Part shown: in pieces, positions 1 through 64,000 of the stretch
Numbering within the stretch: the stretch's first letter is position 1
Layout of the letters: each line of letters opens with the position of its first letter
DNA from: a virus
Taxonomy: Duplodnaviria > Caudoviricetes
Virus record (IMG/VR): IMGVR_UViG_3300020049_014895
Span: 10,482-74,481 of that record
Direction: 5' to 3' (one strand)
DNA length: 64,000 bases
Program-made: the position numbers and the translations under genes
Notes under the pieces: generated by a model
The model's input: only the letters and a program-made list of their open reading frames with translations
Database searches by the model: none
Told to the model about the DNA's origin: nothing

Positions 1-582
1 AAAGTAAGAAGCGGAAAAGAATTGGTTTGCGAAGGAAATTGGGAGTCCATTAAAGGAAAAGATGCCGGGATGAAATTTGCCGAATCAGTTTATATTGCCT
101 ACATAGGTGATGATAAAAAACTTGTTATCGGGAACATTAAAATGGTTGGCTCATCGTTAAACGCATGGATTAATTATGTATCCGGAGAGAGAGACGAAAA
201 AGGAAAACGAATTTCCGAGCCACACGATCCGTATGTAGGCGCAATTACCGTTGAATCAATGAAAGAAGGCAAGAAAGGCAAAACCGTTTACCAAATGCCT
301 GTATTCACTCCGCGTTCATTAAAGCCTGAAACAGAAGCATTGGTTCTTGAATTGGACAAAGAACTTCAGGCATACTTGAAAGATTATTTCGCTAAGAAAG
401 CTTTGGAGGACATTGCAACGGAATCTATTCCGGCAGACCCAACTCCAACACCGGAAGAGATTGAAGCAACATTTCACGCTGAAGCGACTCCGGAGCCATC
501 GGCAAAAGAAATCGCCATGGGAAAGCAACAAGCGAAATCTGATGCCATACAAGCCGAGAGCGATTTGCCTTGGGATCTGTAA
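1..582 (+). CDS. Putative single-stranded DNA-binding / recombination protein, 5'-truncated by the window edge
   Basis: Frame is open from base 1. Acidic, Pro-rich C-terminal tail ending SDLPWDL resembles phage SSB tails (DLPF-type). Confidence 0.5.
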   Translation, partial: KVRSGKELVCEGNWESIKGKDAGMKFAESVYIAYIGDDKKLVIGNIKMVGSSLNAWINYVSGERDEKGKRISEPHDPYVGAITVESMKEGKKGKTVYQMPVFTPRSLKPETEALVLELDKELQAYLKDYFAKKALEDIATESIPADPTPTPEEIEATFHAEATPEPSAKEIAMGKQQAKSDAIQAESDLPWDL

Positions 583-658
583 ACGAATAAACGCAGCCTA
601 CTCCCTGCGAAATTAGTCTACGAAAGAGTACTTGCTGTGCGTAGTTCGTAGATGAAAA

Positions 659-735
659 GACTTCATTGGTGTTTTGGATAAACATAGCGGGCTTAAAATC
701 CCGAAGATACAAGTTCGAGTCTTGTATGAAGTCCA
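659..735 (+). tRNA. tRNA-like gene, nominal anticodon UAA (Leu), with atypical anticodon arm
   Basis: Acceptor GACTTCAT(659-666)/ATGAAGTC(726-733); D-stem GTGT/ACAT; T-arm ACAAG-TTCGAGT-CTTGT (709-725); anticodon loop CTTAAAA(T) at 692-699; short variable region. Confidence 0.7.
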
Positions 736-758
736 CAAAATATTAAACAACAACAATC

Positions 759-1526
759 ATGTCACGACTTGACCACCCTCTATCAGAAATACACTCCGGA
801 ACGCACCTTGTAGTCGTTTTGGAAGCATCACTACTCCGCGACAAGGATAATCTCCCTATCATCGCAAAAGATGGCTCCAAAGGAATAAATATCCGGTTTA
901 ACGATAACAAACTAAACCACGATAAGGTATTTTGGGAGAAATCCTCCGACTTCAGAAAGCTTTGCAAAGTTACCTCTTGCGATATGACTAAACCGGTATT
1001 GTCTCAGCTAAAAGGTAAATCTCTTTGGCTATGCATTAAGGAGGTTAAAACGATGAAGGAGGCTGTACACGTATCCTCGGAGTATGTTGCCTTCGATTAC
1101 ATTGAATGTACAAATCCTACGCAGAAGCCTATCATCTCAGGAGACCCTTGTCAACATCCTAAAGGATTACCACTGGGAGTGTTTGTTGAGTATAAGCAGG
1201 ATGAGAGGAGCATCGTATCGGAGAATCCAAATTCACAATATCCATTAACTGAAGAAGAGGTGTTTATGCCACAAGGTGCAGTTATAGCTACAGCCACAAT
1301 TGTTTTAACGGATGAACAAAAGCAAAAACTCGAACTCGGCAAAAAGATAATCGCTGAAGGAGAAGGAAAGAAAATGACATCCCTAAACGAGAAAAACACT
1401 CCGAAAGAATCAGTAGAAGAAAAATTCGAACAAGCAGCAATCGAGCAAGACATCTTCGACAAAGCGGAATCTCACGGAGAATCAAATGATAATAATCACG
1501 TTGAAGACGATTGGAGCAAACTATGA
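759..1526 (+). CDS. Hypothetical phage protein with acidic C-terminus
   Basis: 255-aa ORF in a tightly packed plus-strand operon; no recognisable motif. Confidence 0.75.
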   Translation: MSRLDHPLSEIHSGTHLVVVLEASLLRDKDNLPIIAKDGSKGINIRFNDNKLNHDKVFWEKSSDFRKLCKVTSCDMTKPVLSQLKGKSLWLCIKEVKTMKEAVHVSSEYVAFDYIECTNPTQKPIISGDPCQHPKGLPLGVFVEYKQDERSIVSENPNSQYPLTEEEVFMPQGAVIATATIVLTDEQKQKLELGKKIIAEGEGKKMTSLNEKNTPKESVEEKFEQAAIEQDIFDKAESHGESNDNNHVEDDWSKL

Positions 1527-1717
1527 GAATGATTAAAATAATCTTTGCAGGGAAATACCATTTAGCAAAACGCATTAGATTAAAGATTATAGTTGAAAAC
1601 TTCTATTTAATGGTTATTGGAAACGCTGGAGGAAGTATTCAACAACTATGTGGATATGATAAATGGTTTTTTGACATGCAAATGAATGAATATTTTTACA
1701 ACTACAAATGCAAATAA
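1523..1717 (+). CDS. Small hypothetical protein
   Basis: ATG at 1523 overlaps the upstream stop (ATGA); the stop overlaps the next gene. Confidence 0.5.
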   Translation: MRMIKIIFAGKYHLAKRIRLKIIVENFYLMVIGNAGGSIQQLCGYDKWFFDMQMNEYFYNYKCK

Positions 1718-2172
1718 AACACTTCGGTAAAATAATCAACGGCAAAAGAGTCTACTACAACGTAGAACTTCACCGAGAAGCTCTCTTCGATTTAGAAGGA
1801 CAAGAGTTCGAGGAAACCATTAAGCTTAAACACAAGCCAGTTTCTCACGATGCCTTCGCGTATTACTATGCTGGAGTCATTGGAACAGCATTGAAATTCG
1901 AAACATTTGACGGCTGGGACAAAAATGACTTAGATGCAGAATTAAAAGGGAGATTCTTATTCTATCACAAAACCCTTTGCATAAAACACTTAGACGGAAC
2001 AGAAGAATTTGTTACGCAGAAGAAAACATATGAAAAGAAAGCCATCAGCAGTAAAGTTATGAAAGAATTTACCGACAGATGTATTGTATGGTTAGCAGAA
2101 CTTGGGATAGTAGTTCCCCCTTCCGAAAATTTTATTGCTGGGAAATATAAAACAATAACAATTAAAAAATAA
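1708..2172 (+). CDS. NinB/YbcN-like recombination-associated protein
   Basis: Pattern AYYYAGVIG...ELKGRFL...SSKVMKEFTDRCIVWLAELGIVVP resembles the NinB/Orf family. Confidence 0.55.
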   Translation: MQIKHFGKIINGKRVYYNVELHREALFDLEGQEFEETIKLKHKPVSHDAFAYYYAGVIGTALKFETFDGWDKNDLDAELKGRFLFYHKTLCIKHLDGTEEFVTQKKTYEKKAISSKVMKEFTDRCIVWLAELGIVVPPSENFIAGKYKTITIKK

Positions 2173-2178
2173 AAAAAG

Positions 2179-2472
2179 ATGAAACAATACAATAGTGCAA
2201 GATTTAATACATCGGCAATAATTAATCAAGAAGGAAATAAACTTATTCCAATGATTGAAGTTGTTGTTTTAACAGAAGAGCCTTGTTGGGTCGCTAACAC
2301 TAAGAAAAAAATTATCGAAAGAACAAACAAGGCTTCCGAAATAAGATTTTCTGCTACCAAACAAGATTTATTAAAACTTCAATCAGACCTGGTTTATGCT
2401 ATTGAAAATATTGATAACATGCAAAAAATTTGCGATACAGCCAAAATTATTCCCAAAATCGTAGATAAATAG
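2179..2472 (+). CDS. Hypothetical protein
   Basis: 97-aa ORF packed within the operon. Confidence 0.7.
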   Translation: MKQYNSARFNTSAIINQEGNKLIPMIEVVVLTEEPCWVANTKKKIIERTNKASEIRFSATKQDLLKLQSDLVYAIENIDNMQKICDTAKIIPKIVDK

Positions 2473-2625
2473 ATGTACACAGTAGACCACATTAGATTAC
2501 GTTGGCCAGGACCACAATACGAAGTGATATTCGTCAACGAAGGCGGACTTCAATAAACAATAGCTTACTTCTGGAAGAAATTAGACGCAGAAGAATACGC
2601 AAATTTTAAAAATGAAAGTTTATGA
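2473..2625 (+). pseudogene. 50-codon gene interrupted by an in-frame TAA at 2554-2556
   Basis: ATG directly follows the upstream TAG; the terminal TGA overlaps the next ATG; reads MYTVDHIRLRWPGPQYEVIFVNEGGLQ*TIAYFWKKLDAEEYANFKNESL. Confidence 0.55.
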
Positions 2626-2954
2626 CAAAAAAGACTAAACAGCCTAAAGCCTACTCCGTTAAAAGATGCATCGTAAAAGATTCAAAAGCGATCCGCTCTC
2701 TTTTAGAAGACAGATTCCTTGAACTTGAATTAACCGGCAAAGCAATTGTAGACGATGCCATAAGTCACGGATACAATAAAATTAAACCCGAGACGTTATC
2801 TCGATACAGAAAGACAGGAAACACCATTGGCTCTCTCACTCAGCAAGACATCGCTTGGCTATGTTATCGCTACGGGATTGAGTTTAATTTAGTTGTCGAA
2901 AGTATCCCTTACAACGAAAAAGAATCTCTTAAAACTCTCAAAAAACACTTCTAA
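2622..2954 (+). CDS. Hypothetical protein, possible helix-turn-helix DNA-binding protein
   Basis: IKPETLSRYRKTG...LTQQDIAWLCYRYGI resembles an XRE-like HTH C-terminal part. Confidence 0.6.
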   Translation: MTKKTKQPKAYSVKRCIVKDSKAIRSLLEDRFLELELTGKAIVDDAISHGYNKIKPETLSRYRKTGNTIGSLTQQDIAWLCYRYGIEFNLVVESIPYNEKESLKTLKKHF

Positions 2955-3208
2955 TGGAAACAATAGGCGAACAGTTCTCCGGAAAAGAATCTGCAAGAAG
3001 ACCATCTTTCCCCGTATTTGAAATTGATGATATCATGCGGATGAATGAATATAAATTCAACTTGTGGGACACTCTTCTTTATCAAGCATCTAAGCTTACA
3101 AAAAAAGAAAAGGAACGAATCAGAATCGAATTAAGTAACGTTGACCAGTGGTGTAATAAGTGCGCCACAGACTTTACATTAGACAATAACCGAAATTTCA
3201 AACAATGA
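2954..3208 (+). CDS. Hypothetical protein
   Basis: Start and stop overlap both neighbours. Confidence 0.65.
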   Translation: METIGEQFSGKESARRPSFPVFEIDDIMRMNEYKFNLWDTLLYQASKLTKKEKERIRIELSNVDQWCNKCATDFTLDNNRNFKQ

Positions 3209-3822
3209 CACAATTCGATTTAAAGAATTTCAAGAGACTTCCCGATGGGAGTTATCAGAAAATCAGTAATCCGCAGCCGAGGGATTTGCAACCAAAAGTT
3301 TCCGTTAAAGTTATCCTTCAACCGACCAACATCGAGTTTGAATCAGGAAAGGCAAAGACCAAGAAAGTTAAACCCGTTCAGCACGTTCACTTTTCCGGAA
3401 TGGACATACAAGATGTGTACGCTCAATGTGAACATGAAGGGACTATCTTCATTAAAGGCAATGTGCCCAGTTTAAAAAATTCTAAACAATTATTCAAGAA
3501 TAAAAAAACAGGAAAGACATTCATCACCTCATCCGATCTTTGCAAGAAATATGTTCGAGAAACAGACATTCATTACCGCTTGTTTAAATCTCGCTTTCAC
3601 GAAATGCTAAAAGGCAAAAACAAGCCGTATAGTATCCAGATGTTTTTTATCCGCGACCAGCACAAAGCTTTTGATTACATAAACGTTAGCCAGATAGTTT
3701 TTGATATTATGCAAGTTCACGGCTGGATAGAAAATGATGATAATAGAAACGTTATCCCAAATTTTGATTGCGGATACGGATATGACCCCAAGATGGCAGG
3801 AGTAATTATAAAAGTGTTGTAA
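3205..3822 (+). CDS. RusA-like Holliday junction resolvase
   Basis: GNVPSLKNSK N-terminal motif and DYINVSQIVFDIMQVHGWIENDD, matching the RusA acidic-residue pattern. Confidence 0.6.
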   Translation: MTQFDLKNFKRLPDGSYQKISNPQPRDLQPKVSVKVILQPTNIEFESGKAKTKKVKPVQHVHFSGMDIQDVYAQCEHEGTIFIKGNVPSLKNSKQLFKNKKTGKTFITSSDLCKKYVRETDIHYRLFKSRFHEMLKGKNKPYSIQMFFIRDQHKAFDYINVSQIVFDIMQVHGWIENDDNRNVIPNFDCGYGYDPKMAGVIIKVL

Positions 3823-4085
3823 TGGACTACGCAATCGACCTCACCAACTTCTACGAACCCGAAGGACAGAAACCTCTCATACAGGACGCAATCGTTGAAT
3901 CGGCAAAAAGCAAGTTCCGAGTTGACCGGTGGTTTTCATCCAAAGGACATTGCTACGTCTTTATCGACATAGGACTCCGCTCAAATATAAAACCATTTGC
4001 GCAATCACCATCACAAGTAATTAAAGCATTAAAACTTAAAAAAATCAATATCGTAAAAAATGGAACAGAACAACATTTCACTTAA
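3822..4085 (+). CDS. Hypothetical protein
   Basis: Translationally coupled ORF (TAATG). Confidence 0.65.
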   Translation: MDYAIDLTNFYEPEGQKPLIQDAIVESAKSKFRVDRWFSSKGHCYVFIDIGLRSNIKPFAQSPSQVIKALKLKKINIVKNGTEQHFT

Positions 4086-4356
4086 AGAAAAAGCAAAAGA
4101 GTTAGTCGATAAGTACAAGGGATTAGTTTATCCGTACATAGGAAGTTCTATGTTAACAAACGATGCAGACGAAGGGGTTATTCTTATGAACTCAAAACAT
4201 TGTGCTTTAATTAATATTGACGAAAACATTAAGTCGCTAAAGATTCTTTACGACACCTTTGATGCTGGAGGAGATTCTGATTGGTGGTTCAGAACAAAAG
4301 TCGAAGAACAAATCACTTATCTAAACGAAATTAAACAAGAAATAAATAAACTATAA
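4060..4356 (+). CDS. Hypothetical protein, paralogue of 61051-61314
   Basis: Shares KEKAKELVDKY...YLNEIKQEINKL with KDKAKEIIKKY...YWNDVKNEIEKL. Confidence 0.7.
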   Translation: MEQNNISLKEKAKELVDKYKGLVYPYIGSSMLTNDADEGVILMNSKHCALINIDENIKSLKILYDTFDAGGDSDWWFRTKVEEQITYLNEIKQEINKL

Positions 4357-4598
4357 TGGAAATACAACTACAACCAGTAAACAGCACAACAATCAAAGGC
4401 ATGGCACTTTCAGAAGGAACCATGTATGTTCAATTCGCCTCCGGTGTTATCTACAAGTATCCCGATACAACTCAAGCAGAATATAAATCCATCATCGAAG
4501 ATGTCTCCGTTGGATCAAAACTTCGAAGAGTAGTAGCAGAGAAATTGCACCAAAAACTTTCCGAAGAATCTCCTGAATTTAAACGATTAAAATATTAA
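4356..4598 (+). CDS. KTSC-domain protein
   Basis: PVNSTTIKGMALSEGTMYVQFASGVIYKY...SVGS matches the KTSC pattern. Confidence 0.75.
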   Translation: MEIQLQPVNSTTIKGMALSEGTMYVQFASGVIYKYPDTTQAEYKSIIEDVSVGSKLRRVVAEKLHQKLSEESPEFKRLKY

Positions 4599-4600
4599 TT

Positions 4601-4918
4601 ATGATTGAAGCTATCTGTATCGACTCAGCAAATCGCCCGGAAGAAGTCCCTCTTAGCAAATGGATTCAAAAAGGGTTTAAATACCACATCACGCACGTAT
4701 ACTATCACCCTACGCAAGGGAACATTCGAGGATGTGAACTACATGAAGTAAAACTTGGAGTAGAATGCGAACCATATCGAGCCTACAGGCTTAACCGATT
4801 CGGATTCACCAAAGAGAATTTCGAGAAGCTAAAACAAATGATTATCGATTGCTCCGAGTTAAATGAATTCGATGTAAATAAACTTCTGAGAGAATGCGAT
4901 TTGGAGGTTATGGTGTAA
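4601..4918 (+). CDS. Hypothetical protein
   Basis: 105-aa ORF within the operon. Confidence 0.7.
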   Translation: MIEAICIDSANRPEEVPLSKWIQKGFKYHITHVYYHPTQGNIRGCELHEVKLGVECEPYRAYRLNRFGFTKENFEKLKQMIIDCSELNEFDVNKLLRECDLEVMV

Positions 4919-4961
4919 CACTAATGCCTTGAGCGGCCTTGTAAAACTCACTAAAAATTAA

Positions 4962-5444
4962 ATGGAACAAACAATTAGAAAAACCAGAATTCAACTGGAT
5001 GCCGTATTTGTCTTAACCGGAAAATTAACTCCATCAAGAGAAGTTTCTTTAGCAAAGACTCATTTTGAAACATCCAAGATGATGCTTGGAAAAGTACTTG
5101 GAGAATTAGGAACTGCTAATCCATATCCGGAAAGTAAAAATCCAGAGAGTTCAAAAATTGAACCAACTGCTGATACTGCTGACAGAGTAGAAATTAATTT
5201 TGCTGATGGAACTGATCAAATTGCCCGCGTAAAACTCCTGCGCCAAGATGCTGAACAATTATGTAAATCTATTGAAGACATTATTAATGTCACAATGGAG
5301 CATCCACATAAATGGAAATTAATGGATTTCTTAAAAAGCTCTTACCTTGAGTGTCAAAAAGGAATGAGGTGGTTAGGAATGGAATTGGGACGCATCCGTG
5401 ATACTGCAACAGAAGACACAACACAACGCTTGGACGCAAAATAG
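4962..5444 (+). CDS. Tandem two-domain protein resembling the Acb2/Tad1-type helical hairpin (possible nucleotide sponge)
   Basis: Two related helical segments: SREVSLAKTHFETSKMMLGKVLGELG and KSSYLECQKGMRWLGMELGRIRD. Confidence 0.45.
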   Translation: MEQTIRKTRIQLDAVFVLTGKLTPSREVSLAKTHFETSKMMLGKVLGELGTANPYPESKNPESSKIEPTADTADRVEINFADGTDQIARVKLLRQDAEQLCKSIEDIINVTMEHPHKWKLMDFLKSSYLECQKGMRWLGMELGRIRDTATEDTTQRLDAK

Positions 5445-5454
5445 AATTGCTTAC

Positions 5455-5486
5455 ATCTCAAGGGACAGTACATTGTTCCTTGAGAT
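5455..5486. terminator. Hairpin terminator between convergent early and late arms
   Basis: ATCTCAAGGGACA-gtacat-TGTTCCTTGAGAT stem-loop between the converging stop codons. Confidence 0.75.
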
Positions 5487-5917
5487 TATTTAACTACCCT
5501 TAAAACACCAATGTAAACAAGTTCCGTTACAGCTACGGCACCCACGATAACAAAGCCTGTCTTGAATAGTCGTTTCCCTCTCAGAGCTTTATTTAATTGC
5601 TTTTCAACGTATAATTTATCGTCTTGGCAATGTTTGTTCTGCAGCAATCTTAAATTGATTTCCTTATCCTTCTCCGCGGATTCATTTCGCAAGAATCCAT
5701 TCTCAGCATTTAACGTTCGGATAATTTGATCTTGAAGCACTAACGAAGAACCCATCTCTTTCACAAGGTAGTATTGCTCAATGTTTAAAGCATCTTGCTC
5801 AGGTGTGATACAAGTTAAACTATCTGGGACTAACGTATATCCCGTTTGACTTATAGATTGAATCGCGAACAGCATCGCGCTCAGTACGAGTAAACTTCTT
5901 AATTTTAGCTCTTTCAT
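5486..5917 (-). CDS. Spanin-like lysis protein (signal peptide, coiled coil, C-terminal hydrophobic segment)
   Basis: Overlaps the upstream membrane-anchored coiled-coil gene by about 98 nt, just after the endolysin and holin. Confidence 0.5.
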   Translation of the reverse strand: MKELKLRSLLVLSAMLFAIQSISQTGYTLVPDSLTCITPEQDALNIEQYYLVKEMGSSLVLQDQIIRTLNAENGFLRNESAEKDKEINLRLLQNKHCQDDKLYVEKQLNKALRGKRLFKTGFVIVGAVAVTELVYIGVLRVVK

Positions 5918-6176
5918 GTCTTGATTTGTATTTGTTTATCGAATCCGCTCTCTCGTAATTAACGATGTAAGCGTGTGCGCTATCGGCTTGTTTGCGCCAC
6001 GATTTCGCCTCGGCTTGATGTACATCTATCATCGCGGAGATAATGCTGTCACGTTCAAATTTTAGCCGGTCTACCTCTACGGAATTATCCGGTGCCGTAT
6101 CCTTAAAAGCCAACCAACATAAAATGCCGATGACAATCCAATAAATGATGTCTTTAAGACTTATTGTTAGCTTCAT
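5820..6176 (-). CDS. i-spanin-like protein
   Basis: N-terminal TM segment (IIYWIVIGILCWLAF) followed by a charged coiled coil; lysis-cassette position. Confidence 0.5.
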   Translation of the reverse strand: MKLTISLKDIIYWIVIGILCWLAFKDTAPDNSVEVDRLKFERDSIISAMIDVHQAEAKSWRKQADSAHAYIVNYERADSINKYKSRHERAKIKKFTRTERDAVRDSIYKSNGIYVSPR

Positions 6177-6360
6177 TTTCCTTTTCTTTTATAAACGATA
6201 CGATTTCATTTGCAACACCACCTATTGCAAGTATCGCCAAAGATAAATACGGATGTCCTTCTACTAAAATTAAACTACCCCCGGCAATACCGGTTACAGC
6301 CTTTATGCAAAGACCTATTAATTTTAACTTTTCAATTTTACTTAGTGAGAATATTTTCAT
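6154..6360 (-). CDS. Holin-like small membrane protein
   Basis: Two hydrophobic segments and a charged C-terminus, directly after the endolysin. Confidence 0.55.
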   Translation of the reverse strand: MKIFSLSKIEKLKLIGLCIKAVTGIAGGSLILVEGHPYLSLAILAIGGVANEIVSFIKEKENEANNKS

Positions 6361-6362
6361 GG

Positions 6363-6794
6363 TTACAATCTTATGAATCCTTTACAAGCAGATATTTTAC
6401 GAGTTCTGCGACATACTTCATATCCTTCTCGACTGCCTTCATCATTTGAATTTCCTTCAATAGTTTGGATAGTATCACCTACAACATTTTCTACAAACCC
6501 TGTATGACCCAATCCGCCACCAAAATCCATAATAAAAATATCTCCAGGCAGCGGAACTGCATGACGATGATCCGCTGCCGTCTTATTCCATTGCTTCAAT
6601 ACGCCTCCGGTACGAAACAAGATATTATTTGGATTAGCCTCCTTACAACACCAATATACAAACGCCATACACCAACTGGCCGGGAATGTAATCCCTACAG
6701 ATTTAAGGTATTTCTGTACATGTTCTCCCCAATTTGAGTTCTTAGGAATCTCTTGGTTCCCTATTTGAGTAACTGCTATTTGAATGTGATTCAT
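6363..6794 (-). CDS. Endolysin, CHAP-domain amidase/peptidase
   Basis: WCMAFVYWC...PGDIFIMDFGGGLGHTGFVE...TIEGNSN gives the Cys/His CHAP catalytic motifs; likely start MNHIQ at 6794. Confidence 0.85.
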   Translation of the reverse strand: MNHIQIAVTQIGNQEIPKNSNWGEHVQKYLKSVGITFPASWCMAFVYWCCKEANPNNILFRTGGVLKQWNKTAADHRHAVPLPGDIFIMDFGGGLGHTGFVENVVGDTIQTIEGNSNDEGSREGYEVCRRTRKISACKGFIRL

Positions 6795-6973
6795 AGTAAA
6801 TAAATTATCGTGATTAATAATACTAAAACAACTCCACTCCAAACTAATCTTTCCTTTGCCAGCTTCCGGCCGTGTCTAATGTCATGTTGCTCGCACCGCA
6901 TTTCGATATACCGGTTTACTACCCGGACATTCGCCTCCTCAATTAACTCCTCAAGGATTTCTTCGGTAATCAT
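6791..6973 (-). CDS. Small hypothetical protein with C-terminal TM segment
   Basis: ATGA overlaps at both ends when started at 6973. Confidence 0.6.
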   Translation of the reverse strand: MITEEILEELIEEANVRVVNRYIEMRCEQHDIRHGRKLAKERLVWSGVVLVLLITIIYLL

Positions 6974-7239
6974 ATAAACTTGACTAAAACAGGAAACAAT
7001 GCCTTGGTGATTATTCCAAGCAACCATAAACAAAATGCTCCAATGGCACCATAAATTGCCATCTGACCCTTCTTTACCGCCTCAGCAGTTTTTATTGCTT
7101 GGCTAAATTCGTCAAACTCATTTCGCAAGTCATAAACTGCCGATACCAACCCTTTTCGGTTAGTCTTTTCATCGTTCTCCAAGATGTATAACACCCGGTC
7201 CAGCTTTTTGCTTAGTTCACTTGTTTCTATTTCTGACAT
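6970..7239 (-). CDS. Holin/antiholin-like protein (coiled coil plus C-terminal TM)
   Basis: Hydrophobic C-terminus AIYGAIGAFCLWLLGII; located in the lysis region. Confidence 0.55.
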   Translation of the reverse strand: MSEIETSELSKKLDRVLYILENDEKTNRKGLVSAVYDLRNEFDEFSQAIKTAEAVKKGQMAIYGAIGAFCLWLLGIITKALFPVLVKFI

Positions 7240-7522
7240 ATTCGTAAGTTGAAATGGTTAACGTTATAAAAATCATTATAATATCACTTTTGTTAAACGT
7301 GGTGATGTCGAAAAATATTCGATCAACAGCATCCGATATGCATAATCCGACTCCTACCGATAAAATAAACCTCAGCAGCCCACTTGTGCCAAGCAATGCT
7401 ACAAACATCGCCAAAGCAAACATAATCGAGTAAATATTGGTGCGTAATTCCCACCACATCTCAAGATTATCCGAATAGAAGTATTCGCATATATTGTAGT
7501 TCCATACAAATAGCAATACCAA
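7217..7522 (-). CDS. Multi-pass membrane protein
   Basis: Three to four hydrophobic stretches; start codon uncertain (TTG). Confidence 0.55.
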   Translation of the reverse strand: MVLLFVWNYNICEYFYSDNLEMWWELRTNIYSIMFALAMFVALLGTSGLLRFILSVGVGLCISDAVDRIFFDITTFNKSDIIMIFITLTISTYEYVRNRNK

Positions 7523-7617
7523 TATTCCACTTAATATTTCTTTACTTCTTAACAGGAGGCTTCGGTTTATCCGGGTTCACTGTCTTTGTTCCTTTTTTTG
7601 CCATGATGTAAATATAA

Positions 7618-8481
7618 TTATTTTAATGCTATAAAGTTATTTTGAGATAGTTTTTTTCTAATTTCATCAGCCAAACTTCCTGGGATGGTGTGCCCTGACA
7701 TTAATTCATCTAACACAGCGCTAGCAATTGCTGCAGAACTCATATTTCCAATAATGTCACCGGCTGTACCTGGTGCATACGCTCCAGGTAACAATGTCGC
7801 CCAAGGATCACCGCCAGCTCCAGCGTTACCCATGGCCTCTCCCATTGTTCCGGAAGCATTATAATCTGCTGTTAAAGCATTCCAAACACCGTCTACAATT
7901 TGCTGTACTTCGGCTTGTGATTGATTTACGTATATATTTGCTTCTAATGAAAGAGTTCCTCTTAATCCTGCAGTGACAGAACTTGTTCCTGCTAATACAG
8001 AATTCATGTAAGCAATTACATTTAATCCTGCTGTTAAACTACCTGTACCAGATAATGAAGCTGCTAAAGAAACAATACCAACTAAACTAGCTGTTGTAAT
8101 AGTTCCACTACCGCTTAATGAAGCAGCCAAAGCTGTTATTAATGATAATTGAGCATCTGTTATAGTACCACTTCCAGTTAATCCAGCAAGGATATTAATT
8201 CCCATAGATAATCCGGAAGCTTGTTCTCCAACACCGTTAATTGCTGTAGTAGAGCTTAATAAAGCTCCTTTATCACCCATAACAATTGAATATGGATGAT
8301 TAGTTCCTGTAGGAAACCCATCCCTTTTTATTTGCTCTAATCCATCTTCCGTTTGTGATCTTCCATAATATCCACGCATAGTATGTGGTTGAATAAACTT
8401 CACAGGACTAGTTACGCCACTATGATTATGACCACATATTTGACTAACATAAGAATAGTTGCGAATTAACATTATCCCCAA
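7618..8481 (-). CDS. Putative virion accessory protein with Gly/Ser/Ala-rich repeats
   Basis: Repeated LAASLSG(S/T)G(T/S) units; part of the AT-rich 7.6-10.9 kb module. Confidence 0.65.
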   Translation of the reverse strand: MGIMLIRNYSYVSQICGHNHSGVTSPVKFIQPHTMRGYYGRSQTEDGLEQIKRDGFPTGTNHPYSIVMGDKGALLSSTTAINGVGEQASGLSMGINILAGLTGSGTITDAQLSLITALAASLSGSGTITTASLVGIVSLAASLSGTGSLTAGLNVIAYMNSVLAGTSSVTAGLRGTLSLEANIYVNQSQAEVQQIVDGVWNALTADYNASGTMGEAMGNAGAGGDPWATLLPGAYAPGTAGDIIGNMSSAAIASAVLDELMSGHTIPGSLADEIRKKLSQNNFIALK

Positions 8482-9650
8482 ACAAAGTTTAATTGACCAC
8501 TTACTGCACTAGATACAGGCGTTGCCACACCACTACCCCATCCAAAATACAAAGCCGCACCATCATAAATTCTTGGTAACGAAGGATACTCAAATAAAAG
8601 ATTTCTTTCACTTGCTAAACCTAAAGTACTGATAGGAAATCTTGTTATTTCTTTGATTAAAGCTACAGTGTATGTTCCTGAAACATAAGATGTAGAATTC
8701 TGAATAGTGTTTATCTCTGCAATACCAGCATCTCCTGCTTGTAAAGGCATTGTGTAATTATATTTACCAGTACCTGTAGCACCAGTGTAAATAATTTGAC
8801 TATTAGGACAAGCAGTTTTACCAATAGGTAATACTGTTGGTGTAGCACGAGATGCAACTTGTGCAGAATTAGTATATCCTAAACTCATATTTGGAGTAGC
8901 AGCTCCCAATGGAGTAGCTGAAGGATTGAAAATAATTGCCATCACACCTGCACCATTTGTATAACGTGGCAATAACCAGTTTAATGTATGAGTACCAGTT
9001 CCTGTAGTTGTAATATCTATTTGTGTACCAGCGATAGCATTTGCATAAGATGTTGCTAATTTATAAGTATTATTATCAACTCTGATTAAATAATAATCTG
9101 TAGCTGCTACTAGTGGAGCAGGTAATGTAGTTGTTGTACTCACTCTAACTCTTGTACCCGTAAGTAAATTACTAGGCAAAGATGTTACAGAAGTATATGT
9201 CATAATATCTGTTGTATCATCTGCAGTGAAAGTAGCCGTTCTTGTAGATATAGTATTTGTTGTTGCTTGTGCTGTAGTTGTAGTAACAGTTGTTACTCTA
9301 TAATAGCCAATTATATCCCAAAGAACTAATGTTCCTGGTGCCATTGTAGCAGCAGCAGTAACAGCATGTCCACTTAATAGATACTTGTTGTATCCACTAG
9401 CTTGAACATCACCACCATGTTGAAGTGTTCCTGCAGAAGCAGTATCGTCTTCTACTGGTATAAATGTTAAATTGGCTCCAGTATCAAACAAAGCATCTGC
9501 TCCTGGATTACCTGCACCTCTAGCTAAAGAGTGCCATTCATTTGCAACACAAACAGTTGTTGGTTGCATATTTTTACCAAATGGAGCATTCCATGTTTGC
9601 CCAGCACTTAATGCTGCAATTATTTGGTCATTACTTGAAAATCCTGCCAT
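8472..9650 (-). CDS. Putative virion accessory protein, paralogue of 9825-10727
   Basis: Begins MAGF; shares LPRYT(N/D)G.GV and PLQ.GD.G with its neighbour. Confidence 0.7.
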   Translation of the reverse strand: MAGFSSNDQIIAALSAGQTWNAPFGKNMQPTTVCVANEWHSLARGAGNPGADALFDTGANLTFIPVEDDTASAGTLQHGGDVQASGYNKYLLSGHAVTAAATMAPGTLVLWDIIGYYRVTTVTTTTAQATTNTISTRTATFTADDTTDIMTYTSVTSLPSNLLTGTRVRVSTTTTLPAPLVAATDYYLIRVDNNTYKLATSYANAIAGTQIDITTTGTGTHTLNWLLPRYTNGAGVMAIIFNPSATPLGAATPNMSLGYTNSAQVASRATPTVLPIGKTACPNSQIIYTGATGTGKYNYTMPLQAGDAGIAEINTIQNSTSYVSGTYTVALIKEITRFPISTLGLASERNLLFEYPSLPRIYDGAALYFGWGSGVATPVSSAVSGQLNFVWG

Positions 9651-9651
9651 T

Positions 9652-9834
9652 TTATTCTGATATTAATGTTATTGTTTTTAATTCTTTTAATGAATCAATG
9701 TTATATTCTTTAGCATATTCATCATTTTTTATAGCATCCAATTTCAATGGATAACCTTCTGTATCTATTAAAACTATAGAATTTTTATCTTTAGTTTTTA
9801 AAATTTCAATTAATTCCTTTACTATCATGTCCAT
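9652..9834 (-). CDS. Small hypothetical protein
   Basis: Fills the gap between the two MAGF paralogues. Confidence 0.5.
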   Translation of the reverse strand: MDMIVKELIEILKTKDKNSIVLIDTEGYPLKLDAIKNDEYAKEYNIDSLKELKTITLISE

Positions 9835-10727
9835 ATTACTTTTAAATCTCCTCTTAATAAAGCTGTTGTTGAGAAGAATGATGTTTGTGGTAAAACTATA
9901 AAATTTAAAAATGCATCATCATAAATTCTAGTTAACTCACTACTATATATTAAAAAATCTTTTTCATTTGGTGTAGCAATTGTACCTGCCGTTGACACTC
10001 CTGATTCAGCAAAACATGTTTGTGCAATTGGTTTTACAAGAATTAATGTAAATAATCCAGTATCAACACCATTCATTGTACAAGATTCAATTAATTGAAC
10101 ACCGCTATCTCCATCTTGTAGAGGAATCATCCAACCAGCACTACCAGCTACAGCTCTATCACTATTGGTTATTGAACCAATAACAGTGGATGTATTTTGT
10201 TTACATGTTTTACTCACTCTTCCTGAAACTCCATCTGAGTTAGTATATTTTACAGTGAATGTTTGTCCACCAGTTCTAGCACCAGTTGTAACAGCCATTA
10301 TTTGTACACCTTTACCATCTGTATATCTTGGTAATGTAACACTATTTGTCATTATTTGCTCATCTGTTGTACCATCATCAATAGAAGGATAGTATAACAA
10401 ATAATCCAATAAAACAGCATTCATTGGTGCTAAAGATGTTACATTAGCACTTTGTGCTTGACAAGTTATCTTTCTTAGAAATTTTTCACTAGGAGAAACA
10501 TTTGAACCATGAAAAATACCTCCATCTGTAGATTGGTAAATAGCTTTAGCCACTAACGGTGCTGCATCAAACCAATATTTAGGTGTTGGCATACCTGGGC
10601 TCATTGATAAATCAAACCATATACCTATGGTGGTTCCTTGAACAGGAGTTTTACGCCAGATATAATCTCTGACTTTACCATCCAATTCTGCATTAACTAA
10701 TTCTCCTATGGTTTTAAATCCTGCCAT
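9825..10727 (-). CDS. Putative virion accessory protein, paralogue of 8472-9650
   Basis: MAGF start and shared LPRYTDGKGV / IPLQDGDSGV motifs. Confidence 0.7.
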   Translation of the reverse strand: MAGFKTIGELVNAELDGKVRDYIWRKTPVQGTTIGIWFDLSMSPGMPTPKYWFDAAPLVAKAIYQSTDGGIFHGSNVSPSEKFLRKITCQAQSANVTSLAPMNAVLLDYLLYYPSIDDGTTDEQIMTNSVTLPRYTDGKGVQIMAVTTGARTGGQTFTVKYTNSDGVSGRVSKTCKQNTSTVIGSITNSDRAVAGSAGWMIPLQDGDSGVQLIESCTMNGVDTGLFTLILVKPIAQTCFAESGVSTAGTIATPNEKDFLIYSSELTRIYDDAFLNFIVLPQTSFFSTTALLRGDLKVIWT

Positions 10728-10945
10728 TAGTTACTAAACTGACTTCTACCATAAGCATGTCCATCTAAGTCACATGTTATAGGAGCTTTTTTAATTATAT
10801 AAAACTTAATACCAAAAAAAGACTGCAATTTTTCAATCCATCCTGATGGTTTACGTTCAACTTGAACTAAACAATTACATTTTCTAATTGGTTCAGGTAA
10901 ATCTTTTACAAGAACTCCTAAACCACATTTACTACATTTATACAT
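10727..10945 (-). CDS. Small Cys-containing hypothetical protein
   Basis: CSKC...CNC motifs; has its own upstream TAACTTTG promoter-like box. Confidence 0.6.
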   Translation of the reverse strand: MYKCSKCGLGVLVKDLPEPIRKCNCLVQVERKPSGWIEKLQSFFGIKFYIIKKAPITCDLDGHAYGRSQFSN

Positions 10946-11027
10946 ATTTTAACTGTTTTAATATTAATTTACAAAGTTACAAAATAAAATCTATATTTGC
11001 AACTTATTTTAGTAATATTTTAGATTA

Positions 11028-11471
11028 TTAATCTTCAGTTACAGTTAAAGCGGAAGCAGCAAATTGTGGTTGAATACCAGAAGATACTGAACGAGAAGCA
11101 GTTAGAGCACCAGAGTAAAGAATTACTCCTGCTGTTGGATAAGCTGAAGTTCCAATACTTACATAAGTAATTGTTTCAGAACCACCTGTACACTCCGGAA
11201 ATTGTGCTAAAGCAGCATTAGTTGCAGAGTTTGTCACTACAGTCCACCCACCAACAGTTCTTGCTACAGCAACTCTATCATAAGAGGTATAAGCGCATTC
11301 ATTAGTTGTTTGGTCTCCCGCTTCACCAGGATCTGCTGTGTGTAAAGCGAGATAAAGGTTTCCTGCTACAGTAGAATTTTGAATACCACCGGCATCGCCA
11401 ATATTTGGAATATCAACATTGTTGAAAATTAACTGCAAATATTGGTTCTCAAATGTATTACTTTTTGACAT
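11028..11471 (-). CDS. Conserved phage tail-fibre-associated structural protein
   Basis: LYLALHTADPGEAG...YDRVAVAR...FPECTGGSETITY, a widespread small virion protein pattern. Confidence 0.7.
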   Translation of the reverse strand: MSKSNTFENQYLQLIFNNVDIPNIGDAGGIQNSTVAGNLYLALHTADPGEAGDQTTNECAYTSYDRVAVARTVGGWTVVTNSATNAALAQFPECTGGSETITYVSIGTSAYPTAGVILYSGALTASRSVSSGIQPQFAASALTVTED

Positions 11472-11486
11472 GTTATTTAGTTTTAA

Positions 11487-11714
11487 TTATAAATATGTGT
11501 ATGACGCTCTGTCGTCCCAAACTTTTGTAAACGAAGGATCGCTGTCTGCATATAAAACAACCAATCCGCTTGTTGAATCTAATCTCTTTATTTGCCAATA
11601 TGGATCGCTAGTTAAACTGCCAGGAGAGGCATACCCAACGTATGTTATCGTTGCACTTGCCTCGTCCAGTTCAATCGAATTAAACGACTCTACAGATGTA
11701 AACCCTTGACTCAT
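11487..11714 (-). CDS. Small conserved virion-associated protein
   Basis: TYVGYASPGS...WQIKRL...VWDDRASYTY pattern. Confidence 0.65.
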   Translation of the reverse strand: MSQGFTSVESFNSIELDEASATITYVGYASPGSLTSDPYWQIKRLDSTSGLVVLYADSDPSFTKVWDDRASYTYL

Positions 11715-12043
11715 TATGTTATTTCTACTCCAAAAATATTTATACTTACACCATTGCCACTTGCGTATCCACGAACAACATCTGCCGGACCCAGAGTTAT
11801 TCCTGTAGTAAATGTAAAAGTTGCATTCCTAGATAAAAGAACATCATAATACAAATACTGTTTTGGCGTATCAGCTAACCCTCCCACAGCAACAGAAACC
11901 CTAAAAGTCCTATTTGAGCCAGAAGCATTACAAACAAATACCGTGCTTCCAACAACTTGTGTCGAAGCCGGCACAATATAACAATCAGTTAACGTTGTAG
12001 CTGGCAATGCCGTTTGAGAAAGAACTTTTCTTGTTTCTGCCAT
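11714..12043 (-). CDS. Small beta-rich virion-associated protein
   Basis: KVLSQ..PATTLTD.Y.VP...LYYDV...GITL...D.V...S.NIFG.EI pattern. Confidence 0.65.
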   Translation of the reverse strand: MAETRKVLSQTALPATTLTDCYIVPASTQVVGSTVFVCNASGSNRTFRVSVAVGGLADTPKQYLYYDVLLSRNATFTFTTGITLGPADVVRGYASGNGVSINIFGVEIT

Positions 12044-12456
12044 TACATACCTCCTAACATTAAAATTGGAGCATATTGTGTTTCTACCGCAGGAACTGAT
12101 ATCGGAACGTTTACAGCACTAATAACCCTTCCATCTTCTCCTAATTCAATCTGAGGGACATTCGATGCATCACCATACGTTCCGGCAACAACACCCGTAT
12201 CTTTTAATTCAGTTGATATTTCCGGAACAGATGGATTGTATGTAGTCGTATTAGAATCCGTAGAAACCAAAATCTCACCTACAGCATTTTGTGCTAAAAT
12301 GGCGAAATTGTTCGTTATAAAATCAAGTGTGCCCTGCCCATTACCACGATACAATGTTCCTTTTTCTGGTCCAGTCTGTTGAACATAATCTCTACCCTTA
12401 ATCGCTTTTTTTGTAGCAACTAAATTTTTAAGATATGATTCAGAATAGACTGCCAT
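12043..12456 (-). CDS. Tail-fibre-like small protein
   Basis: TGVVAGTYGDASNVPQIELGEDGRVISA fibre-type repeat. Confidence 0.6.
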   Translation of the reverse strand: MAVYSESYLKNLVATKKAIKGRDYVQQTGPEKGTLYRGNGQGTLDFITNNFAILAQNAVGEILVSTDSNTTTYNPSVPEISTELKDTGVVAGTYGDASNVPQIELGEDGRVISAVNVPISVPAVETQYAPILMLGGM

Positions 12457-14246
12457 TAGAAAGTGTTTCCGTTTGCTTGATAAATGAATCCATCGGCACG
12501 CTTCACAAACTCAATTGTATCGCCATTGGAACCATTAATTACTTTGTTTGTTGCTCCATTACATCGAGGCTGATTCGCTCCAGTGCCATGCACAAAAGTT
12601 ACAGTTAATCCAACTTCCGGATTAAATCTTACCGGAACACCTTCAACGAAATTTGCAAACAAGTTAATTGACTCAGTTGCATTTGTGGAAGACAATCCCA
12701 TTATCCCAACATAATCCTTAAACACTCCAAGGTCTATCGTTGTTAATCCTGTTATTGTAATTGACTCTACAAAATTTGAAGCCATTTTAGCTTGATAAAT
12801 ACCTGATGTCGGATCAGTAGTAGTATTTGTAAAATCCATACTTCTGTCTGTGTCTATAACACAACCAGAGCACTCGGATGCAGCATCATCAATTGTTACG
12901 GTAGCCGAACTGCCGTAAGCAGACGTTGCGACAAAGTTTATTGTATTGTGATTACACTTATGGGTTCCAGTGCCAAGTGTATAGGTTGCAGCAAAAGTGA
13001 TTCCCCTGCCTACATAATTGCCATGAAATTCAACCGAAGTAGTATTTAAGTTGCTAATTGTTCCAATGGCAATATTATGAGCGCATGTATCATTTCCCCA
13101 CTGAAAAAAATCAATTGAAAATCCATCTATTTCATTGTTTCTTTTATCAAAGCGTTTTTTCACAACATCATTGATAAAGTCATATAAAATAAAATCTGCC
13201 TCAAGAATGTATCCTACGTTAGCTGTTGCTTTTGGCAAAACAGTATATCCATTTGTGCCATCTGGAGGAGTTCCAGTAAACAACCCTGAATCGGTTACTT
13301 GCCAATGCAATCCACCTTGAAAAACTACATCTCCATTTGCAAATGGGAATCCAGCTTCGTCAGTAGCATTCCAAACAATATTTGCGCCATCAACATAGGC
13401 TTGTCCGGTAAGACCCAAAACACCACTATAATTCCCGTTAAACTGAAAATCAGGAACAAGATATAGTCCAGTGGCACTTAATGATAATCGCGAAGCTGTA
13501 ACAGCCTCTACAATAATGCCATCGTCAGCCTTATCAGTAATTTTATAAAAACCGGGAGTCATTGTTCCTGCATTATACAATGTCAGCAAGTCTGCATAAG
13601 TAATATCAACAATTCCACCACCACTACCCCCAAACCCAACCCAACTAGCGCCATCATAATAATTATGAACGCCTAAATCTGTATCAAAAACAGTTAATCC
13701 AGTTGCCGGTGTCGCTATTGCATTTTTCTGCGCAGTAGTCATTGACGGGAATTTAAAACCCTTTGTCGTTGACTGAAAGTCTCCAATTGCAGATGCATGC
13801 GGAATACTTCCGCCCATCACAAATTCTCCTGTAGCCCTCACAGACCCTCTTGTTAAATTATTTGTTACAAATCGTAAATGCTTGTTGTTTCTTGCACCAA
13901 CAAGAACATCTGTCCCTAAAGAATTCCCCCCCTGAAGCAATGCCGTTCCAGTGTAAACAACCCATGTTGAACCATTAAATCGATAAGTAGAAAGTGTTGC
14001 CGTAACAAAGATAATATCATCAGTTGCCGGAACCGTATAAACCCAAGCCCCTCCATCCCATTCAGCAACCTCAGTAGCATGACCAACCCATGCTCCAGAC
14101 GGAGCCGAATTAATCAAATATCTATCTCCTAAAGTTGGCCCTCCAGGAGGCGGATTTATATAAGAAATTACCGGGTCCAATTCGTTATAAACGATAGGAA
14201 TAGACCCCGTTCCTAAGTTTGCGCCAAAACCTGACCCTGCACCCAT
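12456..14246 (-). CDS. Tail fibre / receptor-binding protein with N-terminal DUF2793-like domain
   Basis: PPGGPTLGDRYLI..APSGAWVGH..EVAEW.GGAW motif, MTTAQKNAIATPATGL repeat and beta-helix-like C-terminus. Confidence 0.7.
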   Translation of the reverse strand: MGAGSGFGANLGTGSIPIVYNELDPVISYINPPPGGPTLGDRYLINSAPSGAWVGHATEVAEWDGGAWVYTVPATDDIIFVTATLSTYRFNGSTWVVYTGTALLQGGNSLGTDVLVGARNNKHLRFVTNNLTRGSVRATGEFVMGGSIPHASAIGDFQSTTKGFKFPSMTTAQKNAIATPATGLTVFDTDLGVHNYYDGASWVGFGGSGGGIVDITYADLLTLYNAGTMTPGFYKITDKADDGIIVEAVTASRLSLSATGLYLVPDFQFNGNYSGVLGLTGQAYVDGANIVWNATDEAGFPFANGDVVFQGGLHWQVTDSGLFTGTPPDGTNGYTVLPKATANVGYILEADFILYDFINDVVKKRFDKRNNEIDGFSIDFFQWGNDTCAHNIAIGTISNLNTTSVEFHGNYVGRGITFAATYTLGTGTHKCNHNTINFVATSAYGSSATVTIDDAASECSGCVIDTDRSMDFTNTTTDPTSGIYQAKMASNFVESITITGLTTIDLGVFKDYVGIMGLSSTNATESINLFANFVEGVPVRFNPEVGLTVTFVHGTGANQPRCNGATNKVINGSNGDTIEFVKRADGFIYQANGNTF

Positions 14247-14254
14247 TTTATATG

Positions 14255-14731
14255 TTATTTAGAGATTAATATCATCATTGTTGTTTCAGTAGCATCCACT
14301 ATTAATGGATCAATAAAATCACGAGTAGAAGATGTGCTTCTGCTATCTTTTGAAAATGTAATCGATTGTCCAACAGGAAATGTCACCCCATCGATTTCAC
14401 CATTCGCTCCACCGGTAGGGATAGATAAAGAAATTGTTACAATATTTAAGTCAGAAGCTAAAATAACATCCGGAGCGGCTGAAGCCAAATCAACAGTAAA
14501 CGCCTGCTGCAAAACAGCGCTTGTATCGCTGTCAACACGAATAACTTTTCGAATCTCATTAGCAGACAAATCCACCAACCAAGACCCCGCAGGCATTTGA
14601 GACAAGAACGATGTTCCGGTTCCTGTTACAATTGTCCCTTCTGTAATACAAGTTCCTGTTTTAGCTCCACTCAAAGGAACGGTGCGCTTTGTTGTTGTAT
14701 ATTCGTAAATACTATTTTTGAAGTTTGCCAT
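14255..14731 (-). CDS. Putative tail-associated structural protein
   Basis: First gene after a motif-bearing late promoter; GT.VTGTGTSF fibre-like motif. Confidence 0.6.
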   Translation of the reverse strand: MANFKNSIYEYTTTKRTVPLSGAKTGTCITEGTIVTGTGTSFLSQMPAGSWLVDLSANEIRKVIRVDSDTSAVLQQAFTVDLASAAPDVILASDLNIVTISLSIPTGGANGEIDGVTFPVGQSITFSKDSRSTSSTRDFIDPLIVDATETTMMILISK

Positions 14732-14747
14732 GGCTTTGAATTTTTCC

Positions 14748-14785
14748 CAAATATAATCACTAATTTAGAATGATTATAAATTAGA
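14748..14785 (-). promoter_or_regulatory. Late promoter, copy 1: 23-bp operator + 7 nt + TATATTTG
   Basis: ATTTAGAATGATTATAAATTAGA at 14763-14785; -7 box (CAAATATA on plus) at 14748-14755. Confidence 0.85.
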
Positions 14786-14786
14786 A

Positions 14787-17700
14787 TTACTTTTTAGGAA
14801 CAAGCTCCGGATGCTCAAAAATTAATTGCTTTTTAGCATTATACGCTCCACTCTCATAAAGCTTCTTCAGCTTATCGATTTTATCTTCCACCGAATCTGT
14901 TTTCCACTCAGGAGATAATGTATATTTCTCGACTAAATTAGCACGATTTTTCCCTACATACTTTTGGTATGTTTCATACATCTTCGGATCTAAATTTACT
15001 CGCTCCTTCTTAATGCTAATATAATTTCTAGGAATATTAGGGAGCACATCTCGCTTCATCTTTTCGTCTTCAGCATCATTCCATAATTCATAAATCTTAT
15101 AGTTGTATGAATCGGTGTCAACCTTTTTGCCCTTAGTTACATCAAGTAAATACCATAAATACTTATTATCACCGGCAGGTGCACCTTTAATAGATTCGCC
15201 CCACAAGTTAACCTTTGTAGGCAACTCCTTGCCCATGAACATCTTTGTCTTGAATGTATTGACAAGCTCATCGGAAAATGACTCAGCCTTCGTTACACGA
15301 GAGGTATCATCCTGAGCCTTACTTATATTTGCAAGTGTATTCGGATATACAATAGCACCAAGGGCACCTAAGGTGTTTACTGCCCATTTTCTTTTGGTTC
15401 TTTCATCACCAGTAACAGCTTCAATAAATGTATTTGCACCTTGTAAGAAAGATTGCTCAATAGCAGATTGACCCGAATAAGCAGCGCGATTAAACAAATC
15501 CTGCATCCACCCTATGCTTTCACCCTTCAGTGGCTTCTGGTTAGCGTAAAGCGAGATAAACATCCCGACAACACCCATATTTTTATAATCTACCCAAACA
15601 TCATTATCCTTCACCGTTGGACTTCCACCGGATAACATCCGCTGTAATCCAGAAATATTTAGTGAGTTTGGCGGAACGTTTTGATACTGAATAGCAGTTC
15701 CCTCAATATCTTTTCTATCGGCACTTGGAGTAACAAGTCCATTTTGAACCAATTGTTGCGCACCATAACGAATGCCAAAACCGGTAACTGCTTTCCCAAG
15801 ATATTCTAAAGAAGCCTTTCTATTACCTTGAGTTGCTTCATATAATCCGCGAGCAGATGCATACTCAGGAAACGCATATAACATCGTTTCTCCAAGCAAA
15901 TTTAATGGTGTTTTAACGTATGGAATCTGAGACTTAAACACAACCTTGGCAACATCACCAATGTAAGGGATGCTTGATAATTGCTCTTCCATCCATCGTA
16001 CTCCTTGCTGAGCACCCTTAACCACCCCTTCAGATTGCTGATATACAGCTTTCTCAGAACGAAGCTTTATCTCCTCGGCACTCTTAGCGTCTGGGAACAA
16101 AACAAACTTGTCAAGTTCTTTTCCTTCCAATCCTTTTAGTTTCCCAATTTCATAAGCTGTACCATACTCGGCAGCTTTACGAAATGGTTTATCACCAAGA
16201 TTTAACAATCGGAACATCGTTTCAGCAGGAACTCCAAAAGTCCCCTCCACAAAGTTGTTTATTTGCTGATACGCCTTTATCTTTTTTTCACCGGTTAATC
16301 CATGATAGAAATCTACCATTGACTTTAACGGTTGTAATTGCTGAGATAAATCACGTTCGATCATCTCCTCCGGATTAATACCGCGAATCAATTCTTTTAA
16401 TGACGTTTTAAGCCCCGGCATCACACCTTTAGTTTCGCCTTTCCAGTACGCCAATGCATCAATAGTTCTGCCTTCCTTAATGAGTTTATCCATCAAAGGA
16501 AGCATTTGAGCTTTAGCCATAACAAAATCTGCCATCGATGCAATCCCTCTGGATGCAAATCTCAATGGCTGTATCAAACTATTCGAATAAACGTTCTTTA
16601 CCAATGAAAGCGGACCAAGTAAATTCCCTTGCAAGATTGTAGCAAGCGTGTTGCCCAACTTCTTTTCATTCTTAAAGTAATCGGATAACTCAGCATTTGC
16701 CTTTTGTCCCTCAAACACATCATTCATCCACTCCTTTTGCTTTGCCTTTATTTCTGACTCAGGAGCATTTGAATCAAATAAATCCTGAAGTTCTTTTGCG
16801 GTAATATCCGACTTGTTTATCTTTTCAATGAGAGCGCGAACATTTGCCTCTCCCATGGTATCAATTCCTGGAAGACCAAGCTCCTGAGCGTACATCTCTT
16901 TAAATCGCTCGTTACTCAATCCTCCTAAATTCATAATTTCATCAAGAGCATTCCCCAAAAGTTTCTTTCTGCTTTCCGGAGAAAGTTTTCCAAGTTTCTT
17001 TTCAAGTTTATCCAAAAATTGTTTCTTCACCTCCGGAGGCATCGCATCAAATACTCCCTTTTTAGAGAAATCGGATAACGTTCTTTGTTGTGGATCATAC
17101 TCCTTTGGCACTTTTGCCTTTTTCCACAAATCTTCCAATTGGCCTTCGGTGAAATCAGGATTTTCCTTTTTCATCTTGTTGGCCCATTGCTTAAATCGGT
17201 AGGCTCCCTCTACAAGATAAATTACTCCCATCTCACTATAAATCTCAATCTGCTTACTATTCAATCCGATGATGGAAGCCGATGCCGTTCCTTTTGCTTT
17301 TTTAGCCTCGGCACGTAATTCTTCCAATCGCTTGTCGCGGACCTTCTTGCTATTGAAGATGTTTTCTTTTTTAGGTGCACGCTTGTTAAGTTTTTCCAAC
17401 TCGGCAGCAACCTTTTCCCCAACTACTCGAGCAAAATCTTCCGACTTAACAAACTCATCAATTATTTCTTTTGCGGAAGCAATGTCCTGTTTGTGTCCTT
17501 TTAATGCACTTTCATTTCGCTCCGAAATAGTTTTCTTAATCGCTGAGATGGCTCCTTCAGGAGTTTTTTCAAGCAATCGTTTCCATGCTTTTCCGGCATT
17601 AATTTCTTGCCCGGCCTTACGGAAGTTGTCGGCAGTAAACATGGCAACATCAACGGCTTTATCTTGCCATTTCTTTTGCTCTGCTAATGTCTCAGCAGAT

Positions 17701-20700
17701 TTAGCTTTTTCAGATAACACCTCAAATAATTCCTTACCAATCATAGCACGATTTAACCCTTCCATGCCATTACTTGTGTTGGTAATGTTTGAAATAGCCT
17801 TATCAAGCTCTCCCGCCTCTTCAAACGCTTTAACGTATGCCTTGGCATCTGATTGCGTAACCTCTAAATTCTTAGGGATATATTCAACTCCTTTTTCTTT
17901 TAAGCCAGCCTTAATCTCCTTACTTACTTCAGGTGACTCAAGAATGCGCTCAGCAAGCTTCATTGTCTTACCTGGAGGATTTACCTCTACCTCAGATACT
18001 TTTGTTTCAACAGGAGGAGGTGTTACTTCGCCTTTTCCTTCTCCGCTTTTAGTTTCAGGAATAATGACCTCTTCTCCCGATACGATAGGTTCGGTGATTT
18101 CGCCTCTGTCGATGGCATCGAGGAAGGCTTTACTTGCTTGTTCAATTGATTCATATTGTCCATTTATTAGTTCATAGTCTGCTTTTGGCATTGTCGCTTT
18201 ATCATAAGCTTTCAATACACGATCATTTAATGTTAATCCAGTAACAGCCTTAAATCTGTCTCTCAAAGATACTACTAACGGATTTTTTAACGTTTTAGTA
18301 TAATCACTTACTCCATTCGGATGTCTGTCTATAAAAGAAACAATATCATCCGGAGTAATATCAAGTCCAGTGTCCTCCGAAATACGTTGTGCCAAGGTAT
18401 CAATAGTTTCTCCTTTTGACTCACTGAAGTAAGCCTTTGCCTTGTTCATTTGAACGTTATTCTTATCCCCGAAATTGTTGTATCCGCCTTTACCTTTTTG
18501 CTTCACCTTACCGATGTTCTCAGAAATAGCATTGTCTACCGCATCACCTTTTTCAAAAGGCATATCCGACATCAATCTTTCATGAGCATCAATAATCTCT
18601 GCCGGGTTTTCGCTCTTCTCGGAAACTAATTTATCAGCCTCCGATTCTAAAACATCCCCTTCTTTTAATCCTTCAAAGGCACTCTTACCTTTCTTATAGT
18701 CAAACTTTTCTTCGTAATCCTTAATGATTTTTAAGCGAGTGTTTGGCGATGGCTCCTTTCCGGTCTTATCCAAAATAACCAATTCGTTACCATCTTGCTT
18801 AATGGTATATTCATTTTTAGATGTCTTATAGGTATTATCTTGCACATCGGTAAACGCTTCCGCCATGTCACCCTCTTCAGAGGTATACATCGCCTGAGAA
18901 TCTTTTTCAAGTTCTACAGCATTGTCATATTTCTTAGCCAAGCTTTCACGAGCCAATTGCTCCTCCGGACTTCCTTTTACAATTTCTTCCGCATCAATGG
19001 CTTCTTGAATCTTAAACTCAATTACTTTCTGCTTTTCAGCTTCAGCGAGTCTTTCGCCTTCCGCTTTACTCTCTTGGGCAAGGTTAGTCCCTTCGACTCC
19101 TTGTTCCAATGCTCCACGTTCACCCCCTGCGATTCCAGTTTCTCCCGGTTCGCGTTGAAGAACTTCCGTTGTTGTTGGCTTTTGTATGGCATCTCTTTGT
19201 TGCTTTAAATTATCAATAGTATTTTGAATGGAAGCTTTCACCGATTCAGGTTGCCCTTCCAACGATGCCTCCGCTTGTGTTATTTTATCCGTTAATTCGA
19301 AGTATTGAGCCTCTGCATTAGCATCCATCAATTGAGTATCCACCTCGGCTTGTTCAACAGCAGAAATCTCATTCTGAGTTCTTTTTATGTCCTCAAAAAT
19401 TCCATCTTGAACTTCAGGAGGTAATGTTTCAAAACTTGGATCCGTTGTCTTTTGTTGAAGCTCCGCTAAGCGAGTTTGTAACTCATCATTCTTAACCGGT
19501 AACGATTCCAATTTCTGACCCGCTGCAGATTTTATATCCTCAGCAGTCAAATCCTTTATGCCTTCGTTTATGTCACGAAAATCTTTTATATCTTGCTCAG
19601 AAGCTTTTTCATTGGTAATCCTTTCGGTTAAGTCCTTCAGGTCCTTCATTGAGGTTATTCTCTCCGAAACACCCGTTCCGACTTTGTGCCCCAAAATAGG
19701 AACCGCCAAGTCGCCAATCTCCATTAAATTGTCAAGCCACTTTCTTCCATCCTTACCTCTTTCGTAACCGGAAGCTTCGGCAATAGTAGTAACAAGAGCA
19801 AATGGAGCATCGATAGTTTTGTCGAAAATTTCTGCTTTCTTTTCTTTTGGTAACGCATTAAATTGAGCCATTGAGCCTTCAGGCAACAACGAACTTGCGA
19901 TATCTGTTTTGTATTCGTTCGGGATTTTATGCAACGCTGTTGTCCCTACACCAAAAGCAGCCATCGCAGGAACAGTTAAGTTTGCAACACCAAAGCCTGC
20001 ATGCAACCCACCTTTTACAGCCTCAGTTGCCCCCTCGATTTGCTCACCAATAGTTCTATCCTTTGTCATTTGACCGGTCTGGCTAAACAACTCTTCATCG
20101 GGAATTAAATTCATAGATTGCATCCCCTTTTTTATTCCGGCCAATCCTTCCTCAATTCCTTTTGAGCTGTTTTCAATGTGAGTCCATAAAATATCTTGAA
20201 CAATATTTCCTTTGCCACCGGTTAAATTACTTTCCGGCCATACCACCTTTACATTTTCAGGAATAGTTCCACCTTTTGATGTAATGTGCTCAGCCTCTTG
20301 TGGTGTAAGAACCTCTTCTTGAGGTTCCGTTTTTGTCATTGCTTGACGCATAGACATCTCCGTTTCATCCGGAGGATTTACTTGGTCCGCAACAGCATAT
20401 AATTCATCTTGGTCGTAACCCTTTTTAGCAAGAGCTTCGACTAATAATCTTTTGTATCGTGGTGATTGATTTCCCTTTAAGGATTCAGCTAAGCCATTAT
20501 GGATAACATTATTTTTATCAATGCCTAATGCCTTAGTGTTTTCACGCTTAATCTTTCCAATAGAAGGGGGAGCGTATGCCGATGGACTTGCCGTTGATGC
20601 GGAAGTACCATCTTCCGATTTCAATGGTAATAGTGGATTTTTTTTTTGCAACCTCATCTACTTGGGTTGCATCTGCAGGAGGTGTCCATCCCGTATTTTC

Positions 20701-20745
20701 TTCCGATAACTCTGCGTCCGCAGGAGGTGTCCAATCTTGAGCCAT
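14787..20745 (-). CDS. Giant internal virion / ejection protein (about 1990 aa), split by a frame change at an A10 run
   Basis: Short ORF MAQDWTPPADA...EVAKKK (start 20745) overlaps the 1956-aa ORF at the T10 run 20638-20647. Largely helical and charged; follows two smaller ejection-type genes. Confidence 0.75.
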
Positions 20746-22016
20746 TATTTCTTAATATAAGTTTTACCATCAGGACCTACCAACGATTCGCCCTTCTTTA
20801 ATTTCGCCCACTTAGCATTAAAATCTGCAGGAGCTAATGGTTTTGTTTTTGTATCAATGTCATACTTCTTTACAGAAACGTGCTCAGGAGCATTTCCTTC
20901 CAATAAAGAAACAGGATTATCTATCCCAAATGTATTATTCATCACCTCTGCCACATCCGTATAATCAACTTCCATTATCTTTCCTTCCACGCGATTATCG
21001 CCTTCTCCGGTTGCCTTAGTAGATGCTTTTAACACAATCTTCCCATCCGGTTTTCTAACAATCGACATAGGACGTAACTCCATTGTCTCTCCTCGCTTAC
21101 CAGGATTCTCAATAGTTAAATAAGGATTGTCAGGCTTATCCGTAAAGTTTATTGTAGCAGTAGTATTCCCGCTCTTATCTTTAGTAACAACACTTGCTAC
21201 TGCAGGTCTCTTAGTTGTGTTTCCATCACCTTGAGATTGCGGACCAGCTTTGGTATCTTTAATTACCAATTTCGGAGCGTATTTACGTTGATAGTACTCC
21301 ACCGCAGATTTTGCCCCAAGTTTATCTTGCGCCTTTTCGTAATCGCGAGTCGCTTGTCTGAAATTTTGCGGATCTTCCAAGTCGGAAGCAATTAACTCCT
21401 CAGCATCCTTTAAAGAATATGTTTTCCCGTATGGAGTTTCCTTCGCTTGCCTTTGAGCAAACTGAGATAAATCACCCGTCACGCGGTCTAAATAATTAAT
21501 GTTCTTTCTATAAATAGAGTCGTCAATATTCCAATTCCCGGCATCTTCAGTAGCCGCTCTTGACAAATGACTTTGAATAACGTCTTCGTCATAAGCATCC
21601 GATTCCTTTGCTAAATTCAACCCTCTTTGCTCCCATGCCTCGCGGAAGTTTTTTGATTGCTCTGCCGATGTAGAAAGGTCTCCCGCCAAGTTTTGATATT
21701 GCATCATTAAATTGGCGTCTCCCTTTTTTAATCCATCAATGTTTTGAACAACAAAGTCTCTCACCGCTTTTGACTTTCCGGCAATCAATTCTCTGTCTTT
21801 TGGCATTATGGCAACCTTACCCATTGCGGACAGGTTCGTCATAATATCCTCCTCGCGAGCTTGCTCTTGCTTTGATTTAAGTTGTTGCTCAGCGAAATTA
21901 CGGTCTTGCTCAGCCATAGCAGCCTCGCGCAATGGAGATAAATCCAATACCTGAGCAGCACCTTTATTTATGCCGTATAAATCCGTTCTTGCCTGTCCGG
22001 TATCTACTCTATACAT
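20745..22016 (-). CDS. Internal virion / ejection protein
   Basis: 423 aa, helical, between the pilot-like and giant ejection genes. Confidence 0.6.
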   Translation of the reverse strand: MYRVDTGQARTDLYGINKGAAQVLDLSPLREAAMAEQDRNFAEQQLKSKQEQAREEDIMTNLSAMGKVAIMPKDRELIAGKSKAVRDFVVQNIDGLKKGDANLMMQYQNLAGDLSTSAEQSKNFREAWEQRGLNLAKESDAYDEDVIQSHLSRAATEDAGNWNIDDSIYRKNINYLDRVTGDLSQFAQRQAKETPYGKTYSLKDAEELIASDLEDPQNFRQATRDYEKAQDKLGAKSAVEYYQRKYAPKLVIKDTKAGPQSQGDGNTTKRPAVASVVTKDKSGNTTATINFTDKPDNPYLTIENPGKRGETMELRPMSIVRKPDGKIVLKASTKATGEGDNRVEGKIMEVDYTDVAEVMNNTFGIDNPVSLLEGNAPEHVSVKKYDIDTKTKPLAPADFNAKWAKLKKGESLVGPDGKTYIKK

Positions 22017-22716
22017 ATCCGTATGAATTCGTTGGATTATCGTTAATTAATGCGCCTTCTTGAGAATTTGGATTGTAGTTATTCATTCCAGTCATACTAT
22101 ACTTGTTTGGAGTAAAGTATTGATTTCCAGAAGCCGGATTCACTTGTTGTCCTTGTTGTTGCTTTCCGCCAGAATTTTCATATCCACCACTTCCACCTGT
22201 ATTACCGGCCTGAAATCCTTGAGACATATTCTGCATCCCAGCGCCAATCATTGCATTGTTCTGAGCAGTTTGCTCATAGTAAGGATTTGATTTGTTTATC
22301 TGAAATGCTTGGTCTCTATAATCAGCCATCGTTTGACGTTGACCCATCAATATACCTTGATTTTGCGCTCTTGCCTGAGCATCCATTGACATAAGGTTGC
22401 CATAGGCATCATTTTGTTGCTGATTAATTCCGGCAATGCCAGCAAGACCACCTCTTCGGCTTCCACTTGACGCTAACGCCTGAGCGGACCCACGCTGAAG
22501 GTTGGTTAAATATTGTTGCTTTTGCTCTTCAGGAATTCCCTGTAAAGCCATTTGCTGAGCTTGATTTAAGTTTTGTTGTATCTCTTGAGGGATTTCATAC
22601 GTAGGTCGCTTATTTCTCTTTTGCTTATACAACCCATACGCTAACTGAACAGCACCAAGAGTCGTAGACGCTCCTCCACCTGCCCAATTTGAAATCTGAT
22701 TTGTCATATCAGCCAT
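22009..22716 (-). CDS. DNA-ejection (pilot-like) protein
   Basis: Gly/Ala-rich hydrophobic N-terminus (GGGASTTLGAVQLAYG) followed by Q/N-rich helices. Confidence 0.65.
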   Translation of the reverse strand: MADMTNQISNWAGGGASTTLGAVQLAYGLYKQKRNKRPTYEIPQEIQQNLNQAQQMALQGIPEEQKQQYLTNLQRGSAQALASSGSRRGGLAGIAGINQQQNDAYGNLMSMDAQARAQNQGILMGQRQTMADYRDQAFQINKSNPYYEQTAQNNAMIGAGMQNMSQGFQAGNTGGSGGYENSGGKQQQGQQVNPASGNQYFTPNKYSMTGMNNYNPNSQEGALINDNPTNSYGYV

Positions 22717-22717
22717 C

Positions 22718-23056
22718 TTATTTTTTATCTAAAAAGTTAAACAATCCAATTAATAAAAGGCTTGCAATAGCACCAATAAATGCAAAAAGCAATATTTCAC
22801 AATTACATTTTTGTAATAAATAGCAAATGATTCCTGCCCAAAATCCGAAACACCCAAAACAATTTGTTACATTCTCAAGAAACAAAAATACATTCATTTT
22901 TAAGTTTCTGAAAAACGTGTTTTTGTCAACCACAGCAATCTCATAAACCTGTTTCTTAAATGAAATCTTTTCTCTCGTACCCTTGAAAACTTTACTTCGG
23001 GTTACAATCCAAGATAATCCAGCAGAAGATAATATGAAAATTAATAGTGATTCCAT
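22718..23056 (-). CDS. DUF1360-like membrane protein
   Basis: CFGCFGFWAG motif with flanking TM segments. Confidence 0.6.
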   Translation of the reverse strand: MESLLIFILSSAGLSWIVTRSKVFKGTREKISFKKQVYEIAVVDKNTFFRNLKMNVFLFLENVTNCFGCFGFWAGIICYLLQKCNCEILLFAFIGAIASLLLIGLFNFLDKK

Positions 23057-23074
23057 ACTTGCAAATATATAAAA

Positions 23075-26000
23075 TTAATTCTTATTACTTAAATTACTTC
23101 CGATATAATAAAAATTAACAGCATTTATTTTATTGTAATCAGTTCCAGTATATCTAAATTTTAACAAGAATGTTCTATCTCGCATAACATCGCCTTCAAT
23201 CAATGGCAATAAAACATTTGGAGTATTTGCATCCCTTAAAACACCCGCATACTGATTATTCTCTTTTTCATCGAAATCACTTATGATCAAACTACTTTCT
23301 TGACCATTCGGGGTTGTTATCGAATAAACTTCCCACGCAGAGTTGGTCTCCTCAGATATTGCTGTTAAAATTTTTACATTTGAAGGATTAGCATTGCAAT
23401 ATACCCAAAATTCAGGCTCCCCAACCGACCCATAAAAACTTCCATAAACAACATTTTCGTTATGCTTCCACAATCCGCCATCCTTAAAAGAAACAAACCC
23501 GGTATTTGATGGACACATCCCTTCCGGATGAAACGTATAAAACGCACTCCATTGATTATATTTTTCATTCCAAGCCAATGTTTCAGCCTCAATAGTTGGC
23601 AACAACTCTCCCTGAATCATTCGCTCAAAGGCTACAACATATTCATTAAACTTTATATCATAAACTCCATAAACACGAGGATACTGATTTGCATTCAAAT
23701 AAGCATTACATTTATCCGAAAAGAAATTATGCATATCACCCACATCCGAAATAGGAGTTAATCCATCATTAGATAATCTCCAAACAATTCCACGATTAAC
23801 ATCTATACCATAATCAACATTATTGTATTCTGCATGTGATTCAGGATTTCTGCCAATTCCTATTTCTCCTGCATAAGGAGAGGTTTCAGGAGACAATACA
23901 GCAGAAGATGCACCAACAGTACTCTGAAGCGACAAGTCATTATAAATAATTCGCCCAACAGGAATCATGCTAATTTTCAACTCCTGCATCATGATGAGTC
24001 CAATGTCCTTTGTTCTTAATTTATAAATCCCTCCGTAAGCCTGAGAATATGTTTGGTAATTTTCATCATAAACAGTACTAAGCCCATTTATACCAGTTTC
24101 CGGAATAAAGTTTTCAGAATAATAAACTGTGCTCGGACGAGTCACCCTTTTAATTTCGGGATCAATTCGATTTACTCGCCCATAATCCGCAGCATTTGAT
24201 GTAAACAAATAACTTGCGCTTGATGCCTCAATATAAGAATATAATCGATAAACACTAACAAATCCAGTTATAAGATATGGCATATCGCATAATCTTCTAA
24301 AACAATCTCCACTCGAAAGAACTGTCTCTGATGCTCGAACAATAGTCCCAGGACCAGAGTTAGGAATTCCAACCAATGTAAATCCTGCTGTATCGATACT
24401 TACAGCGGTTGCCCCTATTGCAGAAACAACACCATACACACTAAATAATCCATTATAAAACTTCACATTCTCCCCAACATTTAGTCCGTGACCCAAAGGA
24501 ACTACACATGTATAAACAGCCCCCACATAAGAAGACGATGTAAGAGGGACAAACATTTGATTAATTGTGCTACCGCTATGAACTAAGTTTCCATACTGAT
24601 CTGCTACAATATCCCCCTCTTCTGCAATTTCATACATCAATTCGTTATCATTTATTACGCTTTCTGCCGGTTGATAAATTTCAAATAGACATCCAGGCAA
24701 TAAATTCAATGGTACAGTTGGAAGTGATGGATTTATTCTAATGTTCAAAACCTGGGTTCCACTATCCCAAGATAATATCTCTGTATCATTAAATGAAAAA
24801 AATGAATCTATTCCGGTAACAGCCGTTGGCAAATAAGGAGAAGTTGAAGTATAGGCAGGATTAGCAATAAACCTAATTCTATCGCCATCAGCATAGTCAT
24901 ACACAAGCTTTGAGTCTCCATTTTCATAAAGATACCTGCCTATAATGCTCCCTAAATCAAGAGTGCAATAAACAGCAAGAGCTGGAGCAACAACCGCCCC
25001 ATTGATGTCAGTGTACCTAATCTCTTGGGCAACAAACTGAAAATATCTACCCATAGACTTATTTGTACTTCTCAATATTTGATATCTTTTTGCCCAACTT
25101 GGAGGCGCATGGTACAACTCGGCCGTAACCTCTGGAACATACTTCATGTCCTCATTGGGACTTCCATGCGGAGCATCATAAAGTGGATCTGTAACAAATG
25201 GGACATATAATGTTGTACCAAATACACTTCCAGTATATTCTGTAGACTTTCCCTTTACAGTATTTGTTAATCCGCTTCTATTTCCCCATTCATCATAATA
25301 AACCATACCACAATCATAAACACCCCCCGACTTTAAAAAAGTCTTGTCAACAAAGAAATTATTTGAAGGAGGAGTAAATTCTTCAAAAGTAATCGGCAAT
25401 CTCATGTCAACGTGCACAGGATCAAAATTTTCAGTAATTAATCCATCTACAATTCTCTGACCAGCAATTATTTCTTGAGCCTGACTTCTTAGCGGAACCC
25501 AATCAAACAATCGGATACTTTCATTGATTTCCAATTGAACATAGTTGCCGTCATTATAAAATGGAAAATCATAAGTAGAATCAGATGAAATACCCAAGGC
25601 ATCTTTTGAAAAGTCAGCAATTAAAGAAAAATCTGTTAATCCTAACTGCTTTCCAGCAATCCTTATTCTTTTTACAATACCACTACCAGTTGGAACAGTT
25701 AGCGTAATTTTATTATCCTGAATATTGAAATCCTCCCCGCTCCCTCCGGCATTTACAGTCGAAGGGAATTCATACCTACTAATTGGCGACCAAGCGCTTA
25801 CCTCATTATCATCATAAACAAACTGAACTTTAAACTGAAAAAGCTTTTTAAATAAATAATTTATTTTCTGATCCGAATCAGTGCTCCAAACATAAGTTGG
25901 AGACGATGAAGGAGGTTGCTTTACGCGAGTAATAAACCTTGGTTCAAAAGGAGCCGGATAACCATTAATGTAATCTCCGGCTGAATGCAATTTCGCCTTT

Positions 26001-26488
26001 TCAATGTTTACCTTCTTTGGCTCATTATAATCATTTTCATCCCCAGGATTAACATAATTGTCGGTCCAATACAATAAATGATTTTCTGAATCAAGTTCAA
26101 CAACATTAATCCCTGTAATTAAAAAATCAGAACTAAAATTCAAATAGTATGGCGCAGAAACAGCCTCTCTTAAAACAAGAGAAATAATATTTGTTGCGTA
26201 ATTATACTCAAGAATAGAATGAGCCAACACATCATTAAAAACAAAATAGTATATTTTTTTTGTTTTAATATCCTCCTTAGAGCCAATTACAACATTATTC
26301 CCAGCAGGCAACGAATAAGAAACAAGCGAGTTTCCAAGCATTGTTTCAATTGCTCCTGTTTCATCATTATCTGAAGACAAAACACGCACATTCACTCGAT
26401 GCCTTGCCTTACCAGGAATTTGCATCTTGTCTGACTCGGGAGAATTATCCGAATCCATTCCTAATGTAAATATAATTTTTTGTTGCAT
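23075..26488 (-). CDS. Tail stabilisation / nozzle (muzzle) protein, P22 gp10-like, crAss-like type
   Basis: N-terminal FTLGMDSD...VNVRV...GAIE.MLGN and C-terminal WSAFYTFHPE...SFKDGGLWKHN patterns; 1137 aa; follows the ring proteins. Confidence 0.8.
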   Translation of the reverse strand: MQQKIIFTLGMDSDNSPESDKMQIPGKARHRVNVRVLSSDNDETGAIETMLGNSLVSYSLPAGNNVVIGSKEDIKTKKIYYFVFNDVLAHSILEYNYATNIISLVLREAVSAPYYLNFSSDFLITGINVVELDSENHLLYWTDNYVNPGDENDYNEPKKVNIEKAKLHSAGDYINGYPAPFEPRFITRVKQPPSSSPTYVWSTDSDQKINYLFKKLFQFKVQFVYDDNEVSAWSPISRYEFPSTVNAGGSGEDFNIQDNKITLTVPTGSGIVKRIRIAGKQLGLTDFSLIADFSKDALGISSDSTYDFPFYNDGNYVQLEINESIRLFDWVPLRSQAQEIIAGQRIVDGLITENFDPVHVDMRLPITFEEFTPPSNNFFVDKTFLKSGGVYDCGMVYYDEWGNRSGLTNTVKGKSTEYTGSVFGTTLYVPFVTDPLYDAPHGSPNEDMKYVPEVTAELYHAPPSWAKRYQILRSTNKSMGRYFQFVAQEIRYTDINGAVVAPALAVYCTLDLGSIIGRYLYENGDSKLVYDYADGDRIRFIANPAYTSTSPYLPTAVTGIDSFFSFNDTEILSWDSGTQVLNIRINPSLPTVPLNLLPGCLFEIYQPAESVINDNELMYEIAEEGDIVADQYGNLVHSGSTINQMFVPLTSSSYVGAVYTCVVPLGHGLNVGENVKFYNGLFSVYGVVSAIGATAVSIDTAGFTLVGIPNSGPGTIVRASETVLSSGDCFRRLCDMPYLITGFVSVYRLYSYIEASSASYLFTSNAADYGRVNRIDPEIKRVTRPSTVYYSENFIPETGINGLSTVYDENYQTYSQAYGGIYKLRTKDIGLIMMQELKISMIPVGRIIYNDLSLQSTVGASSAVLSPETSPYAGEIGIGRNPESHAEYNNVDYGIDVNRGIVWRLSNDGLTPISDVGDMHNFFSDKCNAYLNANQYPRVYGVYDIKFNEYVVAFERMIQGELLPTIEAETLAWNEKYNQWSAFYTFHPEGMCPSNTGFVSFKDGGLWKHNENVVYGSFYGSVGEPEFWVYCNANPSNVKILTAISEETNSAWEVYSITTPNGQESSLIISDFDEKENNQYAGVLRDANTPNVLLPLIEGDVMRDRTFLLKFRYTGTDYNKINAVNFYYIGSNLSNKN

Positions 26489-26491
26489 ATT

Positions 26492-27262
26492 TTACCACTT
26501 TACAGCAGCTTGATTACCATGGCGAAATGCCGATAACCACTCGTCTGCTGTTCTTGAATTGAATCTTATCCTAGAAATTCTTTCTGCCTTCTGAAAATCA
26601 ATCATTGCCATCTCTTTCTCATTTGCGTTACGATTTCTGTCTCGAGCAATATACTTCCAATACATCCAGTTTTTTACAGTTTCAATCAGAAAAGGATGAA
26701 CCACAAAATCATCTCCAGACGCCTCTATGTCTGTCAAATACTCCAAAACGATATAGGAGGTGCCAACAGGGAAAGAAGACAATAATATTTGAGAGGAATT
26801 CATATCAAATCTATAATATCCATTGGCATTATTTCCACCACCAATCCCAAAAAATCTCCCCATCAACTCTCCATTACGAATATTATCATCTAAGTAATCA
26901 GTTGAAATAATCCCGCCAGACAATGTAGCATCTTGGCCAGTTGAACTTTCATGAGAAATAGGATTTCCACAATCGTCATACATTTTATCTAAACACAAAT
27001 TATCATTGCGCCCAAGAGAGTGTAACTGCCCATCTCTTCCACATAAAGCGATACGAGTGTAATTTATAAATCCACAAGGCAAATCAACTGTGTCGTTTGA
27101 GTTAATCGTCAATTGTGCAACTTGTGGCACACCGGATAAATCCATATTTTGCTCTCGCAAACAAGCAACACCTAATTGATAAAATCGAGCATACTTATTC
27201 GATTGACCTTCTCCGAGTTCAATTAATAATTCATTTACAATATCCTTTAATAAATAACTCAT
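26492..27262 (-). CDS. Tail ring / tubular protein
   Basis: TVDLPCGFINYTRI...LEYLTD...VHPFLIETVKNWMYWK pattern; position between ring and stabiliser genes. Confidence 0.65.
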   Translation of the reverse strand: MSYLLKDIVNELLIELGEGQSNKYARFYQLGVACLREQNMDLSGVPQVAQLTINSNDTVDLPCGFINYTRIALCGRDGQLHSLGRNDNLCLDKMYDDCGNPISHESSTGQDATLSGGIISTDYLDDNIRNGELMGRFFGIGGGNNANGYYRFDMNSSQILLSSFPVGTSYIVLEYLTDIEASGDDFVVHPFLIETVKNWMYWKYIARDRNRNANEKEMAMIDFQKAERISRIRFNSRTADEWLSAFRHGNQAAVKW

Positions 27263-27849
27263 TATTGTAAGGTATCAGGTTTAACTTCCGGTTTTGGTTG
27301 GTACTTTGCTACAACCATGTCTACAATTGCAGATGCCATGTCAGGAGGAATATTTAACACCTCTTCAACATCTACGGCATCAAGTGCAATTGCTAATTTT
27401 AATAAAATATTTCCATTTGAAACACTTGTCATTTTTGGAAAATACATTCTAATCCCTTCAACATAATACGTCTGAGCACCACCCATAATATTTGCTTTTA
27501 AATTTGCCCAAATACCAACTGATCCACTATTTATTCTAACAAAAGGCTTATCTTGTTGCTTCATAAACGAAACCGCATTTATACCCGCTTCATGAGGCAA
27601 TCTAACATAAGAACTTGGAATCACAATGTAATAGAAATCTGTATCTAAATCAACCTCCGGAACAATATTTTTAAACGTGTACTGAAATACCCCATCAACT
27701 TCATTTATCCCATCCTGCTTATTCTCATACCAACTTTGCTTTACAACAACAGCATAAGAATCAACACAAGCAGATATTATTGCCTGTATATCCCCTTTTC
27801 CTAAAATGTCTCTCGCCTTTTCAGCGAGCATAAATATTGATGTTGCCAT
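27262..27849 (-). CDS. Tail ring / adaptor protein
   Basis: Coupled to its neighbours in the tail-ring block. Confidence 0.55.
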   Translation of the reverse strand: MATSIFMLAEKARDILGKGDIQAIISACVDSYAVVVKQSWYENKQDGINEVDGVFQYTFKNIVPEVDLDTDFYYIVIPSSYVRLPHEAGINAVSFMKQQDKPFVRINSGSVGIWANLKANIMGGAQTYYVEGIRMYFPKMTSVSNGNILLKLAIALDAVDVEEVLNIPPDMASAIVDMVVAKYQPKPEVKPDTLQ

Positions 27850-28514
27850 TAAAATGTGCTATTTGTTTGTTGTTTATATGCCTCAGAAAACTGAGACAGC
27901 TCTCCATCCTTTAAATTGACTCCAATTAAAGATAAATACATCGAGGCAACATTGTTCAAACTAAATCCGTCCCACTCAAAATCAGTACTTGAAGATGCAT
28001 CATATACCGGTCTTCCTGAAACCGTTGTAAATCCCCAAACAGGAGAAGTTGGAGTCTTGAAGTAATCCAACATAATAGTTCCAATAGTTTTTGGAAGAAA
28101 TCTTATTCCATTCCCAAACTCTGAATACTTTGGGAATCTTTTAGATGGCACCTGCAACTGAGAAGTAGAAATCGCTCCCCATGAAGAATTTTTAACTTCA
28201 ATAACAGGAATCTCTGTAGATAACCCTCCAGCACGAACATAATAAGACCGGATAGACGAAGCATGCTCCCAATCAGAAGGATACGGCAACAACCCAGTTA
28301 CAGGAACAGATGTTGTTGAATTCTTTAAAAATGTTTTCAAAAACTCACTAACACTTCCTGTAGCCAAAAATGTCTGAAAATCTTTTTCAAACAATTGCAT
28401 TTGCGCCCGGTTTGCAATCACATTAAACTGAGATGGAGAAACAGTATTCCCACTCTGGGCCTTATTTGACACAAACTCTACGAAAACTTTGAATGTATTT
28501 ATGTTTACCGACAT
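27849..28514 (-). CDS. Tail ring / tubular protein A-like (head-tail connector)
   Basis: NKAQSGNTVSPSQFNVIANRAQMQLF...LDYFKTPTSPVWGF pattern typical of crAss-like ring proteins. Confidence 0.7.
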   Translation of the reverse strand: MSVNINTFKVFVEFVSNKAQSGNTVSPSQFNVIANRAQMQLFEKDFQTFLATGSVSEFLKTFLKNSTTSVPVTGLLPYPSDWEHASSIRSYYVRAGGLSTEIPVIEVKNSSWGAISTSQLQVPSKRFPKYSEFGNGIRFLPKTIGTIMLDYFKTPTSPVWGFTTVSGRPVYDASSSTDFEWDGFSLNNVASMYLSLIGVNLKDGELSQFSEAYKQQTNSTF

Positions 28515-28517
28515 CTA

Positions 28518-29519
28518 TTATGATCGTAAAACTGTTAATGATAAATTGGCTCTCCCTCCGGAAGTCGTTTTTGCAGTTAACACTGTAAGCACCTGTCCAG
28601 CAGTAAACGTGTTGTTAGCAGTAACGGCACTTGAATAAGCTGTACCAAAAGCATCTGACGCAGCAAAAGAAATAGGAGTTGTAACAGTCATAGTTGTTCC
28701 ACTGTTATCTTTTAAAACAACTGTTGCAGCATCAGTTCCTGCTATTGTTTTTGATGCAACAGCTCTAATAGCTGTAACCGAACAAGCAAAAGGAATTATA
28801 TATGTTAGCGCTCCGGTTTCTCCGGATTCAAATGAACATGGGATTATTAACACTTCTGTTTTTAATTCAGTTGTTAATTTTGCAGGAGTTACATTTGCAT
28901 CTAAAATTTTAACCGTAGTAACTGCATCATTTGCAATAGTCCAATTAGCGCCACTCTTTGTTAAGTCCCCTGCTACGATTTGCTGTAAAACATCCGTTCC
29001 ATCGCCACCCAAAACAGCAGTGGCATTTGCAGCATTTGCCGCCTCAATCGCACCATTCAATCCAGTTCTAATTACTTGCCCTCTCGTACCTGTAGGCAAA
29101 AGCTTTGTTAATGCAATTTCTCCATATAAAGAAGCATTTAAAATAGATCCGGCAATGATATCGGCTCCGTTAATATCAACGTTCCCATCTGAGAAATCAG
29201 AACAGATACTTACATCCCACGTAGTACCATTGTAAACGCAAGTAATTTTTTGCTCATACAAGCATTGAGCAGCATTTAATGTTGTTCCAAACACAGAAAA
29301 TGTATTTGCACCTAAAGTAAAGCCTCCCATGAAGCAGAAAATGTAAGTGCACTGAACCTGTGGGGTTCCTGTTGATGTTAATGCTACATTACCGGCAAGC
29401 ACAACAGCGCCACCATCAGGAATAATGTTATACACCATCACGCCATCATTTACCGAATAAGACTCAGTTAAACCAGCTGCAGTAATTGTAATATTTTTAT
29501 ATGTTTTGTTAATTGCCAT
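28518..29519 (-). CDS. Tail fibre / collar-associated structural protein
   Basis: Thr/Gly-rich; IANDAVTTVKILDANVT fibre repeat. Confidence 0.6.
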   Translation of the reverse strand: MAINKTYKNITITAAGLTESYSVNDGVMVYNIIPDGGAVVLAGNVALTSTGTPQVQCTYIFCFMGGFTLGANTFSVFGTTLNAAQCLYEQKITCVYNGTTWDVSICSDFSDGNVDINGADIIAGSILNASLYGEIALTKLLPTGTRGQVIRTGLNGAIEAANAANATAVLGGDGTDVLQQIVAGDLTKSGANWTIANDAVTTVKILDANVTPAKLTTELKTEVLIIPCSFESGETGALTYIIPFACSVTAIRAVASKTIAGTDAATVVLKDNSGTTMTVTTPISFAASDAFGTAYSSAVTANNTFTAGQVLTVLTAKTTSGGRANLSLTVLRS

Positions 29520-29524
29520 GACGA

Positions 29525-31198
29525 TTATTTTTCAAAATATTTAACCATTAATTGATTTTGAGTAATTGTTTCAGTGTTTGATGTAGCATCATAATTTGTC
29601 CCAAAACAAGCAAAAACTAAAGGGTTAACAGACAAGTCTGCAACCGCAAAACCTGCGCCAGTCCCCTCATCAAAATTATAACCACTTAATCGAGTATAAT
29701 TATTACTTGATGTCATAGTATCAATAGTGATGTAAACTGCAAGTAATGAAATTCTAGTAATTGCAATTTTAACCTTGCAATATTTTGTGTCCGGAGGCAA
29801 TAAAATAGTATTTGACGCAGGAGATGGAGTAAGCTTTGTAATAAAATTTGAACCACCTAAAGTGAAGGAAATGTTCTTGTCCTGTGTTGTTGCACTCATA
29901 ACATATGATGCATCAATCTCTATTACATCACCATTCGTTGCCAAGGTATCTGCAGGAATAGTGTAAGTCATTAACGGATCTGTACCGGCCCCAGAAGTAC
30001 TTACAGAAGTTAAGTTGTTACTTAGAACAATTGGCGGAATTGCAATAGTTTGAGTTGCCGCATTCACCGTAAATGTTCTTACACCGGCAACAATCCCGCT
30101 ATCAGCAATAGATGTAATATTTGTTCCGGCAGCCACAACAGTATTATAATGACCAGTAACTGAAGCAATAAATCCAGTACTCAAAGTCACTGTATAAGTA
30201 GTCGTTGTTCCAACCGTTACTGGTGTTACAATTACAACTGAATCACCACTTTCAACAACAGTTGTGTTTCCTGCGCCACCTAATCCTGTAACTAATCCAG
30301 CTTCAGAACTACCACAAGAACAATCATCGGTAAAGTTCCCAATTTCTCGCATCCTATCTAAATAACCAGTTACATCTGTAGGTTTTCCACACTCAATAGC
30401 CAACTTAGCCAATTGAGCCAATGCCATCAACTGAGCAAACAACATTTGAAGCCTACTATATTCGGATGGATTGCATTGAGCTGCAACCATTTGTTGCTCA
30501 ATGCTTCTTAATCCACAATAAACAGCACAAATATATGTGCAATCAACGACAACCTCCTGGGCTGCAGTAACTGTATCCAGTATAATTAATTCATCGCTAA
30601 ACACATAAGTAAGAGTAGATGTTATTTGAGTGGATTGCGTTCCATTTGCAAACCCCTCAAATCCGGCCGTTATAACAGAAGATGCAGAAGTTAACGTTGA
30701 CAATCCAGACCCCAAAGGGAATTGCAATAAATGTTGTCTAACAATAGATGTTGGAGACGTTGAATTAACAACATAATTTGTCGCATCCGTAGATGTAAAT
30801 AACGGAGAAACGCAATCAACCGTCTGCGTAATTGCAACTTCCGGTGATACATATTCATACGTATACGTATTTGTTACAGTAGAATAAACAGTTAAGTTGC
30901 TATCGTATACAGAATAAACGATTGTATAGGCACCAACCTCTGGGAATCCATCAGCAGCCAATGGCAACTGAATTACTTGCTGGTTTTCTCTTGAAACACT
31001 ATTTCGTACATCACACCCTCCATTTGAATAATCAGTGTTGTTATAAATAACAATCCCGCTTGGAGACGTAATATTGAAAACCCCATTAACATCGGCCAAA
31101 GCAATCCCTTGTCCAACATAATCAGCAGTATCTTCAAGTGTAAATATTTTAGGGGTTCCTGTTAAATCGAATGTAGTATTAAACGATATTGTTGCCAT
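29525..31198 (-). CDS. Structural protein (tail hub/fibre-associated)
   Basis: 557 aa, Thr/Val-rich; first gene after late promoter copy 2. Confidence 0.6.
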   Translation of the reverse strand: MATISFNTTFDLTGTPKIFTLEDTADYVGQGIALADVNGVFNITSPSGIVIYNNTDYSNGGCDVRNSVSRENQQVIQLPLAADGFPEVGAYTIVYSVYDSNLTVYSTVTNTYTYEYVSPEVAITQTVDCVSPLFTSTDATNYVVNSTSPTSIVRQHLLQFPLGSGLSTLTSASSVITAGFEGFANGTQSTQITSTLTYVFSDELIILDTVTAAQEVVVDCTYICAVYCGLRSIEQQMVAAQCNPSEYSRLQMLFAQLMALAQLAKLAIECGKPTDVTGYLDRMREIGNFTDDCSCGSSEAGLVTGLGGAGNTTVVESGDSVVIVTPVTVGTTTTYTVTLSTGFIASVTGHYNTVVAAGTNITSIADSGIVAGVRTFTVNAATQTIAIPPIVLSNNLTSVSTSGAGTDPLMTYTIPADTLATNGDVIEIDASYVMSATTQDKNISFTLGGSNFITKLTPSPASNTILLPPDTKYCKVKIAITRISLLAVYITIDTMTSSNNYTRLSGYNFDEGTGAGFAVADLSVNPLVFACFGTNYDATSNTETITQNQLMVKYFEK

Positions 31199-31217
31199 GA
31201 GATATGATTATTTTCCC

Positions 31218-31255
31218 CAAATATAATCACTAATTTAGAATGATTATAAATTAGA
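31218..31255 (-). promoter_or_regulatory. Late promoter, copy 2: 23-bp operator + 7 nt + TATATTTG
   Basis: Motif at 31233-31255; -7 box at 31218-31225; about 40 bp identical to copy 1. Confidence 0.85.
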
Positions 31256-31257
31256 AA

Positions 31258-33306
31258 CTATTTTATCTCCCTACTTTCCATCCCACGATTATCATATTTC
31301 TTGAAAAAATTTATTGGAGTAAAAACCCTTTCCGGAGCCACATAAGATTTTGATCCAATAATAGCATACATCGCAGATACAGTTAAATCGTAATCCGTCC
31401 AATTTTCTACATCAAAACTTGCCCAATCAGTTAATGTATCATCAAACATACAACAACCCATTTTACCAGTTTCGGTGTTTACCCCAATATTCTGATAAAC
31501 GTAAGACTGCATGTGTTCTACTAACATCCTTCTAATCCCACTATCAACCTGTCCAGTATTAGGAATCCATTTCTCTTTTTGATTCTTTTCCGAATAATCA
31601 GAATGAGTAAAAGCAGGCCTGTCCATTAAATAATTTTCATACCCACGATTTCTAAAGTGATTTATGCATCCAGGCTTATTTGATTCACCCAAAATCTCCC
31701 ACCCATAAAAGACACATTGCATCAGCATGTCTTCATAAAAAATAGAAGGATCTGCAGGACGCCCCCAATATTGAGTAACAAAAATGTTCGACATATGTCC
31801 ATCAATTATGCTTAACTTCCGGAACCCATGAGACGCAGCCTTAGATCGCTTATTTGAAGAGGTATATTTGTGATCAATTGGATCGGTTGAAAACACTCCT
31901 TCGTGTGTATTTGCTGGTGCTTTTTGTCCATACTTAGTTGTAGACTTGTTCCGGTCCTCAACTCTTGGCATCCAATACACAAGCCACTTTCCATTAACAT
32001 CATCCTCAAAAACAACCTCCGTATCTCGTTGCCCTCCCTTCCATACAAAGTTCCCTCTTCTTAAATGATTTTTAGTATTATTCAAATTGTGTTCAATTTG
32101 AGCATAAATCTTATCCAAATCAAAAACGGTTCTCTCGTTTGCTGGATCCATAAACATTTCTGCTTCAGTGAAAGGCCTTTGGCGAAGTTCTTCATAGTAA
32201 CCAACAATATCGCCCTCATCCTTTTTTGCCTTCCTTTCATTCTCTAAATATTCGCGTGCACCAATTTTTATCCAACACCCATCTATCCCCATAATTGGTT
32301 CGGAAGGAGTATCAATAACACTCATCCCGTATTCATCTATAAAACTCTCGAGTCCATCGTATGCCGGAACAAAATATCTCCACAATCCACTTTTAGTTCT
32401 ACCATTGGCTGTTTTCTCGAGAATGCTTGACCGGTTCCAAATGGCCTTAAAATTAGCCCCACCTTTTAACGACTCGTTCACTGTCGATCCAAAAAACATT
32501 TTTCCGATAATCTTACCTCCAAGCGTAACACAAGTTTTTGCAATATTAAACCACTTCTCCACATTGGCTGATTCCCATTTCCCGGCCTCATCGGCTGCCA
32601 ATATTTTAAGTTTCATACCATCGTAAGTATTCTCCCCTGTCGCTCGATAATCAATCTTAGTTCCCAAACTCACTTCTTTCTTGGTAACGCGAGTTTTCAT
32701 TGTGATTTTCTGTTGAGGAGTCTTAAACTCTAAAACCTTCTGAACATCTTCGGCAGACTTTACCTGTGGCTTAAAAAATGGAGGATAATTTATAAAACCA
32801 TGAATTAACTTAGAAAACATTTCCTTGGCATCGTCTCCGGTTTTTGACACAATACCATAATTTGAGTCAAATGTTTTTCTTGCCCGGTTTAGAATAACTG
32901 AATCCACTCGATAAGAATACCCATCTCTTCGAAGCTTCCCATAATCTTGACCAACACAATCAATATCGTTGTCGCACATCCACCAATGATAAAACCATCG
33001 CCTATCTCTATCTCGATATTCAGGATATCCTGAGTCTATTTTAAACCAATTACAATAATGGTAATGGTCTCCAGTAATATACGTTATAACCCCATTATTG
33101 TAAAAGTGAATTCCATCCCGACACTTCCGGTTTTCTTCGAACGCAAACTCATCCTTCTCCTCTTGTGATAAATAATCGTAGTTTTCTGGAAACTCTGTTC
33201 TTGTCCATTTTTGCTCCTTTTTAGGCTTGTTCCAATTAAGAATTTGCTCCTTTTTGGGAGGAGCCGGAACCTTAAAAATAAGTCCTTCATATAATTCTAC
33301 TTCCAT
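31258..33306 (-). CDS. terL: Terminase large subunit (crAss-like type)
   Basis: ITGDHYHY, KLRRDGYS (Walker A region), ILAADEAGKW (Walker B), RNase H-like STDPID and ESNKPG motifs. Confidence 0.92.
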   Translation of the reverse strand: MEVELYEGLIFKVPAPPKKEQILNWNKPKKEQKWTRTEFPENYDYLSQEEKDEFAFEENRKCRDGIHFYNNGVITYITGDHYHYCNWFKIDSGYPEYRDRDRRWFYHWWMCDNDIDCVGQDYGKLRRDGYSYRVDSVILNRARKTFDSNYGIVSKTGDDAKEMFSKLIHGFINYPPFFKPQVKSAEDVQKVLEFKTPQQKITMKTRVTKKEVSLGTKIDYRATGENTYDGMKLKILAADEAGKWESANVEKWFNIAKTCVTLGGKIIGKMFFGSTVNESLKGGANFKAIWNRSSILEKTANGRTKSGLWRYFVPAYDGLESFIDEYGMSVIDTPSEPIMGIDGCWIKIGAREYLENERKAKKDEGDIVGYYEELRQRPFTEAEMFMDPANERTVFDLDKIYAQIEHNLNNTKNHLRRGNFVWKGGQRDTEVVFEDDVNGKWLVYWMPRVEDRNKSTTKYGQKAPANTHEGVFSTDPIDHKYTSSNKRSKAASHGFRKLSIIDGHMSNIFVTQYWGRPADPSIFYEDMLMQCVFYGWEILGESNKPGCINHFRNRGYENYLMDRPAFTHSDYSEKNQKEKWIPNTGQVDSGIRRMLVEHMQSYVYQNIGVNTETGKMGCCMFDDTLTDWASFDVENWTDYDLTVSAMYAIIGSKSYVAPERVFTPINFFKKYDNRGMESREIK

Positions 33307-33308
33307 TA

Positions 33309-33659
33309 TTATTTCTTTTCAGATAAAGCAATTCGTTCTGCTATTCCGGCATTTTCAGCCATCTGCTTATCGACATCCTTTCGCTCCATTGGAGTCATTT
33401 TATTTCTAAAAAACTCAAGTTGCTCAGCCCACGTTTTCTGTTTTGTTGCAAACTTTTCAATCGATGTCATAATTTTATCCGCATCATCTGCCATAAAATC
33501 AACATCCAGTGCACGAATTTTTTTATTCCCACTATCCACGATCATCTTTAATGTAATATAAGGGTCGCAATAAGGACTGGATGTATACTTTTTTAATTGA
33601 GATTCAAGATATTCGACATAAGCCAATACAGCCTTGTCCTTAATAGGTGGTTTTTCCAT
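33309..33659 (-). CDS. Hypothetical protein, candidate terminase small subunit
   Basis: Helical 116 aa directly upstream of terL, with its own TATATTTG box. Confidence 0.45.
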   Translation of the reverse strand: MEKPPIKDKAVLAYVEYLESQLKKYTSSPYCDPYITLKMIVDSGNKKIRALDVDFMADDADKIMTSIEKFATKQKTWAEQLEFFRNKMTPMERKDVDKQMAENAGIAERIALSEKK

Positions 33660-33691
33660 AATCTGTTTAATTAAACTTTGACAAATATAAT

Positions 33692-33721
33692 AAAAAAAGA
33701 GAGACTTTTTACATCTCTCTT
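33692..33721 (-). terminator. Intrinsic terminator
   Basis: AAGAGAGA/TCTCTCTT stem followed by a U-tract on the minus strand. Confidence 0.6.
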
Positions 33722-33753
33722 CTAACCTTAAAAAAACTAACTATAACTATGAA

Positions 33754-34779
33754 CTAAAGCGCATTAATTGCCGTTTGAATTTGAGCTGCTGTTTGAGCAA
33801 CTTGCAACGCCTGAAGAGCAGTCCCCTGAGCATTATAAAGAATGTTGCATCCAGCCCCACCGCTTAATGTGAGTGTTGGGTAAGCAGCACTTGACACATA
33901 CTCTCCTGCATTTGTAATTGCTGTTCCTGTTACCTCGCCTGTAGAAGGAGTAATAGAAGCGGTTGCTGTTGCCAAAACAACACCTGCACTAAACGTTAAA
34001 GTAGGAGCAACATTATAGTTTGCCCCAGGATCAGTAATTGTCAAAGCCTCAACTTTCATCTTAATCGTACCAGTAGCGCCTGTGCCATCTCCACTAATTG
34101 TAACCGTTGGCATAGAGGTGTACCCCGTTCCATTTGCAGTAATTGTAATTGAAGTTACAGCGTCTGCTGTTAAAGAGGCTGTTGCCGTTGCTCCCGTTCC
34201 TCCACCACCAGTAATCGCAACAGTTGCAGCAGTATACCCAGACCCTCCAGCGGTAACGACTCCGGTTCCTGTTTTCACATTTGTTGTAAACGTAATCTCA
34301 GCATCATCTGTTACCGGTTCAGCAACAACAGAATCAATATACAAATTGTTAATGTATCGAGTCGCTGAATCTTGTTGCATTGTGATAGCAAATGTGTTTC
34401 CTGCAGCAGTATTAATATCTGAGGCGTTTTCGGTTACAATATATTTTACAGGATAATTAGTGTATCCATTGTAAAGAATCTGAGTAGTTGAACCTAAATC
34501 ATCCACGAAAATCATTTTATCGCTATGCAAATAAATAACGGTTGAATTTGCATCCGCAAGAGTCACGGCTTGAGTTCTTGCAGCAGCCGTATTGATTGTG
34601 GCAACAGCCTCACCTACTTCTCGAACGACAATATTATCGCGATTATCAAGGTAAGTTAATTGAGTATCAGCGCCAGAATTAATTGCGGTGAAATTTAAGA
34701 TAGAATCAGCAGACAACTTAAAAGTTGCTCCAGTTGCTAAATCAGTTAGCGATATTGATTTTGATGCTTGAACAGCCAT
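33754..34779 (-). CDS. Virion decoration/fibre-like protein with Gly-rich (T.GGSGYT) repeats
   Basis: [24 protein letters not shown] and TNAGEY repeats; has its own late promoter. Confidence 0.6.
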
Positions 34780-34805
34780 GATTTTTATAGATTAAGTTTA
34801 TAAGA

Positions 34806-34843
34806 CAAATCTATTAATTTATTTAGAATGATTATAAATTAGA
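34806..34843 (-). promoter_or_regulatory. Late promoter, copy 3: 23-bp operator + 7 nt + TAGATTTG
   Basis: Motif at 34821-34843; -7 box at 34806-34813. Confidence 0.85.
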
Positions 34844-34854
34844 TGCAAATTATT

Positions 34855-36709
<1,855 letters not shown>

Positions 36710-36713
<4 letters not shown>

Positions 36714-37552
36714 AAGTATTTATAATTTATTTCATCTGTTGTTAAAAAAGAATAATCAATTCCATCATATCTAAGCTTACTTGCTAACCCGTTAAAATAA
36801 CTCACCTTTTCGCCAATGGCTACCCCTTTTATGCTTTCCCCAATATTACAAACTACACCAATTCGCTCGCGCTCATTTACCCGATAAATAAGCCCACCAC
36901 TTCTTTCTTCTTCCGTAATATCACGAACAAGCATCTTGTTTGATAAACAAGATAATTTCCCGCTTCGCTCTATACCAATAATATTCCGAAGCCTCATTCT
37001 ATACAATTCTTTCCCGGAAATATTTATATCATAATCAGCATTATTTGTAAAAAAAACAACATCACCCATTCTTAATCCACCTTTTTTAGCAGCCTTTGAC
37101 AAAGCAAACACTTTACCAACATTATCAAGGAACCCTCTGTTAGACTTTAAAATCAATCCGGATTCACCTACAAGGTTAGACTCCGGCTCAAGGATTGGCT
37201 CTACAAATATAAAATCTTCTAATGGCTCCAATTTAGTATTAACGATTTTTGCAAACAAGTGAAAATACTCACAACGATAAAGAAGTTCATTGTTGTACAT
37301 CAAAGAATTATCATCTTGACACACGAAATGATGAAACAAAACAACATCTCCCATTTTAACAGGATTGTCATTCAAATACTCAGAATCAATTACTAGTGAG
37401 GGATACGCAACAACACCGACTTGTGTTGCATGACGATATGGATCAAAATCCGTATCCATAGATAACGGCTCTCCATTGTGTCCGGTAATAGGTGTAACTC
37501 GTTTAGAATCCCTATCCGCACGGATCAAGAATAAATCTTTTATTAATTTCAC
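36710..37552 (-). CDS. Protein of three tandem GroES-like domains
   Basis: Three units of about 90 aa, each with a (P)L.D...V start, a G.V...G/S strand and a GD.V.(F/Y) motif. Confidence 0.75.
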
Positions 37553-37566
37553 TTTGTTTAATTAAA

Positions 37567-37839
37567 CTACACTAACGTCTCTTTACTATACAAATCGTAT
37601 TCTAATGTAACAGGAACACGCTCAAAAGCCTTCCACAAAACAGTCACACTCTCTCCCGAAATTTTTGCGTAAATCAAAAATCTAGCACACCCAAAAAGAT
37701 GAAACTGATTTAAGTCCTCTACAATATCCGTAATAGTTTTGTCTCCAAACCTTTGTCCAACAGAAAAAGCTAAGCCTTCATCTTTTGGATTAAGGCCAAT
37801 AACAATTTTCCGTATAACACCAGTTGGAGTCCTATCCAT
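37567..37839 (-). CDS. Conserved hypothetical protein of Bacteroidota phages
   Basis: IRKIVIG...FSVGQ...IY.K...LWKAF..VPVTLEYDL pattern, adjacent to the GroES-like gene. Confidence 0.65.
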   Translation of the reverse strand: MDRTPTGVIRKIVIGLNPKDEGLAFSVGQRFGDKTITDIVEDLNQFHLFGCARFLIYAKISGESVTVLWKAFERVPVTLEYDLYSKETLV

Positions 37840-38201
37840 TACTTACTCATTCTTAAATTTTTCTTCTGCTTTCTCGTCTCCAAATTAAAAACTCGTCCCT
37901 TTGCCACATCCGCATCAGTCGTACCGGTCGATGAATTTTTTGTGTATATTCGAGTATCCCCGGGATTCCCCCCAAGATCCCGCATGTTTTGATGCAACCC
38001 ACCGGAAGGCTTTTCCACCTTTTCATCTCGCTCCTTTTTAACCGTTCCAATACTATAACGCTTCTTAGTAGGATTAAATTTAGAAAGAGACATCTTACCT
38101 CTTGTGGTTGGACCACACTTCCCATCGGTACAATCCGCTACTCCTGAATCTTTTTTCTTTTTTTTGATGGGATCACCACCATTCATTGATAAAGTTGCCA
38201 T
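37839..38201 (-). CDS. Basic hypothetical protein
   Basis: Lys-rich 120 aa with an upstream TATATTTG box. Confidence 0.6.
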   Translation of the reverse strand: MATLSMNGGDPIKKKKKDSGVADCTDGKCGPTTRGKMSLSKFNPTKKRYSIGTVKKERDEKVEKPSGGLHQNMRDLGGNPGDTRIYTKNSSTGTTDADVAKGRVFNLETRKQKKNLRMSK

Positions 38202-38235
38202 GGTTTTTTATTTTTACAAATATATAAAATAATAA

Positions 38236-38673
38236 CTATTGACGATAAAAACTGTACTTTATTTTACCATAATATTCTTCGTGCCACTCATAATTCATTG
38301 GATTAACCTCTACAACACTATCCTTCAGGCTACCATTAGTATTTTGCTCGGCAACATAAATTTTATCACCTACAATCTTATAAACAATACAAACATGGCT
38401 AACCTTACGCTTTGTTCCACCTGTCATTCTACAAATATCTCCAGGCCGAATATCTTTCAACTTAACCTCTTTCCCATATTTATTTTTTTCAGCACAGCTA
38501 CCATCATAGTCTACATTATACGTTCTTATGGCAGACTGAACAAGTTCATAACACAACCCGCTTCCAATCTTCTTCCCTTTATTTTCGTCCACAAATTTCA
38601 GAATTTGTTCTTGATGGCTTTGCCCTAAAATCCTTGATGTTACAAGCAAAAATAAAAAAATTAAATTCTTCAT
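38236..38673 (-). CDS. Secreted CHAP/NlpC-P60-like protein
   Basis: Signal peptide MKNLIFLFLLVTSRILGQ; GSGLCYELV (Cys), PGDI, SHVCIV (His) and AEQN. Confidence 0.6.
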   Translation of the reverse strand: MKNLIFLFLLVTSRILGQSHQEQILKFVDENKGKKIGSGLCYELVQSAIRTYNVDYDGSCAEKNKYGKEVKLKDIRPGDICRMTGGTKRKVSHVCIVYKIVGDKIYVAEQNTNGSLKDSVVEVNPMNYEWHEEYYGKIKYSFYRQ

Positions 38674-38724
38674 AGTATATCAATTTTGATATGTTTTACG
38701 CAAAGATATACAAAAAGTTACACG

Positions 38725-38762
38725 AAATAAAAAATCCTCCCAAAATTAATTGAGAGGATTTT
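38725..38762 (-). terminator. Intrinsic terminator
   Basis: AAAATCCTC/GAGGATTTT stem plus U-tract after the 380-aa gene. Confidence 0.65.
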
Positions 38763-38779
38763 GATTAAGAAATTATTTA

Positions 38780-39922
38780 TTAAAAAATTTCAGACTTTAG
38801 TTTTGCCAATAAAACAGGATTCGTCTTCAATTCCATCATTAAATCCGGCAATTTGTGATTTTTCTCATTATACTTATACCAAAATGGCTTAGAAAAAATA
38901 ATCACACCTTTTGTTACTCCAGACTCAATATATCGAGATAGGTCTTCATCAGAAACATCTGCAACAATCACTTGAGGAATCACCGGTTTTAAATCGCTCG
39001 CAATCTGATTCATTTCGGGTTCAGAAGGAGTATTTTGCAACTCAGTTTTAATCGATGGAACTTTTTTCTCCGGACGCATCATTCCCATAATTGCATCCCA
39101 AACCTTCTCTCCATTTGGAGTAAATGTTGCATCAACAAAATCATCAACTAAATCTTTACCCATCGGGGCCTGAGTAATAGCATTACCAGCTTTCCAATTA
39201 ATTGTATTTGTAGACATATTCTTTTCAATGATTCCCATCTTCAGGGCTTCCATCGTGAAATACTTTCGCTTCATTTTTGGAGACTTCAATCCGTCCATAA
39301 ATTTTTTCGGATCAGCCGTTGCTCTTAATCTCAATGCATAACGGATCTCTCTCGGGTCTGAGTCCAAAGGAATTCCGCAAACCATTGCATACGCAGCAAC
39401 CTCATCCCAATCTCCCTTATAACAGAAATGTTGTGCTTCAGATAACATTTCGTCAGCATCCATCACAGATTGCAATCCTTGTCCCGGATCAACAGTAAAA
39501 AATTTAATCTTGGCAGTTTTATCTCTTTCCAAGTTACTACCATTTTTATTTGTAGTCATTAAATACTTAATCAGCAATGTTTGTTTCCCATCAATACGCT
39601 TGTCGCCATCAATAAACTCAAGGTAATAAGGCTTTTTAGGGATTTTTTCATCAGATGTTTGCTCGTCCATGTAAATAGACTTCTCTCCAGGGATATAACG
39701 AATAACTCGCTGAATGCCCTTTTCTGCATCAAAAATCTCATCATACAAAGGCATACGAACCGATGGAGGAAAATGTCTTCCAACACCTCTGGCACTTTTA
39801 TAAGAAGGATTTTCATTGATGTGATTCAAAACAAAGACGAATTCTTTGTTTGCATACTTGCCTGATTTGAAATCGGCATACGATCCAAGTTTCCTTGAAA
39901 CACTATTAGCTACTGCTTCCAT
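38780..39922 (-). CDS. Conserved capsid-module protein downstream of MCP (crAss-like)
   Basis: RVIRYIPGEKSIYMDEQ...LEFIDG pattern in the position conserved in crAss-like head modules. Confidence 0.65.
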   Translation of the reverse strand: MEAVANSVSRKLGSYADFKSGKYANKEFVFVLNHINENPSYKSARGVGRHFPPSVRMPLYDEIFDAEKGIQRVIRYIPGEKSIYMDEQTSDEKIPKKPYYLEFIDGDKRIDGKQTLLIKYLMTTNKNGSNLERDKTAKIKFFTVDPGQGLQSVMDADEMLSEAQHFCYKGDWDEVAAYAMVCGIPLDSDPREIRYALRLRATADPKKFMDGLKSPKMKRKYFTMEALKMGIIEKNMSTNTINWKAGNAITQAPMGKDLVDDFVDATFTPNGEKVWDAIMGMMRPEKKVPSIKTELQNTPSEPEMNQIASDLKPVIPQVIVADVSDEDLSRYIESGVTKGVIIFSKPFWYKYNEKNHKLPDLMMELKTNPVLLAKLKSEIF

Positions 39923-39962
39923 TTTTTTTAATTGAATTAAATTTAATTATTAAACTGACTTG

Positions 39963-39996
39963 TAAAAAATCGCGCTGAGACCTTCCCAGCGCGATT
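39963..39996 (-). terminator. Strong intrinsic terminator after the major capsid gene
   Basis: AATCGCGCTG/CAGCGCGATT perfect 10-bp stem followed by a U-tract on the minus strand. Confidence 0.85.
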
Positions 39997-40011
39997 CTAA
40001 TTTTCCTATTG

Positions 40012-41424
40012 CTAAGCTGGAGTTACCCAAACAAAACGACCAGGCGCAAACCCTTCGAAACCATAGTGGCTTCTCCAGTTAATTTGCAAACTATCTTCGT
40101 CATTTGTATAAACTCCGTTAGCACCACCTGTTGGCCACTCTTCCCAATCGCGAGAATATGATCCACCAGCCTTAGCTTGAGAAACATAATTCATACGAAT
40201 TGATGGAACGGATTCTTTTTTGTTATCCGGACCAAATGAATGAACTGACTTATCCATTGGAATAACCACCGCTGAATCAACATACTCTTGACCTGCAGCG
40301 CCTAACATATTTTTGTAATTAAATACATCGTATGTTTTTAAGTTGTAAGTGTAACCTTGAATTTTGAAAGAATCAAAACTAAAGTTCACAGCTTGATTTG
40401 CTCCAAATGTTCCATACTCAAAAGAACCATTCTTCATTTCGATAGTGATAAAATCATCAATACCTGTGCGAAGATTAATACCTGAATAAACAGCATTCGC
40501 TTTCGCTCCGCGATATTTATCCAATTGATCGGTTGTCATTGTTTGCCAATCAGCTTTTGTGATACCAGTAACAGAGTTATAGTTTGTTGTGTTTCCGTAG
40601 TTTTGTACGAAAGGAATCAAACCTTCAGTTTTTGTTAATGTTGGTTGAGCTGTAGCAAGAACAGTGTTTGTGATTTTTTGACCAGTAATCAAAGACACCT
40701 CACGCAAGTTGCGACAAGCAACATAAGCGTCATGTTGTCCCTTGTAGTAATACAAGTAACCCATTTGACCATTTAACCCTTCAACTTCTACCCAAATTTC
40801 CTCACCTAATGCAGTACCAGTAGATTTGTTAGATTCCTTCATGATTTGCATGTTGTTCACATAACGATTAACTCTACGTGCCTGAGATAATGGTTGACCA
40901 GTACCTTCTTGGTGAGCGTTACCGGTAATAATCAATGTATCAGTTGTTAAAACAGCAGGAATTGACTGCCCCAAAACTACTGGAGTAACAGTAAACGTGT
41001 TACCAGAAACTGCCGTAACTTGCGCTTCAACACCATTCGGGAATCTTACTGTATCTTGCAAACGAGTTGGATTTGCTGTTACTGCACCTGCAACTAAATA
41101 AGGAGACATTGCTCCAGAAGGATACGTATAACGATACCCAGCAGCAACTGTTAATACAACTGCAGCGTTTGCCGCTCCACCTGCATCAGCATCACACTGA
41201 ACAACTTCATGCAACCAATCTTCTTCAGAGTGCATGTATTCGATTCCGGAAACTGGGTTCCATCCGCCAAGCTCATTCATTAAGCCTGTCATGTTTTGAT
41301 CTCCTAATGCCTTGTATAATTTAGAATCATACTGAGGCTTTAAAAGATTATATAATTGTGCCGAACCAACCCAATTGTGGGAGGTTACCGCTTGCACCAT
41401 ACTTGGTACTACTGCTAATGCCAT
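40012..41424 (-). CDS. Major capsid protein (crAss-like HK97 fold)
   Basis: 470 aa; LLKPQY...GDQ..TGLM...EYMHSEEDWLH and YVNNMQIMK patterns; located after portal and scaffold and followed by a terminator. Confidence 0.85.
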   Translation of the reverse strand: MALAVVPSMVQAVTSHNWVGSAQLYNLLKPQYDSKLYKALGDQNMTGLMNELGGWNPVSGIEYMHSEEDWLHEVVQCDADAGGAANAAVVLTVAAGYRYTYPSGAMSPYLVAGAVTANPTRLQDTVRFPNGVEAQVTAVSGNTFTVTPVVLGQSIPAVLTTDTLIITGNAHQEGTGQPLSQARRVNRYVNNMQIMKESNKSTGTALGEEIWVEVEGLNGQMGYLYYYKGQHDAYVACRNLREVSLITGQKITNTVLATAQPTLTKTEGLIPFVQNYGNTTNYNSVTGITKADWQTMTTDQLDKYRGAKANAVYSGINLRTGIDDFITIEMKNGSFEYGTFGANQAVNFSFDSFKIQGYTYNLKTYDVFNYKNMLGAAGQEYVDSAVVIPMDKSVHSFGPDNKKESVPSIRMNYVSQAKAGGSYSRDWEEWPTGGANGVYTNDEDSLQINWRSHYGFEGFAPGRFVWVTPA

Positions 41425-41460
41425 AATTTTATGAGTTTCCTAAACTCTCTTTTTAGTTGT

Positions 41461-42603
41461 TTATAAATTTTTTTCGACCTGCTCTTGAGCCTTTGCTCTC
41501 CAATCAACCTTCGAAGTAGTTGGTGTAGGGTTAGCCTCAAAAGAAATGTTTTTAATAGCCTTTACCTCAGACTCCTTGCCCTTGGCTTCAGCATTTTGGT
41601 GTGCAACCTTTACAATATTGTCCTTGTTTTTCCAATACAAAATCATATCATACACAGCCTTTTGATTCATTTTGCCATCCTTGTCTTCAAATTGCTTCCA
41701 AAAAACCGAAATATCTTTCGTCATTGATTTCATCATATCAGCGGCATATTTCTTATCCGCATCCGACACCTCAAAATCAACAGATTCCTTGTCGCTTATC
41801 TTTGTAGATAATTTTGACGTTTTATTAACAAGCTCTTCGTCAACAAACTTCTCCCAATTTTCCTGAGCCAATCTTTCCGATTCAGCTCTTTGCTCTAATT
41901 GTTTTGGGTCTGGTGTCTTAGCAAATACTCGCTCATTTTTGAAGTTAACCAACCACTCTCGATCATTATACGCATCGCGCATTAAAATCTCTCTGTTGGC
42001 GATATCTTCATCGGTTAAGTCCGTATCATCCTTGTCAATCCATTCACTTAAATTATATTTTTTATCTAATTGAATTTCAATTGTCTTATCCGACAATCCG
42101 GCATAATCCGGATGTCTTCGCATTGCCTCCATTCGGATATCCAATGGATTGTCCATGCTGGCGAAATCTTTACTTTGCAATTCAAAGAACTCTGCATCAA
42201 ACTTTACGCCTTTGTTTTTAAGGTCCTGCCAATGCTTTAACTCTTCGTCAAGTTCCTCCTTGGGAGCACTTAAAACAGATTCAATTTCTTCCCACGTTTT
42301 AAATTTTCCTCCAGTCTTCTCAGCAACCTGATCCTCAAAAGATTTTGATGATACAGCATTTTCAATTATTGGCGCATCTACAACAGGCGCTTCAACGGCC
42401 GGAGCTTCAACAATTTGGGTTTCAACAGCCGGAACTTCAACTGCAGGTTTTTCTACTACAGGATTTGTCAAAGAATTTTCCACCGGAGCCGCCTCTACTT
42501 GTGGAGTAATTATATTTTTAAATTCAGAACCGGTTGTGTCTACAACCGAACCTTTGAATGCTTCTTTTAATCCACTTTGGATTTCTTCTTGTATTGGATC
42601 CAT
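41461..42603 (-). CDS. Capsid scaffolding-like protein
   Basis: Acidic, with PAVEAP low-complexity repeats; lies between portal and MCP. Confidence 0.7.
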   Translation of the reverse strand: MDPIQEEIQSGLKEAFKGSVVDTTGSEFKNIITPQVEAAPVENSLTNPVVEKPAVEVPAVETQIVEAPAVEAPVVDAPIIENAVSSKSFEDQVAEKTGGKFKTWEEIESVLSAPKEELDEELKHWQDLKNKGVKFDAEFFELQSKDFASMDNPLDIRMEAMRRHPDYAGLSDKTIEIQLDKKYNLSEWIDKDDTDLTDEDIANREILMRDAYNDREWLVNFKNERVFAKTPDPKQLEQRAESERLAQENWEKFVDEELVNKTSKLSTKISDKESVDFEVSDADKKYAADMMKSMTKDISVFWKQFEDKDGKMNQKAVYDMILYWKNKDNIVKVAHQNAEAKGKESEVKAIKNISFEANPTPTTSKVDWRAKAQEQVEKNL

Positions 42604-42641
42604 TTTGTTTAATTTTAATTAAATTTAACTTATACTAATTA

Positions 42642-42679
42642 CAAATATATATTCTTATTTAGAATGATTATAAATTAGA
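42642..42679 (-). promoter_or_regulatory. Late promoter, copy 4: 23-bp operator + 7 nt + TATATTTG
   Basis: Motif at 42657-42679; -7 box at 42642-42649. Confidence 0.85.
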
Positions 42680-42684
42680 GCGAA

Positions 42685-45336
42685 TTATTTTTTTGCTGGA
42701 ACCTTTTCTTTCGGCTTCACCTTAGCAGCTAAAACAATTTGCTCTGACTTGCTGTCGTGATCCTGATATCCCCTTTGGATGTTGCTTTCATGATCAACCA
42801 TTTTCTCTCTAATCTTCCCTTCATGAGCAATAGTTTCCTTAGCCAAAGTTACTTGCCCAGCGATTTTCGCAACCTCTTTCTTGCCTTCATTAATTGTCTC
42901 TTGGACACCTGTAGCCTTATCGCTATTAATATAAGCGACAATCTCTGCCCCATTGTTTTTAAGTGATTGCAACTGCATCTGCAAATCAAATTCGAAACGA
43001 GCCTTCTCAATATCGGCATTTTTTTGAGCTTCTATTAGTGCAATTTTATTTGCGGTTACAATTTTATCAAGTTCAGCATTAGACTGAGCGGCAACTTGCG
43101 CAGACTGCATCTGCATCTGACCATTAGCCTCTATGTCAGCCATTTTGCTAGCCTCTGCATTTTTACGATTCTTTTCCTCAAGCAAAACCATTAATTGAGC
43201 CGCAGACTTTACATCCTCCTTTAATACAGCCCGAACGCGAACAACATCAGACGGCATCAACACTCCTTGCTCAATTCCAAGATTAATCAAACCCTCAAGT
43301 TGCATGCGCTCCTCATCGTCAGGAAGCATTTCAATATCTATGGCAAACTGATTAAAAGCAATCTTTTTACCATAATTAAGCGTTTCTGTAGAGTACGCAC
43401 CAATGGCGCCAATAAAAGCTTCGTTATTATAAGCAATAGAATCCTGTATCATCAATGCAATTCTGCGAACCTGGCGGACAATCAAATCATTTGCATACGT
43501 AAAAATAGGTCGCAATGCATTGTTAGAAGCTTGAACCGCCATCTTCTGAGTACCAACTAAAGCCTCAGAATCGGGAGAGCTTGCATCAACAGCAGAATTA
43601 TATCCGATTACATCATTCATCTTTTGCAACTCATTATTATATGCAGCAAATAACACAGCAAAATCTTTCCCGATACCATTCTCTAACGGATCAATAACTC
43701 GTCCGTTAATCGCCTGCCCATTCTTGTCTCGACTTCTGAAAGTATATGAACCAGTTTGCTCATACATCTTTGTAATTTCAATGGCGTCCATTTTTGCATT
43801 ATTAGGATTTCCCATTCCAGCAACAATGGTATCCATCCCCTCCAAATCAATCGCCACACCCGGAGGTTTAGCCTTAATTAACAATTGCTGAGTCTTCAGA
43901 TTAATTAAGTTGATTTGATCCTCATGAGGAATCATTCTTTCTACCAAAGATTTATTCTCCATATCATAAATACCGGGAGCAATAATAACTATTGGCAATT
44001 CTGTTTTCGGGGAGTAACTTCCGGAAATATTTTCTCGATCAATATTCTCTGACATCTTATATTGCCAAATAAATTCTGTTCCAGGAATCCACTTTCCTTC
44101 ATATCGATACTGAACCTGCTTGTTTATAACTTCTAATGAAGATTGCTTTTTATCATTCTTAATCTTTGCAAAATACTTTTGAGCATCCACCATAGTTTTA
44201 GCCACAGCCTTCCCGACTTCCATGGCTTCGCCCTTTATCCCCCACTTAGAACCATTATCTACTATAACAATAGTTTCGGGGGAAACCTCGCCTGTAAATT
44301 TATCCGATTTCTTATCAAAGAAAAATCCACCCTTTGGATTTATTTTTTTAGTTCGAACTTCTTTGTTAATAGAAAGAAAAAAGAACTCCATCACCGTAAT
44401 ATTGAAATTGTAATAAGGTCGAGATGCTGTTAAGCCATCATTATCGTAGTACCCCTCATAACTATTAGACCAACTCCAAATTGGATTATTGTTTTTGCCG
44501 GCTTGTGTTTTTGCAATCTCAAACAATTGCTCCTCAGTAAACGATGGATTCATTTGAGCCAACTCTCCAATCTGATATTGTTTTAAAACAGCCTGATACG
44601 GAATATTATGAAAATCCTCATACTTACTATAAGGAGTAATTAAATCAACAGGATCTACATACTCATAACGAATATTTTTTTGTTCATCGTAATAGCGATA
44701 GGTTGCAGCCCGCTTCAAGACAATTAAGTCGCGAATAATCTTCCTTCTTATTGTCTCTGCATCATTATTAATGAAGACAAACTTAATTGCCTTTTCCATT
44801 GCAATCGATGCCGCTGGCTTATACTTTAATTTCAAATCTAATTCCGCCTCTTCATCTGACCCAGGAACGCTTCTCCCCTTATTTATCAATGGAATGCCTG
44901 TAATCTTTTCTGTTTCATCGGAAAATTGTTTCAAGAACATATCCGCATAAAGTTCCGCGCGATGTTTGTCGTACTGAGTTTTAGACTCCGGATCAATTGG
45001 ATTACACTGAATCTTATAATTTTGATTCATCATCTTGCCTACAATGTTATCAACGATTGTAGCAATTCTGTTTACAGGGGAGAAGTCGAGATTAAGATAA
45101 GATGTATCGCCATTCAAGTCAAGACGATCCTTGTATTTCTGAATAGACTCAAGACCTTCTGCATATTTCCTGTTTATAATATCTCGCTGTCTTCGAGTAT
45201 TAAACAGTGTGCTGTTTTTAGAGTACTCCGACCATATCGCCCGTGCATAACGCAACCCATAACTATCTTTTGCCTTCTCGTCTCTTGTCGCTGTAAATGA
45301 TGGGAATGTCGAAATATTTTTGTCGTCTAATGCCAT
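42685..45336 (-). CDS. Portal protein (crAss-like)
   Basis: YGLRYARAIW...RKYAEGLESIQKYKDRL...SYLNLDFSPV and KSLVERMIPHEDQINL patterns; 883 aa. Confidence 0.88.
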   Translation of the reverse strand: MALDDKNISTFPSFTATRDEKAKDSYGLRYARAIWSEYSKNSTLFNTRRQRDIINRKYAEGLESIQKYKDRLDLNGDTSYLNLDFSPVNRIATIVDNIVGKMMNQNYKIQCNPIDPESKTQYDKHRAELYADMFLKQFSDETEKITGIPLINKGRSVPGSDEEAELDLKLKYKPAASIAMEKAIKFVFINNDAETIRRKIIRDLIVLKRAATYRYYDEQKNIRYEYVDPVDLITPYSKYEDFHNIPYQAVLKQYQIGELAQMNPSFTEEQLFEIAKTQAGKNNNPIWSWSNSYEGYYDNDGLTASRPYYNFNITVMEFFFLSINKEVRTKKINPKGGFFFDKKSDKFTGEVSPETIVIVDNGSKWGIKGEAMEVGKAVAKTMVDAQKYFAKIKNDKKQSSLEVINKQVQYRYEGKWIPGTEFIWQYKMSENIDRENISGSYSPKTELPIVIIAPGIYDMENKSLVERMIPHEDQINLINLKTQQLLIKAKPPGVAIDLEGMDTIVAGMGNPNNAKMDAIEITKMYEQTGSYTFRSRDKNGQAINGRVIDPLENGIGKDFAVLFAAYNNELQKMNDVIGYNSAVDASSPDSEALVGTQKMAVQASNNALRPIFTYANDLIVRQVRRIALMIQDSIAYNNEAFIGAIGAYSTETLNYGKKIAFNQFAIDIEMLPDDEERMQLEGLINLGIEQGVLMPSDVVRVRAVLKEDVKSAAQLMVLLEEKNRKNAEASKMADIEANGQMQMQSAQVAAQSNAELDKIVTANKIALIEAQKNADIEKARFEFDLQMQLQSLKNNGAEIVAYINSDKATGVQETINEGKKEVAKIAGQVTLAKETIAHEGKIREKMVDHESNIQRGYQDHDSKSEQIVLAAKVKPKEKVPAKK

Positions 45337-45354
45337 TTATGGGAAATTTGAAAA

Positions 45355-45392
45355 CAAATATAAATTATTATTTAGAATGATTATAAATTAGA
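45355..45392 (-). promoter_or_regulatory. Late promoter, copy 5: 23-bp operator + 7 nt + TATATTTG
   Basis: Motif at 45370-45392; -7 box at 45355-45362; heads the entire late arm. Confidence 0.85.
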
Positions 45393-45450
45393 CGCAAAAT
45401 AAACCCTATCAGTTTTGTTATTATAAATTTATTTTATTACATTTGCCAAC

Positions 45451-45642
45451 ATGATTTACAACCAAGAACAAGCACTATACGAAATATTTTGGGAAAACGA
45501 AAAAGCTCTTTCTCCAAAATATTATGTATATAAATCAAGGCTAAGAAAAGGATTGCTTTCGCAAAAAAAAATTGAAGAAATTCTTGCAGAAAATAAATTC
45601 TCTATAACACAAAAAACCCTTTATAAAAAAAGCAAAAAATAG
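45451..45642 (+). CDS. Small hypothetical protein
   Basis: Preceded by a TACATTTG box; divergent from portal. Confidence 0.6.
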   Translation: MIYNQEQALYEIFWENEKALSPKYYVYKSRLRKGLLSQKKIEEILAENKFSITQKTLYKKSKK

Positions 45643-46013
45643 TGTACTATCATATTGAGAAAATATTATTTATAAAGGTGGAGGTGTCGCAAAAAATTTA
45701 CGACAAAGCCATAAAAAATAAACTAAAAGAGGTGCCTCTTCCATACACAACAAAGTGGCAAGAAGATATTCATCGAGATAATAAATTCATCCGACTAACA
45801 ACACAAGGAGCATACGTTGATCTAAATATAAAAAAAATATACATTGACAAAGAAATTATCGTTCAAATAGGATCTGTAATAGACTTTGATAGGCAAAAGA
45901 TGCACCAATACACAAACCTTAAAAACGGAAACATATGCACCGCAACAACCGTTCAGGGCGCAGCAGATTTTTTTAAAGTAAACCTAAGACACATAAAAAA
46001 AGTAAAACCATGA
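45642..46013 (+). CDS. Hypothetical protein (GTG start)
   Basis: Coupled to both neighbours. Confidence 0.5.
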   Translation: MYYHIEKILFIKVEVSQKIYDKAIKNKLKEVPLPYTTKWQEDIHRDNKFIRLTTQGAYVDLNIKKIYIDKEIIVQIGSVIDFDRQKMHQYTNLKNGNICTATTVQGAADFFKVNLRHIKKVKP

Positions 46014-46756
46014 CAACTAAAACTAAAGAAGTACGTATTGGAGCGATATCGCTTAACAATAACGGAAGCAATGGACTTGTAGTAAAATACGAGCAAACAG
46101 AAATCAGAAACAACCGAGAATTCTTTACTGAATACTCCGCAAAGAAAAAGTTTCCTATTCACCAGGAACTAAACGACAAGTTCCTCGAACTTATTCCTTT
46201 CTTATTGGAGTTATGTAACTACGAATCGGATGCAGCACTCATTAACGGGACCAAAATTGTTGCCGTTAAATACAACGACACCGGATTTGTGCTTTCCGGG
46301 AAAATGTCTGCAATCGCTGAAAAAGAATTCGCCATCAACACTCCTTTAATTACAGAGGACGATGGGTACCCCAATTTCGCGAAAGTATCGGAAATTTTAA
46401 ACGATATCTACTCTGAGACAAAAGAGTACATGGAAGGCAAGAAAGTGCTCTCAGACATCCAATACGTGATAAATCTGAATAAAGGCAATGCCAACTTCGA
46501 TGCTAAAACATTCGAAAGTCTTTCGCAAGAAGAGCAATGGAAAATCGCCTCCGACTTTATGGAGAAAAACAAATGCATCGTTACAAAGATTGACGACATA
46601 GAAGAAGGCGAAGAAGAAGGTGAGCCAGTAATATTCGATGAAGAACCATCGATCGAAGTGAAAACCCCGGAAGTGAAATCAAACATCGCTGACGAAGATT
46701 TTATTCCAACACTTGAACCGGTTAAGGAATCTACAGCTAAAAAGAAAGTAGGATAA
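46010..46756 (+). CDS. Hypothetical protein with acidic C-terminus
   Basis: 248-aa ORF within the operon. Confidence 0.75.
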   Translation: MTTKTKEVRIGAISLNNNGSNGLVVKYEQTEIRNNREFFTEYSAKKKFPIHQELNDKFLELIPFLLELCNYESDAALINGTKIVAVKYNDTGFVLSGKMSAIAEKEFAINTPLITEDDGYPNFAKVSEILNDIYSETKEYMEGKKVLSDIQYVINLNKGNANFDAKTFESLSQEEQWKIASDFMEKNKCIVTKIDDIEEGEEEGEPVIFDEEPSIEVKTPEVKSNIADEDFIPTLEPVKESTAKKKVG

Positions 46757-47554
46757 ATGATCAAAGGCCTTGATAACTACGTAACGCTTGAACCCGAAAG
46801 CCATATCTATACAGATAAGGACGGAGGGCAATATTTAAGCGTCTCAAAATTCCTTGAACTTTTCTCGAAAAAGTTTGATAGAATGGGAATATCCAAAATG
46901 TCGGCAATAAAAAAAGGTATCTCTCAAGAAGAGATACTTGCCGATTGGGATAAAAAAAGAGACGACTCTATTGACCACGGAAATCGGGTGCACCACGCAT
47001 TAGAACGATACGAGCAATCAATGGTGATACTTCCGGAAGATGAAGACCTAAGGCCAATGATTCTTTCTGTTACAAAGCAATACGCCCATTACTACAGATG
47101 CTACCAAGAGGTCTGCCTATATGATTCAGAACACATGATTGCCGGAACATCCGACAAAGTTTTACAATGCACCTCTCACCCAAAATCTGTTTTTGATTTA
47201 TCTGATTACAAAACTAACCTATCGAAAGGGATACAATTTAAAAACGATTACGGACAATACATGCTTGGCCCACTTTCGCACCTTCAAGATTGCAACTACA
47301 ACAAATATGCGTTACAATTAAGCATCTATTCATATTTGCTACAAAAGAAAACTGGATGCAAAATAGGTCAGCTATCAATCCATTATATTCCGGCACACAA
47401 TGGCCTGTATAACATAAAATATCCCGTACCATATATGAAGATGGAAGTTGAGGCGATGCTTAAATGGAAGCAGGAAAATCCTATAATCTTAAATTCAAAA
47501 CCGGCACCGCAGAAAAATTCCCTTAACCACATTCAAACAGATTGGACACTATGA
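46757..47554 (+). CDS. PD-(D/E)XK exonuclease
   Basis: YLSVSK...HGNRVH..LE...EVCLYD...IAGTSD...DYKTN...YALQLSIY motifs. Confidence 0.85.
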   Translation: MIKGLDNYVTLEPESHIYTDKDGGQYLSVSKFLELFSKKFDRMGISKMSAIKKGISQEEILADWDKKRDDSIDHGNRVHHALERYEQSMVILPEDEDLRPMILSVTKQYAHYYRCYQEVCLYDSEHMIAGTSDKVLQCTSHPKSVFDLSDYKTNLSKGIQFKNDYGQYMLGPLSHLQDCNYNKYALQLSIYSYLLQKKTGCKIGQLSIHYIPAHNGLYNIKYPVPYMKMEVEAMLKWKQENPIILNSKPAPQKNSLNHIQTDWTL

Positions 47555-47942
47555 GAAACTTCATCAAGCAAAATCTCGCCAACCGATTCCGGCCGGATCC
47601 AAAACCAGAAAAAGTAATAAAGCCAAAAAAGAAATATTCCTTTAAGAAAAAACCTACCGGAGAAGCCCAAGTTTTCGAAAAGATTTGGAACGAAAGACCT
47701 CATTTCTGTCAAATATGCTTTACGCCAATTCCCGAAGCATCTCCATCCAACTTCATGCATGTGCTCGCTAAAGGCCTTAACAAGTACCCTAAATTCAAAT
47801 TAAACCCGCAAACATCGCCCTCGCATGCTCCGATTGTCACCACATCTGGGATAACGCTCGCCACAAAGCAAACACTCCAGAATGGAAATGGGTGCACGAA
47901 TTGGAACTATCTCTAAAACAGCAATATAGCAAAATTTCGTAA
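47551..47942 (+). pseudogene. HNH endonuclease split by a -1 frameshift near 47810
   Basis: CQIC...MHVLAKG...KLNPQ continues in the -1 frame as NIALACSDCHHIWD...* (stop 47940-47942), completing the HNH/Zn motif. Confidence 0.75.
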
Positions 47943-48009
47943 AAATATTACTAAAATAGTTTGCGTAATTCGTAACTTTTTTATTAATTTGCATGTATAA
48001 TAATCAAAT

Positions 48010-48450
48010 ATGAAAAACAGAAACCTACCACACAGCGACAATTGGGCAACGCCTTCTTATTTTTACGACCCGCTTAATGCGGAATTTAATTTCGACTTCG
48101 ATCCTTGCCCTTTATGCTACGAAACAATTCCGCAAGAACGAAATGGCCTTTTAATTGAATGGGGGCGAGCCAACTTCATTAACCCTCCATATTCAAAAGA
48201 GCTTAAAACGCCATTTATCCTAAAAGCAATAGAAGAAAGCAAAAAAGGAAAACTTTGCGTAATGCTTTTGCCGGTATCAACATCTACAAAACTTTTTCAT
48301 GACATAATTCTTCCAAACATTTCCGAGCCAATCCGATTCGTTAAAGGAAGAATAAAATTTATAGGACACAACACTAAAGGAGAATTAGTATCAAACAAAT
48401 CTCCAATGCACGATTCAATGATCGTAATTTTTGATGGAAGAAATAAATGA
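48010..48450 (+). CDS. Phage DNA N6-adenine methyltransferase (Dam-like phage family)
   Basis: WATP...EFNFDFDPC...NFINPPYS...LLPVSTST...RFVKGRIKF. Confidence 0.85.
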   Translation: MKNRNLPHSDNWATPSYFYDPLNAEFNFDFDPCPLCYETIPQERNGLLIEWGRANFINPPYSKELKTPFILKAIEESKKGKLCVMLLPVSTSTKLFHDIILPNISEPIRFVKGRIKFIGHNTKGELVSNKSPMHDSMIVIFDGRNK

Positions 48451-48752
48451 AAATCATCGTACCCAAAATAGAATACGTCCAAGCCGGCATCACCATCGCT
48501 ATGAGAAAAAAACATTCTCCGGCACTAACCGTCTTAGCCGAACTCATCCGGCTTAACGAAACTGGAGAAATACCGAAGGCTGCATCCCTTCACAAGCACT
48601 TCTCCAAACAATTTAACATCAAGCAATCGAAATTCAATAAAATTATTGCCGATCTTATTAACGATGAAATTATCGCCCGGAAACAAAACACAATAACATT
48701 CTGCCCAGAACTTACCAAACCTACAAACAAAATATTAATACAACAAGCATAA
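48447..48752 (+). CDS. Hypothetical protein, possible winged HTH
   Basis: SKFNKIIADLINDEIIARK resembles a winged-helix recognition segment. Confidence 0.55.
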   Translation: MKIIVPKIEYVQAGITIAMRKKHSPALTVLAELIRLNETGEIPKAASLHKHFSKQFNIKQSKFNKIIADLINDEIIARKQNTITFCPELTKPTNKILIQQA

Positions 48753-49429
48753 TGGAAAACATCATCGGATACATTAGAGTGTCAACAGGAGACCAAGAAA
48801 ACTCCCTCGAACTTCAAGAAAAAGCAATCAGACAATATTGCTCCTTCAGAGAGCTTAACCTTACCGAAATATTCATCGACCAAGATGTCTCCGGATTCAA
48901 ACAATTCGAATCAAGAGAAGGTGGAAAAAATCTATCCGCCAAACTTAACCTCACCAAAAACATCGTTGCCGTTAAGCCCGATCGACTATTCCGAAATACA
49001 ATCGATGGCCTCACCACAGTCGATAAATGGAACGACAAAGGTATCTCCCTACACATCGTTGACATGGGAGGAGTAGCCCTTAACACCAAAACAGCCATCG
49101 GAAGACTTCTATTTACCACACTGATATCTTTCTCCCAATTTGAACGAGATATCACCGGAGAGCGCGTCAAATCAATTCTAAACGATAAGAAATCTTCTAA
49201 GAAAATATACTGCTCGGACGTCTTCGGATTCGATAAAAACAATGGAGAACTCATCCCAAACCCAGCTGAACAACAAATATTATCCGAAATTAAACGCCTC
49301 ACCGAAACCGGTAAAGGACCATCCTTCATCGCCAGATACCTCAATAGCAACAACCACAAATCCAAAACAGGTGGTAAATTCTATCAATCTACCATAAACT
49401 ACATCGTCAAAAATTCTTTATACAACTAA
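48752..49429 (+). CDS. Serine recombinase (resolvase catalytic domain plus short C-terminal DNA-binding domain)
   Basis: GYIRVST..Q, DQDVSG, KPDRLFRN and SQFERDITGERVK motifs. Confidence 0.92.
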   Translation: MENIIGYIRVSTGDQENSLELQEKAIRQYCSFRELNLTEIFIDQDVSGFKQFESREGGKNLSAKLNLTKNIVAVKPDRLFRNTIDGLTTVDKWNDKGISLHIVDMGGVALNTKTAIGRLLFTTLISFSQFERDITGERVKSILNDKKSSKKIYCSDVFGFDKNNGELIPNPAEQQILSEIKRLTETGKGPSFIARYLNSNNHKSKTGGKFYQSTINYIVKNSLYN

Positions 49430-49433
49430 AAAT

Positions 49434-50819
49434 ATGATAAAAATAGGAACTGTATGTAGTGGAATCGGTAGTCCGGAACAAGCAATCAAAGAACTCAACA
49501 TCGACCACGAAATAGTCTTCGCTGCCGAAATAGACAAATACGCCAAACAAACATATCTCGCTAACTTCTCCCCTAAGTTCATGCTTAACGACATGACAAC
49601 CGAAGACTGGAGCCGACCGGAATTGTATTGCGATGTGTTTTTGGGCGGGATACCTTGTCAATCATTTTCTCTCGCTGGGAAGAGATTGGGGGAATTAGAT
49701 CCGAGAGGATTGTTGTTTTATAACTTTTATGATTATGTGAAGAAGCAGAGGCCGAAATATTTTGTGATAGAGAATGTAAAAGGGTTGTTGAGCGCTGCCG
49801 GTGGCAGGACGTTTCAGAATTGGTTGGATTTACTTGGCCAGAGTGTGAATAATCAGCATAATATGTTTGTGCATGATGATAGCTTGGGATATAATTTGCA
49901 TTGGGAGGTGTTGAATAGTAAGGATTATGGAGTACCTCAGAATCGGGAGAGAGTGTTTTTGGTAGGGATTAGGGAGGATTTAGCGAATGATTTTAGATTC
50001 CCGGTAGGTTGGAAGCTGGATAAGAGGTTAAAGGATGTGTTGGAGCCGGTAGTTGATGAGAAGTATTATTTGAGTGATAAGATGCTGGAGGGGTTTTTAA
50101 ATAAAAATGAAGAAAGTAAAGAGAAGGGTAACGGATTTAATTTCCGCCCAAAAGAAGATGACGAAATTGGCTCGTGCATTACTGTACGAGTGTTTAAGAT
50201 GGGAGTTGATGATAATTATATAAAAGTCCCAGAGGCAACAAAAAAAGGCTTCGATATCGCCACTGAAGGAGACTCCATTAATCTTTCTAATCCTAATAGT
50301 GAAACCCGAAGAGGCCGTGTTGGCAAGCAGATTGCCAACACTCTTGAGACATCTTGTAATCAAGCGGTAGTGGAACCATTCTGCGTTGCCATGCGAGGAC
50401 GTAATCCCGAAAACCCCTCCGACAGAACTACCGGAGCACCTACCGAACAAAGACTCGAACCAAACACAAATGGTGTTGACAACACCATTACTTCCGTGCA
50501 AAAAGATAATCTGATTGTGGAGCCGAAACTTGAAAAGGTAGCGCAAATACAAGGTAAACATGAAAGTAGTGGGAGAATCTATTCTCCCACCGGACTATCT
50601 CCTACCATAACAGCCAAGCAAGGTGGTGGACATGAGCCATTCACTCAAATTAAAAACCGTATACGTAGACTTACCCCGCTCGAATGCTTCAGGCTTCAAG
50701 GATTTTCTGACTCATTCATTAAGCCCTGCAGCGATAGTCAGACTTATAAGCAAGCCGGAAACACCATCACCGTCAACGTCATTAAAGCAATCCTTAAAAA
50801 CCTCCTTAAAGCTCCCTAA
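49434..50819 (+). CDS. C5-cytosine DNA methyltransferase
   Basis: CSGIG.PE (motif I), GGIPCQSFS (IV), VIENVKGL (VI), VPQNRERVF (VIII), RRLTPLECFRLQGF (IX) and YKQAGN (X). Confidence 0.95.
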   Translation: MIKIGTVCSGIGSPEQAIKELNIDHEIVFAAEIDKYAKQTYLANFSPKFMLNDMTTEDWSRPELYCDVFLGGIPCQSFSLAGKRLGELDPRGLLFYNFYDYVKKQRPKYFVIENVKGLLSAAGGRTFQNWLDLLGQSVNNQHNMFVHDDSLGYNLHWEVLNSKDYGVPQNRERVFLVGIREDLANDFRFPVGWKLDKRLKDVLEPVVDEKYYLSDKMLEGFLNKNEESKEKGNGFNFRPKEDDEIGSCITVRVFKMGVDDNYIKVPEATKKGFDIATEGDSINLSNPNSETRRGRVGKQIANTLETSCNQAVVEPFCVAMRGRNPENPSDRTTGAPTEQRLEPNTNGVDNTITSVQKDNLIVEPKLEKVAQIQGKHESSGRIYSPTGLSPTITAKQGGGHEPFTQIKNRIRRLTPLECFRLQGFSDSFIKPCSDSQTYKQAGNTITVNVIKAILKNLLKAP

Positions 50820-50982
50820 AAAGAGCTTTTTTTATGGACAAATATAAAAACATATTTAATTTTTATTATATTTGCATCACTGATTCACTATGAAAACATT
50901 AAAAAGTCCTATCATTTACATTGCCAATAGTTGCATCCTGCAATAAGTGGATCAGTCTTTGTATTTGGTAGGCACTTTTATT

Positions 50983-51564
50983 ATGCAAAATTATATTAAA
51001 ACATCTGATATTTCTAAGGAATTTTATTGTAACATAGCTATAGTTAATAAACTCATAAAAGACTTTAGAATACCACACAATCAAGAACAAGCTGGAAACT
51101 TATTAGTAGAAAAAGAAGTATTTGAAATACTAAAAAAAACAAGAGACCACTATAATAGCAGAATTATTGACATAGAAACACTTAAAAAGCACAGAACAAA
51201 ATTAATTCCATTCAATAATAAAGCATATATTTATTTCTTATTTAATGACGAAGAACTGATATACATCGGACAATCAATTAGTGTAGCTGGAAGAATTGAT
51301 ACGCATAATAAAAGTAAAAAATTTAATTATGTAACTCTTATATCTGTTCCAGAAAAAATATTAAATATTGTTGAAATGGTTTATATTGGAAAATACAAAC
51401 CTGAGTTAAATACAACAGGAACTGAAAACGGAGTGTCATTAAGTCAAATTTTTACTGAAGCATATAACGATAGACCAAAAAAATATGCCCATGTAATATA
51501 CGATCCAATACCAATTAATAACGAAGAATACTCCGAAATAGATTACAACGAATTTCAATACTAA
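50983..51564 (+). CDS. GIY-YIG nuclease-domain protein with possible N-terminal DNA-binding domain
   Basis: YIYFLFNDEELIYIGQS...RIDTH...EMVYIGKYKPELN; AT-rich. Confidence 0.7.
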   Translation: MQNYIKTSDISKEFYCNIAIVNKLIKDFRIPHNQEQAGNLLVEKEVFEILKKTRDHYNSRIIDIETLKKHRTKLIPFNNKAYIYFLFNDEELIYIGQSISVAGRIDTHNKSKKFNYVTLISVPEKILNIVEMVYIGKYKPELNTTGTENGVSLSQIFTEAYNDRPKKYAHVIYDPIPINNEEYSEIDYNEFQY

Positions 51565-51916
51565 AAAAATTCTTTACAGGTATTGAGGGAGGGGATAACC
51601 CCCAGGCAAGCGGGGGGACCTAAACAAATCCCAAACAAAAACCTTTCGACCGGGTGCCCTCTCTTTCGTTTAACTTTTCAGTTTCAAATTACACTAAAAT
51701 TCAATAGAATCAAGGCTTTCAAGCTAATTTCTAACTAAACAAAGTAACCTTGTTTTGTTTATTCCTTCTAAATGATCTAACTAATTGCATAAAATAGCAA
51801 CTAATTTCCTTGCTCGAATCCCTTTGTTTGCATATCTTTGTACACAAATAAAAGAAGTTTCCGCTGTCCGTTATCCTTGGATAGCTACTAATAACGAATA
51901 CTAAAATTTACTTTGA

Positions 51917-52216
51917 ATGGCGAAGTACTATGTAAGCAAGCGATTAAATCCTATATTGTTTCATGCTCAACGTTTAGGATACTCTAAGCAGGATATTTGT
52001 AATCATTTAGGCTGTGAGGGAAAGACCTTGGACAAGTGGATTGCGAACCCTTCAAACATAACCTTTAAGCATTTGATTATTTTTAGTGGCTTATATGGTA
52101 TTCCTTTGGAGGAATTTGTTTGGCTGCTATCCAGGAACAAGGCAAATGTAAGTGAATCCGGTAAATGGTTTTTGGAAGAGATAAGAGAGAGGAATAAGGA
52201 AGAAGAATCTATTTAA
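51917..52216 (+). CDS. XRE-like helix-turn-helix regulator
   Basis: GYSKQDICNHLGCEGKTLDKWIANP...YGIPLEEF; preceded by a TATCTTTG box. Confidence 0.7.
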   Translation: MAKYYVSKRLNPILFHAQRLGYSKQDICNHLGCEGKTLDKWIANPSNITFKHLIIFSGLYGIPLEEFVWLLSRNKANVSESGKWFLEEIRERNKEEESI

Positions 52217-52479
52217 GTGTTTTTTGTTTATGGCTTTTTTTTGTTTGTTGTTTGTTTCTTACTATGTATAAAAGTTCTTTGATTATTTGGGCGATTGCCC
52301 GCGGTCGCTGTCGCGCCCTCGTTCACCGGGCTATTCATTCAATCTTTTGTTCGTACCTCACAAAAGGATTTTCTTTCTATCCCTATCGCAAAACCGCGAA
52401 ACATTTTTAACGTTTTTTATTTAATCGTAAATTTATTACTATTTTCGTTTGTGATATTCGTAATTATTTTACGAAAGTT

Positions 52480-52623
52480 TTATATAGCGTCCAAATATTC
52501 TTTTAGAGCCTTGTTGACAGAATTTATATAAGCCTCTTTTAGTTCGTTTCTTCCCCATCCTGTTTTTGTGGCAAGTTTCTCAAAAAATAATTCTTGGATT
52601 CTATCTAATATAAATTTATTCAT
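52480..52623 (-). CDS. Small hypothetical protein
   Basis: MNKFILDRIQELFFEKLATKTGWGRNE...; downstream of the replication initiator. Confidence 0.55.
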   Translation of the reverse strand: MNKFILDRIQELFFEKLATKTGWGRNELKEAYINSVNKALKEYLDAI

Positions 52624-52702
52624 TTTTAAGCGATTTAAGAGCGTTTTATTTATTTGTGGCACAATGATGCGTTTAGATATAAAATAATTAATCTATATTC
52701 AA

Positions 52703-53407
52703 TTAACATACGAATTTAGGGTTATCTGCTCCGGAGCTTTTCACCCTTTTGTCATCCAATGTTATTTTATTCTTTTCCTCAAACCACATCAAACATTTAT
52801 TTAACCAATTAACCGGAAGACCTTTTTTGTCGGTCCAATTCTCAGCGAGCCAATAATCGTAAAAATTTTGCGCACTTGCCTCGGTATATCCTTTTAATTT
52901 AAAATACTCCTTTACTTCTATATTAGTTGGTATAGGATATTTTTTTTTATTTATATTATTAGATAGAGAGAAATTTTCTTTTTTCTCTTCTCTTGTTTTA
53001 TTGTTTTCATTGTTATATTGTTTATCATTGTTGGTTGTGGTTAGTTGTTGGTTAGTTTGCTGGTTAGTTGTTGGTTGGTTTGCTGGTTGTTTTTTTACTT
53101 TATTTTGGTAATCGTCATATTTTACAATAGTTACAAGGCTAAATTTGTTGGTTACTTTGATGGTTATTTCTCCGGTGTTTTGTAGGTTAGATAAAGCGGT
53201 TCTAATTGACTGCTCAGATATGCCAGTTTTGGCCTTTATTTTTAACCTTCCGGTTACTAATTGACCTCTTTTTATATTTAATCCGCGCCATTTTTTATCC
53301 TTGTGGTTAGCAGATACTAATAAGAATAAAAAAACGTGAACCATATTAGAATCATTAAACCACTCCCAGTCTAATATTTTTCTATGCAATACAATAAAAC
53401 CTTCCAT
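52703..53407 (-). CDS. Phage replication initiator / replisome organiser (lambda O / DnaD-like)
   Basis: GFIVLHRKILDWEWF...FLLVSANH...IKRGQLVTG...SEQSIRT.L..L..TGEI...FSLVTIVKYDDYQ, a Q/T/N linker and a C-terminal FYDYW domain. Confidence 0.85.
   Translation of the reverse strand: MEGFIVLHRKILDWEWFNDSNMVHVFLFLLVSANHKDKKWRGLNIKRGQLVTGRLKIKAKTGISEQSIRTALSNLQNTGEITIKVTNKFSLVTIVKYDDYQNKVKKQPANQPTTNQQTNQQLTTTNNDKQYNNENNKTREEKKENFSLSNNINKKKYPIPTNIEVKEYFKLKGYTEASAQNFYDYWLAENWTDKKGLPVNWLNKCLMWFEEKNKITLDDKRVKSSGADNPKFVC
53030..53090. repeat. Short direct repeats within the initiator gene (iteron-like)
   Basis: GTTAGTTGTTGG x2 and TTTGCTGGTT x2, encoding QPANQPTTNQQTNQQLTTT. Confidence 0.55.
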
Positions 53408-53635
53408 TATAGAATATATAATAAGGACCTACGACAAGCCAGGCGAATAACTATATCAAACGAGTTGAGAAGTTCTGCCTTGTTTTCGGTCCTATTTTTA
53501 TAATATCTTAGTTGAGATCATTTGACTATATAATTATTCGCGGTTCAAACCTACGAAACAATTTCGAATTGGTTACATTTTTACGCAATTATTTTTAAAA
53601 TATTTTATAAAGGACCACAAAAACGGGATATTTTT

Positions 53636-53654
53636 ATTTAGAATGATTATAAAT
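53636..53654. promoter_or_regulatory. Sixth copy of the operator core, without the -7 box
   Basis: ATTTAGAATGATTATAAAT between the divergent initiator and early genes; no TAnnTTTG at the 7-nt spacing on either side. Confidence 0.75.
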
Positions 53655-53786
53655 TTGCCTTTAAAACACCTGTAAACATTGACTAATTGAAAATACTTAA
53701 AAAATAATTGCATTTTAATGCAACTTTATTTCGTTACTTTGCGTTAAACCTACCAGAACAACAAACAAACTTAAAACGCACTACAC

Positions 53787-54293
53787 ATGAAAACAATTGA
53801 AATAAACCTTTACAAGTTCCAGGAACTAAGTGAGGAAGCAAAACAAAACGCAATAGAAAAACTATCTAATATCAATGTTAGTCACGAATGGTGGGACTCA
53901 ACTTATGAAGATGCAAAAAATGTTGGGATTAAATTACAATATTTTGAACTAGACAGAAATAAGTCAGCAACTGGTGAATTTATTGACAGCCCCCAAGAAG
54001 TTGCAAATAAAATAATAAAGGAACATGGAGAGCAATGCGAAACACACAAAACAGCTTTAAAGTTTTTAAGTGAAATTGAAAAAATAAATTCCCGCGAAGT
54101 CGGAAACACAGAAGAGGAAGAAAGACAAGAGGCAGACATTGAAGACGTAAACGAAGAATTTTTAAAAGATATTTTGCACGATTATGCAAATATTTTACAA
54201 GAGGAATGCGAATATTTGCAAAGCGAAGAGGCAATAATTGAAACAATTGAAGCCAACGAATACGACTTTACAGAAGATGGTAAATTATACTAA
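53787..54293 (+). CDS. Early hypothetical protein
   Basis: MKTIEINLYKFQELSEEAK...EYLQSEEAIIETIEANEYDFTEDG, a common phage/ICE family pattern. Confidence 0.75.
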   Translation: MKTIEINLYKFQELSEEAKQNAIEKLSNINVSHEWWDSTYEDAKNVGIKLQYFELDRNKSATGEFIDSPQEVANKIIKEHGEQCETHKTALKFLSEIEKINSREVGNTEEEERQEADIEDVNEEFLKDILHDYANILQEECEYLQSEEAIIETIEANEYDFTEDGKLY

Positions 54294-54305
54294 AACCACA
54301 GCACT

Positions 54306-54413
54306 ATGAAAAAGGAACCACAAGCACCAAAACCACCGCGTCCGAACGAAATTGTTATCCGTCCACAAGGAGAAAGACCTATGAATAGCGACAACAAACC
54401 GGCTCAAGCCTAA
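54306..54413 (+). CDS. 35-aa Pro-rich peptide
   Basis: ATG lies within the repeated CAGCACTATG junction motif. Confidence 0.5.
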   Translation: MKKEPQAPKPPRPNEIVIRPQGERPMNSDNKPAQA

Positions 54414-54469
54414 ACAAGCAAGTAAATAAATAATCAATTAATAATTTAACCCTTTAAAATTGCACTACT

Positions 54470-54757
54470 ATGAAAACTAACAGAAAACAACTAGACAATC
54501 TTGTAAAGGAAATTGCTGATAAATTAAATTTATCTAATAACCGAGAACAAGCAAAAGAGAAAAAACAAAAACATTTTCTTGCTTTAGAAAACGCACCAAT
54601 TTACGGAGGATATAGACTAATTAACGTTGCAGTTGAAAGCGGTGCACATTGTGGAGCATTTGGTGGTAATGGATGCGAGGCACGTTTAAAAGCGGGAGAA
54701 ATGGCGATAAAACTAAGAAGCATTTTAGCAGGAATCGAAGCAACAGAACGCAAATAA
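54470..54757 (+). CDS. Early hypothetical protein
   Basis: Packed ORF in the early cluster. Confidence 0.7.
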   Translation: MKTNRKQLDNLVKEIADKLNLSNNREQAKEKKQKHFLALENAPIYGGYRLINVAVESGAHCGAFGGNGCEARLKAGEMAIKLRSILAGIEATERK

Positions 54758-55156
54758 ATGGAAACGATAAGCCAAATTCAAACCCTTATTTTCGAGAAAT
54801 TAAACTTGAAAACGTCAGTTAAAAAGGGCACAGGAAGCATGAAAGGATATTTTAAAATTATGCCAATATTTCAGAATGGCGAATATCCGAATATGGAATT
54901 TAATTTTATTCAAGAATTAAAGCAAACATTAAAACAATACGACTACCAAGAAAAGCCACTTTTTTGCACAACATCAGAAATAAATATTTACGGAATAGAA
55001 GACGATAGACTTCAATATAAAAAAGAAAAAAAACCGAAAGCATCTGAAGGCGATGGTAAAGGGTGGGGAAGTAAAAACTCTCAATTGAGGCTAGATAAAG
55101 CAACGAGCCGATATGCCAAAAGATTAAAAAAAGGCGGTTGCGCTAGATATTATTGA
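54758..55156 (+). CDS. Early hypothetical protein
   Basis: Starts immediately after the upstream stop. Confidence 0.7.
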   Translation: METISQIQTLIFEKLNLKTSVKKGTGSMKGYFKIMPIFQNGEYPNMEFNFIQELKQTLKQYDYQEKPLFCTTSEINIYGIEDDRLQYKKEKKPKASEGDGKGWGSKNSQLRLDKATSRYAKRLKKGGCARYY

Positions 55157-55271
55157 AGAAGCATAAAAAGGGGGTTAAATCCCGCGGAGGGTTGAAGTAG
55201 TGCGCAATCCTCCGCTCCTTCGGGAACTATTAAACAGCACTCTAATATTAACAATCTAACAACTGGAAATT

Positions 55272-55520
55272 ATGAAAAATATAACTTTAATTTTAGGTGT
55301 AATTCGTTTTTATGAAGAGGACGACACAACAGACAAATGCGCAGTAATTGAGAAAATTACCGGTTTTATTAAATTCGAAAGCTATTCAGTAGCGGAGCAC
55401 ATTGGCGAAAGCCTTTTAAAAACAGGCGAACATGACTCATATATAGTTATAGAAAAATATGACGGACAAATAAGATACGAAACCGACTTTAATACAGAGA
55501 TTGAAAGATTAATTAAATAA
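55272..55520 (+). CDS. Early hypothetical protein
   Basis: Flanked by two GC-rich hairpins. Confidence 0.65.
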   Translation: MKNITLILGVIRFYEEDDTTDKCAVIEKITGFIKFESYSVAEHIGESLLKTGEHDSYIVIEKYDGQIRYETDFNTEIERLIK

Positions 55521-55596
55521 CCCTCTCCGCGTGATACGTCAATAATTGGCTCGTAACCAATACGCGGAGCATATTAACCCCTAAAACCTCAGCACT

Positions 55597-56025
55597 ATGA
55601 AAAATCTATTTATTCCCTACCAACTTGCATTAATTGCAAAAGAAAAAGGATTTAATGAGCCTTGTTTTACAAAGTTTGAACAATACTTTAACAAAGAATC
55701 ATTATATCCAATTTTGGCTACAATGGGGTTAAACACACCTTATGAAAACGAATATAATGGGTACGACCAAAAAATAATAAACGACAATGAAAAAAGATGG
55801 GTTTTTACGGGATATAAAAATTCTGTAAAAGACCACGGGCAAGAAGTTTTGACCGCTCCACTTTATCAACAAGTAGTTGAATGGCTAAGAGAAAAGCAAA
55901 TCAAAATTATTGAATGCGAAAAATTCACGGGCAAAGAGGCGCTATATTACGTGAAAACAAAAGAATCAAAAACAGGATTATTTGCTATTGATAAAGCAAT
56001 AGAAGAAGCATTCAAACTCATTTAA
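55597..56025 (+). CDS. Early hypothetical protein
   Basis: FIPYQLALIAKEKGFNEPC...APLYQQVVEWLREK pattern seen in Bacteroidota phages; junction motif at its start. Confidence 0.75.
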   Translation: MKNLFIPYQLALIAKEKGFNEPCFTKFEQYFNKESLYPILATMGLNTPYENEYNGYDQKIINDNEKRWVFTGYKNSVKDHGQEVLTAPLYQQVVEWLREKQIKIIECEKFTGKEALYYVKTKESKTGLFAIDKAIEEAFKLI

Positions 56026-56037
56026 CACCTCAGCACT

Positions 56038-56241
56038 ATGATCGATTTATTTGAAACCCCGGAAATCCTCCCAAAAGAGGTACAGGAAATAATATACAAC
56101 GAAGTATCCACATACGCGGAATGTCAAAAGATGCTTGAAGCATTAAAGCCACACGGCTATACTTTTAGCTACTACTTAGACGCGCAGCCGTACAATTTGC
56201 GCCCAATGGTAAGCAACAAAACTAAGAATTTAACCAGATAA
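56038..56241 (+). CDS. Early hypothetical protein
   Basis: Junction motif at its start. Confidence 0.7.
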   Translation: MIDLFETPEILPKEVQEIIYNEVSTYAECQKMLEALKPHGYTFSYYLDAQPYNLRPMVSNKTKNLTR

Positions 56242-56255
56242 AACCCTTTAGCACT

Positions 56256-56396
56256 ATGAAAGCATTGCCAACTATTACCGCTTATTGTCTTTACTTAGAC
56301 AAAGCGATGGAAAAATTTAGCATCTCAAGAAATGAGGCACGTAATAAATACGGATTATTTACTTGCGAACAATGGGAAACACTTTTAAACCAATAA
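56256..56396 (+). CDS. 46-aa hypothetical protein (below the ORF-track cutoff)
   Basis: MKALPTITAYCLYLDKAMEKF...; junction motif at its start. Confidence 0.6.
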   Translation: MKALPTITAYCLYLDKAMEKFSISRNEARNKYGLFTCEQWETLLNQ

Positions 56397-56400
56397 CGCC

Positions 56401-56577
56401 ATGCAAAAGAACCCATATAAATACAGGATATTGACAGCCGATAAAAGGTATGTTAACGCGGGAACGGGGTTAAATTCCTGGTTTACCTTAGAAGAGGCAC
56501 GCCAAAAAGTAAACCGAGATGCGGGCGAAATTATTGTAGAACATGACGGGGTTAACGCGTTATGGGAGGTATTATAA
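56401..56577 (+). CDS. 58-aa hypothetical protein (below the ORF-track cutoff)
   Basis: MQKNPYKYRILTADKRYVNAGTGLNSWFTLEEARQ... fills the gap exactly. Confidence 0.55.
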   Translation: MQKNPYKYRILTADKRYVNAGTGLNSWFTLEEARQKVNRDAGEIIVEHDGVNALWEVL

Positions 56578-56752
56578 ATAATCTAAAATTTAAAGCTATG
56601 CCACCAATAAAAACATACACGTTTGAAAACATTTTAAATTCAAACATTAAAATAGAGATAAAAGCCTATTCGCAAGAACAAGCAATGGACATACTTTTTA
56701 TGGAGGTTGTTTGTTCGAATGATTATAAACAAACAAACAAACAAATAACACC

Positions 56753-56956
56753 ATGAGCAAAGCACCCAAAACAATAGCGGACATAAAACAAGCAATTGAG
56801 CAAACCAAAACACGCATACAATTAGAACAATTACAACTCGAGGCCCTTGAGAATATGTTGAAAAAAGCACAATTTTATCCTACTCATCCAATACCAACGG
56901 AGGAGCAAGTAAAAGCGCCTACTAAAGAAGGAACACCCAGCAATTTTAATCCTTAG
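56753..56956 (+). CDS. Small coiled-coil hypothetical protein
   Basis: ATGA-coupled to the upstream small ORF. Confidence 0.55.
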   Translation: MSKAPKTIADIKQAIEQTKTRIQLEQLQLEALENMLKKAQFYPTHPIPTEEQVKAPTKEGTPSNFNP

Positions 56957-57163
56957 TAAAATATTTCACGGGTTGACTTTTACCGGAATAATTCCCACAA
57001 GGCGCCATTGAAAAATAACGCATAAAATTAACCTTTTAAACGGAACTAATTTTGAAAACACTATCTATTAAAAAGACCATACAACCGGACCATAGATTCA
57101 TAAGCTATTCAGTTTGGTGCAAGTACATAAAAAATCAAGTAGACAAATTTAAAACCAAAAACC

Positions 57164-57370
57164 ATGGCAGACCAACTAACGGACGATAGCCAAATGCCTT
57201 TTGGAAAATTTCAAGGGCAAAAAATGATAAATGTTCCAGGAGCATATCTCTTATGGATTCGCGATAACATGAAACGATCATCGGGCACAAAGCACGTTTT
57301 TGACTACATTGACGATAACCTTGAAATATTAAAGAAAGAATGTTCACAGACCACGAAAGACGAGTTTTAA
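57164..57370 (+). CDS. DUF3820-like small protein
   Basis: MPFGKFQGQKMINVPGAYLLWI motif. Confidence 0.7.
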   Translation: MADQLTDDSQMPFGKFQGQKMINVPGAYLLWIRDNMKRSSGTKHVFDYIDDNLEILKKECSQTTKDEF

Positions 57371-57516
57371 AGGCGTTTTTATCTAAGCAGATAGAAAAGG
57401 GAAGAGTAAAGCTTTATCGCAACGTAAAGCGATTAAATAACGCTGAATTCGATAAAATTGTCGAGGACATCAAAGAATCAAACCGGCTTATCTCGGTAAT
57501 CGAAGGACAACACTAA
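57340..57516 (+). CDS. 58-aa hypothetical protein (below the ORF-track cutoff)
   Basis: MFTDHERRVLKAFLSKQIEKGRVKLYRN...IEGQH*. Confidence 0.5.
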   Translation: MFTDHERRVLKAFLSKQIEKGRVKLYRNVKRLNNAEFDKIVEDIKESNRLISVIEGQH

Positions 57517-57529
57517 AGAAGGAATACCT

Positions 57530-57811
57530 GGGAATTTGAATTCCCTAAGAAAATAAATTTTCAAATAGGTTTCCGATCACAGAATCGGACTAAGCCGGAG
57601 TACCGGTGCCTGCATTACGTTGTTTGACCTATTGAAACTAATTTTTCCGGAAGTGATTAGTCCGGTGTAATCTTATTGAGCGTAGTTTCTCAAGAAGGTT
57701 ATATATTTGCAAAGGTTCTATTCCGAATAGGAGAATAGTTAAAATGGAGCACCATTGCCGATTATTAAACTCCCAATCATTTTAGATGTCGCCTTCGATG
57801 GCAGTTGGGAG
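57530..57811 (+). ncRNA. Candidate structured non-coding RNA
   Basis: Non-coding gap with at least seven stems, including a multi-branch domain (AATAGGT 57564-70 / ACCTATT 57627-33 enclosing two hairpins). Confidence 0.4.
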
Positions 57812-57968
57812 CGGAATTTTATTAACTAAAAGAAAGGAGAAGTTTTTTATGAAAAAGATTTAAGTAACTCTGTTTTATGACACAAGCAAAAGTCATTTAA
57901 ACTCCCGTACGTTGCAATAGACGTTGATTCGATTCAATGCGGGAGCAAACCAATTAAAACTATAAACG

Positions 57969-58160
57969 ATGAGTACAATGAAAAAAGGATTGCTTATGGC
58001 AGCACTTGCCGGAGCAATGATGGAAGCTCCATTAATTAGTAGCGGAGGCACCGCAAGAAAAAGCCGAATTTACCACAAAGATCCGTTAAGTAAAAAACAG
58101 AAAAAAGTTAGAGCAAAAAACAAAAGAGCGAGAGCATCAAGAAAAGCAAATCGCAAGTAG
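57969..58160 (+). CDS. Small basic hypothetical protein
   Basis: Lys/Arg-rich C-terminus. Confidence 0.55.
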   Translation: MSTMKKGLLMAALAGAMMEAPLISSGGTARKSRIYHKDPLSKKQKKVRAKNKRARASRKANRK

Positions 58161-58166
58161 AGTAAA

Positions 58167-58310
58167 CGCTAAGAAACAAATAGGTCAGTACACCGTTCGA
58201 CTCGGTGGTATCTCGCGGGAGAGACAAGGGTTCGATTCCCTTCGGAAGAAATTCTAATGGTTGTAGAAAATTCGCAATAGCTGGGTGGTTCGAATCCACC
58301 TCTTAGCGCA
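58167..58310 (+). ncRNA. tRNA-like RNA with one acceptor stem and three T-arms
   Basis: GCTAAGA(58168-74)/TCTTAGC(58301-07) stacked on T-arm GGTGG-TTCGAAT-CCACC, with two further perfect T-arms inside. Confidence 0.55.
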
Positions 58311-58345
58311 AGCAACAGAGTAATAACCAATAAACAATTAAAACT

Positions 58346-58594
58346 ATGACAAAAGTAACTATCTTAGGACAAGAAGAGCCTAAAAAAGAATTGAAAAAGA
58401 TTGAGTTTGTAAAATATTTTAACGAGCATTACAAATTAGCTATTCCAAGAAAAGACGTAGTGCCAAGCGACTGGAAGAATATTGAGTTAATATGTAAAGA
58501 TTACTCAAAAGGTTTCGATTTAATGTTTGCGTTTTCTGAAGAAAGAAATCATGGTACATTATTCTTAGGTCACTTCAACGATGGAATAGTATAA
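58346..58594 (+). CDS. Hypothetical protein
   Basis: Packed ORF. Confidence 0.65.
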   Translation: MTKVTILGQEEPKKELKKIEFVKYFNEHYKLAIPRKDVVPSDWKNIELICKDYSKGFDLMFAFSEERNHGTLFLGHFNDGIV

Positions 58595-58872
58595 TGAACG
58601 CCATCGAAAAACATATACTAAGCGGTACACTATCGCAGTATAGCAGAGAGCAAGAAAGAACGCTAAACATTTACAAAATATCTTGTTGGGTATTGTTTGC
58701 CTTAATGCTTATCTTTGGATTAAAATATCTATCCTATAAGACAGCATATCAGGAGGCTAAAAAACAAAACTCAAAAGCTGTTTACAAAATAAATTTAATT
58801 ATAAAAGAACTACAAAAGGCTGATAATTACATTCAAAGTGTACAGCCGAAAGGGTATAAACTTAATAACTAA
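58594..58872 (+). CDS. Hypothetical single-pass membrane protein
   Basis: ISCWVLFALMLIFGL TM segment followed by a coiled coil. Confidence 0.6.
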   Translation: MNAIEKHILSGTLSQYSREQERTLNIYKISCWVLFALMLIFGLKYLSYKTAYQEAKKQNSKAVYKINLIIKELQKADNYIQSVQPKGYKLNN

Positions 58873-58958
58873 AACCATGGTATCCGTAACATATCAATTC
58901 TCCCAAAGAGACAAGCTAAAAGCTTTAGTGATCCGCAAAATTAAACGCCTCAGAAAAT

Positions 58959-59144
58959 ATGGCAAAAAACCAGCTCTATAACGTTTCCCTTGCTCGCGGA
59001 AAATTCGCCAAGGAAATCGTCATGCGCAACGTCCCATACGGAATCGCTGCACTAAAACGTAAACAACTCATCGCCTCCGGGACCATCAGGCGTAACATCT
59101 GGATTGAAAAGGTAGAAATCCCTAAAACACAACTAAGCAAATGA
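58959..59144 (+). CDS. Small hypothetical protein
   Basis: ATGA-coupled to the next gene. Confidence 0.55.
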   Translation: MAKNQLYNVSLARGKFAKEIVMRNVPYGIAALKRKQLIASGTIRRNIWIEKVEIPKTQLSK

Positions 59145-59329
59145 ACTACGCAATAAAAGTCCTAAAAGACAGAGCAGAGCTTATCAACGACTTTCTCCGG
59201 AACAAAGAAGAAGAATATCAAAACGCTTACTTTGAATCCTCATTCGATGAGGAAATCATGCGAAACGACATCGAAAATCTTAAACTACAAAAGCAATCTT
59301 TAGTAGATGCCATTGATAAATTAAGATAA
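59141..59329 (+). CDS. Small hypothetical protein
   Basis: Coiled-coil-like 62 aa. Confidence 0.55.
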   Translation: MNYAIKVLKDRAELINDFLRNKEEEYQNAYFESSFDEEIMRNDIENLKLQKQSLVDAIDKLR

Positions 59330-59461
59330 ATTTGCATTATTAAACAATTGTGACTACATTTGTCCCGATTAGCAATAATCCGATGTCCTATTCCTCTTTT
59401 GCAAGGAATTAGTCCTCACAAAGATGTTCGTAAAGCTCTTTAATGTTAAATCCTCCATTCA

Positions 59462-61054
59462 GTGAATAAACAACCACGATACTATCAAATTGAATTTAAG
59501 AATGCCGTTCATAACGGACTTGCTCGCGGAGTTAAACGACAGCTTGGTGTTATGCCTGGAGGAACCGGCAAGACAAAATCTGCTGTTGATATCATCTCCG
59601 GAATGGGGCGTAGATTGTGGATAACGCACGAAGAATCCCTTTTGGAGCAATCGGCAATCGCTCTCTTAGAAGAGATGGAGATAATGGATATTAACATCCT
59701 GAAAAAGACCATTGCAGATTTCGGAGGATTATTACGAATTTTAAAAACTAAATCGGAAAATTTTTACGAAAATGTTATTCGGGAGAATATCGGTATAATC
59801 AAAGCCGATATGTTTGACATCGACAAGCCAATTGTAATGGCCTCGGCACAAACGCTCCACAACCGGCTCAATAAGATTCCTGCCGACCATTTTAACGTTA
59901 TCGTAGTAGATGAAGCGGATTTATTTTTCAGCAAAACATTCATCGCTCCGTTGCACTATTTCACTTACGATTTGCTATTAGGCTTGACCGCAACTCCATA
60001 CAGAAATGACGGTGTAATGATGGATGATTTATTCGAAGAGCTTATCTACGAATATAAAATCGAGCAAGCCATTAAAGATGGATTCCTTTGCGAGTTAAAC
60101 GCTATTGTCGTAAAGACATCTACCAACCTTGATTCGGTGCACACCATCGGAGGAGATTTTAACCAAAAGGAATTAACCGAGAAGGTAAACACTCCGGAGC
60201 GAAATCTTAAAATAGTCGATAAATACATCGAATATTGCTCAGGACAGCAGTTTATATGTTTTGGGGCAGATGTACAGCACACCATTGATTTATGCGAGGC
60301 ATTCAACGAAAGGGGGATAAAAACAGAGTTCGTTGTATCGGATACATCTTTGACATTAGACAGAAAAGGAACCATTAACAAATACCGCTCGGGAGAAATT
60401 ATAGGATTGTGTAACGTTGGTATATTGACCGCAGGATTCGATGTACCTAACACCGGATGCGTGATACTTGCCCGACCAACAAAATCTAAGCGATTATTCC
60501 TGCAGCAACTATTTCGAGTAACACGATTGAAGGGCAAAGATTTCGTAGCTAAATTCGGGCAAATAGGAACCATCCTTGACATCGTGGACGGAACCTCAAA
60601 GCATAAACTCGTTAACACGCATGAGCTTGATAAGGAATTACCCATCGAAGAAAGAGTCTTTACCTCATCCGCTAACAAGCAAAAGTTAATCGATGCACGT
60701 AACGAACGCATGATGACAAATGTGAAGGAGGAAAAGAAAGTAGTGTTATTCCCTCTTCCGAAAATTCGGGCGAAGTTCGGCAACAATGCGAATGATCCAA
60801 TTTCAATACCTCAGCAGGAATGGTTACAAAAAAGAGGTTATGACACAACATCAAACACTTACAACAAATATCAATTTAACACTATTTTCTTTGCATCTCC
60901 GGCATCAAAAGCAGACGTTGAACTATTACGTGATAACGGATACGATGTGAGCGGATATGTGAGCATAGGACAAGCAGAGATAATTAAAAAAGAAATATTA
61001 ACCAAGGTCGCTCGGGCAAATACTGAGAGGCTTAAAAAAGAAGGGAAATTATGA
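59462..61054 (+). CDS. Superfamily 2 DEAD/DEAH-box helicase
   Basis: PRYYQ (Q motif), PGGTGKT (I), VVDEAD (II), GLTATP (III), LTAGFDVP (V) and ARPTKS...QQLFRVTR (VI). Confidence 0.92.
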   Translation: MNKQPRYYQIEFKNAVHNGLARGVKRQLGVMPGGTGKTKSAVDIISGMGRRLWITHEESLLEQSAIALLEEMEIMDINILKKTIADFGGLLRILKTKSENFYENVIRENIGIIKADMFDIDKPIVMASAQTLHNRLNKIPADHFNVIVVDEADLFFSKTFIAPLHYFTYDLLLGLTATPYRNDGVMMDDLFEELIYEYKIEQAIKDGFLCELNAIVVKTSTNLDSVHTIGGDFNQKELTEKVNTPERNLKIVDKYIEYCSGQQFICFGADVQHTIDLCEAFNERGIKTEFVVSDTSLTLDRKGTINKYRSGEIIGLCNVGILTAGFDVPNTGCVILARPTKSKRLFLQQLFRVTRLKGKDFVAKFGQIGTILDIVDGTSKHKLVNTHELDKELPIEERVFTSSANKQKLIDARNERMMTNVKEEKKVVLFPLPKIRAKFGNNANDPISIPQQEWLQKRGYDTTSNTYNKYQFNTIFFASPASKADVELLRDNGYDVSGYVSIGQAEIIKKEILTKVARANTERLKKEGKL

Positions 61055-61314
61055 ACGCAAAAGATAAAGCAAAAGAAATCATTAAAAAATACAGACCATT
61101 AGTAAAATTGTGGGATTGCTATTTTGACGAGCCAAGAAAAGAAGAAGAAATTATTGCCGACACGAAAAAATGTGGCATTATTCAAGTTGATGCAATCATT
61201 CAAGCTTTAGAGATTACCACCGGACATTGCGAGTTACGAACACTCGATTACCATGAAGTTCAAAAAGATTTCCAATATTGGAATGATGTTAAAAATGAAA
61301 TTGAAAAACTATAA
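61051..61314 (+). CDS. Hypothetical protein, paralogue of 4060-4356
   Basis: Shared N- and C-terminal patterns. Confidence 0.7.
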   Translation: MNAKDKAKEIIKKYRPLVKLWDCYFDEPRKEEEIIADTKKCGIIQVDAIIQALEITTGHCELRTLDYHEVQKDFQYWNDVKNEIEKL

Positions 61315-61664
61315 TGGACTACACACAAGCCATCATCGATTCTCTTCCAGGCAAGACCCTCGAAAAGAAATACGAAGCACTACAAAAGCTTCTCAAGAAG
61401 AAAGAGAAAGTAAAACAGATTTCTTTCGAGGAATCTCCTATCTTTGACAAGCGAGTATTCCGCGAAAAATTCATCGATTGGCCAACAGCGAAATGTAAAT
61501 TCTATTACGAATCCGCAGACGCCTACTCCTCTCAAGAAAACAAATACATCAATTGGGAGAAAGCAATTCGCAACTGGGCTTCTCGAGATGATGCGCAAAA
61601 GAAATACACTTGGCCGGCAGACGTTGCAGGCAATAATAATCAAATTAAAGGATTAGCATTATAA
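61314..61664 (+). CDS. Hypothetical protein resembling a replication-initiator C-terminal domain
   Basis: FYYESADAYSSQENKYINWEKAIRNWASRD. Confidence 0.55.
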   Translation: MDYTQAIIDSLPGKTLEKKYEALQKLLKKKEKVKQISFEESPIFDKRVFREKFIDWPTAKCKFYYESADAYSSQENKYINWEKAIRNWASRDDAQKKYTWPADVAGNNNQIKGLAL

Positions 61665-61791
61665 CGTTATCAGGCTTTGTGTCTGTTGCGACCAAAAATA
61701 AAACAAATTTTAATTTAAATACTAAATATTACAGATTATGACTAAACATTCAGAAAACACCGAGCCAAGCAATAGCACAAAACCTGTGTTA
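61662..61791. mobile_element. attC-like recombination hairpin A
   Basis: TAAC-gttat-CAGGCTTTGTGTCTGTTGC ... GCAATAGCACAAAACCTG-t-GTTA. Confidence 0.7.
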
Positions 61792-62178
61792 CAAGCAGTT
61801 TTTTTGGTAACTCGTGGAGATTATTCAGATTATAGAGTTTGTGCGGTTTTTACAGATAAAAAACTTGCTCAAAAATATATTGATTCATTTGAAAAACCAT
61901 ACGATGAATTTAGAATTGAAAACTATAAGTTAAATCCATTTTCTAAAGAATTAAAGGCTGATTATAAACCTTATTTTTTGAGAATGAAAAAAGATGGAAC
62001 TTGTACAGAAATTTATGTGAAAGATTCATCTTATGGTTTTGAAAGCGAAGATTTAGATATTGGATTTGATATTCATAAAGATATGTATTTATCAGTTTTT
62101 GCCAAAGATGAAAAACACGCTATAAAAATAGCAAATGAAAAACGAGTTCAATTAATTGCAGAAAATCGTTGGAAGTAA
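61738..62178 (+). CDS. Cassette 1 cargo: hypothetical protein
   Basis: Starts inside hairpin A; bounded by GTTACAAGCAGTTT / AAATTGCTTGTAAC. Confidence 0.75.
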   Translation: MTKHSENTEPSNSTKPVLQAVFLVTRGDYSDYRVCAVFTDKKLAQKYIDSFEKPYDEFRIENYKLNPFSKELKADYKPYFLRMKKDGTCTEIYVKDSSYGFESEDLDIGFDIHKDMYLSVFAKDEKHAIKIANEKRVQLIAENRWK

Positions 62179-62197
62179 CGTTCTGTAAAATTGCTTG

Positions 62198-62322
62198 TAA
62201 CGTTTTGGGGCTTTACGCAGGGTGGGATTTTAGCACCGAAGCTCATAAAATGTACAAATGTTCGGACTTGCACAAATGCTTATTAAATGCACTTCTGCCC
62301 ACCTTGCGTAAAACCCTTGTTA
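62198..62322. mobile_element. attC-like recombination hairpin B
   Basis: TAAC-gttttg-GGGCTTTACGCAGGGTGGG ... CCCACCTTGCGTAAAACCC-tt-GTTA. Confidence 0.75.
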
Positions 62323-62376
62323 CCTGCCGTTTTTTTCTCGGTAGTTCTTTAAAATGTATAATTAAAAGTAGAAATA

Positions 62377-63021
62377 ATGATTGAAATTAAAAATGTAGAT
62401 TGTCTTGAAGGAATAAAAGAATTGGCTGATGGTTCGGTAGATGTTGTAATAACAGACCCACCATATTCAACGCCTGTAATTACTTCATTTGGTAGAAAAA
62501 AGTTTAAAAACCTTGCTGATTTATCTGTGCAAGAATTTTACTTTAAAGCAATTAAAAAGGAACTTGAAAGAGTTTTAAAGCCTGATGGTAGAGTTTTCTT
62601 TTTCTGTGACGACAAATTTTATCCAATACTTTATTCTGTGTTTTACGAATGGTTGAATTTAGGTTTAATTGTTTGGGATAAAGGCAAAATAGGAATGGGA
62701 AGACCAATAAGAAAACAACACGAACTTATATTTTATGCAAATCAAGGTAGTGCAGAATTTCAAAAGTTTGGCGAAATAACACATATACCATCTGTATTAA
62801 AAGTAAAACACGACACTAATAAAATTCACGGTGCTCAGAAACCTGTTGAACTTATTGAACATTTAATAAACGGATTTTCAAAAGAAGGCGATTTGATAAT
62901 TGATTTGTTTGGCGGTAGTGGTTCAACTGGCAAGGCTTGTCAAAACCTAAATAGAAACTTTGTCGGCTTTGAATTAAACACAGAAATAGCAAATGCAAGT
63001 TCGGAACGTCTGTCGCTCTAA
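62377..63021 (+). CDS. Cassette 2 cargo: beta-class N4-C/N6-A DNA methyltransferase
   Basis: DVVITDPPY, HGAQKPVELI and IDLFGGSGST motifs. Confidence 0.92.
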   Translation: MIEIKNVDCLEGIKELADGSVDVVITDPPYSTPVITSFGRKKFKNLADLSVQEFYFKAIKKELERVLKPDGRVFFFCDDKFYPILYSVFYEWLNLGLIVWDKGKIGMGRPIRKQHELIFYANQGSAEFQKFGEITHIPSVLKVKHDTNKIHGAQKPVELIEHLINGFSKEGDLIIDLFGGSGSTGKACQNLNRNFVGFELNTEIANASSERLSL

Positions 63022-63030
63022 AATGGCAGG

Positions 63031-63152
63031 TAACGTTTCCGCTATGAGTAGTGGCGGTTTTGAACTACTCACTTTAAATAACAGATAATGACAATAGAAA
63101 GCACAAACGACAATAATACCACTGCACCCGCCATTACTTATAGCGAGTGTTA
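63031..63152. mobile_element. attC-like recombination hairpin C
   Basis: TAAC-gtttc-CGCTATGAGTAGTGGCGG ... CCGCCATTACTTATAGCG-agt-GTTA. Confidence 0.75.
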
Positions 63153-63870
63153 TGCACAGGTTTTTTTAGGCGATTGCTTGGAACTATATAAAAATATAGA
63201 ACCCAAAAGCATTGATTTAATACTAACCGATTTACCTTATGGAACAACCGCCTGTAAATGGGATACAATAATACCATTTGACAAACTTTGGGAGATGGTA
63301 AACTACTTACTAAAACCAAACGGAGCTTTTATAACAACAGCTTCACAACCTTTTACAAGTGCATTGGTAATGAGCAACCCGAAACAATACAGTTACAACT
63401 GGGTTTGGAATAAAAGATACCCTGCCAATTATCCACTTGCAAAAAAGCAACCAATGAAAATACATGAGGATATTTTGGTGTTTGGTGGCAATTATAACCC
63501 TATAATGGTAGAACGAGATAAACCAATTAAAAAAGGTGCAAATAAAGGAGCAACCGTTTTTAAAGGCGGGTTAGAAAGGGAAGATTACAAAGGTAAAATT
63601 TATACACATAAATACCCTGAAAGTATAATTACATACCCAACAAGACAAGAAGAAACATTTGCACCGACACAAAAACCAGTAGCATTATTTGAATACTTAC
63701 TAAAAACATACAGCAATGAAGGGATGACAATATTTGACCCTTGTATGGGGTCGGGAACTACTGGAGTAGCTTGTAAAAATCTAAACCGAAACTTTATCGG
63801 AATAGAGAAAGACGAGAACTATTTCAAAATAGCAGAACAGCGAATAAATGCACGGACGCTGTTTCCTTAA
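63088..63870 (+). CDS. Cassette 3 cargo: beta-class N4-C/N6-A DNA methyltransferase
   Basis: DLILTDLPYG, PTQKPVAL and FDPCMGSGTTG motifs; N-terminal ~27 aa encoded by hairpin C. Confidence 0.92.
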   Translation: MTIESTNDNNTTAPAITYSECYAQVFLGDCLELYKNIEPKSIDLILTDLPYGTTACKWDTIIPFDKLWEMVNYLLKPNGAFITTASQPFTSALVMSNPKQYSYNWVWNKRYPANYPLAKKQPMKIHEDILVFGGNYNPIMVERDKPIKKGANKGATVFKGGLEREDYKGKIYTHKYPESIITYPTRQEETFAPTQKPVALFEYLLKTYSNEGMTIFDPCMGSGTTGVACKNLNRNFIGIEKDENYFKIAEQRINARTLFP

Positions 63871-63879
63871 ACTTGTGCA

Positions 63880-64000
63880 TAACGTTTTGCCACTTTGCGT
63901 AGTGGCAGATTAGATGCACAAATTTTCAAACAAACACAGATGTTAAATAGAATTACTAACCTTGAAGTTACCACCAAACCTGCCATTACGCAAAATGGCT
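63880..64000. mobile_element. attC-like recombination hairpin D, right end cut by the window edge
   Basis: TAAC-gtttt-GCCACTTTGCGTAGTGGCAG ... CTGCCATTACGCAAAATGGC-t; an ORF (MLNRITNLEVTTKPAITQNG...) starts at 63940 inside the loop. Confidence 0.7.

Follow-up and report, generated by a model that had tools for sequence, protein, structure and literature searches.

The window that we analyzed comprises 64,000 nt of the 74,481-bp genome of a phage, presumably one that infects Flavobacteriia-type bacteria, and within it a 23-bp sequence, ATTTAGAATGATTATAAATTAGA, is present as exact copies at positions 14763, 31233, 34821, 42657 and 45370 (plus-strand coordinates). All five exact copies are intergenic and lie before minus-strand genes, and in each case the preceding minus-strand gene has its stop codon 1-11 nt before the start of the box. 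Read on that strand, each exact copy is followed by a 7-nt spacer and then by TATATTTG (at four promoters) or TAGATTTG (at one), and the ATG of the downstream gene is found 16-38 nt past the G of this -7 box at all five promoters. An earlier note on this DNA had described the five identical 23-mers and the exact 7-nt gap to TAnnTTTG, and we found both at all five sites; however, it missed a sixth copy at 53636, which has 2 mismatches to the 23-mer, both outside an identical 19-bp core. The core is ATTTAGAAT-G-ATTATAAAT, a 9-1-9 inverted repeat with one mismatch, as the note had read it. Six copies of the 23-mer compare with a chance expectation of 0.01 (0 of 100 shuffles reach 6), and the other 10.5 kb of the phage genome has no additional copies. 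The boxes and the genes that they precede are as follows.

45370..45392 (core 45370-45388), minus strand: Fur-type box 1 (the 23-mer), exact copy, at about -44 to -22 of the portal promoter
45355..45362, minus strand: -7 box of the portal promoter, TATATTTG, 7 nt past box 1
42685-45336, minus strand: portal gene, match to phrog_6547 (E 2e-76)
42657..42679, minus strand: Fur-type box 2, exact copy, with its -7 box at 42642-42649
41461-42603 (380 aa), 40012-41424 (470 aa, virion structural protein) and 38780-39922, minus strand: genes driven from box 2
34821..34843, minus strand: Fur-type box 3, exact copy, with its -7 box TAGATTTG at 34806-34813
33754-34779 (341 aa): gene driven from box 3, Ig-like virion protein, candidate decoration protein
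31233..31255, minus strand: Fur-type box 4, exact copy, with its -7 box at 31218-31225
29525-31198 through 23075-26488: tail-side operon driven from box 4, in which a 1137-aa protein matches virion structural phrog_14478
14763..14785, minus strand: Fur-type box 5, exact copy, with its -7 box at 14748-14755
14255-14731 (158 aa) and 12456-14246 (596 aa, tail-fibre-like): genes driven from box 5, with tail-fibre PHROG matches
53636..53658 (core 53636-53654, identical), plus strand: sixth box, overlapping a possible -7 box

The portal label given in the earlier note agrees with the phrog_6547 match, whereas its 'scaffold' (41461-42603) has no family match and its 'capsid' (40012-41424) matches only a 'virion structural protein'. 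The product of 33754-34779 has PHROG matches to virion structural and Hc2-type families. The sixth box is located between divergent genes, a DnaD-like gene on the minus strand (52703-53407, product matching helicase loader phrog_2514) and 53787-54293 on the plus strand, and its right end plus TTG makes a possible plus-strand -7 box, TAAATTTG, at 53650-53657; its role is uncertain.

A host-type -7 box is present at every box site. Taking the G of the -7 box as -7, the box is centred at about -31, and the spacing bears out the earlier statement that it covers the -33 position. In the phage genome 29 of 113 TAnnTTTG matches are intergenic while intergenic DNA makes up 8.8% of the genome, indicating that the element is enriched there. 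Promoters at 23062, 33682, 38217, 38701 and 10972 have a -7 box without a Fur-type box, the first four of them as the earlier note had listed them, and the same is true of the virion operons for the chaperonin, terminase and giant ejection protein.

The Flavobacteriales Fur operator and its host regulon

To our reading the closest described sequence is the Fur box of Riemerella anatipestifer (Flavobacteriales), ATTTAGAATTATTCTAAAT, which is supported by EMSA (PMC5609570); in that species rhuH is derepressed when either the Fur box or fur is deleted (PMC11967795). The phage core equals this box at 17 of 18 specified bases. The earlier note's likening of the motif to palindromes upstream of iron-uptake genes in Flavobacteriia is borne out by this box. 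When we searched the phage genome with ATTTAGAATNATTCTAAAT, we found 6 sites at ≤1 mismatch where 0.0 are expected, and each of the six cores has 1 mismatch to the N-centred form ATTTAGAAT-N-ATTCTAAAT (consensus from PMC5609570). The phage has 6 such sites (≤1 mismatch) per 74 kb, as compared to 2-5 per whole host-type genome of 2.4-4.2 Mb. Judged by sequence, the 19-bp core is a putative Flavobacteriales/Bacteroidota Fur operator, and Fur is predicted to bind it. Both the phage and the R. anatipestifer boxes are 19-bp 9-1-9 dyads over -33/-7-type promoters; the EMSA support comes from R. anatipestifer host promoters.

At least 120 stretches of bacterial genomes, the majority from Bacteroidota, contain the exact 19-mer, which sits between called ORFs and has as neighbours genes for the ACIII multihaem cytochrome c (36 of 81), NqrA, MsrB and TonB receptors. 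FUR-family genes adjoining the exact 19-mer were also considered and proved to be PerR-like genes of Anaerolineae, not of Bacteroidota. We then searched 301 genomes, against controls, for promoters built like those of the phage (box half-site, 6-8 nt, TAnnTTTG) and found 10 matches as compared to 3 in the controls; these promoters drive genes for a TonB receptor, FeoAB, DUF4198 proteins (three times) and an Mrp/NUBPL Fe-S carrier. When spacers of 0-30 nt were allowed, 11 of 18 annotated downstream genes were iron-related, and HmuY was added among the targets at the wider spacings. In hosts, 16 of 28 boxes stand 0-8 nt from the -7 box, and a second cluster is found at about 27 nt. Targets of the feoAB, TonB-dependent receptor and haem-uptake type are classical Fur-repressed iron-uptake genes. 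The box marks an iron regulon in host genomes and also precedes ACIII and Nqr genes.

A host Fur-family repressor was one of the regulators that the earlier note had put forward, and it fits the finding that, in hosts, promoters whose box and -7 element are spaced as in the phage precede feoAB, TonB-receptor and DUF4198 genes. With 7 nt between box and TAnnTTTG, the phage sites would likewise be operators overlapping the core promoter. According to published data such promoters are active without Fur, which indicates that a promoter with an embedded box needs no activator. The difference lies in the genes: in hosts the boxes precede feoAB, TonB-dependent receptor and HmuY/HmuR-type genes, whereas the phage has six in 74 kb and they precede virion genes.

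Recurrence in other phages and the search for a phage-encoded reader

The conservation that the earlier note suggested looking for is present. In relatives at 79, 75 and 56% portal identity the box is still found 7-8 nt from the -7 box; the bases that differ leave the dyad intact, and one relative's box is a perfect palindrome. Box 1, at the portal promoter, is kept in relatives L246-L250, and the position of box 2 is likewise kept in relatives. In an unrelated siphovirus lineage (record G308), the asymmetric box occurs in both orientations at the same 7-nt spacing, which fits a symmetric dimer and not a directional promoter element. Several apparently unrelated phage groups have boxes ahead of portal, prohead protease, major tail or tail-fibre genes; in cultured phages of Polaribacter (Freya/Danklef) and Leeuwenhoekiella (Arctus_1) the boxes stand before portal and tail genes. 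In viruses the exact 19-mer lies in 83 distinct flank contexts. The arrangement of a box before virion genes recurs in several unrelated marine phages. An IMG/VR scan with the proximal half-site and -7 box only returned mostly chance matches, with a bimodal mismatch distribution in which 12 of 120 were true full boxes, and none of 50,697 phage records matched a 16-kb query by megablast. Among cultured distant relatives, the box is missing from Cellulophaga phage phi38:1, Flavobacterium phage elemoC and Tenacibaculum phage Gundel; Cellulophaga phage phi18:3 has only one, inside the portal gene. These four phages rule out a box ancestral to the wider phage group and indicate that it is not essential to this type of phage.

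To identify a protein of the phage that could read the box, we searched for several families. No phage-encoded Fur was found with Pfam in six frames, with phmmer using Freya gp09 or with a home-made Fur HMM run with --max; the Pfam FUR search is sensitive enough to detect Freya's divergent Fur paralogue. Sigma70_r2 and r4_2 had no match in the phage genome (positive controls worked), and T7-type RNA polymerase had no family match in the phage, although the control for this search also matched nowhere. Three ORFs that the earlier note called HTH proteins (51917-52216, 2622-2954 and 48447-48752) have no Pfam or PHROG DNA-binding match, and no DNA-binding family of either collection was detected among 20 early ORFs scanned, seven neighbours of these three included. 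BLASTP of the phage against G308, Freya and Arctus_1 found no common DNA-binding protein; box-bearing phages have only a replication protein, a methyltransferase and a recombinase in common, and none of these is a candidate for a common reader. In Freya/Danklef, a gene immediately ahead of the late genes encodes a Fur paralogue that lacks the metal ligands, which means that the box reader may be phage-made in some phages.

Predicted repression by host Fur and its alternatives

From the identity with the Flavobacteriales Fur box, the host regulon and its geometry, the conservation in relatives, the recurrence among phages and the lack of any match in this phage to the Fur, sigma-factor or T7-type RNA polymerase families, all of which are observed, we infer Fur binding in the infected cell, a repressive effect, and iron gating and/or timer logic. 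Host Fe-Fur probably represses the virion promoters by covering the -33 region, and virus-particle production is probably wired to the host iron state. The 19-bp core would be a host Fur operator joined to sigma-A promoters that are otherwise of host type: the core spans about -40 to -22, the -7 box spans about -14 to -7, and the promoter-distal half-site (ATTTATAAT) would occupy the place of the -33 element (TTTG/TTG). An Fe2+-loaded Fur dimer on the box would keep RNA polymerase off, just as at the feoAB, TonB-receptor and haem-uptake promoters of hosts. The operons for portal, capsid module, decoration, tail and tail fibre would accordingly be silenced in concert; they would stay shut while Fur is metallated and free, and would fire when Fur loses its iron or is outnumbered. 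Such repression would block virion production in iron-replete cells, so an escape route would be needed, presumably iron loss or titration.

Titration could make the boxes a copy-number timer and decoy, in which replicating genomes titrate host Fur and late promoters fire with replication; we regard this as unlikely. At entry, host Fe-Fur would occupy the six consensus-grade operators of a single genome and the virion operons would be off. Later, hundreds of genomes with six sites each would outnumber the Fur pool, the host chromosome having about 2-5 comparable sites, and the host iron-uptake regulon would be derepressed and Fur-dependent respiratory operons disturbed, which would amount to a natural Fur titration assay. 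With their metal-blind Fur paralogue, Freya/Danklef might then solve the same problem by means of a protein. In a variant of the timer, virion release would be gated to iron starvation, when neighbours may display TonB-dependent receptors (candidate phage receptors).

Instead of Fur, a phage-encoded late regulator unrelated to it could replace the -33 contact and activate, with the likeness to a Fur box due to mimicry or coincidence. The models are the T4 MotA box (sigma appropriation) and the late activators Mu C and P2 Ogr. T4 middle promoters consist of a MotA box at -30 and a host -10 element, and the phage promoters resemble them: the host downstream element is retained, a specific box centred near -31 takes the place of the upstream element, and no consensus TTG lies at the optimal spacer. 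The identical 23-mers, invariant over 4 bases (TCTA) beyond the Fur core, exceed what Fur binding needs, which another factor or duplication of a promoter cassette could explain, and many early ORFs have no known function. However, T4 middle promoters are driven by MotA/AsiA and no such factor was found here: the tested ORFs lack DNA-binding families and BLASTP offers no shared reader. The box is a dyad that occurs in both orientations at one spacing, its copies drift inside relatives' genomes, and the equal box and spacing mark iron-uptake genes in hosts, where it is a host operator. A phage-specific box of the MotA type was dropped as the leading reading on the host-genome and literature results, and we consider a phage-encoded regulator improbable.

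Host Fe-Fur could also act as an activator, which would restrict virion production to cells that have enough iron and are energetically healthy. Bacteroidota appear to use the box positively, with the exact 19-mer 40-59 nt upstream of ACIII and nqr -7 boxes; an ACIII-like subunit of R. anatipestifer is lower in a fur mutant, respiratory genes fall under iron restriction, the phage promoters have no canonical -33 TTG, and expression in iron-replete hosts is intuitively sensible. In contrast, the phage shares its geometry (7 nt, over -33) with host iron-uptake promoters, which become derepressed when Fur is absent, and this geometry differs from the upstream placement at respiratory operons. We know of no activator class that works from a centre near -31 through a Fur-type dimer, and activation by Fur at these promoters is improbable. 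Finally, a duplicated strong-promoter cassette with an AT-rich upstream element, spread by intragenomic recombination and read by no regulator, would account for the AT-rich sequence and for the 40-nt stretch identical between the copies at 14763 (box 5) and 31233 (box 4), but is very improbable because relatives and unrelated phages keep the dyad and not the flanks, and because the sequence equals a validated host operator and occurs as the exact 19-mer in many viral contexts and in host regulons.

Known systems and implications

Repression of virion promoters by host Fur would have partial counterparts among known phages. Iron regulates the phage-borne toxin genes stx1 (by Fur, in Stx1 phages) and tox (by DtxR, in corynephage beta). 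These share with our phage an operator for a host metal-dependent repressor on a phage-borne promoter; however, each involves a single cargo (moron) gene that benefits the lysogen, whereas here the operators are on phage morphogenesis operons and recur across lineages. CTXphi, coliphage 186 (tum) and Bacillus phage GIL01 wire lytic genes to LexA, and thereby likewise leave a developmental decision to one of the host's global regulators, through host-type operators. There the signal is DNA damage and the outcome a lysis-lysogeny switch, whereas here the signal would be iron and the targets are late structural promoters. In the literature, we found no published description of Fur boxes on phage virion promoters, and repression by Fur, if true, would be the first case that we have found of a host metal regulator on phage morphogenesis genes rather than on a cargo toxin gene.

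In much of the ocean iron is what limits bacterial growth, and it is chiefly Flavobacteriia that break down the carbon of algal blooms. If their phages gate assembly via the host iron sensor, the supply of iron would affect when cells lyse, how large the bursts are and how carbon is released, a link that is absent from current models. The idea is directly testable, as the cultured phages Freya/Danklef and Arctus_1 share the design.

Fur-type boxes in the promoters of the virion block

In the phage genome, the minus-strand genes at 5486-45336 are virion genes, and the plus-strand blocks that flank them hold replication and methylase genes. The features that we refer to are:

42685-45336, minus strand, portal, within the virion block
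minus strand, structural protein of 470 aa, within the virion block
minus strand, Ig-like protein, within the virion block
31258-33306, minus strand, large terminase, within the virion block
minus strand, GroEL, within the virion block
minus strand, tail-fibre-like proteins, within the virion block
10972, 23062, 33682, 38217 and 38701, promoters of the structural block with perfect -7 boxes and without a Fur box
48752-49429, serine recombinase of 225 aa, matching integrase/invertase PHROGs, among methyltransferase genes

An earlier note had described five identical 23-mers, each exactly 7 nt ahead of the Bacteroidota primary-sigma -7 box (TAnnTTTG), and both observations hold. When we scanned the window, we found the exact 23-mer ATTTAGAATGATTATAAATTAGA at 14763, 31233, 34821, 42657 and 45370. 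Read on the minus strand, all five sites have TCTAATTTATAATCATTCTAAAT followed after 7 nt by TATATTTG (four sites) or TAGATTTG, with an ATG 16-38 nt after the -7 element. TAnnTTTG is strongly enriched in the intergenic DNA of the phage. If the G of the -7 box is put at about -7, the core of 19 bp occupies about -40 to -22. The -33 position, where the note had placed the motif, then falls within the distal half of the core. Copies 14763 and 31233 share 40 identical nt comprising box, spacer, -7 box and three further bases (window 14741-14785 and 31211-31255), an indication that this promoter module was duplicated or copied by gene conversion.

A sixth copy, absent from the earlier note, is present at 53636 with mismatches confined to its last bases (chance expectation for such copies, 0.01). 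The window covers bases 10482-74481 of a 74,481-bp record, rated complete in IMG/VR, and the remainder of this record holds no additional copy. This sixth box overlaps a possible plus-strand -7 box (TAAATTTG) within a 380-bp divergent region without genes (53408-53786), between a DnaD-like loader gene and 53787(+); this region may serve as an origin or in early control.

Four of the promoters with a -7 box and no Fur box had been noticed before, and 10972 is added here. The GroEL/GroES chaperonin, terminase, giant ejection-protein and distal tail operons have a perfect -7 box and no Fur box. Thus, two promoter classes alternate along the virion block.

Identity of the 19-bp core and its layout in hosts

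In Riemerella anatipestifer (Flavobacteriales), the predicted Fur box is ATTTAGAATTATTCTAAAT, and four promoter fragments carrying it were shifted by purified Fur (PMC5609570). Deletion of the Fur box or of fur derepresses rhuH, and the box in that work, 25 bp and 78 bp from two start codons (PMC11967795), agrees with the RAYM_06185/06180 entry of PMC5609570. Apart from the centre position, which is free, the phage core departs from the R. anatipestifer consensus at a single base of a half-site. Judged by its sequence, the core is a Flavobacteriales-type Fur box, an identity settled by the literature, and the resemblance to iron-uptake palindromes of Flavobacteriia, named in the earlier note, is borne out.

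The exact 19-bp core is present in at least 119 IMG/VR contigs (83 distinct flank contexts among the matches listed) and in at least 120 bacterial genome stretches. Among the bacterial matches listed, most are from Flavobacteriales, Sphingobacteriales, Cytophagales or Bacteroidales, with sites between called ORFs. The downstream gene is a ~430-aa multihaem cytochrome c in 36 of 81, followed by a TAT-type molybdopterin-oxidoreductase-like protein, a pair that is the alternative complex III (ACIII) operon; nqrA, nuoA, COX1 and hemA also lie downstream, and MsrB, NqrA and TonB-receptor genes lie on the opposite side. Across Bacteroidota families, the exact 19-mer precedes the -7 box of ACIII operons (multihaem cytochrome c and an ActB-like protein) and nqr operons by 40-59 nt (host loci L126-L245, e.g. 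L205:2389-3675, L159:2544-3752 and L182:822-2177), often with msrB in divergent orientation.

In 301 Flavobacteriia-class genomes, the layout AATNATTCTAAAT, 6-8 nt, TAnnTTTG gave 10 matches compared to 3 for the reversed control, ahead of a TonB-dependent receptor, FeoAB, three DUF4198 proteins and an Mrp/NUBPL Fe-S carrier. Widening the spacer to 0-30 nt gave 28 matches compared to 5, clustered at 0-3, 5-8, 14-18 and 23-28 nt, and added FeoB, two TonB receptors, HmuY and Mrp downstream; 11 of the 18 annotated downstream genes are iron-related. FeoAB, TonB receptors and HmuY are classical iron-uptake genes under Fur repression.

With proximal boxes at iron-uptake genes and upstream boxes at ACIII/nqr, Bacteroidota have two Fur-box layouts: promoter-proximal boxes at iron-acquisition genes, which are repressed by Fe-Fur, and upstream boxes at iron-rich respiratory complexes, which are probably under positive control. 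In R. anatipestifer, ACIII/nqr-type respiratory genes decrease when iron is restricted, and a fur mutant shows a lower level of one. The upstream boxes suggest that Fur directly and positively controls these complexes, which would make an iron-sparing circuit that uses no small RNA. The phage promoters share the promoter-proximal layout.

The 19-mer is also present in Streptococcus parasanguinis (L127, L141, L165, L166, L170), 19 nt ahead of a gene for a VIT1-family iron exporter, and in Anaerolineaceae (L126, L149, L160), between a PerR-like gene and hrcA. General Fur-family 7-1-7 logic also fits there, and the 19-mer agrees with a PerR-type 7-1-7 box in these other phyla.

Recurrence of the box in other phages

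Relatives with 79, 75 and 56% portal identity keep a box at 7-8 nt from the -7 box in two places, ahead of portal and directly downstream of it in front of the next operon. The sequence changes leave the dyad intact (ATTTATAATCATTCTTAAT and ATTTGTAATCATTCTAAAT, with ATTTAGAATGATTCTAAAT as a perfect palindrome), and each ~33-kb fragment has 3-4 boxes (reversed control, 0). Uncultured relatives at 33% portal identity have no box upstream of portal. Among cultured distant relatives, phi38:1, elemoC and Gundel lack the box altogether, and the only site in phi18:3 lies within its portal gene. The box is thus a trait gained within the sublineage of this phage.

An unrelated siphovirus-like lineage (L075 = G308, L089, L067, L085, L095, L052) carries 2-7 boxes per record or fragment at a spacing of 7-8 nt (one in the short L052), preceding a portal of another family (phrog_12), a prohead protease and a major tail protein. 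In G308, an asymmetric box is present in both orientations at unchanged spacing, the pattern expected if a symmetric dimer binds. Other phage groups have ATTTGGAATWATTCTAAAT + 6 nt ahead of portal genes, or boxes ahead of major tail genes. Polaribacter phage Freya_1 (L421, NC_062746.1) has boxes, two of them perfect palindromes, before its portal gene, tail-assembly/tape-measure block and a tail protein, and in Leeuwenhoekiella phage Arctus_1 (L427, PP314354.1) boxes precede the portal region and tail fibre. Neither Fur, iron nor promoters come up in the publication on Freya, and our literature search turned up no account of Fur boxes at virion promoters of phages. In one group (L286, L311, L330, L361, L387), a conserved, GC-richer leader of ~45 nt, which may be structured, separates ATTTGGAATTATTCTAAAT + 6 nt + -7 box from the ATG.

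Candidate readers of the box

Sequence and comparative data support the Fur reading of the boxes. In the best-supported account, which we consider probable, host Fe-Fur represses the five virion operons: Fe-Fur on the box would block the -33 region and keep them off, with relief once Fur is demetallated or outnumbered. The phage has 6 consensus-grade boxes in 74 kb compared to 2-5 in whole host-type genomes of 2.4-4.2 Mb, a number that makes Fur titration by replicating phage DNA plausible. We regard titration as a tentative and rather doubtful extension; if true, late transcription would be tied to replication while host iron uptake is derepressed.

A phage-made activator, also proposed in the earlier note, is unlikely. 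We found no FUR-family or sigma-70 family match in the phage genome and no T7-type RNAP match (the control for this search was uninformative), the three ORFs previously labelled HTH have no recognisable DNA-binding domain, and BLASTP against G308, Freya and Arctus_1 found no candidate regulator common to this phage and them. The common denominator of box-bearing phages is predicted to be a Bacteroidota host whose Fur recognises the box. On the other side, Gp09 of Freya and Danklef is a Fur-family protein (PF01475, E 3.5e-9; 4082-4510 of Freya_1, directly upstream of terS/terminase genes) whose winged-helix domain and recognition helix are intact, whereas the HHDH motif and the two CxxC metal motifs are missing. 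The two phages have 100% identical copies, and among 50,697 phage records the protein is restricted to that genus. A putatively metal-blind Fur encoded beside late promoters with Fur boxes shows that this switch is indeed manipulated by phages, and the box reader may be a phage protein in some of them.

Fur acting as an activator, in the way probable for ACIII and nqr, has an equally low probability here; host promoters with an embedded box are active after loss of Fur or box, so no activator should be necessary at the phage promoters. That the box is a mere duplicated promoter cassette would fit the module shared by two copies and is very improbable beside the dyad-preserving variants of relatives.

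Fur-type boxes also lie at regulator genes in temperate flavobacterial phages, where a box abuts the start of an S24-type repressor gene or sits at an XRE regulator gene (Arctus_1, box at 1696-1714 abutting the S24 repressor gene; Flavobacterium psychrophilum phage 6H group, H37-H47). The placement is a hint that the lysis-lysogeny switch of these phages may respond to iron status as well. The phage studied here may itself be temperate, since it encodes the serine recombinase and the record of its relative L249 is classed as a provirus by IMG/VR.

Follow-up and report, generated by a model that had tools for sequence, protein, structure and literature searches.

Recombinase-associated acquired interbacterial defence clusters (rAID-1) have been described in Bacteroidales as a Xer-like tyrosine recombinase together with an array of co-directional, short, low-GC genes (Ross et al. 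2019, 10.1101/471110; PMC12247911). Their intergenic repeats were considered "reminiscent of integrons" and the clusters are widespread across the phylum (10.1101/471110; PMC12247911); one criterion is a recombinase with identity of 44% or more to B. fragilis BF9343_RS08045 (10.1101/471110). Hairpins, flank pairing, crossover points and the route of gene acquisition were not described in this rAID-1 literature (10.1101/471110; PMC12247911). CALINs were reported in virulent phages, notably P12002L with its two methylase genes, and two attC sites of P12002L were identified by integron tools and tested with IntI1 (Qi et al. 2023; PMC9892861). Literature searches on phage integrons and on the recombination mechanism of rAID turned up nothing beyond Qi et al. 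2023 and the publications on rAID.

The window studied here is the whole 64,000-nt stretch of phage DNA analysed, and at its right end four hairpin elements of ~125 bp each (A to D) alternate with single genes. This phage of Flavobacterium-type bacteria carries swappable single-gene cassettes, mainly of DNA methylases, and we interpret the stretch, with a probability of roughly 0.8, as a phage-borne array of mobile gene cassettes belonging to the Bacteroidota integron-like (rAID-type) family. The features concerned are as follows.

61314-61664, + strand: orf116, the final backbone gene ahead of the array (116 aa, no Pfam match)
61662-61791, + strand: hairpin site A, the first of the array (left core 61662-61665, right core GTTA 61788-61791; model score 119.7 bits)
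61666-62201, + strand: cassette unit 1, measured between successive left cores (hairpin A, then the 5' flank at 61792-61802, the DUF7336 gene, the 3' flank at 62187-62197 and TAAC)
61738-62178, + strand: DUF7336 gene (Pfam)
62198-62322, + strand: hairpin site B (DNA fold -24.7 kcal/mol, z -3.1; model score 146 bits)
62202-63034, + strand: cassette unit 2 (hairpin B and an N6_N4 DNA methylase gene; complementary flanks)
62377-63021, + strand: N6_N4 DNA methylase gene of unit 2 (Pfam)
63031-63152, + strand: hairpin site C (model score 135.9 bits)
63035-63883, + strand: cassette unit 3 (hairpin C and an N6_N4 DNA methylase gene; complementary flanks)
63088-63870, + strand: N6_N4 DNA methylase gene of unit 3 (Pfam)
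63880-64000, + strand: hairpin site D, with the contig ending exactly before the right core (model score 81.3 bits, 3' truncated)

All four elements fit the form given in the original prediction: the left core TAAC and G(T/G)T lead into an 18-20 nt arm, which is separated by a ~70-nt loop from its complementary arm, and T and GTTA follow. The asymmetric spacer claimed next to the core was recovered as a 4-nt bulge in all three complete elements. The TAA stop codon of orf116 forms part of the left core of site A, and this site matches the hairpin that comes first in Flavobacterium phage snork9-1 at 91% identity, which is confined to the core-to-core span. The fourth base of the core covaries (CAAC pairs with GTTG), and the invariant core is therefore AAC/GTT. 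Element D is incomplete at the contig end. The GTTA expected past base 64000 lies beyond the window's own bases, and it directly follows the counterpart of that base in all five other viral contigs with a D-type hairpin. When the contig end is joined to the contig start, no GTTA appears in the first 3 nt, and terminal redundancy was not found either; the contig ends were thus treated as an assembly break and not as a true junction. A search of Rfam returned just two sub-threshold microRNA matches, which were taken as noise.

The ends of each cassette form inverted repeats of 15 nt, each 93% complementary in the repeat search (61788-61802/62187-62201, 62319-62333/63020-63034 and 63149-63163/63869-63883). 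The right flank of each hairpin was said to complement the left flank of the next element and not its own, and this proved correct in 3/3 cases in the window. At related loci, at least 9 of 11 positions were paired in 49 of 79 consecutive element pairs, a level reached in 1/105 comparisons of an element with its own flank and in 1.5% of random pairs. The arms also covary across homologues, as the prediction required. Among the four window copies alone, 11 of 24 hairpin pairs were compensated; in 88 distinct hairpin copies, 94.8% of cells were paired compared with 63.9% in shuffles, changes on both sides numbered 593 cells compared with 179, and sliding the partner by one to three columns reduced pairing to 34-51%. 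These figures lean toward structure because the 88-copy alignment was fitted to the model. Near-invariant G.T pairs occur at the core (83/88) and in the middle of the arm (75/88), along with a C.A mismatch and the 4-nt bulge on the 5' side. Fixed mismatches are present on both strands, each strand having its own, so that the sequence does not reveal which strand folds; no attC-like single bulged bases were identified.

A search of Bacteroidota phage and host genomes for such arrays had been suggested, and the same elements recur across 33 related viral contigs, among cultured Flavobacterium phages, in Polaribacter phage P12002L (at least nine elements of this hairpin family with cross-complementary flanks, by pattern scan) and, on the host side, as matches to the hairpin model in 53 of 151 sampled Bacteroidota genomes. 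Related phages vary in gene content and order as predicted, with precise gain, loss and reordering at the cores. Two viral contigs (L011 and L013), whose flanks are identical at 100% and 98.8%, share 100%-identical blocks in differing order, and every block runs from left core to left core. Four cultured Flavobacterium phages (snork9-1, hemulen6-1, filifjonk9-1 and mumin6-1) differ at the array start by a precise cassette of 476 bp, and one junction occurs among them in three alternative states. On the right-hand side of shared genes, 10/10 breaks coincided with the next left core; on the left-hand side, four coincided with the left core, one with the right core and five were mixed. Cassette reshuffling at the left core is thereby established, as far as comparison of genomes can do so. 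The original prediction that the cassette is opened within the right GTT core upon insertion was not upheld: the block boundaries speak against a crossover at the right GTT core and place the exchange at the left core, after AAC. The hairpin would consequently move together with its downstream gene, and the circle junction now predicted is the cassette 3' flank and TAAC joined to the G that opens its own hairpin, in place of the junction sequence first proposed.

Two cases resemble replacement of the hairpin only, with both cores as bounds, and these are not explained by a single-core crossover alone. One further locus (L003) contains divergent hairpins and an "empty" cassette, which were missed by the hairpin model and seen on reading the sequence. 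Close relatives of the backbone of this phage (orf116 and the helicase) were searched for among the viral contigs and none was found, and therefore no polymorphism has been demonstrated at the window's own site.

The alternative that survives best, which we regard as unlikely, is that the hairpins are regulatory or processing elements of transcripts (translation start modules or RNase sites) and that ordinary homologous recombination shuffles the cassettes, as was proposed for PeSLs, the promoter-stem-loop cassettes that are the precedent in T4-type phages (PMC2839356, PMC4122927). Of 96 distinct elements, roughly half have their start codon inside the hairpin. In the window, an ATG sits in the loop of site A (61738) and in that of site D (63940), and the loop ATG of site C (63088) is the sole usable start of the unit 3 methylase; the unit 2 methylase has its own ATG, 3' of hairpin B. 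One hairpin forms in-frame fusions to unrelated genes, a single hairpin-plus-leader "shell" carries three unrelated ORFs, and the G.T pairs of the sense strand would be G.U in RNA. The hairpins would fold in mRNA too, and a role at the RNA level is therefore not excluded. However, homologous recombination does not explain why the two ends of a unit complement one another rather than the ends of the unit's own hairpin, nor why breaks gather at one core of 3-4 nt and not inside the conserved arms. In phage arrays, the cargo lies on the strand of the hairpin model in 61/61 clear cases, so that the hairpin precedes the gene, whereas in bacterial arrays the same hairpins are antisense to the cargo, which is thus inverted in phages relative to bacteria. 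Translation start cannot therefore be the primary function. The arrays, moreover, come with a conserved docking site and a recombinase.

It had been stated that no tyrosine recombinase is present in the window. This is true of the window itself; the genome, however, encodes one at C1:3600-4433, 6 kb ahead of the window start, next to a fifth hairpin element with its cassette and a conserved docking site. The co-occurring recombinase that was looked for was thus found both in the same genome, where it is the only gene with PF00589, and next to arrays in related contigs, where the arrays lie directly upstream of recombinase homologues and always on the same strand. The putative docking site, TAAC followed by TAYTATATRTAA, is conserved 50-80 nt upstream of the recombinase start at 15 phage loci, between the last TAAC and the recombinase gene, and it occurs also in a Flavobacterium chromosome. 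Between the window array itself and the recombinase lie the contig break and at least 2.7 kb of other genes. Many array-bearing phages, among them snork9-1 and three complete 36-kb genomes, lack a tyrosine recombinase, and a neighbouring phage enzyme is therefore not strictly required.

The recombinase contains SAM_4 and Phage_integrase domains. Its top NCBIfam matches were XerA, integron integrase and XerC/D, every one of them under its cut-off; the integron-integrase models gave 165.6 bits (TIGR02249, cut-off 265) and 93.7 bits (PRK15417, cut-off 435). Both the HxxR motif and the C-terminal H...Y of the enzyme line up with those of XerA and VchIntIA. In the comparison with VchIntIA (2a3v), residues 17-172 corresponded to 16-175 and residues 197-274 to 243-319, leaving 24 aa where VchIntIA has 67, i.e., the IntI-specific insertion is missing.

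These results also bear on the possibility that the array is a fragment of a classical integron (CALIN), with true attC sites made for and moved by IntI. The AAC/GTT cores, the imperfect hairpin and the cassette logic are all consistent with it, and P12002L, in which Qi et al. 2023 (PMC9892861) called their two attC sites, carries the same element family. Against this, the linked recombinases lack the IntI insertion (24 vs 67 aa) and fall below the integron-integrase cut-offs, the outer stem is of 15 bp rather than 7, the core context differs from GTTRRRY and the cargo is inverted. Of six sites, moreover, P12002L_attC1, the published one that is like this family, alone lacked verified IntI1 junctions. 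We therefore consider a CALIN very improbable. Least probable of all is an IS200/IS605-like single-strand transposon, or some other element guided by a hairpin, moved by an HUH enzyme with insertion 3' of a tetranucleotide (3' of TTAC in IS608): the units do insert exactly 3' of TAAC, start with a hairpin and show strand polarity, but each has one hairpin and not two subterminal ones, a tyrosine recombinase and docking site consistently adjoin the arrays, and no HUH transposase was noticed in or beside them by Pfam on cassette and neighbouring genes or in GenBank annotation, which was not a dedicated search.

The reading as mobile rAID-type cassettes extends to the hosts. In Bacteroidota chromosomes, Flavobacterium included, the arrays reach ~30 units and adjoin a Xer-like tyrosine recombinase homologue and the same docking motif, and the alignment of phage and bacterial hairpins continues through the loop. 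Judged from these alignments, the system is not phage-specific; its hairpins belong to the same family as the Xer-recombinase-linked chromosomal arrays of Bacteroidota (rAID-type).

The composition of the cargo is foreign. The shift noted in codon third positions from the helicase to the cargo was evident, with a third-position C frequency of 0.23-0.28 in the helicase and orf116 and of 0.06-0.16 in the cargo genes. A third methylase gene adjoins the recombinase, outside the window. The DNA methylase cargo most likely serves evasion of host restriction, and the methylase content of the LMO6/LMO9 Flavobacterium phages has already been tied to plating efficiency (PMC7077304).

In the mechanism we propose, the mobile unit would extend from one AAC core to the next and take in a hairpin of ~120 nt with a short 5' flank, a single gene and a 3' flank that terminates in TAAC. 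Excision as a circle would bring the 3' flank of the unit to its own hairpin, and the two flanks could then pair as an outer stem of 15-16 bp, giving one long imperfect stem with a 4-nt bulge. Calculated folds for the circle junction were ~10 kcal/mol better than for the site in array context in all three window cassettes (unit 1, -21.6 vs -11.1; unit 2, -35.6 vs -25.2; unit 3, -24.2 vs -14.7 kcal/mol), and the mean difference in 61 other cassettes was -6.6 kcal/mol. A tyrosine recombinase of the Xer/IntI clade is inferred to recognise the folded site, to cleave the gene-sense strand after AAC and to exchange this site with a second one, either a further hairpin site or the conserved docking site. 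The phage itself could encode this enzyme (C1:3600-4433); in phages without one, it could be the array-linked homologue of the host. By analogy with integron attC and with CTX-phage/XerCD, probably one strand is exchanged, with replication finishing the event. The start codon, together with some 17-20 leader codons, may often come from the loop of the phage hairpin. That the site folds in vivo, which strand serves, that single strands are exchanged and which enzyme acts are inferred only, as the analysis had no excised circles, junction reads or recombination assay to draw on. Of the folded single-stranded, site-specific capture system originally predicted for a Bacteroidota phage with two methylases, the mobile cassettes and attC-like sites have held, and single-strand recombination is an inference.

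The chances seem to us evenly divided on whether phage and host chromosomal arrays form one cassette exchange network, in which Flavobacteriia phages, with their own or a host recombinase, capture and reshuffle anti-defence genes at shared folded hairpins, and the turned cargo lets the loop provide a start codon for any ORF. If so, this would be a gene-capture platform active during phage infection, with a recombinase lacking the domain considered essential to integron chemistry. Gene capture of the integron type is taken to need the IntI-specific domain and, to our knowledge, is nearly absent from Bacteroidota. The locus gives the anatomy of the site to the single base, from the AAC core and an outer stem of 15 bp specific to each cassette to the fixed mismatches and the docking site, and natural reshuffling is visible among cultured, tractable phages (the LMO6/LMO9 Flavobacterium phages). 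It therefore offers an experimental system for the recombination of folded DNA by a Xer-like enzyme without the IntI insertion, the assembly of anti-restriction gene sets by phages and the trade of cassettes between hosts and phages.

Among known systems, PeSLs are direct repeats thought to work via homologous recombination, and we know of no cassette-specific complementary ends, AAC/GTT cores, linked recombinase or docking site in them. As in the phage arrays, these repeated intergenic stem-loops of T4-type phages flank variable genes in plastic regions and accompany shuffling (PMC2839356, PMC4122927). Judged by their flanks, which are specific to the cassette or "shell" and complementary across the unit, the arrays do not, however, fit the PeSL definition as composite terminator-promoter direct repeats without cassette-specific ends. 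In the CTX-phage, XerCD integrates the phage at a folded single-stranded attP that mimics a duplex, and one strand pair is exchanged. A Xer-family enzyme acts there on a single-stranded DNA hairpin, as is inferred for the array phages, and the cassette 3' flanks (...GCnnnTAA) presumably resemble Xer-binding arms ending in ...CATAA. The CTX-phage, however, integrates as a whole at dif, and a multi-cassette platform is absent.

The array differs from integrons in the missing IntI-specific insertion, in the outer stem of 15-16 bp with a fixed T.G or T.N mismatch, in the one-sided 4-nt bulge and fixed mismatches that seem to stand in for the known extrahelical bases, which set strand choice, in the inverted cargo, which is read through the right arm and does not follow the order of cargo then site, and in the lack of a divergent integrase/Pc promoter layout. 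It shares with them cassettes of one gene each between imperfect hairpins whose cores are AAC/GTT, complementarity of the outer boxes across the cassette and not within the site in array context, and unrelated genes sharing one type of site, as with the Vibrio VCRs. A putative attI-like docking site beside the recombinase gene also agrees in position and conservation, its function being inferred. In attC, the bottom strand is cleaved after AA and before C on the 5' side of the folded strand, and the polarity of the phage sites relative to the docking site fits this.

The phages of Qi et al. 2023 (PMC9892861) share the host class and the methylase cargo; arrays, a dedicated Xer-like recombinase, left-core crossover, cargo polarity and the link to host arrays were not part of that study. 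Compared with rAID-1, the phage recombinase is downstream of the cargo and not 5' of it, the cargo is inverted relative to the polarity of the sites, and the enzyme, of 277 aa, lacks the N-terminal extension of the 346-aa bacterial recombinase, to which it is 38-40% identical. The orphan immunity gene criterion is likewise not met, the phage cargo being DUF7336, DNA methylases and small phage genes. Co-directionality, low GC and repeats are present in the phage, yet the array is upstream of the recombinase. The bacterial arrays of the hairpin family fit the rAID-1 layout criterion (at least two co-directional, low-GC genes downstream of a recombinase, with repetitive intergenic sequences), and these chromosomal arrays, found with the phage hairpin model, share the rAID-1 layout and have hairpins that align with those of the phage.

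An integron-like array of gene cassettes had been predicted at the end of the window. This reading was supported in the present analysis after three corrections, which concern where the crossover lies, whether the genome encodes a recombinase (it does) and the assignment to the Bacteroidota rAID type (recombinase-associated acquired interbacterial defence clusters), the last resting on the layout of the arrays. The array appears to work like an integron, with folding in vivo, the strand used, the exchange of single strands and the responsible enzyme all being inferred. The window is the final 64 kb of a linear source record of 74,481 bp, estimated by CheckV to be 100% complete, and the genome as a whole (coordinates prefixed C1) contains the following features:

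61662-61791, hairpin element A
62198-62322, hairpin element B
63031-63152, hairpin element C
63880-64000, hairpin element D, truncated by the contig end
C1:2681-2833, outside the window, a fifth element followed by a third methylase cassette
C1:3600-4433, tyrosine recombinase gene directly after the fifth-element cassette (277 aa; SAM_4 and Phage_integrase domains)

Reading of 61662-64000 bore out the predicted form and positions of the four elements, each of which opens with TAAC (the left core) and G(T/G)T, followed by a spacer of 4 nt; an arm of 18-20 nt and its complement then enclose a ~70-nt loop, and T plus GTTA (the right core) close the element. The cross-complementary cassette ends of the original prediction were recovered by a repeat search of the window as three pairs of 15-nt inverted repeats, 93% complementary. 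Between the elements lie genes for one DUF7336 protein and two N6_N4 DNA methylases, the latter being the two methyltransferases expected as cargo, and the predicted shift in codon third positions was also found (C 0.06-0.16 in the cargo versus 0.23-0.28 in the adjacent helicase and orf116). The irregularities of the stem formed by the flanks are fixed, the 3' flank before TAAC reading nnnnTTGCnnn and the 5' flank after GTTA nnnGCNGnnnn, so that almost all cassettes have a conserved T.G wobble and, beside it, a T.N mismatch in one and the same place, as between window positions 62187-62197 and 61792-61802. At the contig start, outside the window (C1:150-200), a terminator-like hairpin ending in ...GCGGGTAAC and followed by T8 has the look of a cassette 3' flank with its core attached, and may mark the distal end of the array in the window or be no more than a terminator.

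In the fifth-element cassette the 3' end pairs at 14 of 15 positions with the bases after the hairpin. The adjoining recombinase is the only PF00589 gene of the whole genome, so that the absence of a tyrosine recombinase noted for the window does not extend to the genome; homologues also adjoin related arrays. Its best score was to archaeal XerA, followed by integron integrase at about the level of XerC/D, all under the curated cut-offs. Against VchIntIA, the integron integrase reference, two stretches were aligned, with 24 residues in place of the 67 of IntI, and the IntI-specific insertion is therefore absent. Since this defining feature of the integrase is lacking, the array is not a classical integron. 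At 15 loci the TAAC of the last cassette is followed by the conserved TAYTATATRTAA, a putative docking site 50-80 nt before the recombinase start. In one related genome (G002, C1:2131-64031) elements flank the recombinase on both sides, with one more far off; several arrays thus occur per phage genome, there and likewise in the window's genome.

The search of phages and hosts with a covariance model, proposed originally, was productive on both sides. The model, built from four copies (24 pairs, 11 with compensatory changes), yielded 109 copies from 33 viral contigs, which had been retrieved through homology to the recombinase, and from snork9-1, a cultured phage of Flavobacterium. At least 53 of 151 sampled Bacteroidota genomes were also hit, a lower bound because only 20 candidates were scored per genome. 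Among 88 distinct copies, in an alignment fitted to the model, 94.8% of the paired cells were complementary, versus 63.9% when shuffled and 34-51% when the partner was slid. Where the left core is CAAC the right core is GTTG, so the fourth base covaries and only AAC/GTT is invariant. Of 79 cases, 49 showed pairing of the flank after GTTA with the one that precedes the next TAAC, compared with 1 of 105 for the flank of the same element and 1.5% for random pairs; most failures lie across gaps in which an element had probably been missed. In the viral contigs every copy lies on the strand of the recombinase, and the arrays stand directly upstream of it (in a complete 76-kb genome, the last of ten elements ends 160 nt before the gene). 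Of 96 distinct elements, roughly half have their first in-frame ATG within the loop, and for the second methylase of the window the loop ATG is the sole start available. Geneless 'empty' cassettes, in which a right-core flank and a complementary left-core flank are ~10 nt apart, were seen beside the docking site or between hairpins (L008:~1745-1775, identical in L010; L003:9200-9236).

Hairpins of the D type were found in five other viral contigs, and GTTA stood at the exact window-end position in all five, so that the GTTA expected after base 64000 was confirmed indirectly. No tyrosine recombinase was found in the genomes with this hairpin (29-39 kb) or in snork9-1. One 'shell', consisting of the D-type hairpin, the 5' flank, a leader of ~35 nt and the 3' flank, holds three unrelated ORFs in three phages:

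L053, minus strand, D-type shell
L054:11129-11547, D-type shell
L056:1267-1802, D-type shell

The cassette frame thus seems to stay constant while the gene within it is replaced, which bears on the origin of cassettes, and the single shell is reminiscent of chromosomal integrons with their uniform sites.

Mobility was indicated by comparisons of close relatives. In two loci with 100% and 98.8% identical flanks (L011 and L013), 100%-identical blocks are reordered, each spanning one left core to the next. Four cultured Flavobacterium phages, with 11-14 elements apiece, are distinguished by a 476-bp unit inserted precisely behind the first TAAC, and one junction occurs in three alternative states. 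In a window-based breakpoint test, all ten breaks to the right of shared genes fell at the next left core, and those to the left fell at the left core in four cases, at the right core in one and were mixed in five, every mixed case involving one short hairpin; the pair counts are not independent and represent an estimated ~8 distinct events. From these positions the hairpin moves with its downstream gene and the exchange takes place at the left AAC core, instead of the GTT of the original prediction. When the 3' flank of a cassette was joined to its own hairpin, as at a circle junction, the window cassettes were predicted to fold about 10 kcal/mol better than in the array (-21.6/-11.1, -35.6/-25.2 and -24.2/-14.7 kcal/mol), and 61 other cassettes gained a mean of -6.6 kcal/mol. 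Homologous recombination between the repeats fails to explain this gain, which is to be expected if, as in integrons, excision as a circle is what creates the functional site. Left-core crossover alone cannot explain two apparent exchanges of hairpins only, one with the same hairpin between different neighbour genes and the other with different hairpins between the same genes (window 61662-61792 vs L002:4001-4131; L002:6168-6290 vs L044:6408-6530). Hairpin A and the first hairpin of snork9-1 share 91% identity from core to core only, the latter being fused in frame to an unrelated gene.

The bacterial matches include long chromosomal arrays:

L066-L071 (chromosomes G132, G021, G019 and G088), up to ~30 hairpin-bounded cassettes beside a 346-aa Xer-like recombinase

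Two chromosomes, one of them of Flavobacterium, carry ~28 and ~30 elements in 37 kb and 20 kb. At the TAAC end both arrays have an Xer-like recombinase with 38-40% identity to the phage enzyme, also without the IntI-type insertion, and the docking motif of the phages, which was read for one array. The cargo mostly has no Pfam match. Relative to the hairpin model it lies on the opposite strand in 31 bacterial cases and on the same strand in seven, whereas in phages all 61 are on the same strand; the recombinase gene is flipped in phages too. Because of this inversion, the hairpin precedes the gene in phages. Phage and bacterial hairpins align across the loop (alignment A6, phage E, B and D and five bacterial). 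Nor is the loop arbitrary in sequence: both groups carry in it, twice per copy, a conserved motif of ~13 nt, GCACAAATGTTCA, that contains ATG and might act as an accessory site for binding or, on one of the strands, as a promoter.

No publication on such arrays with an Xer-like recombinase in phages was found in our literature search. Variable methylases of the cultured Flavobacterium phages have been linked to plating efficiency, without mention of hairpins or cassettes (PMC7077304). Integron components in phages were reported by Qi et al. (2023; PMC9892861), including a two-site CALIN (attC array fragment) with methylases in Polaribacter phage P12002L, whose attC1 is the one site without verified IntI1 junctions. 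In P12002L a pattern scan revealed at least nine elements of the hairpin family with cross-complementary flanks, matched weakly by the covariance model, and the published attC1 oligo resembles a short member of the family. The rAID-1 clusters of Bacteroidales comprise a recombinase followed by short, low-GC genes that share one direction and are separated by repetitive sequences, and were called reminiscent of integrons (Ross et al., 10.1101/471110); in a 2025 paper the rAID definition was still restricted to these layout features. The chromosomal arrays found with the phage hairpin model match the rAID-1 layout, a likeness of layout only, the B. fragilis reference sequence not having been compared.
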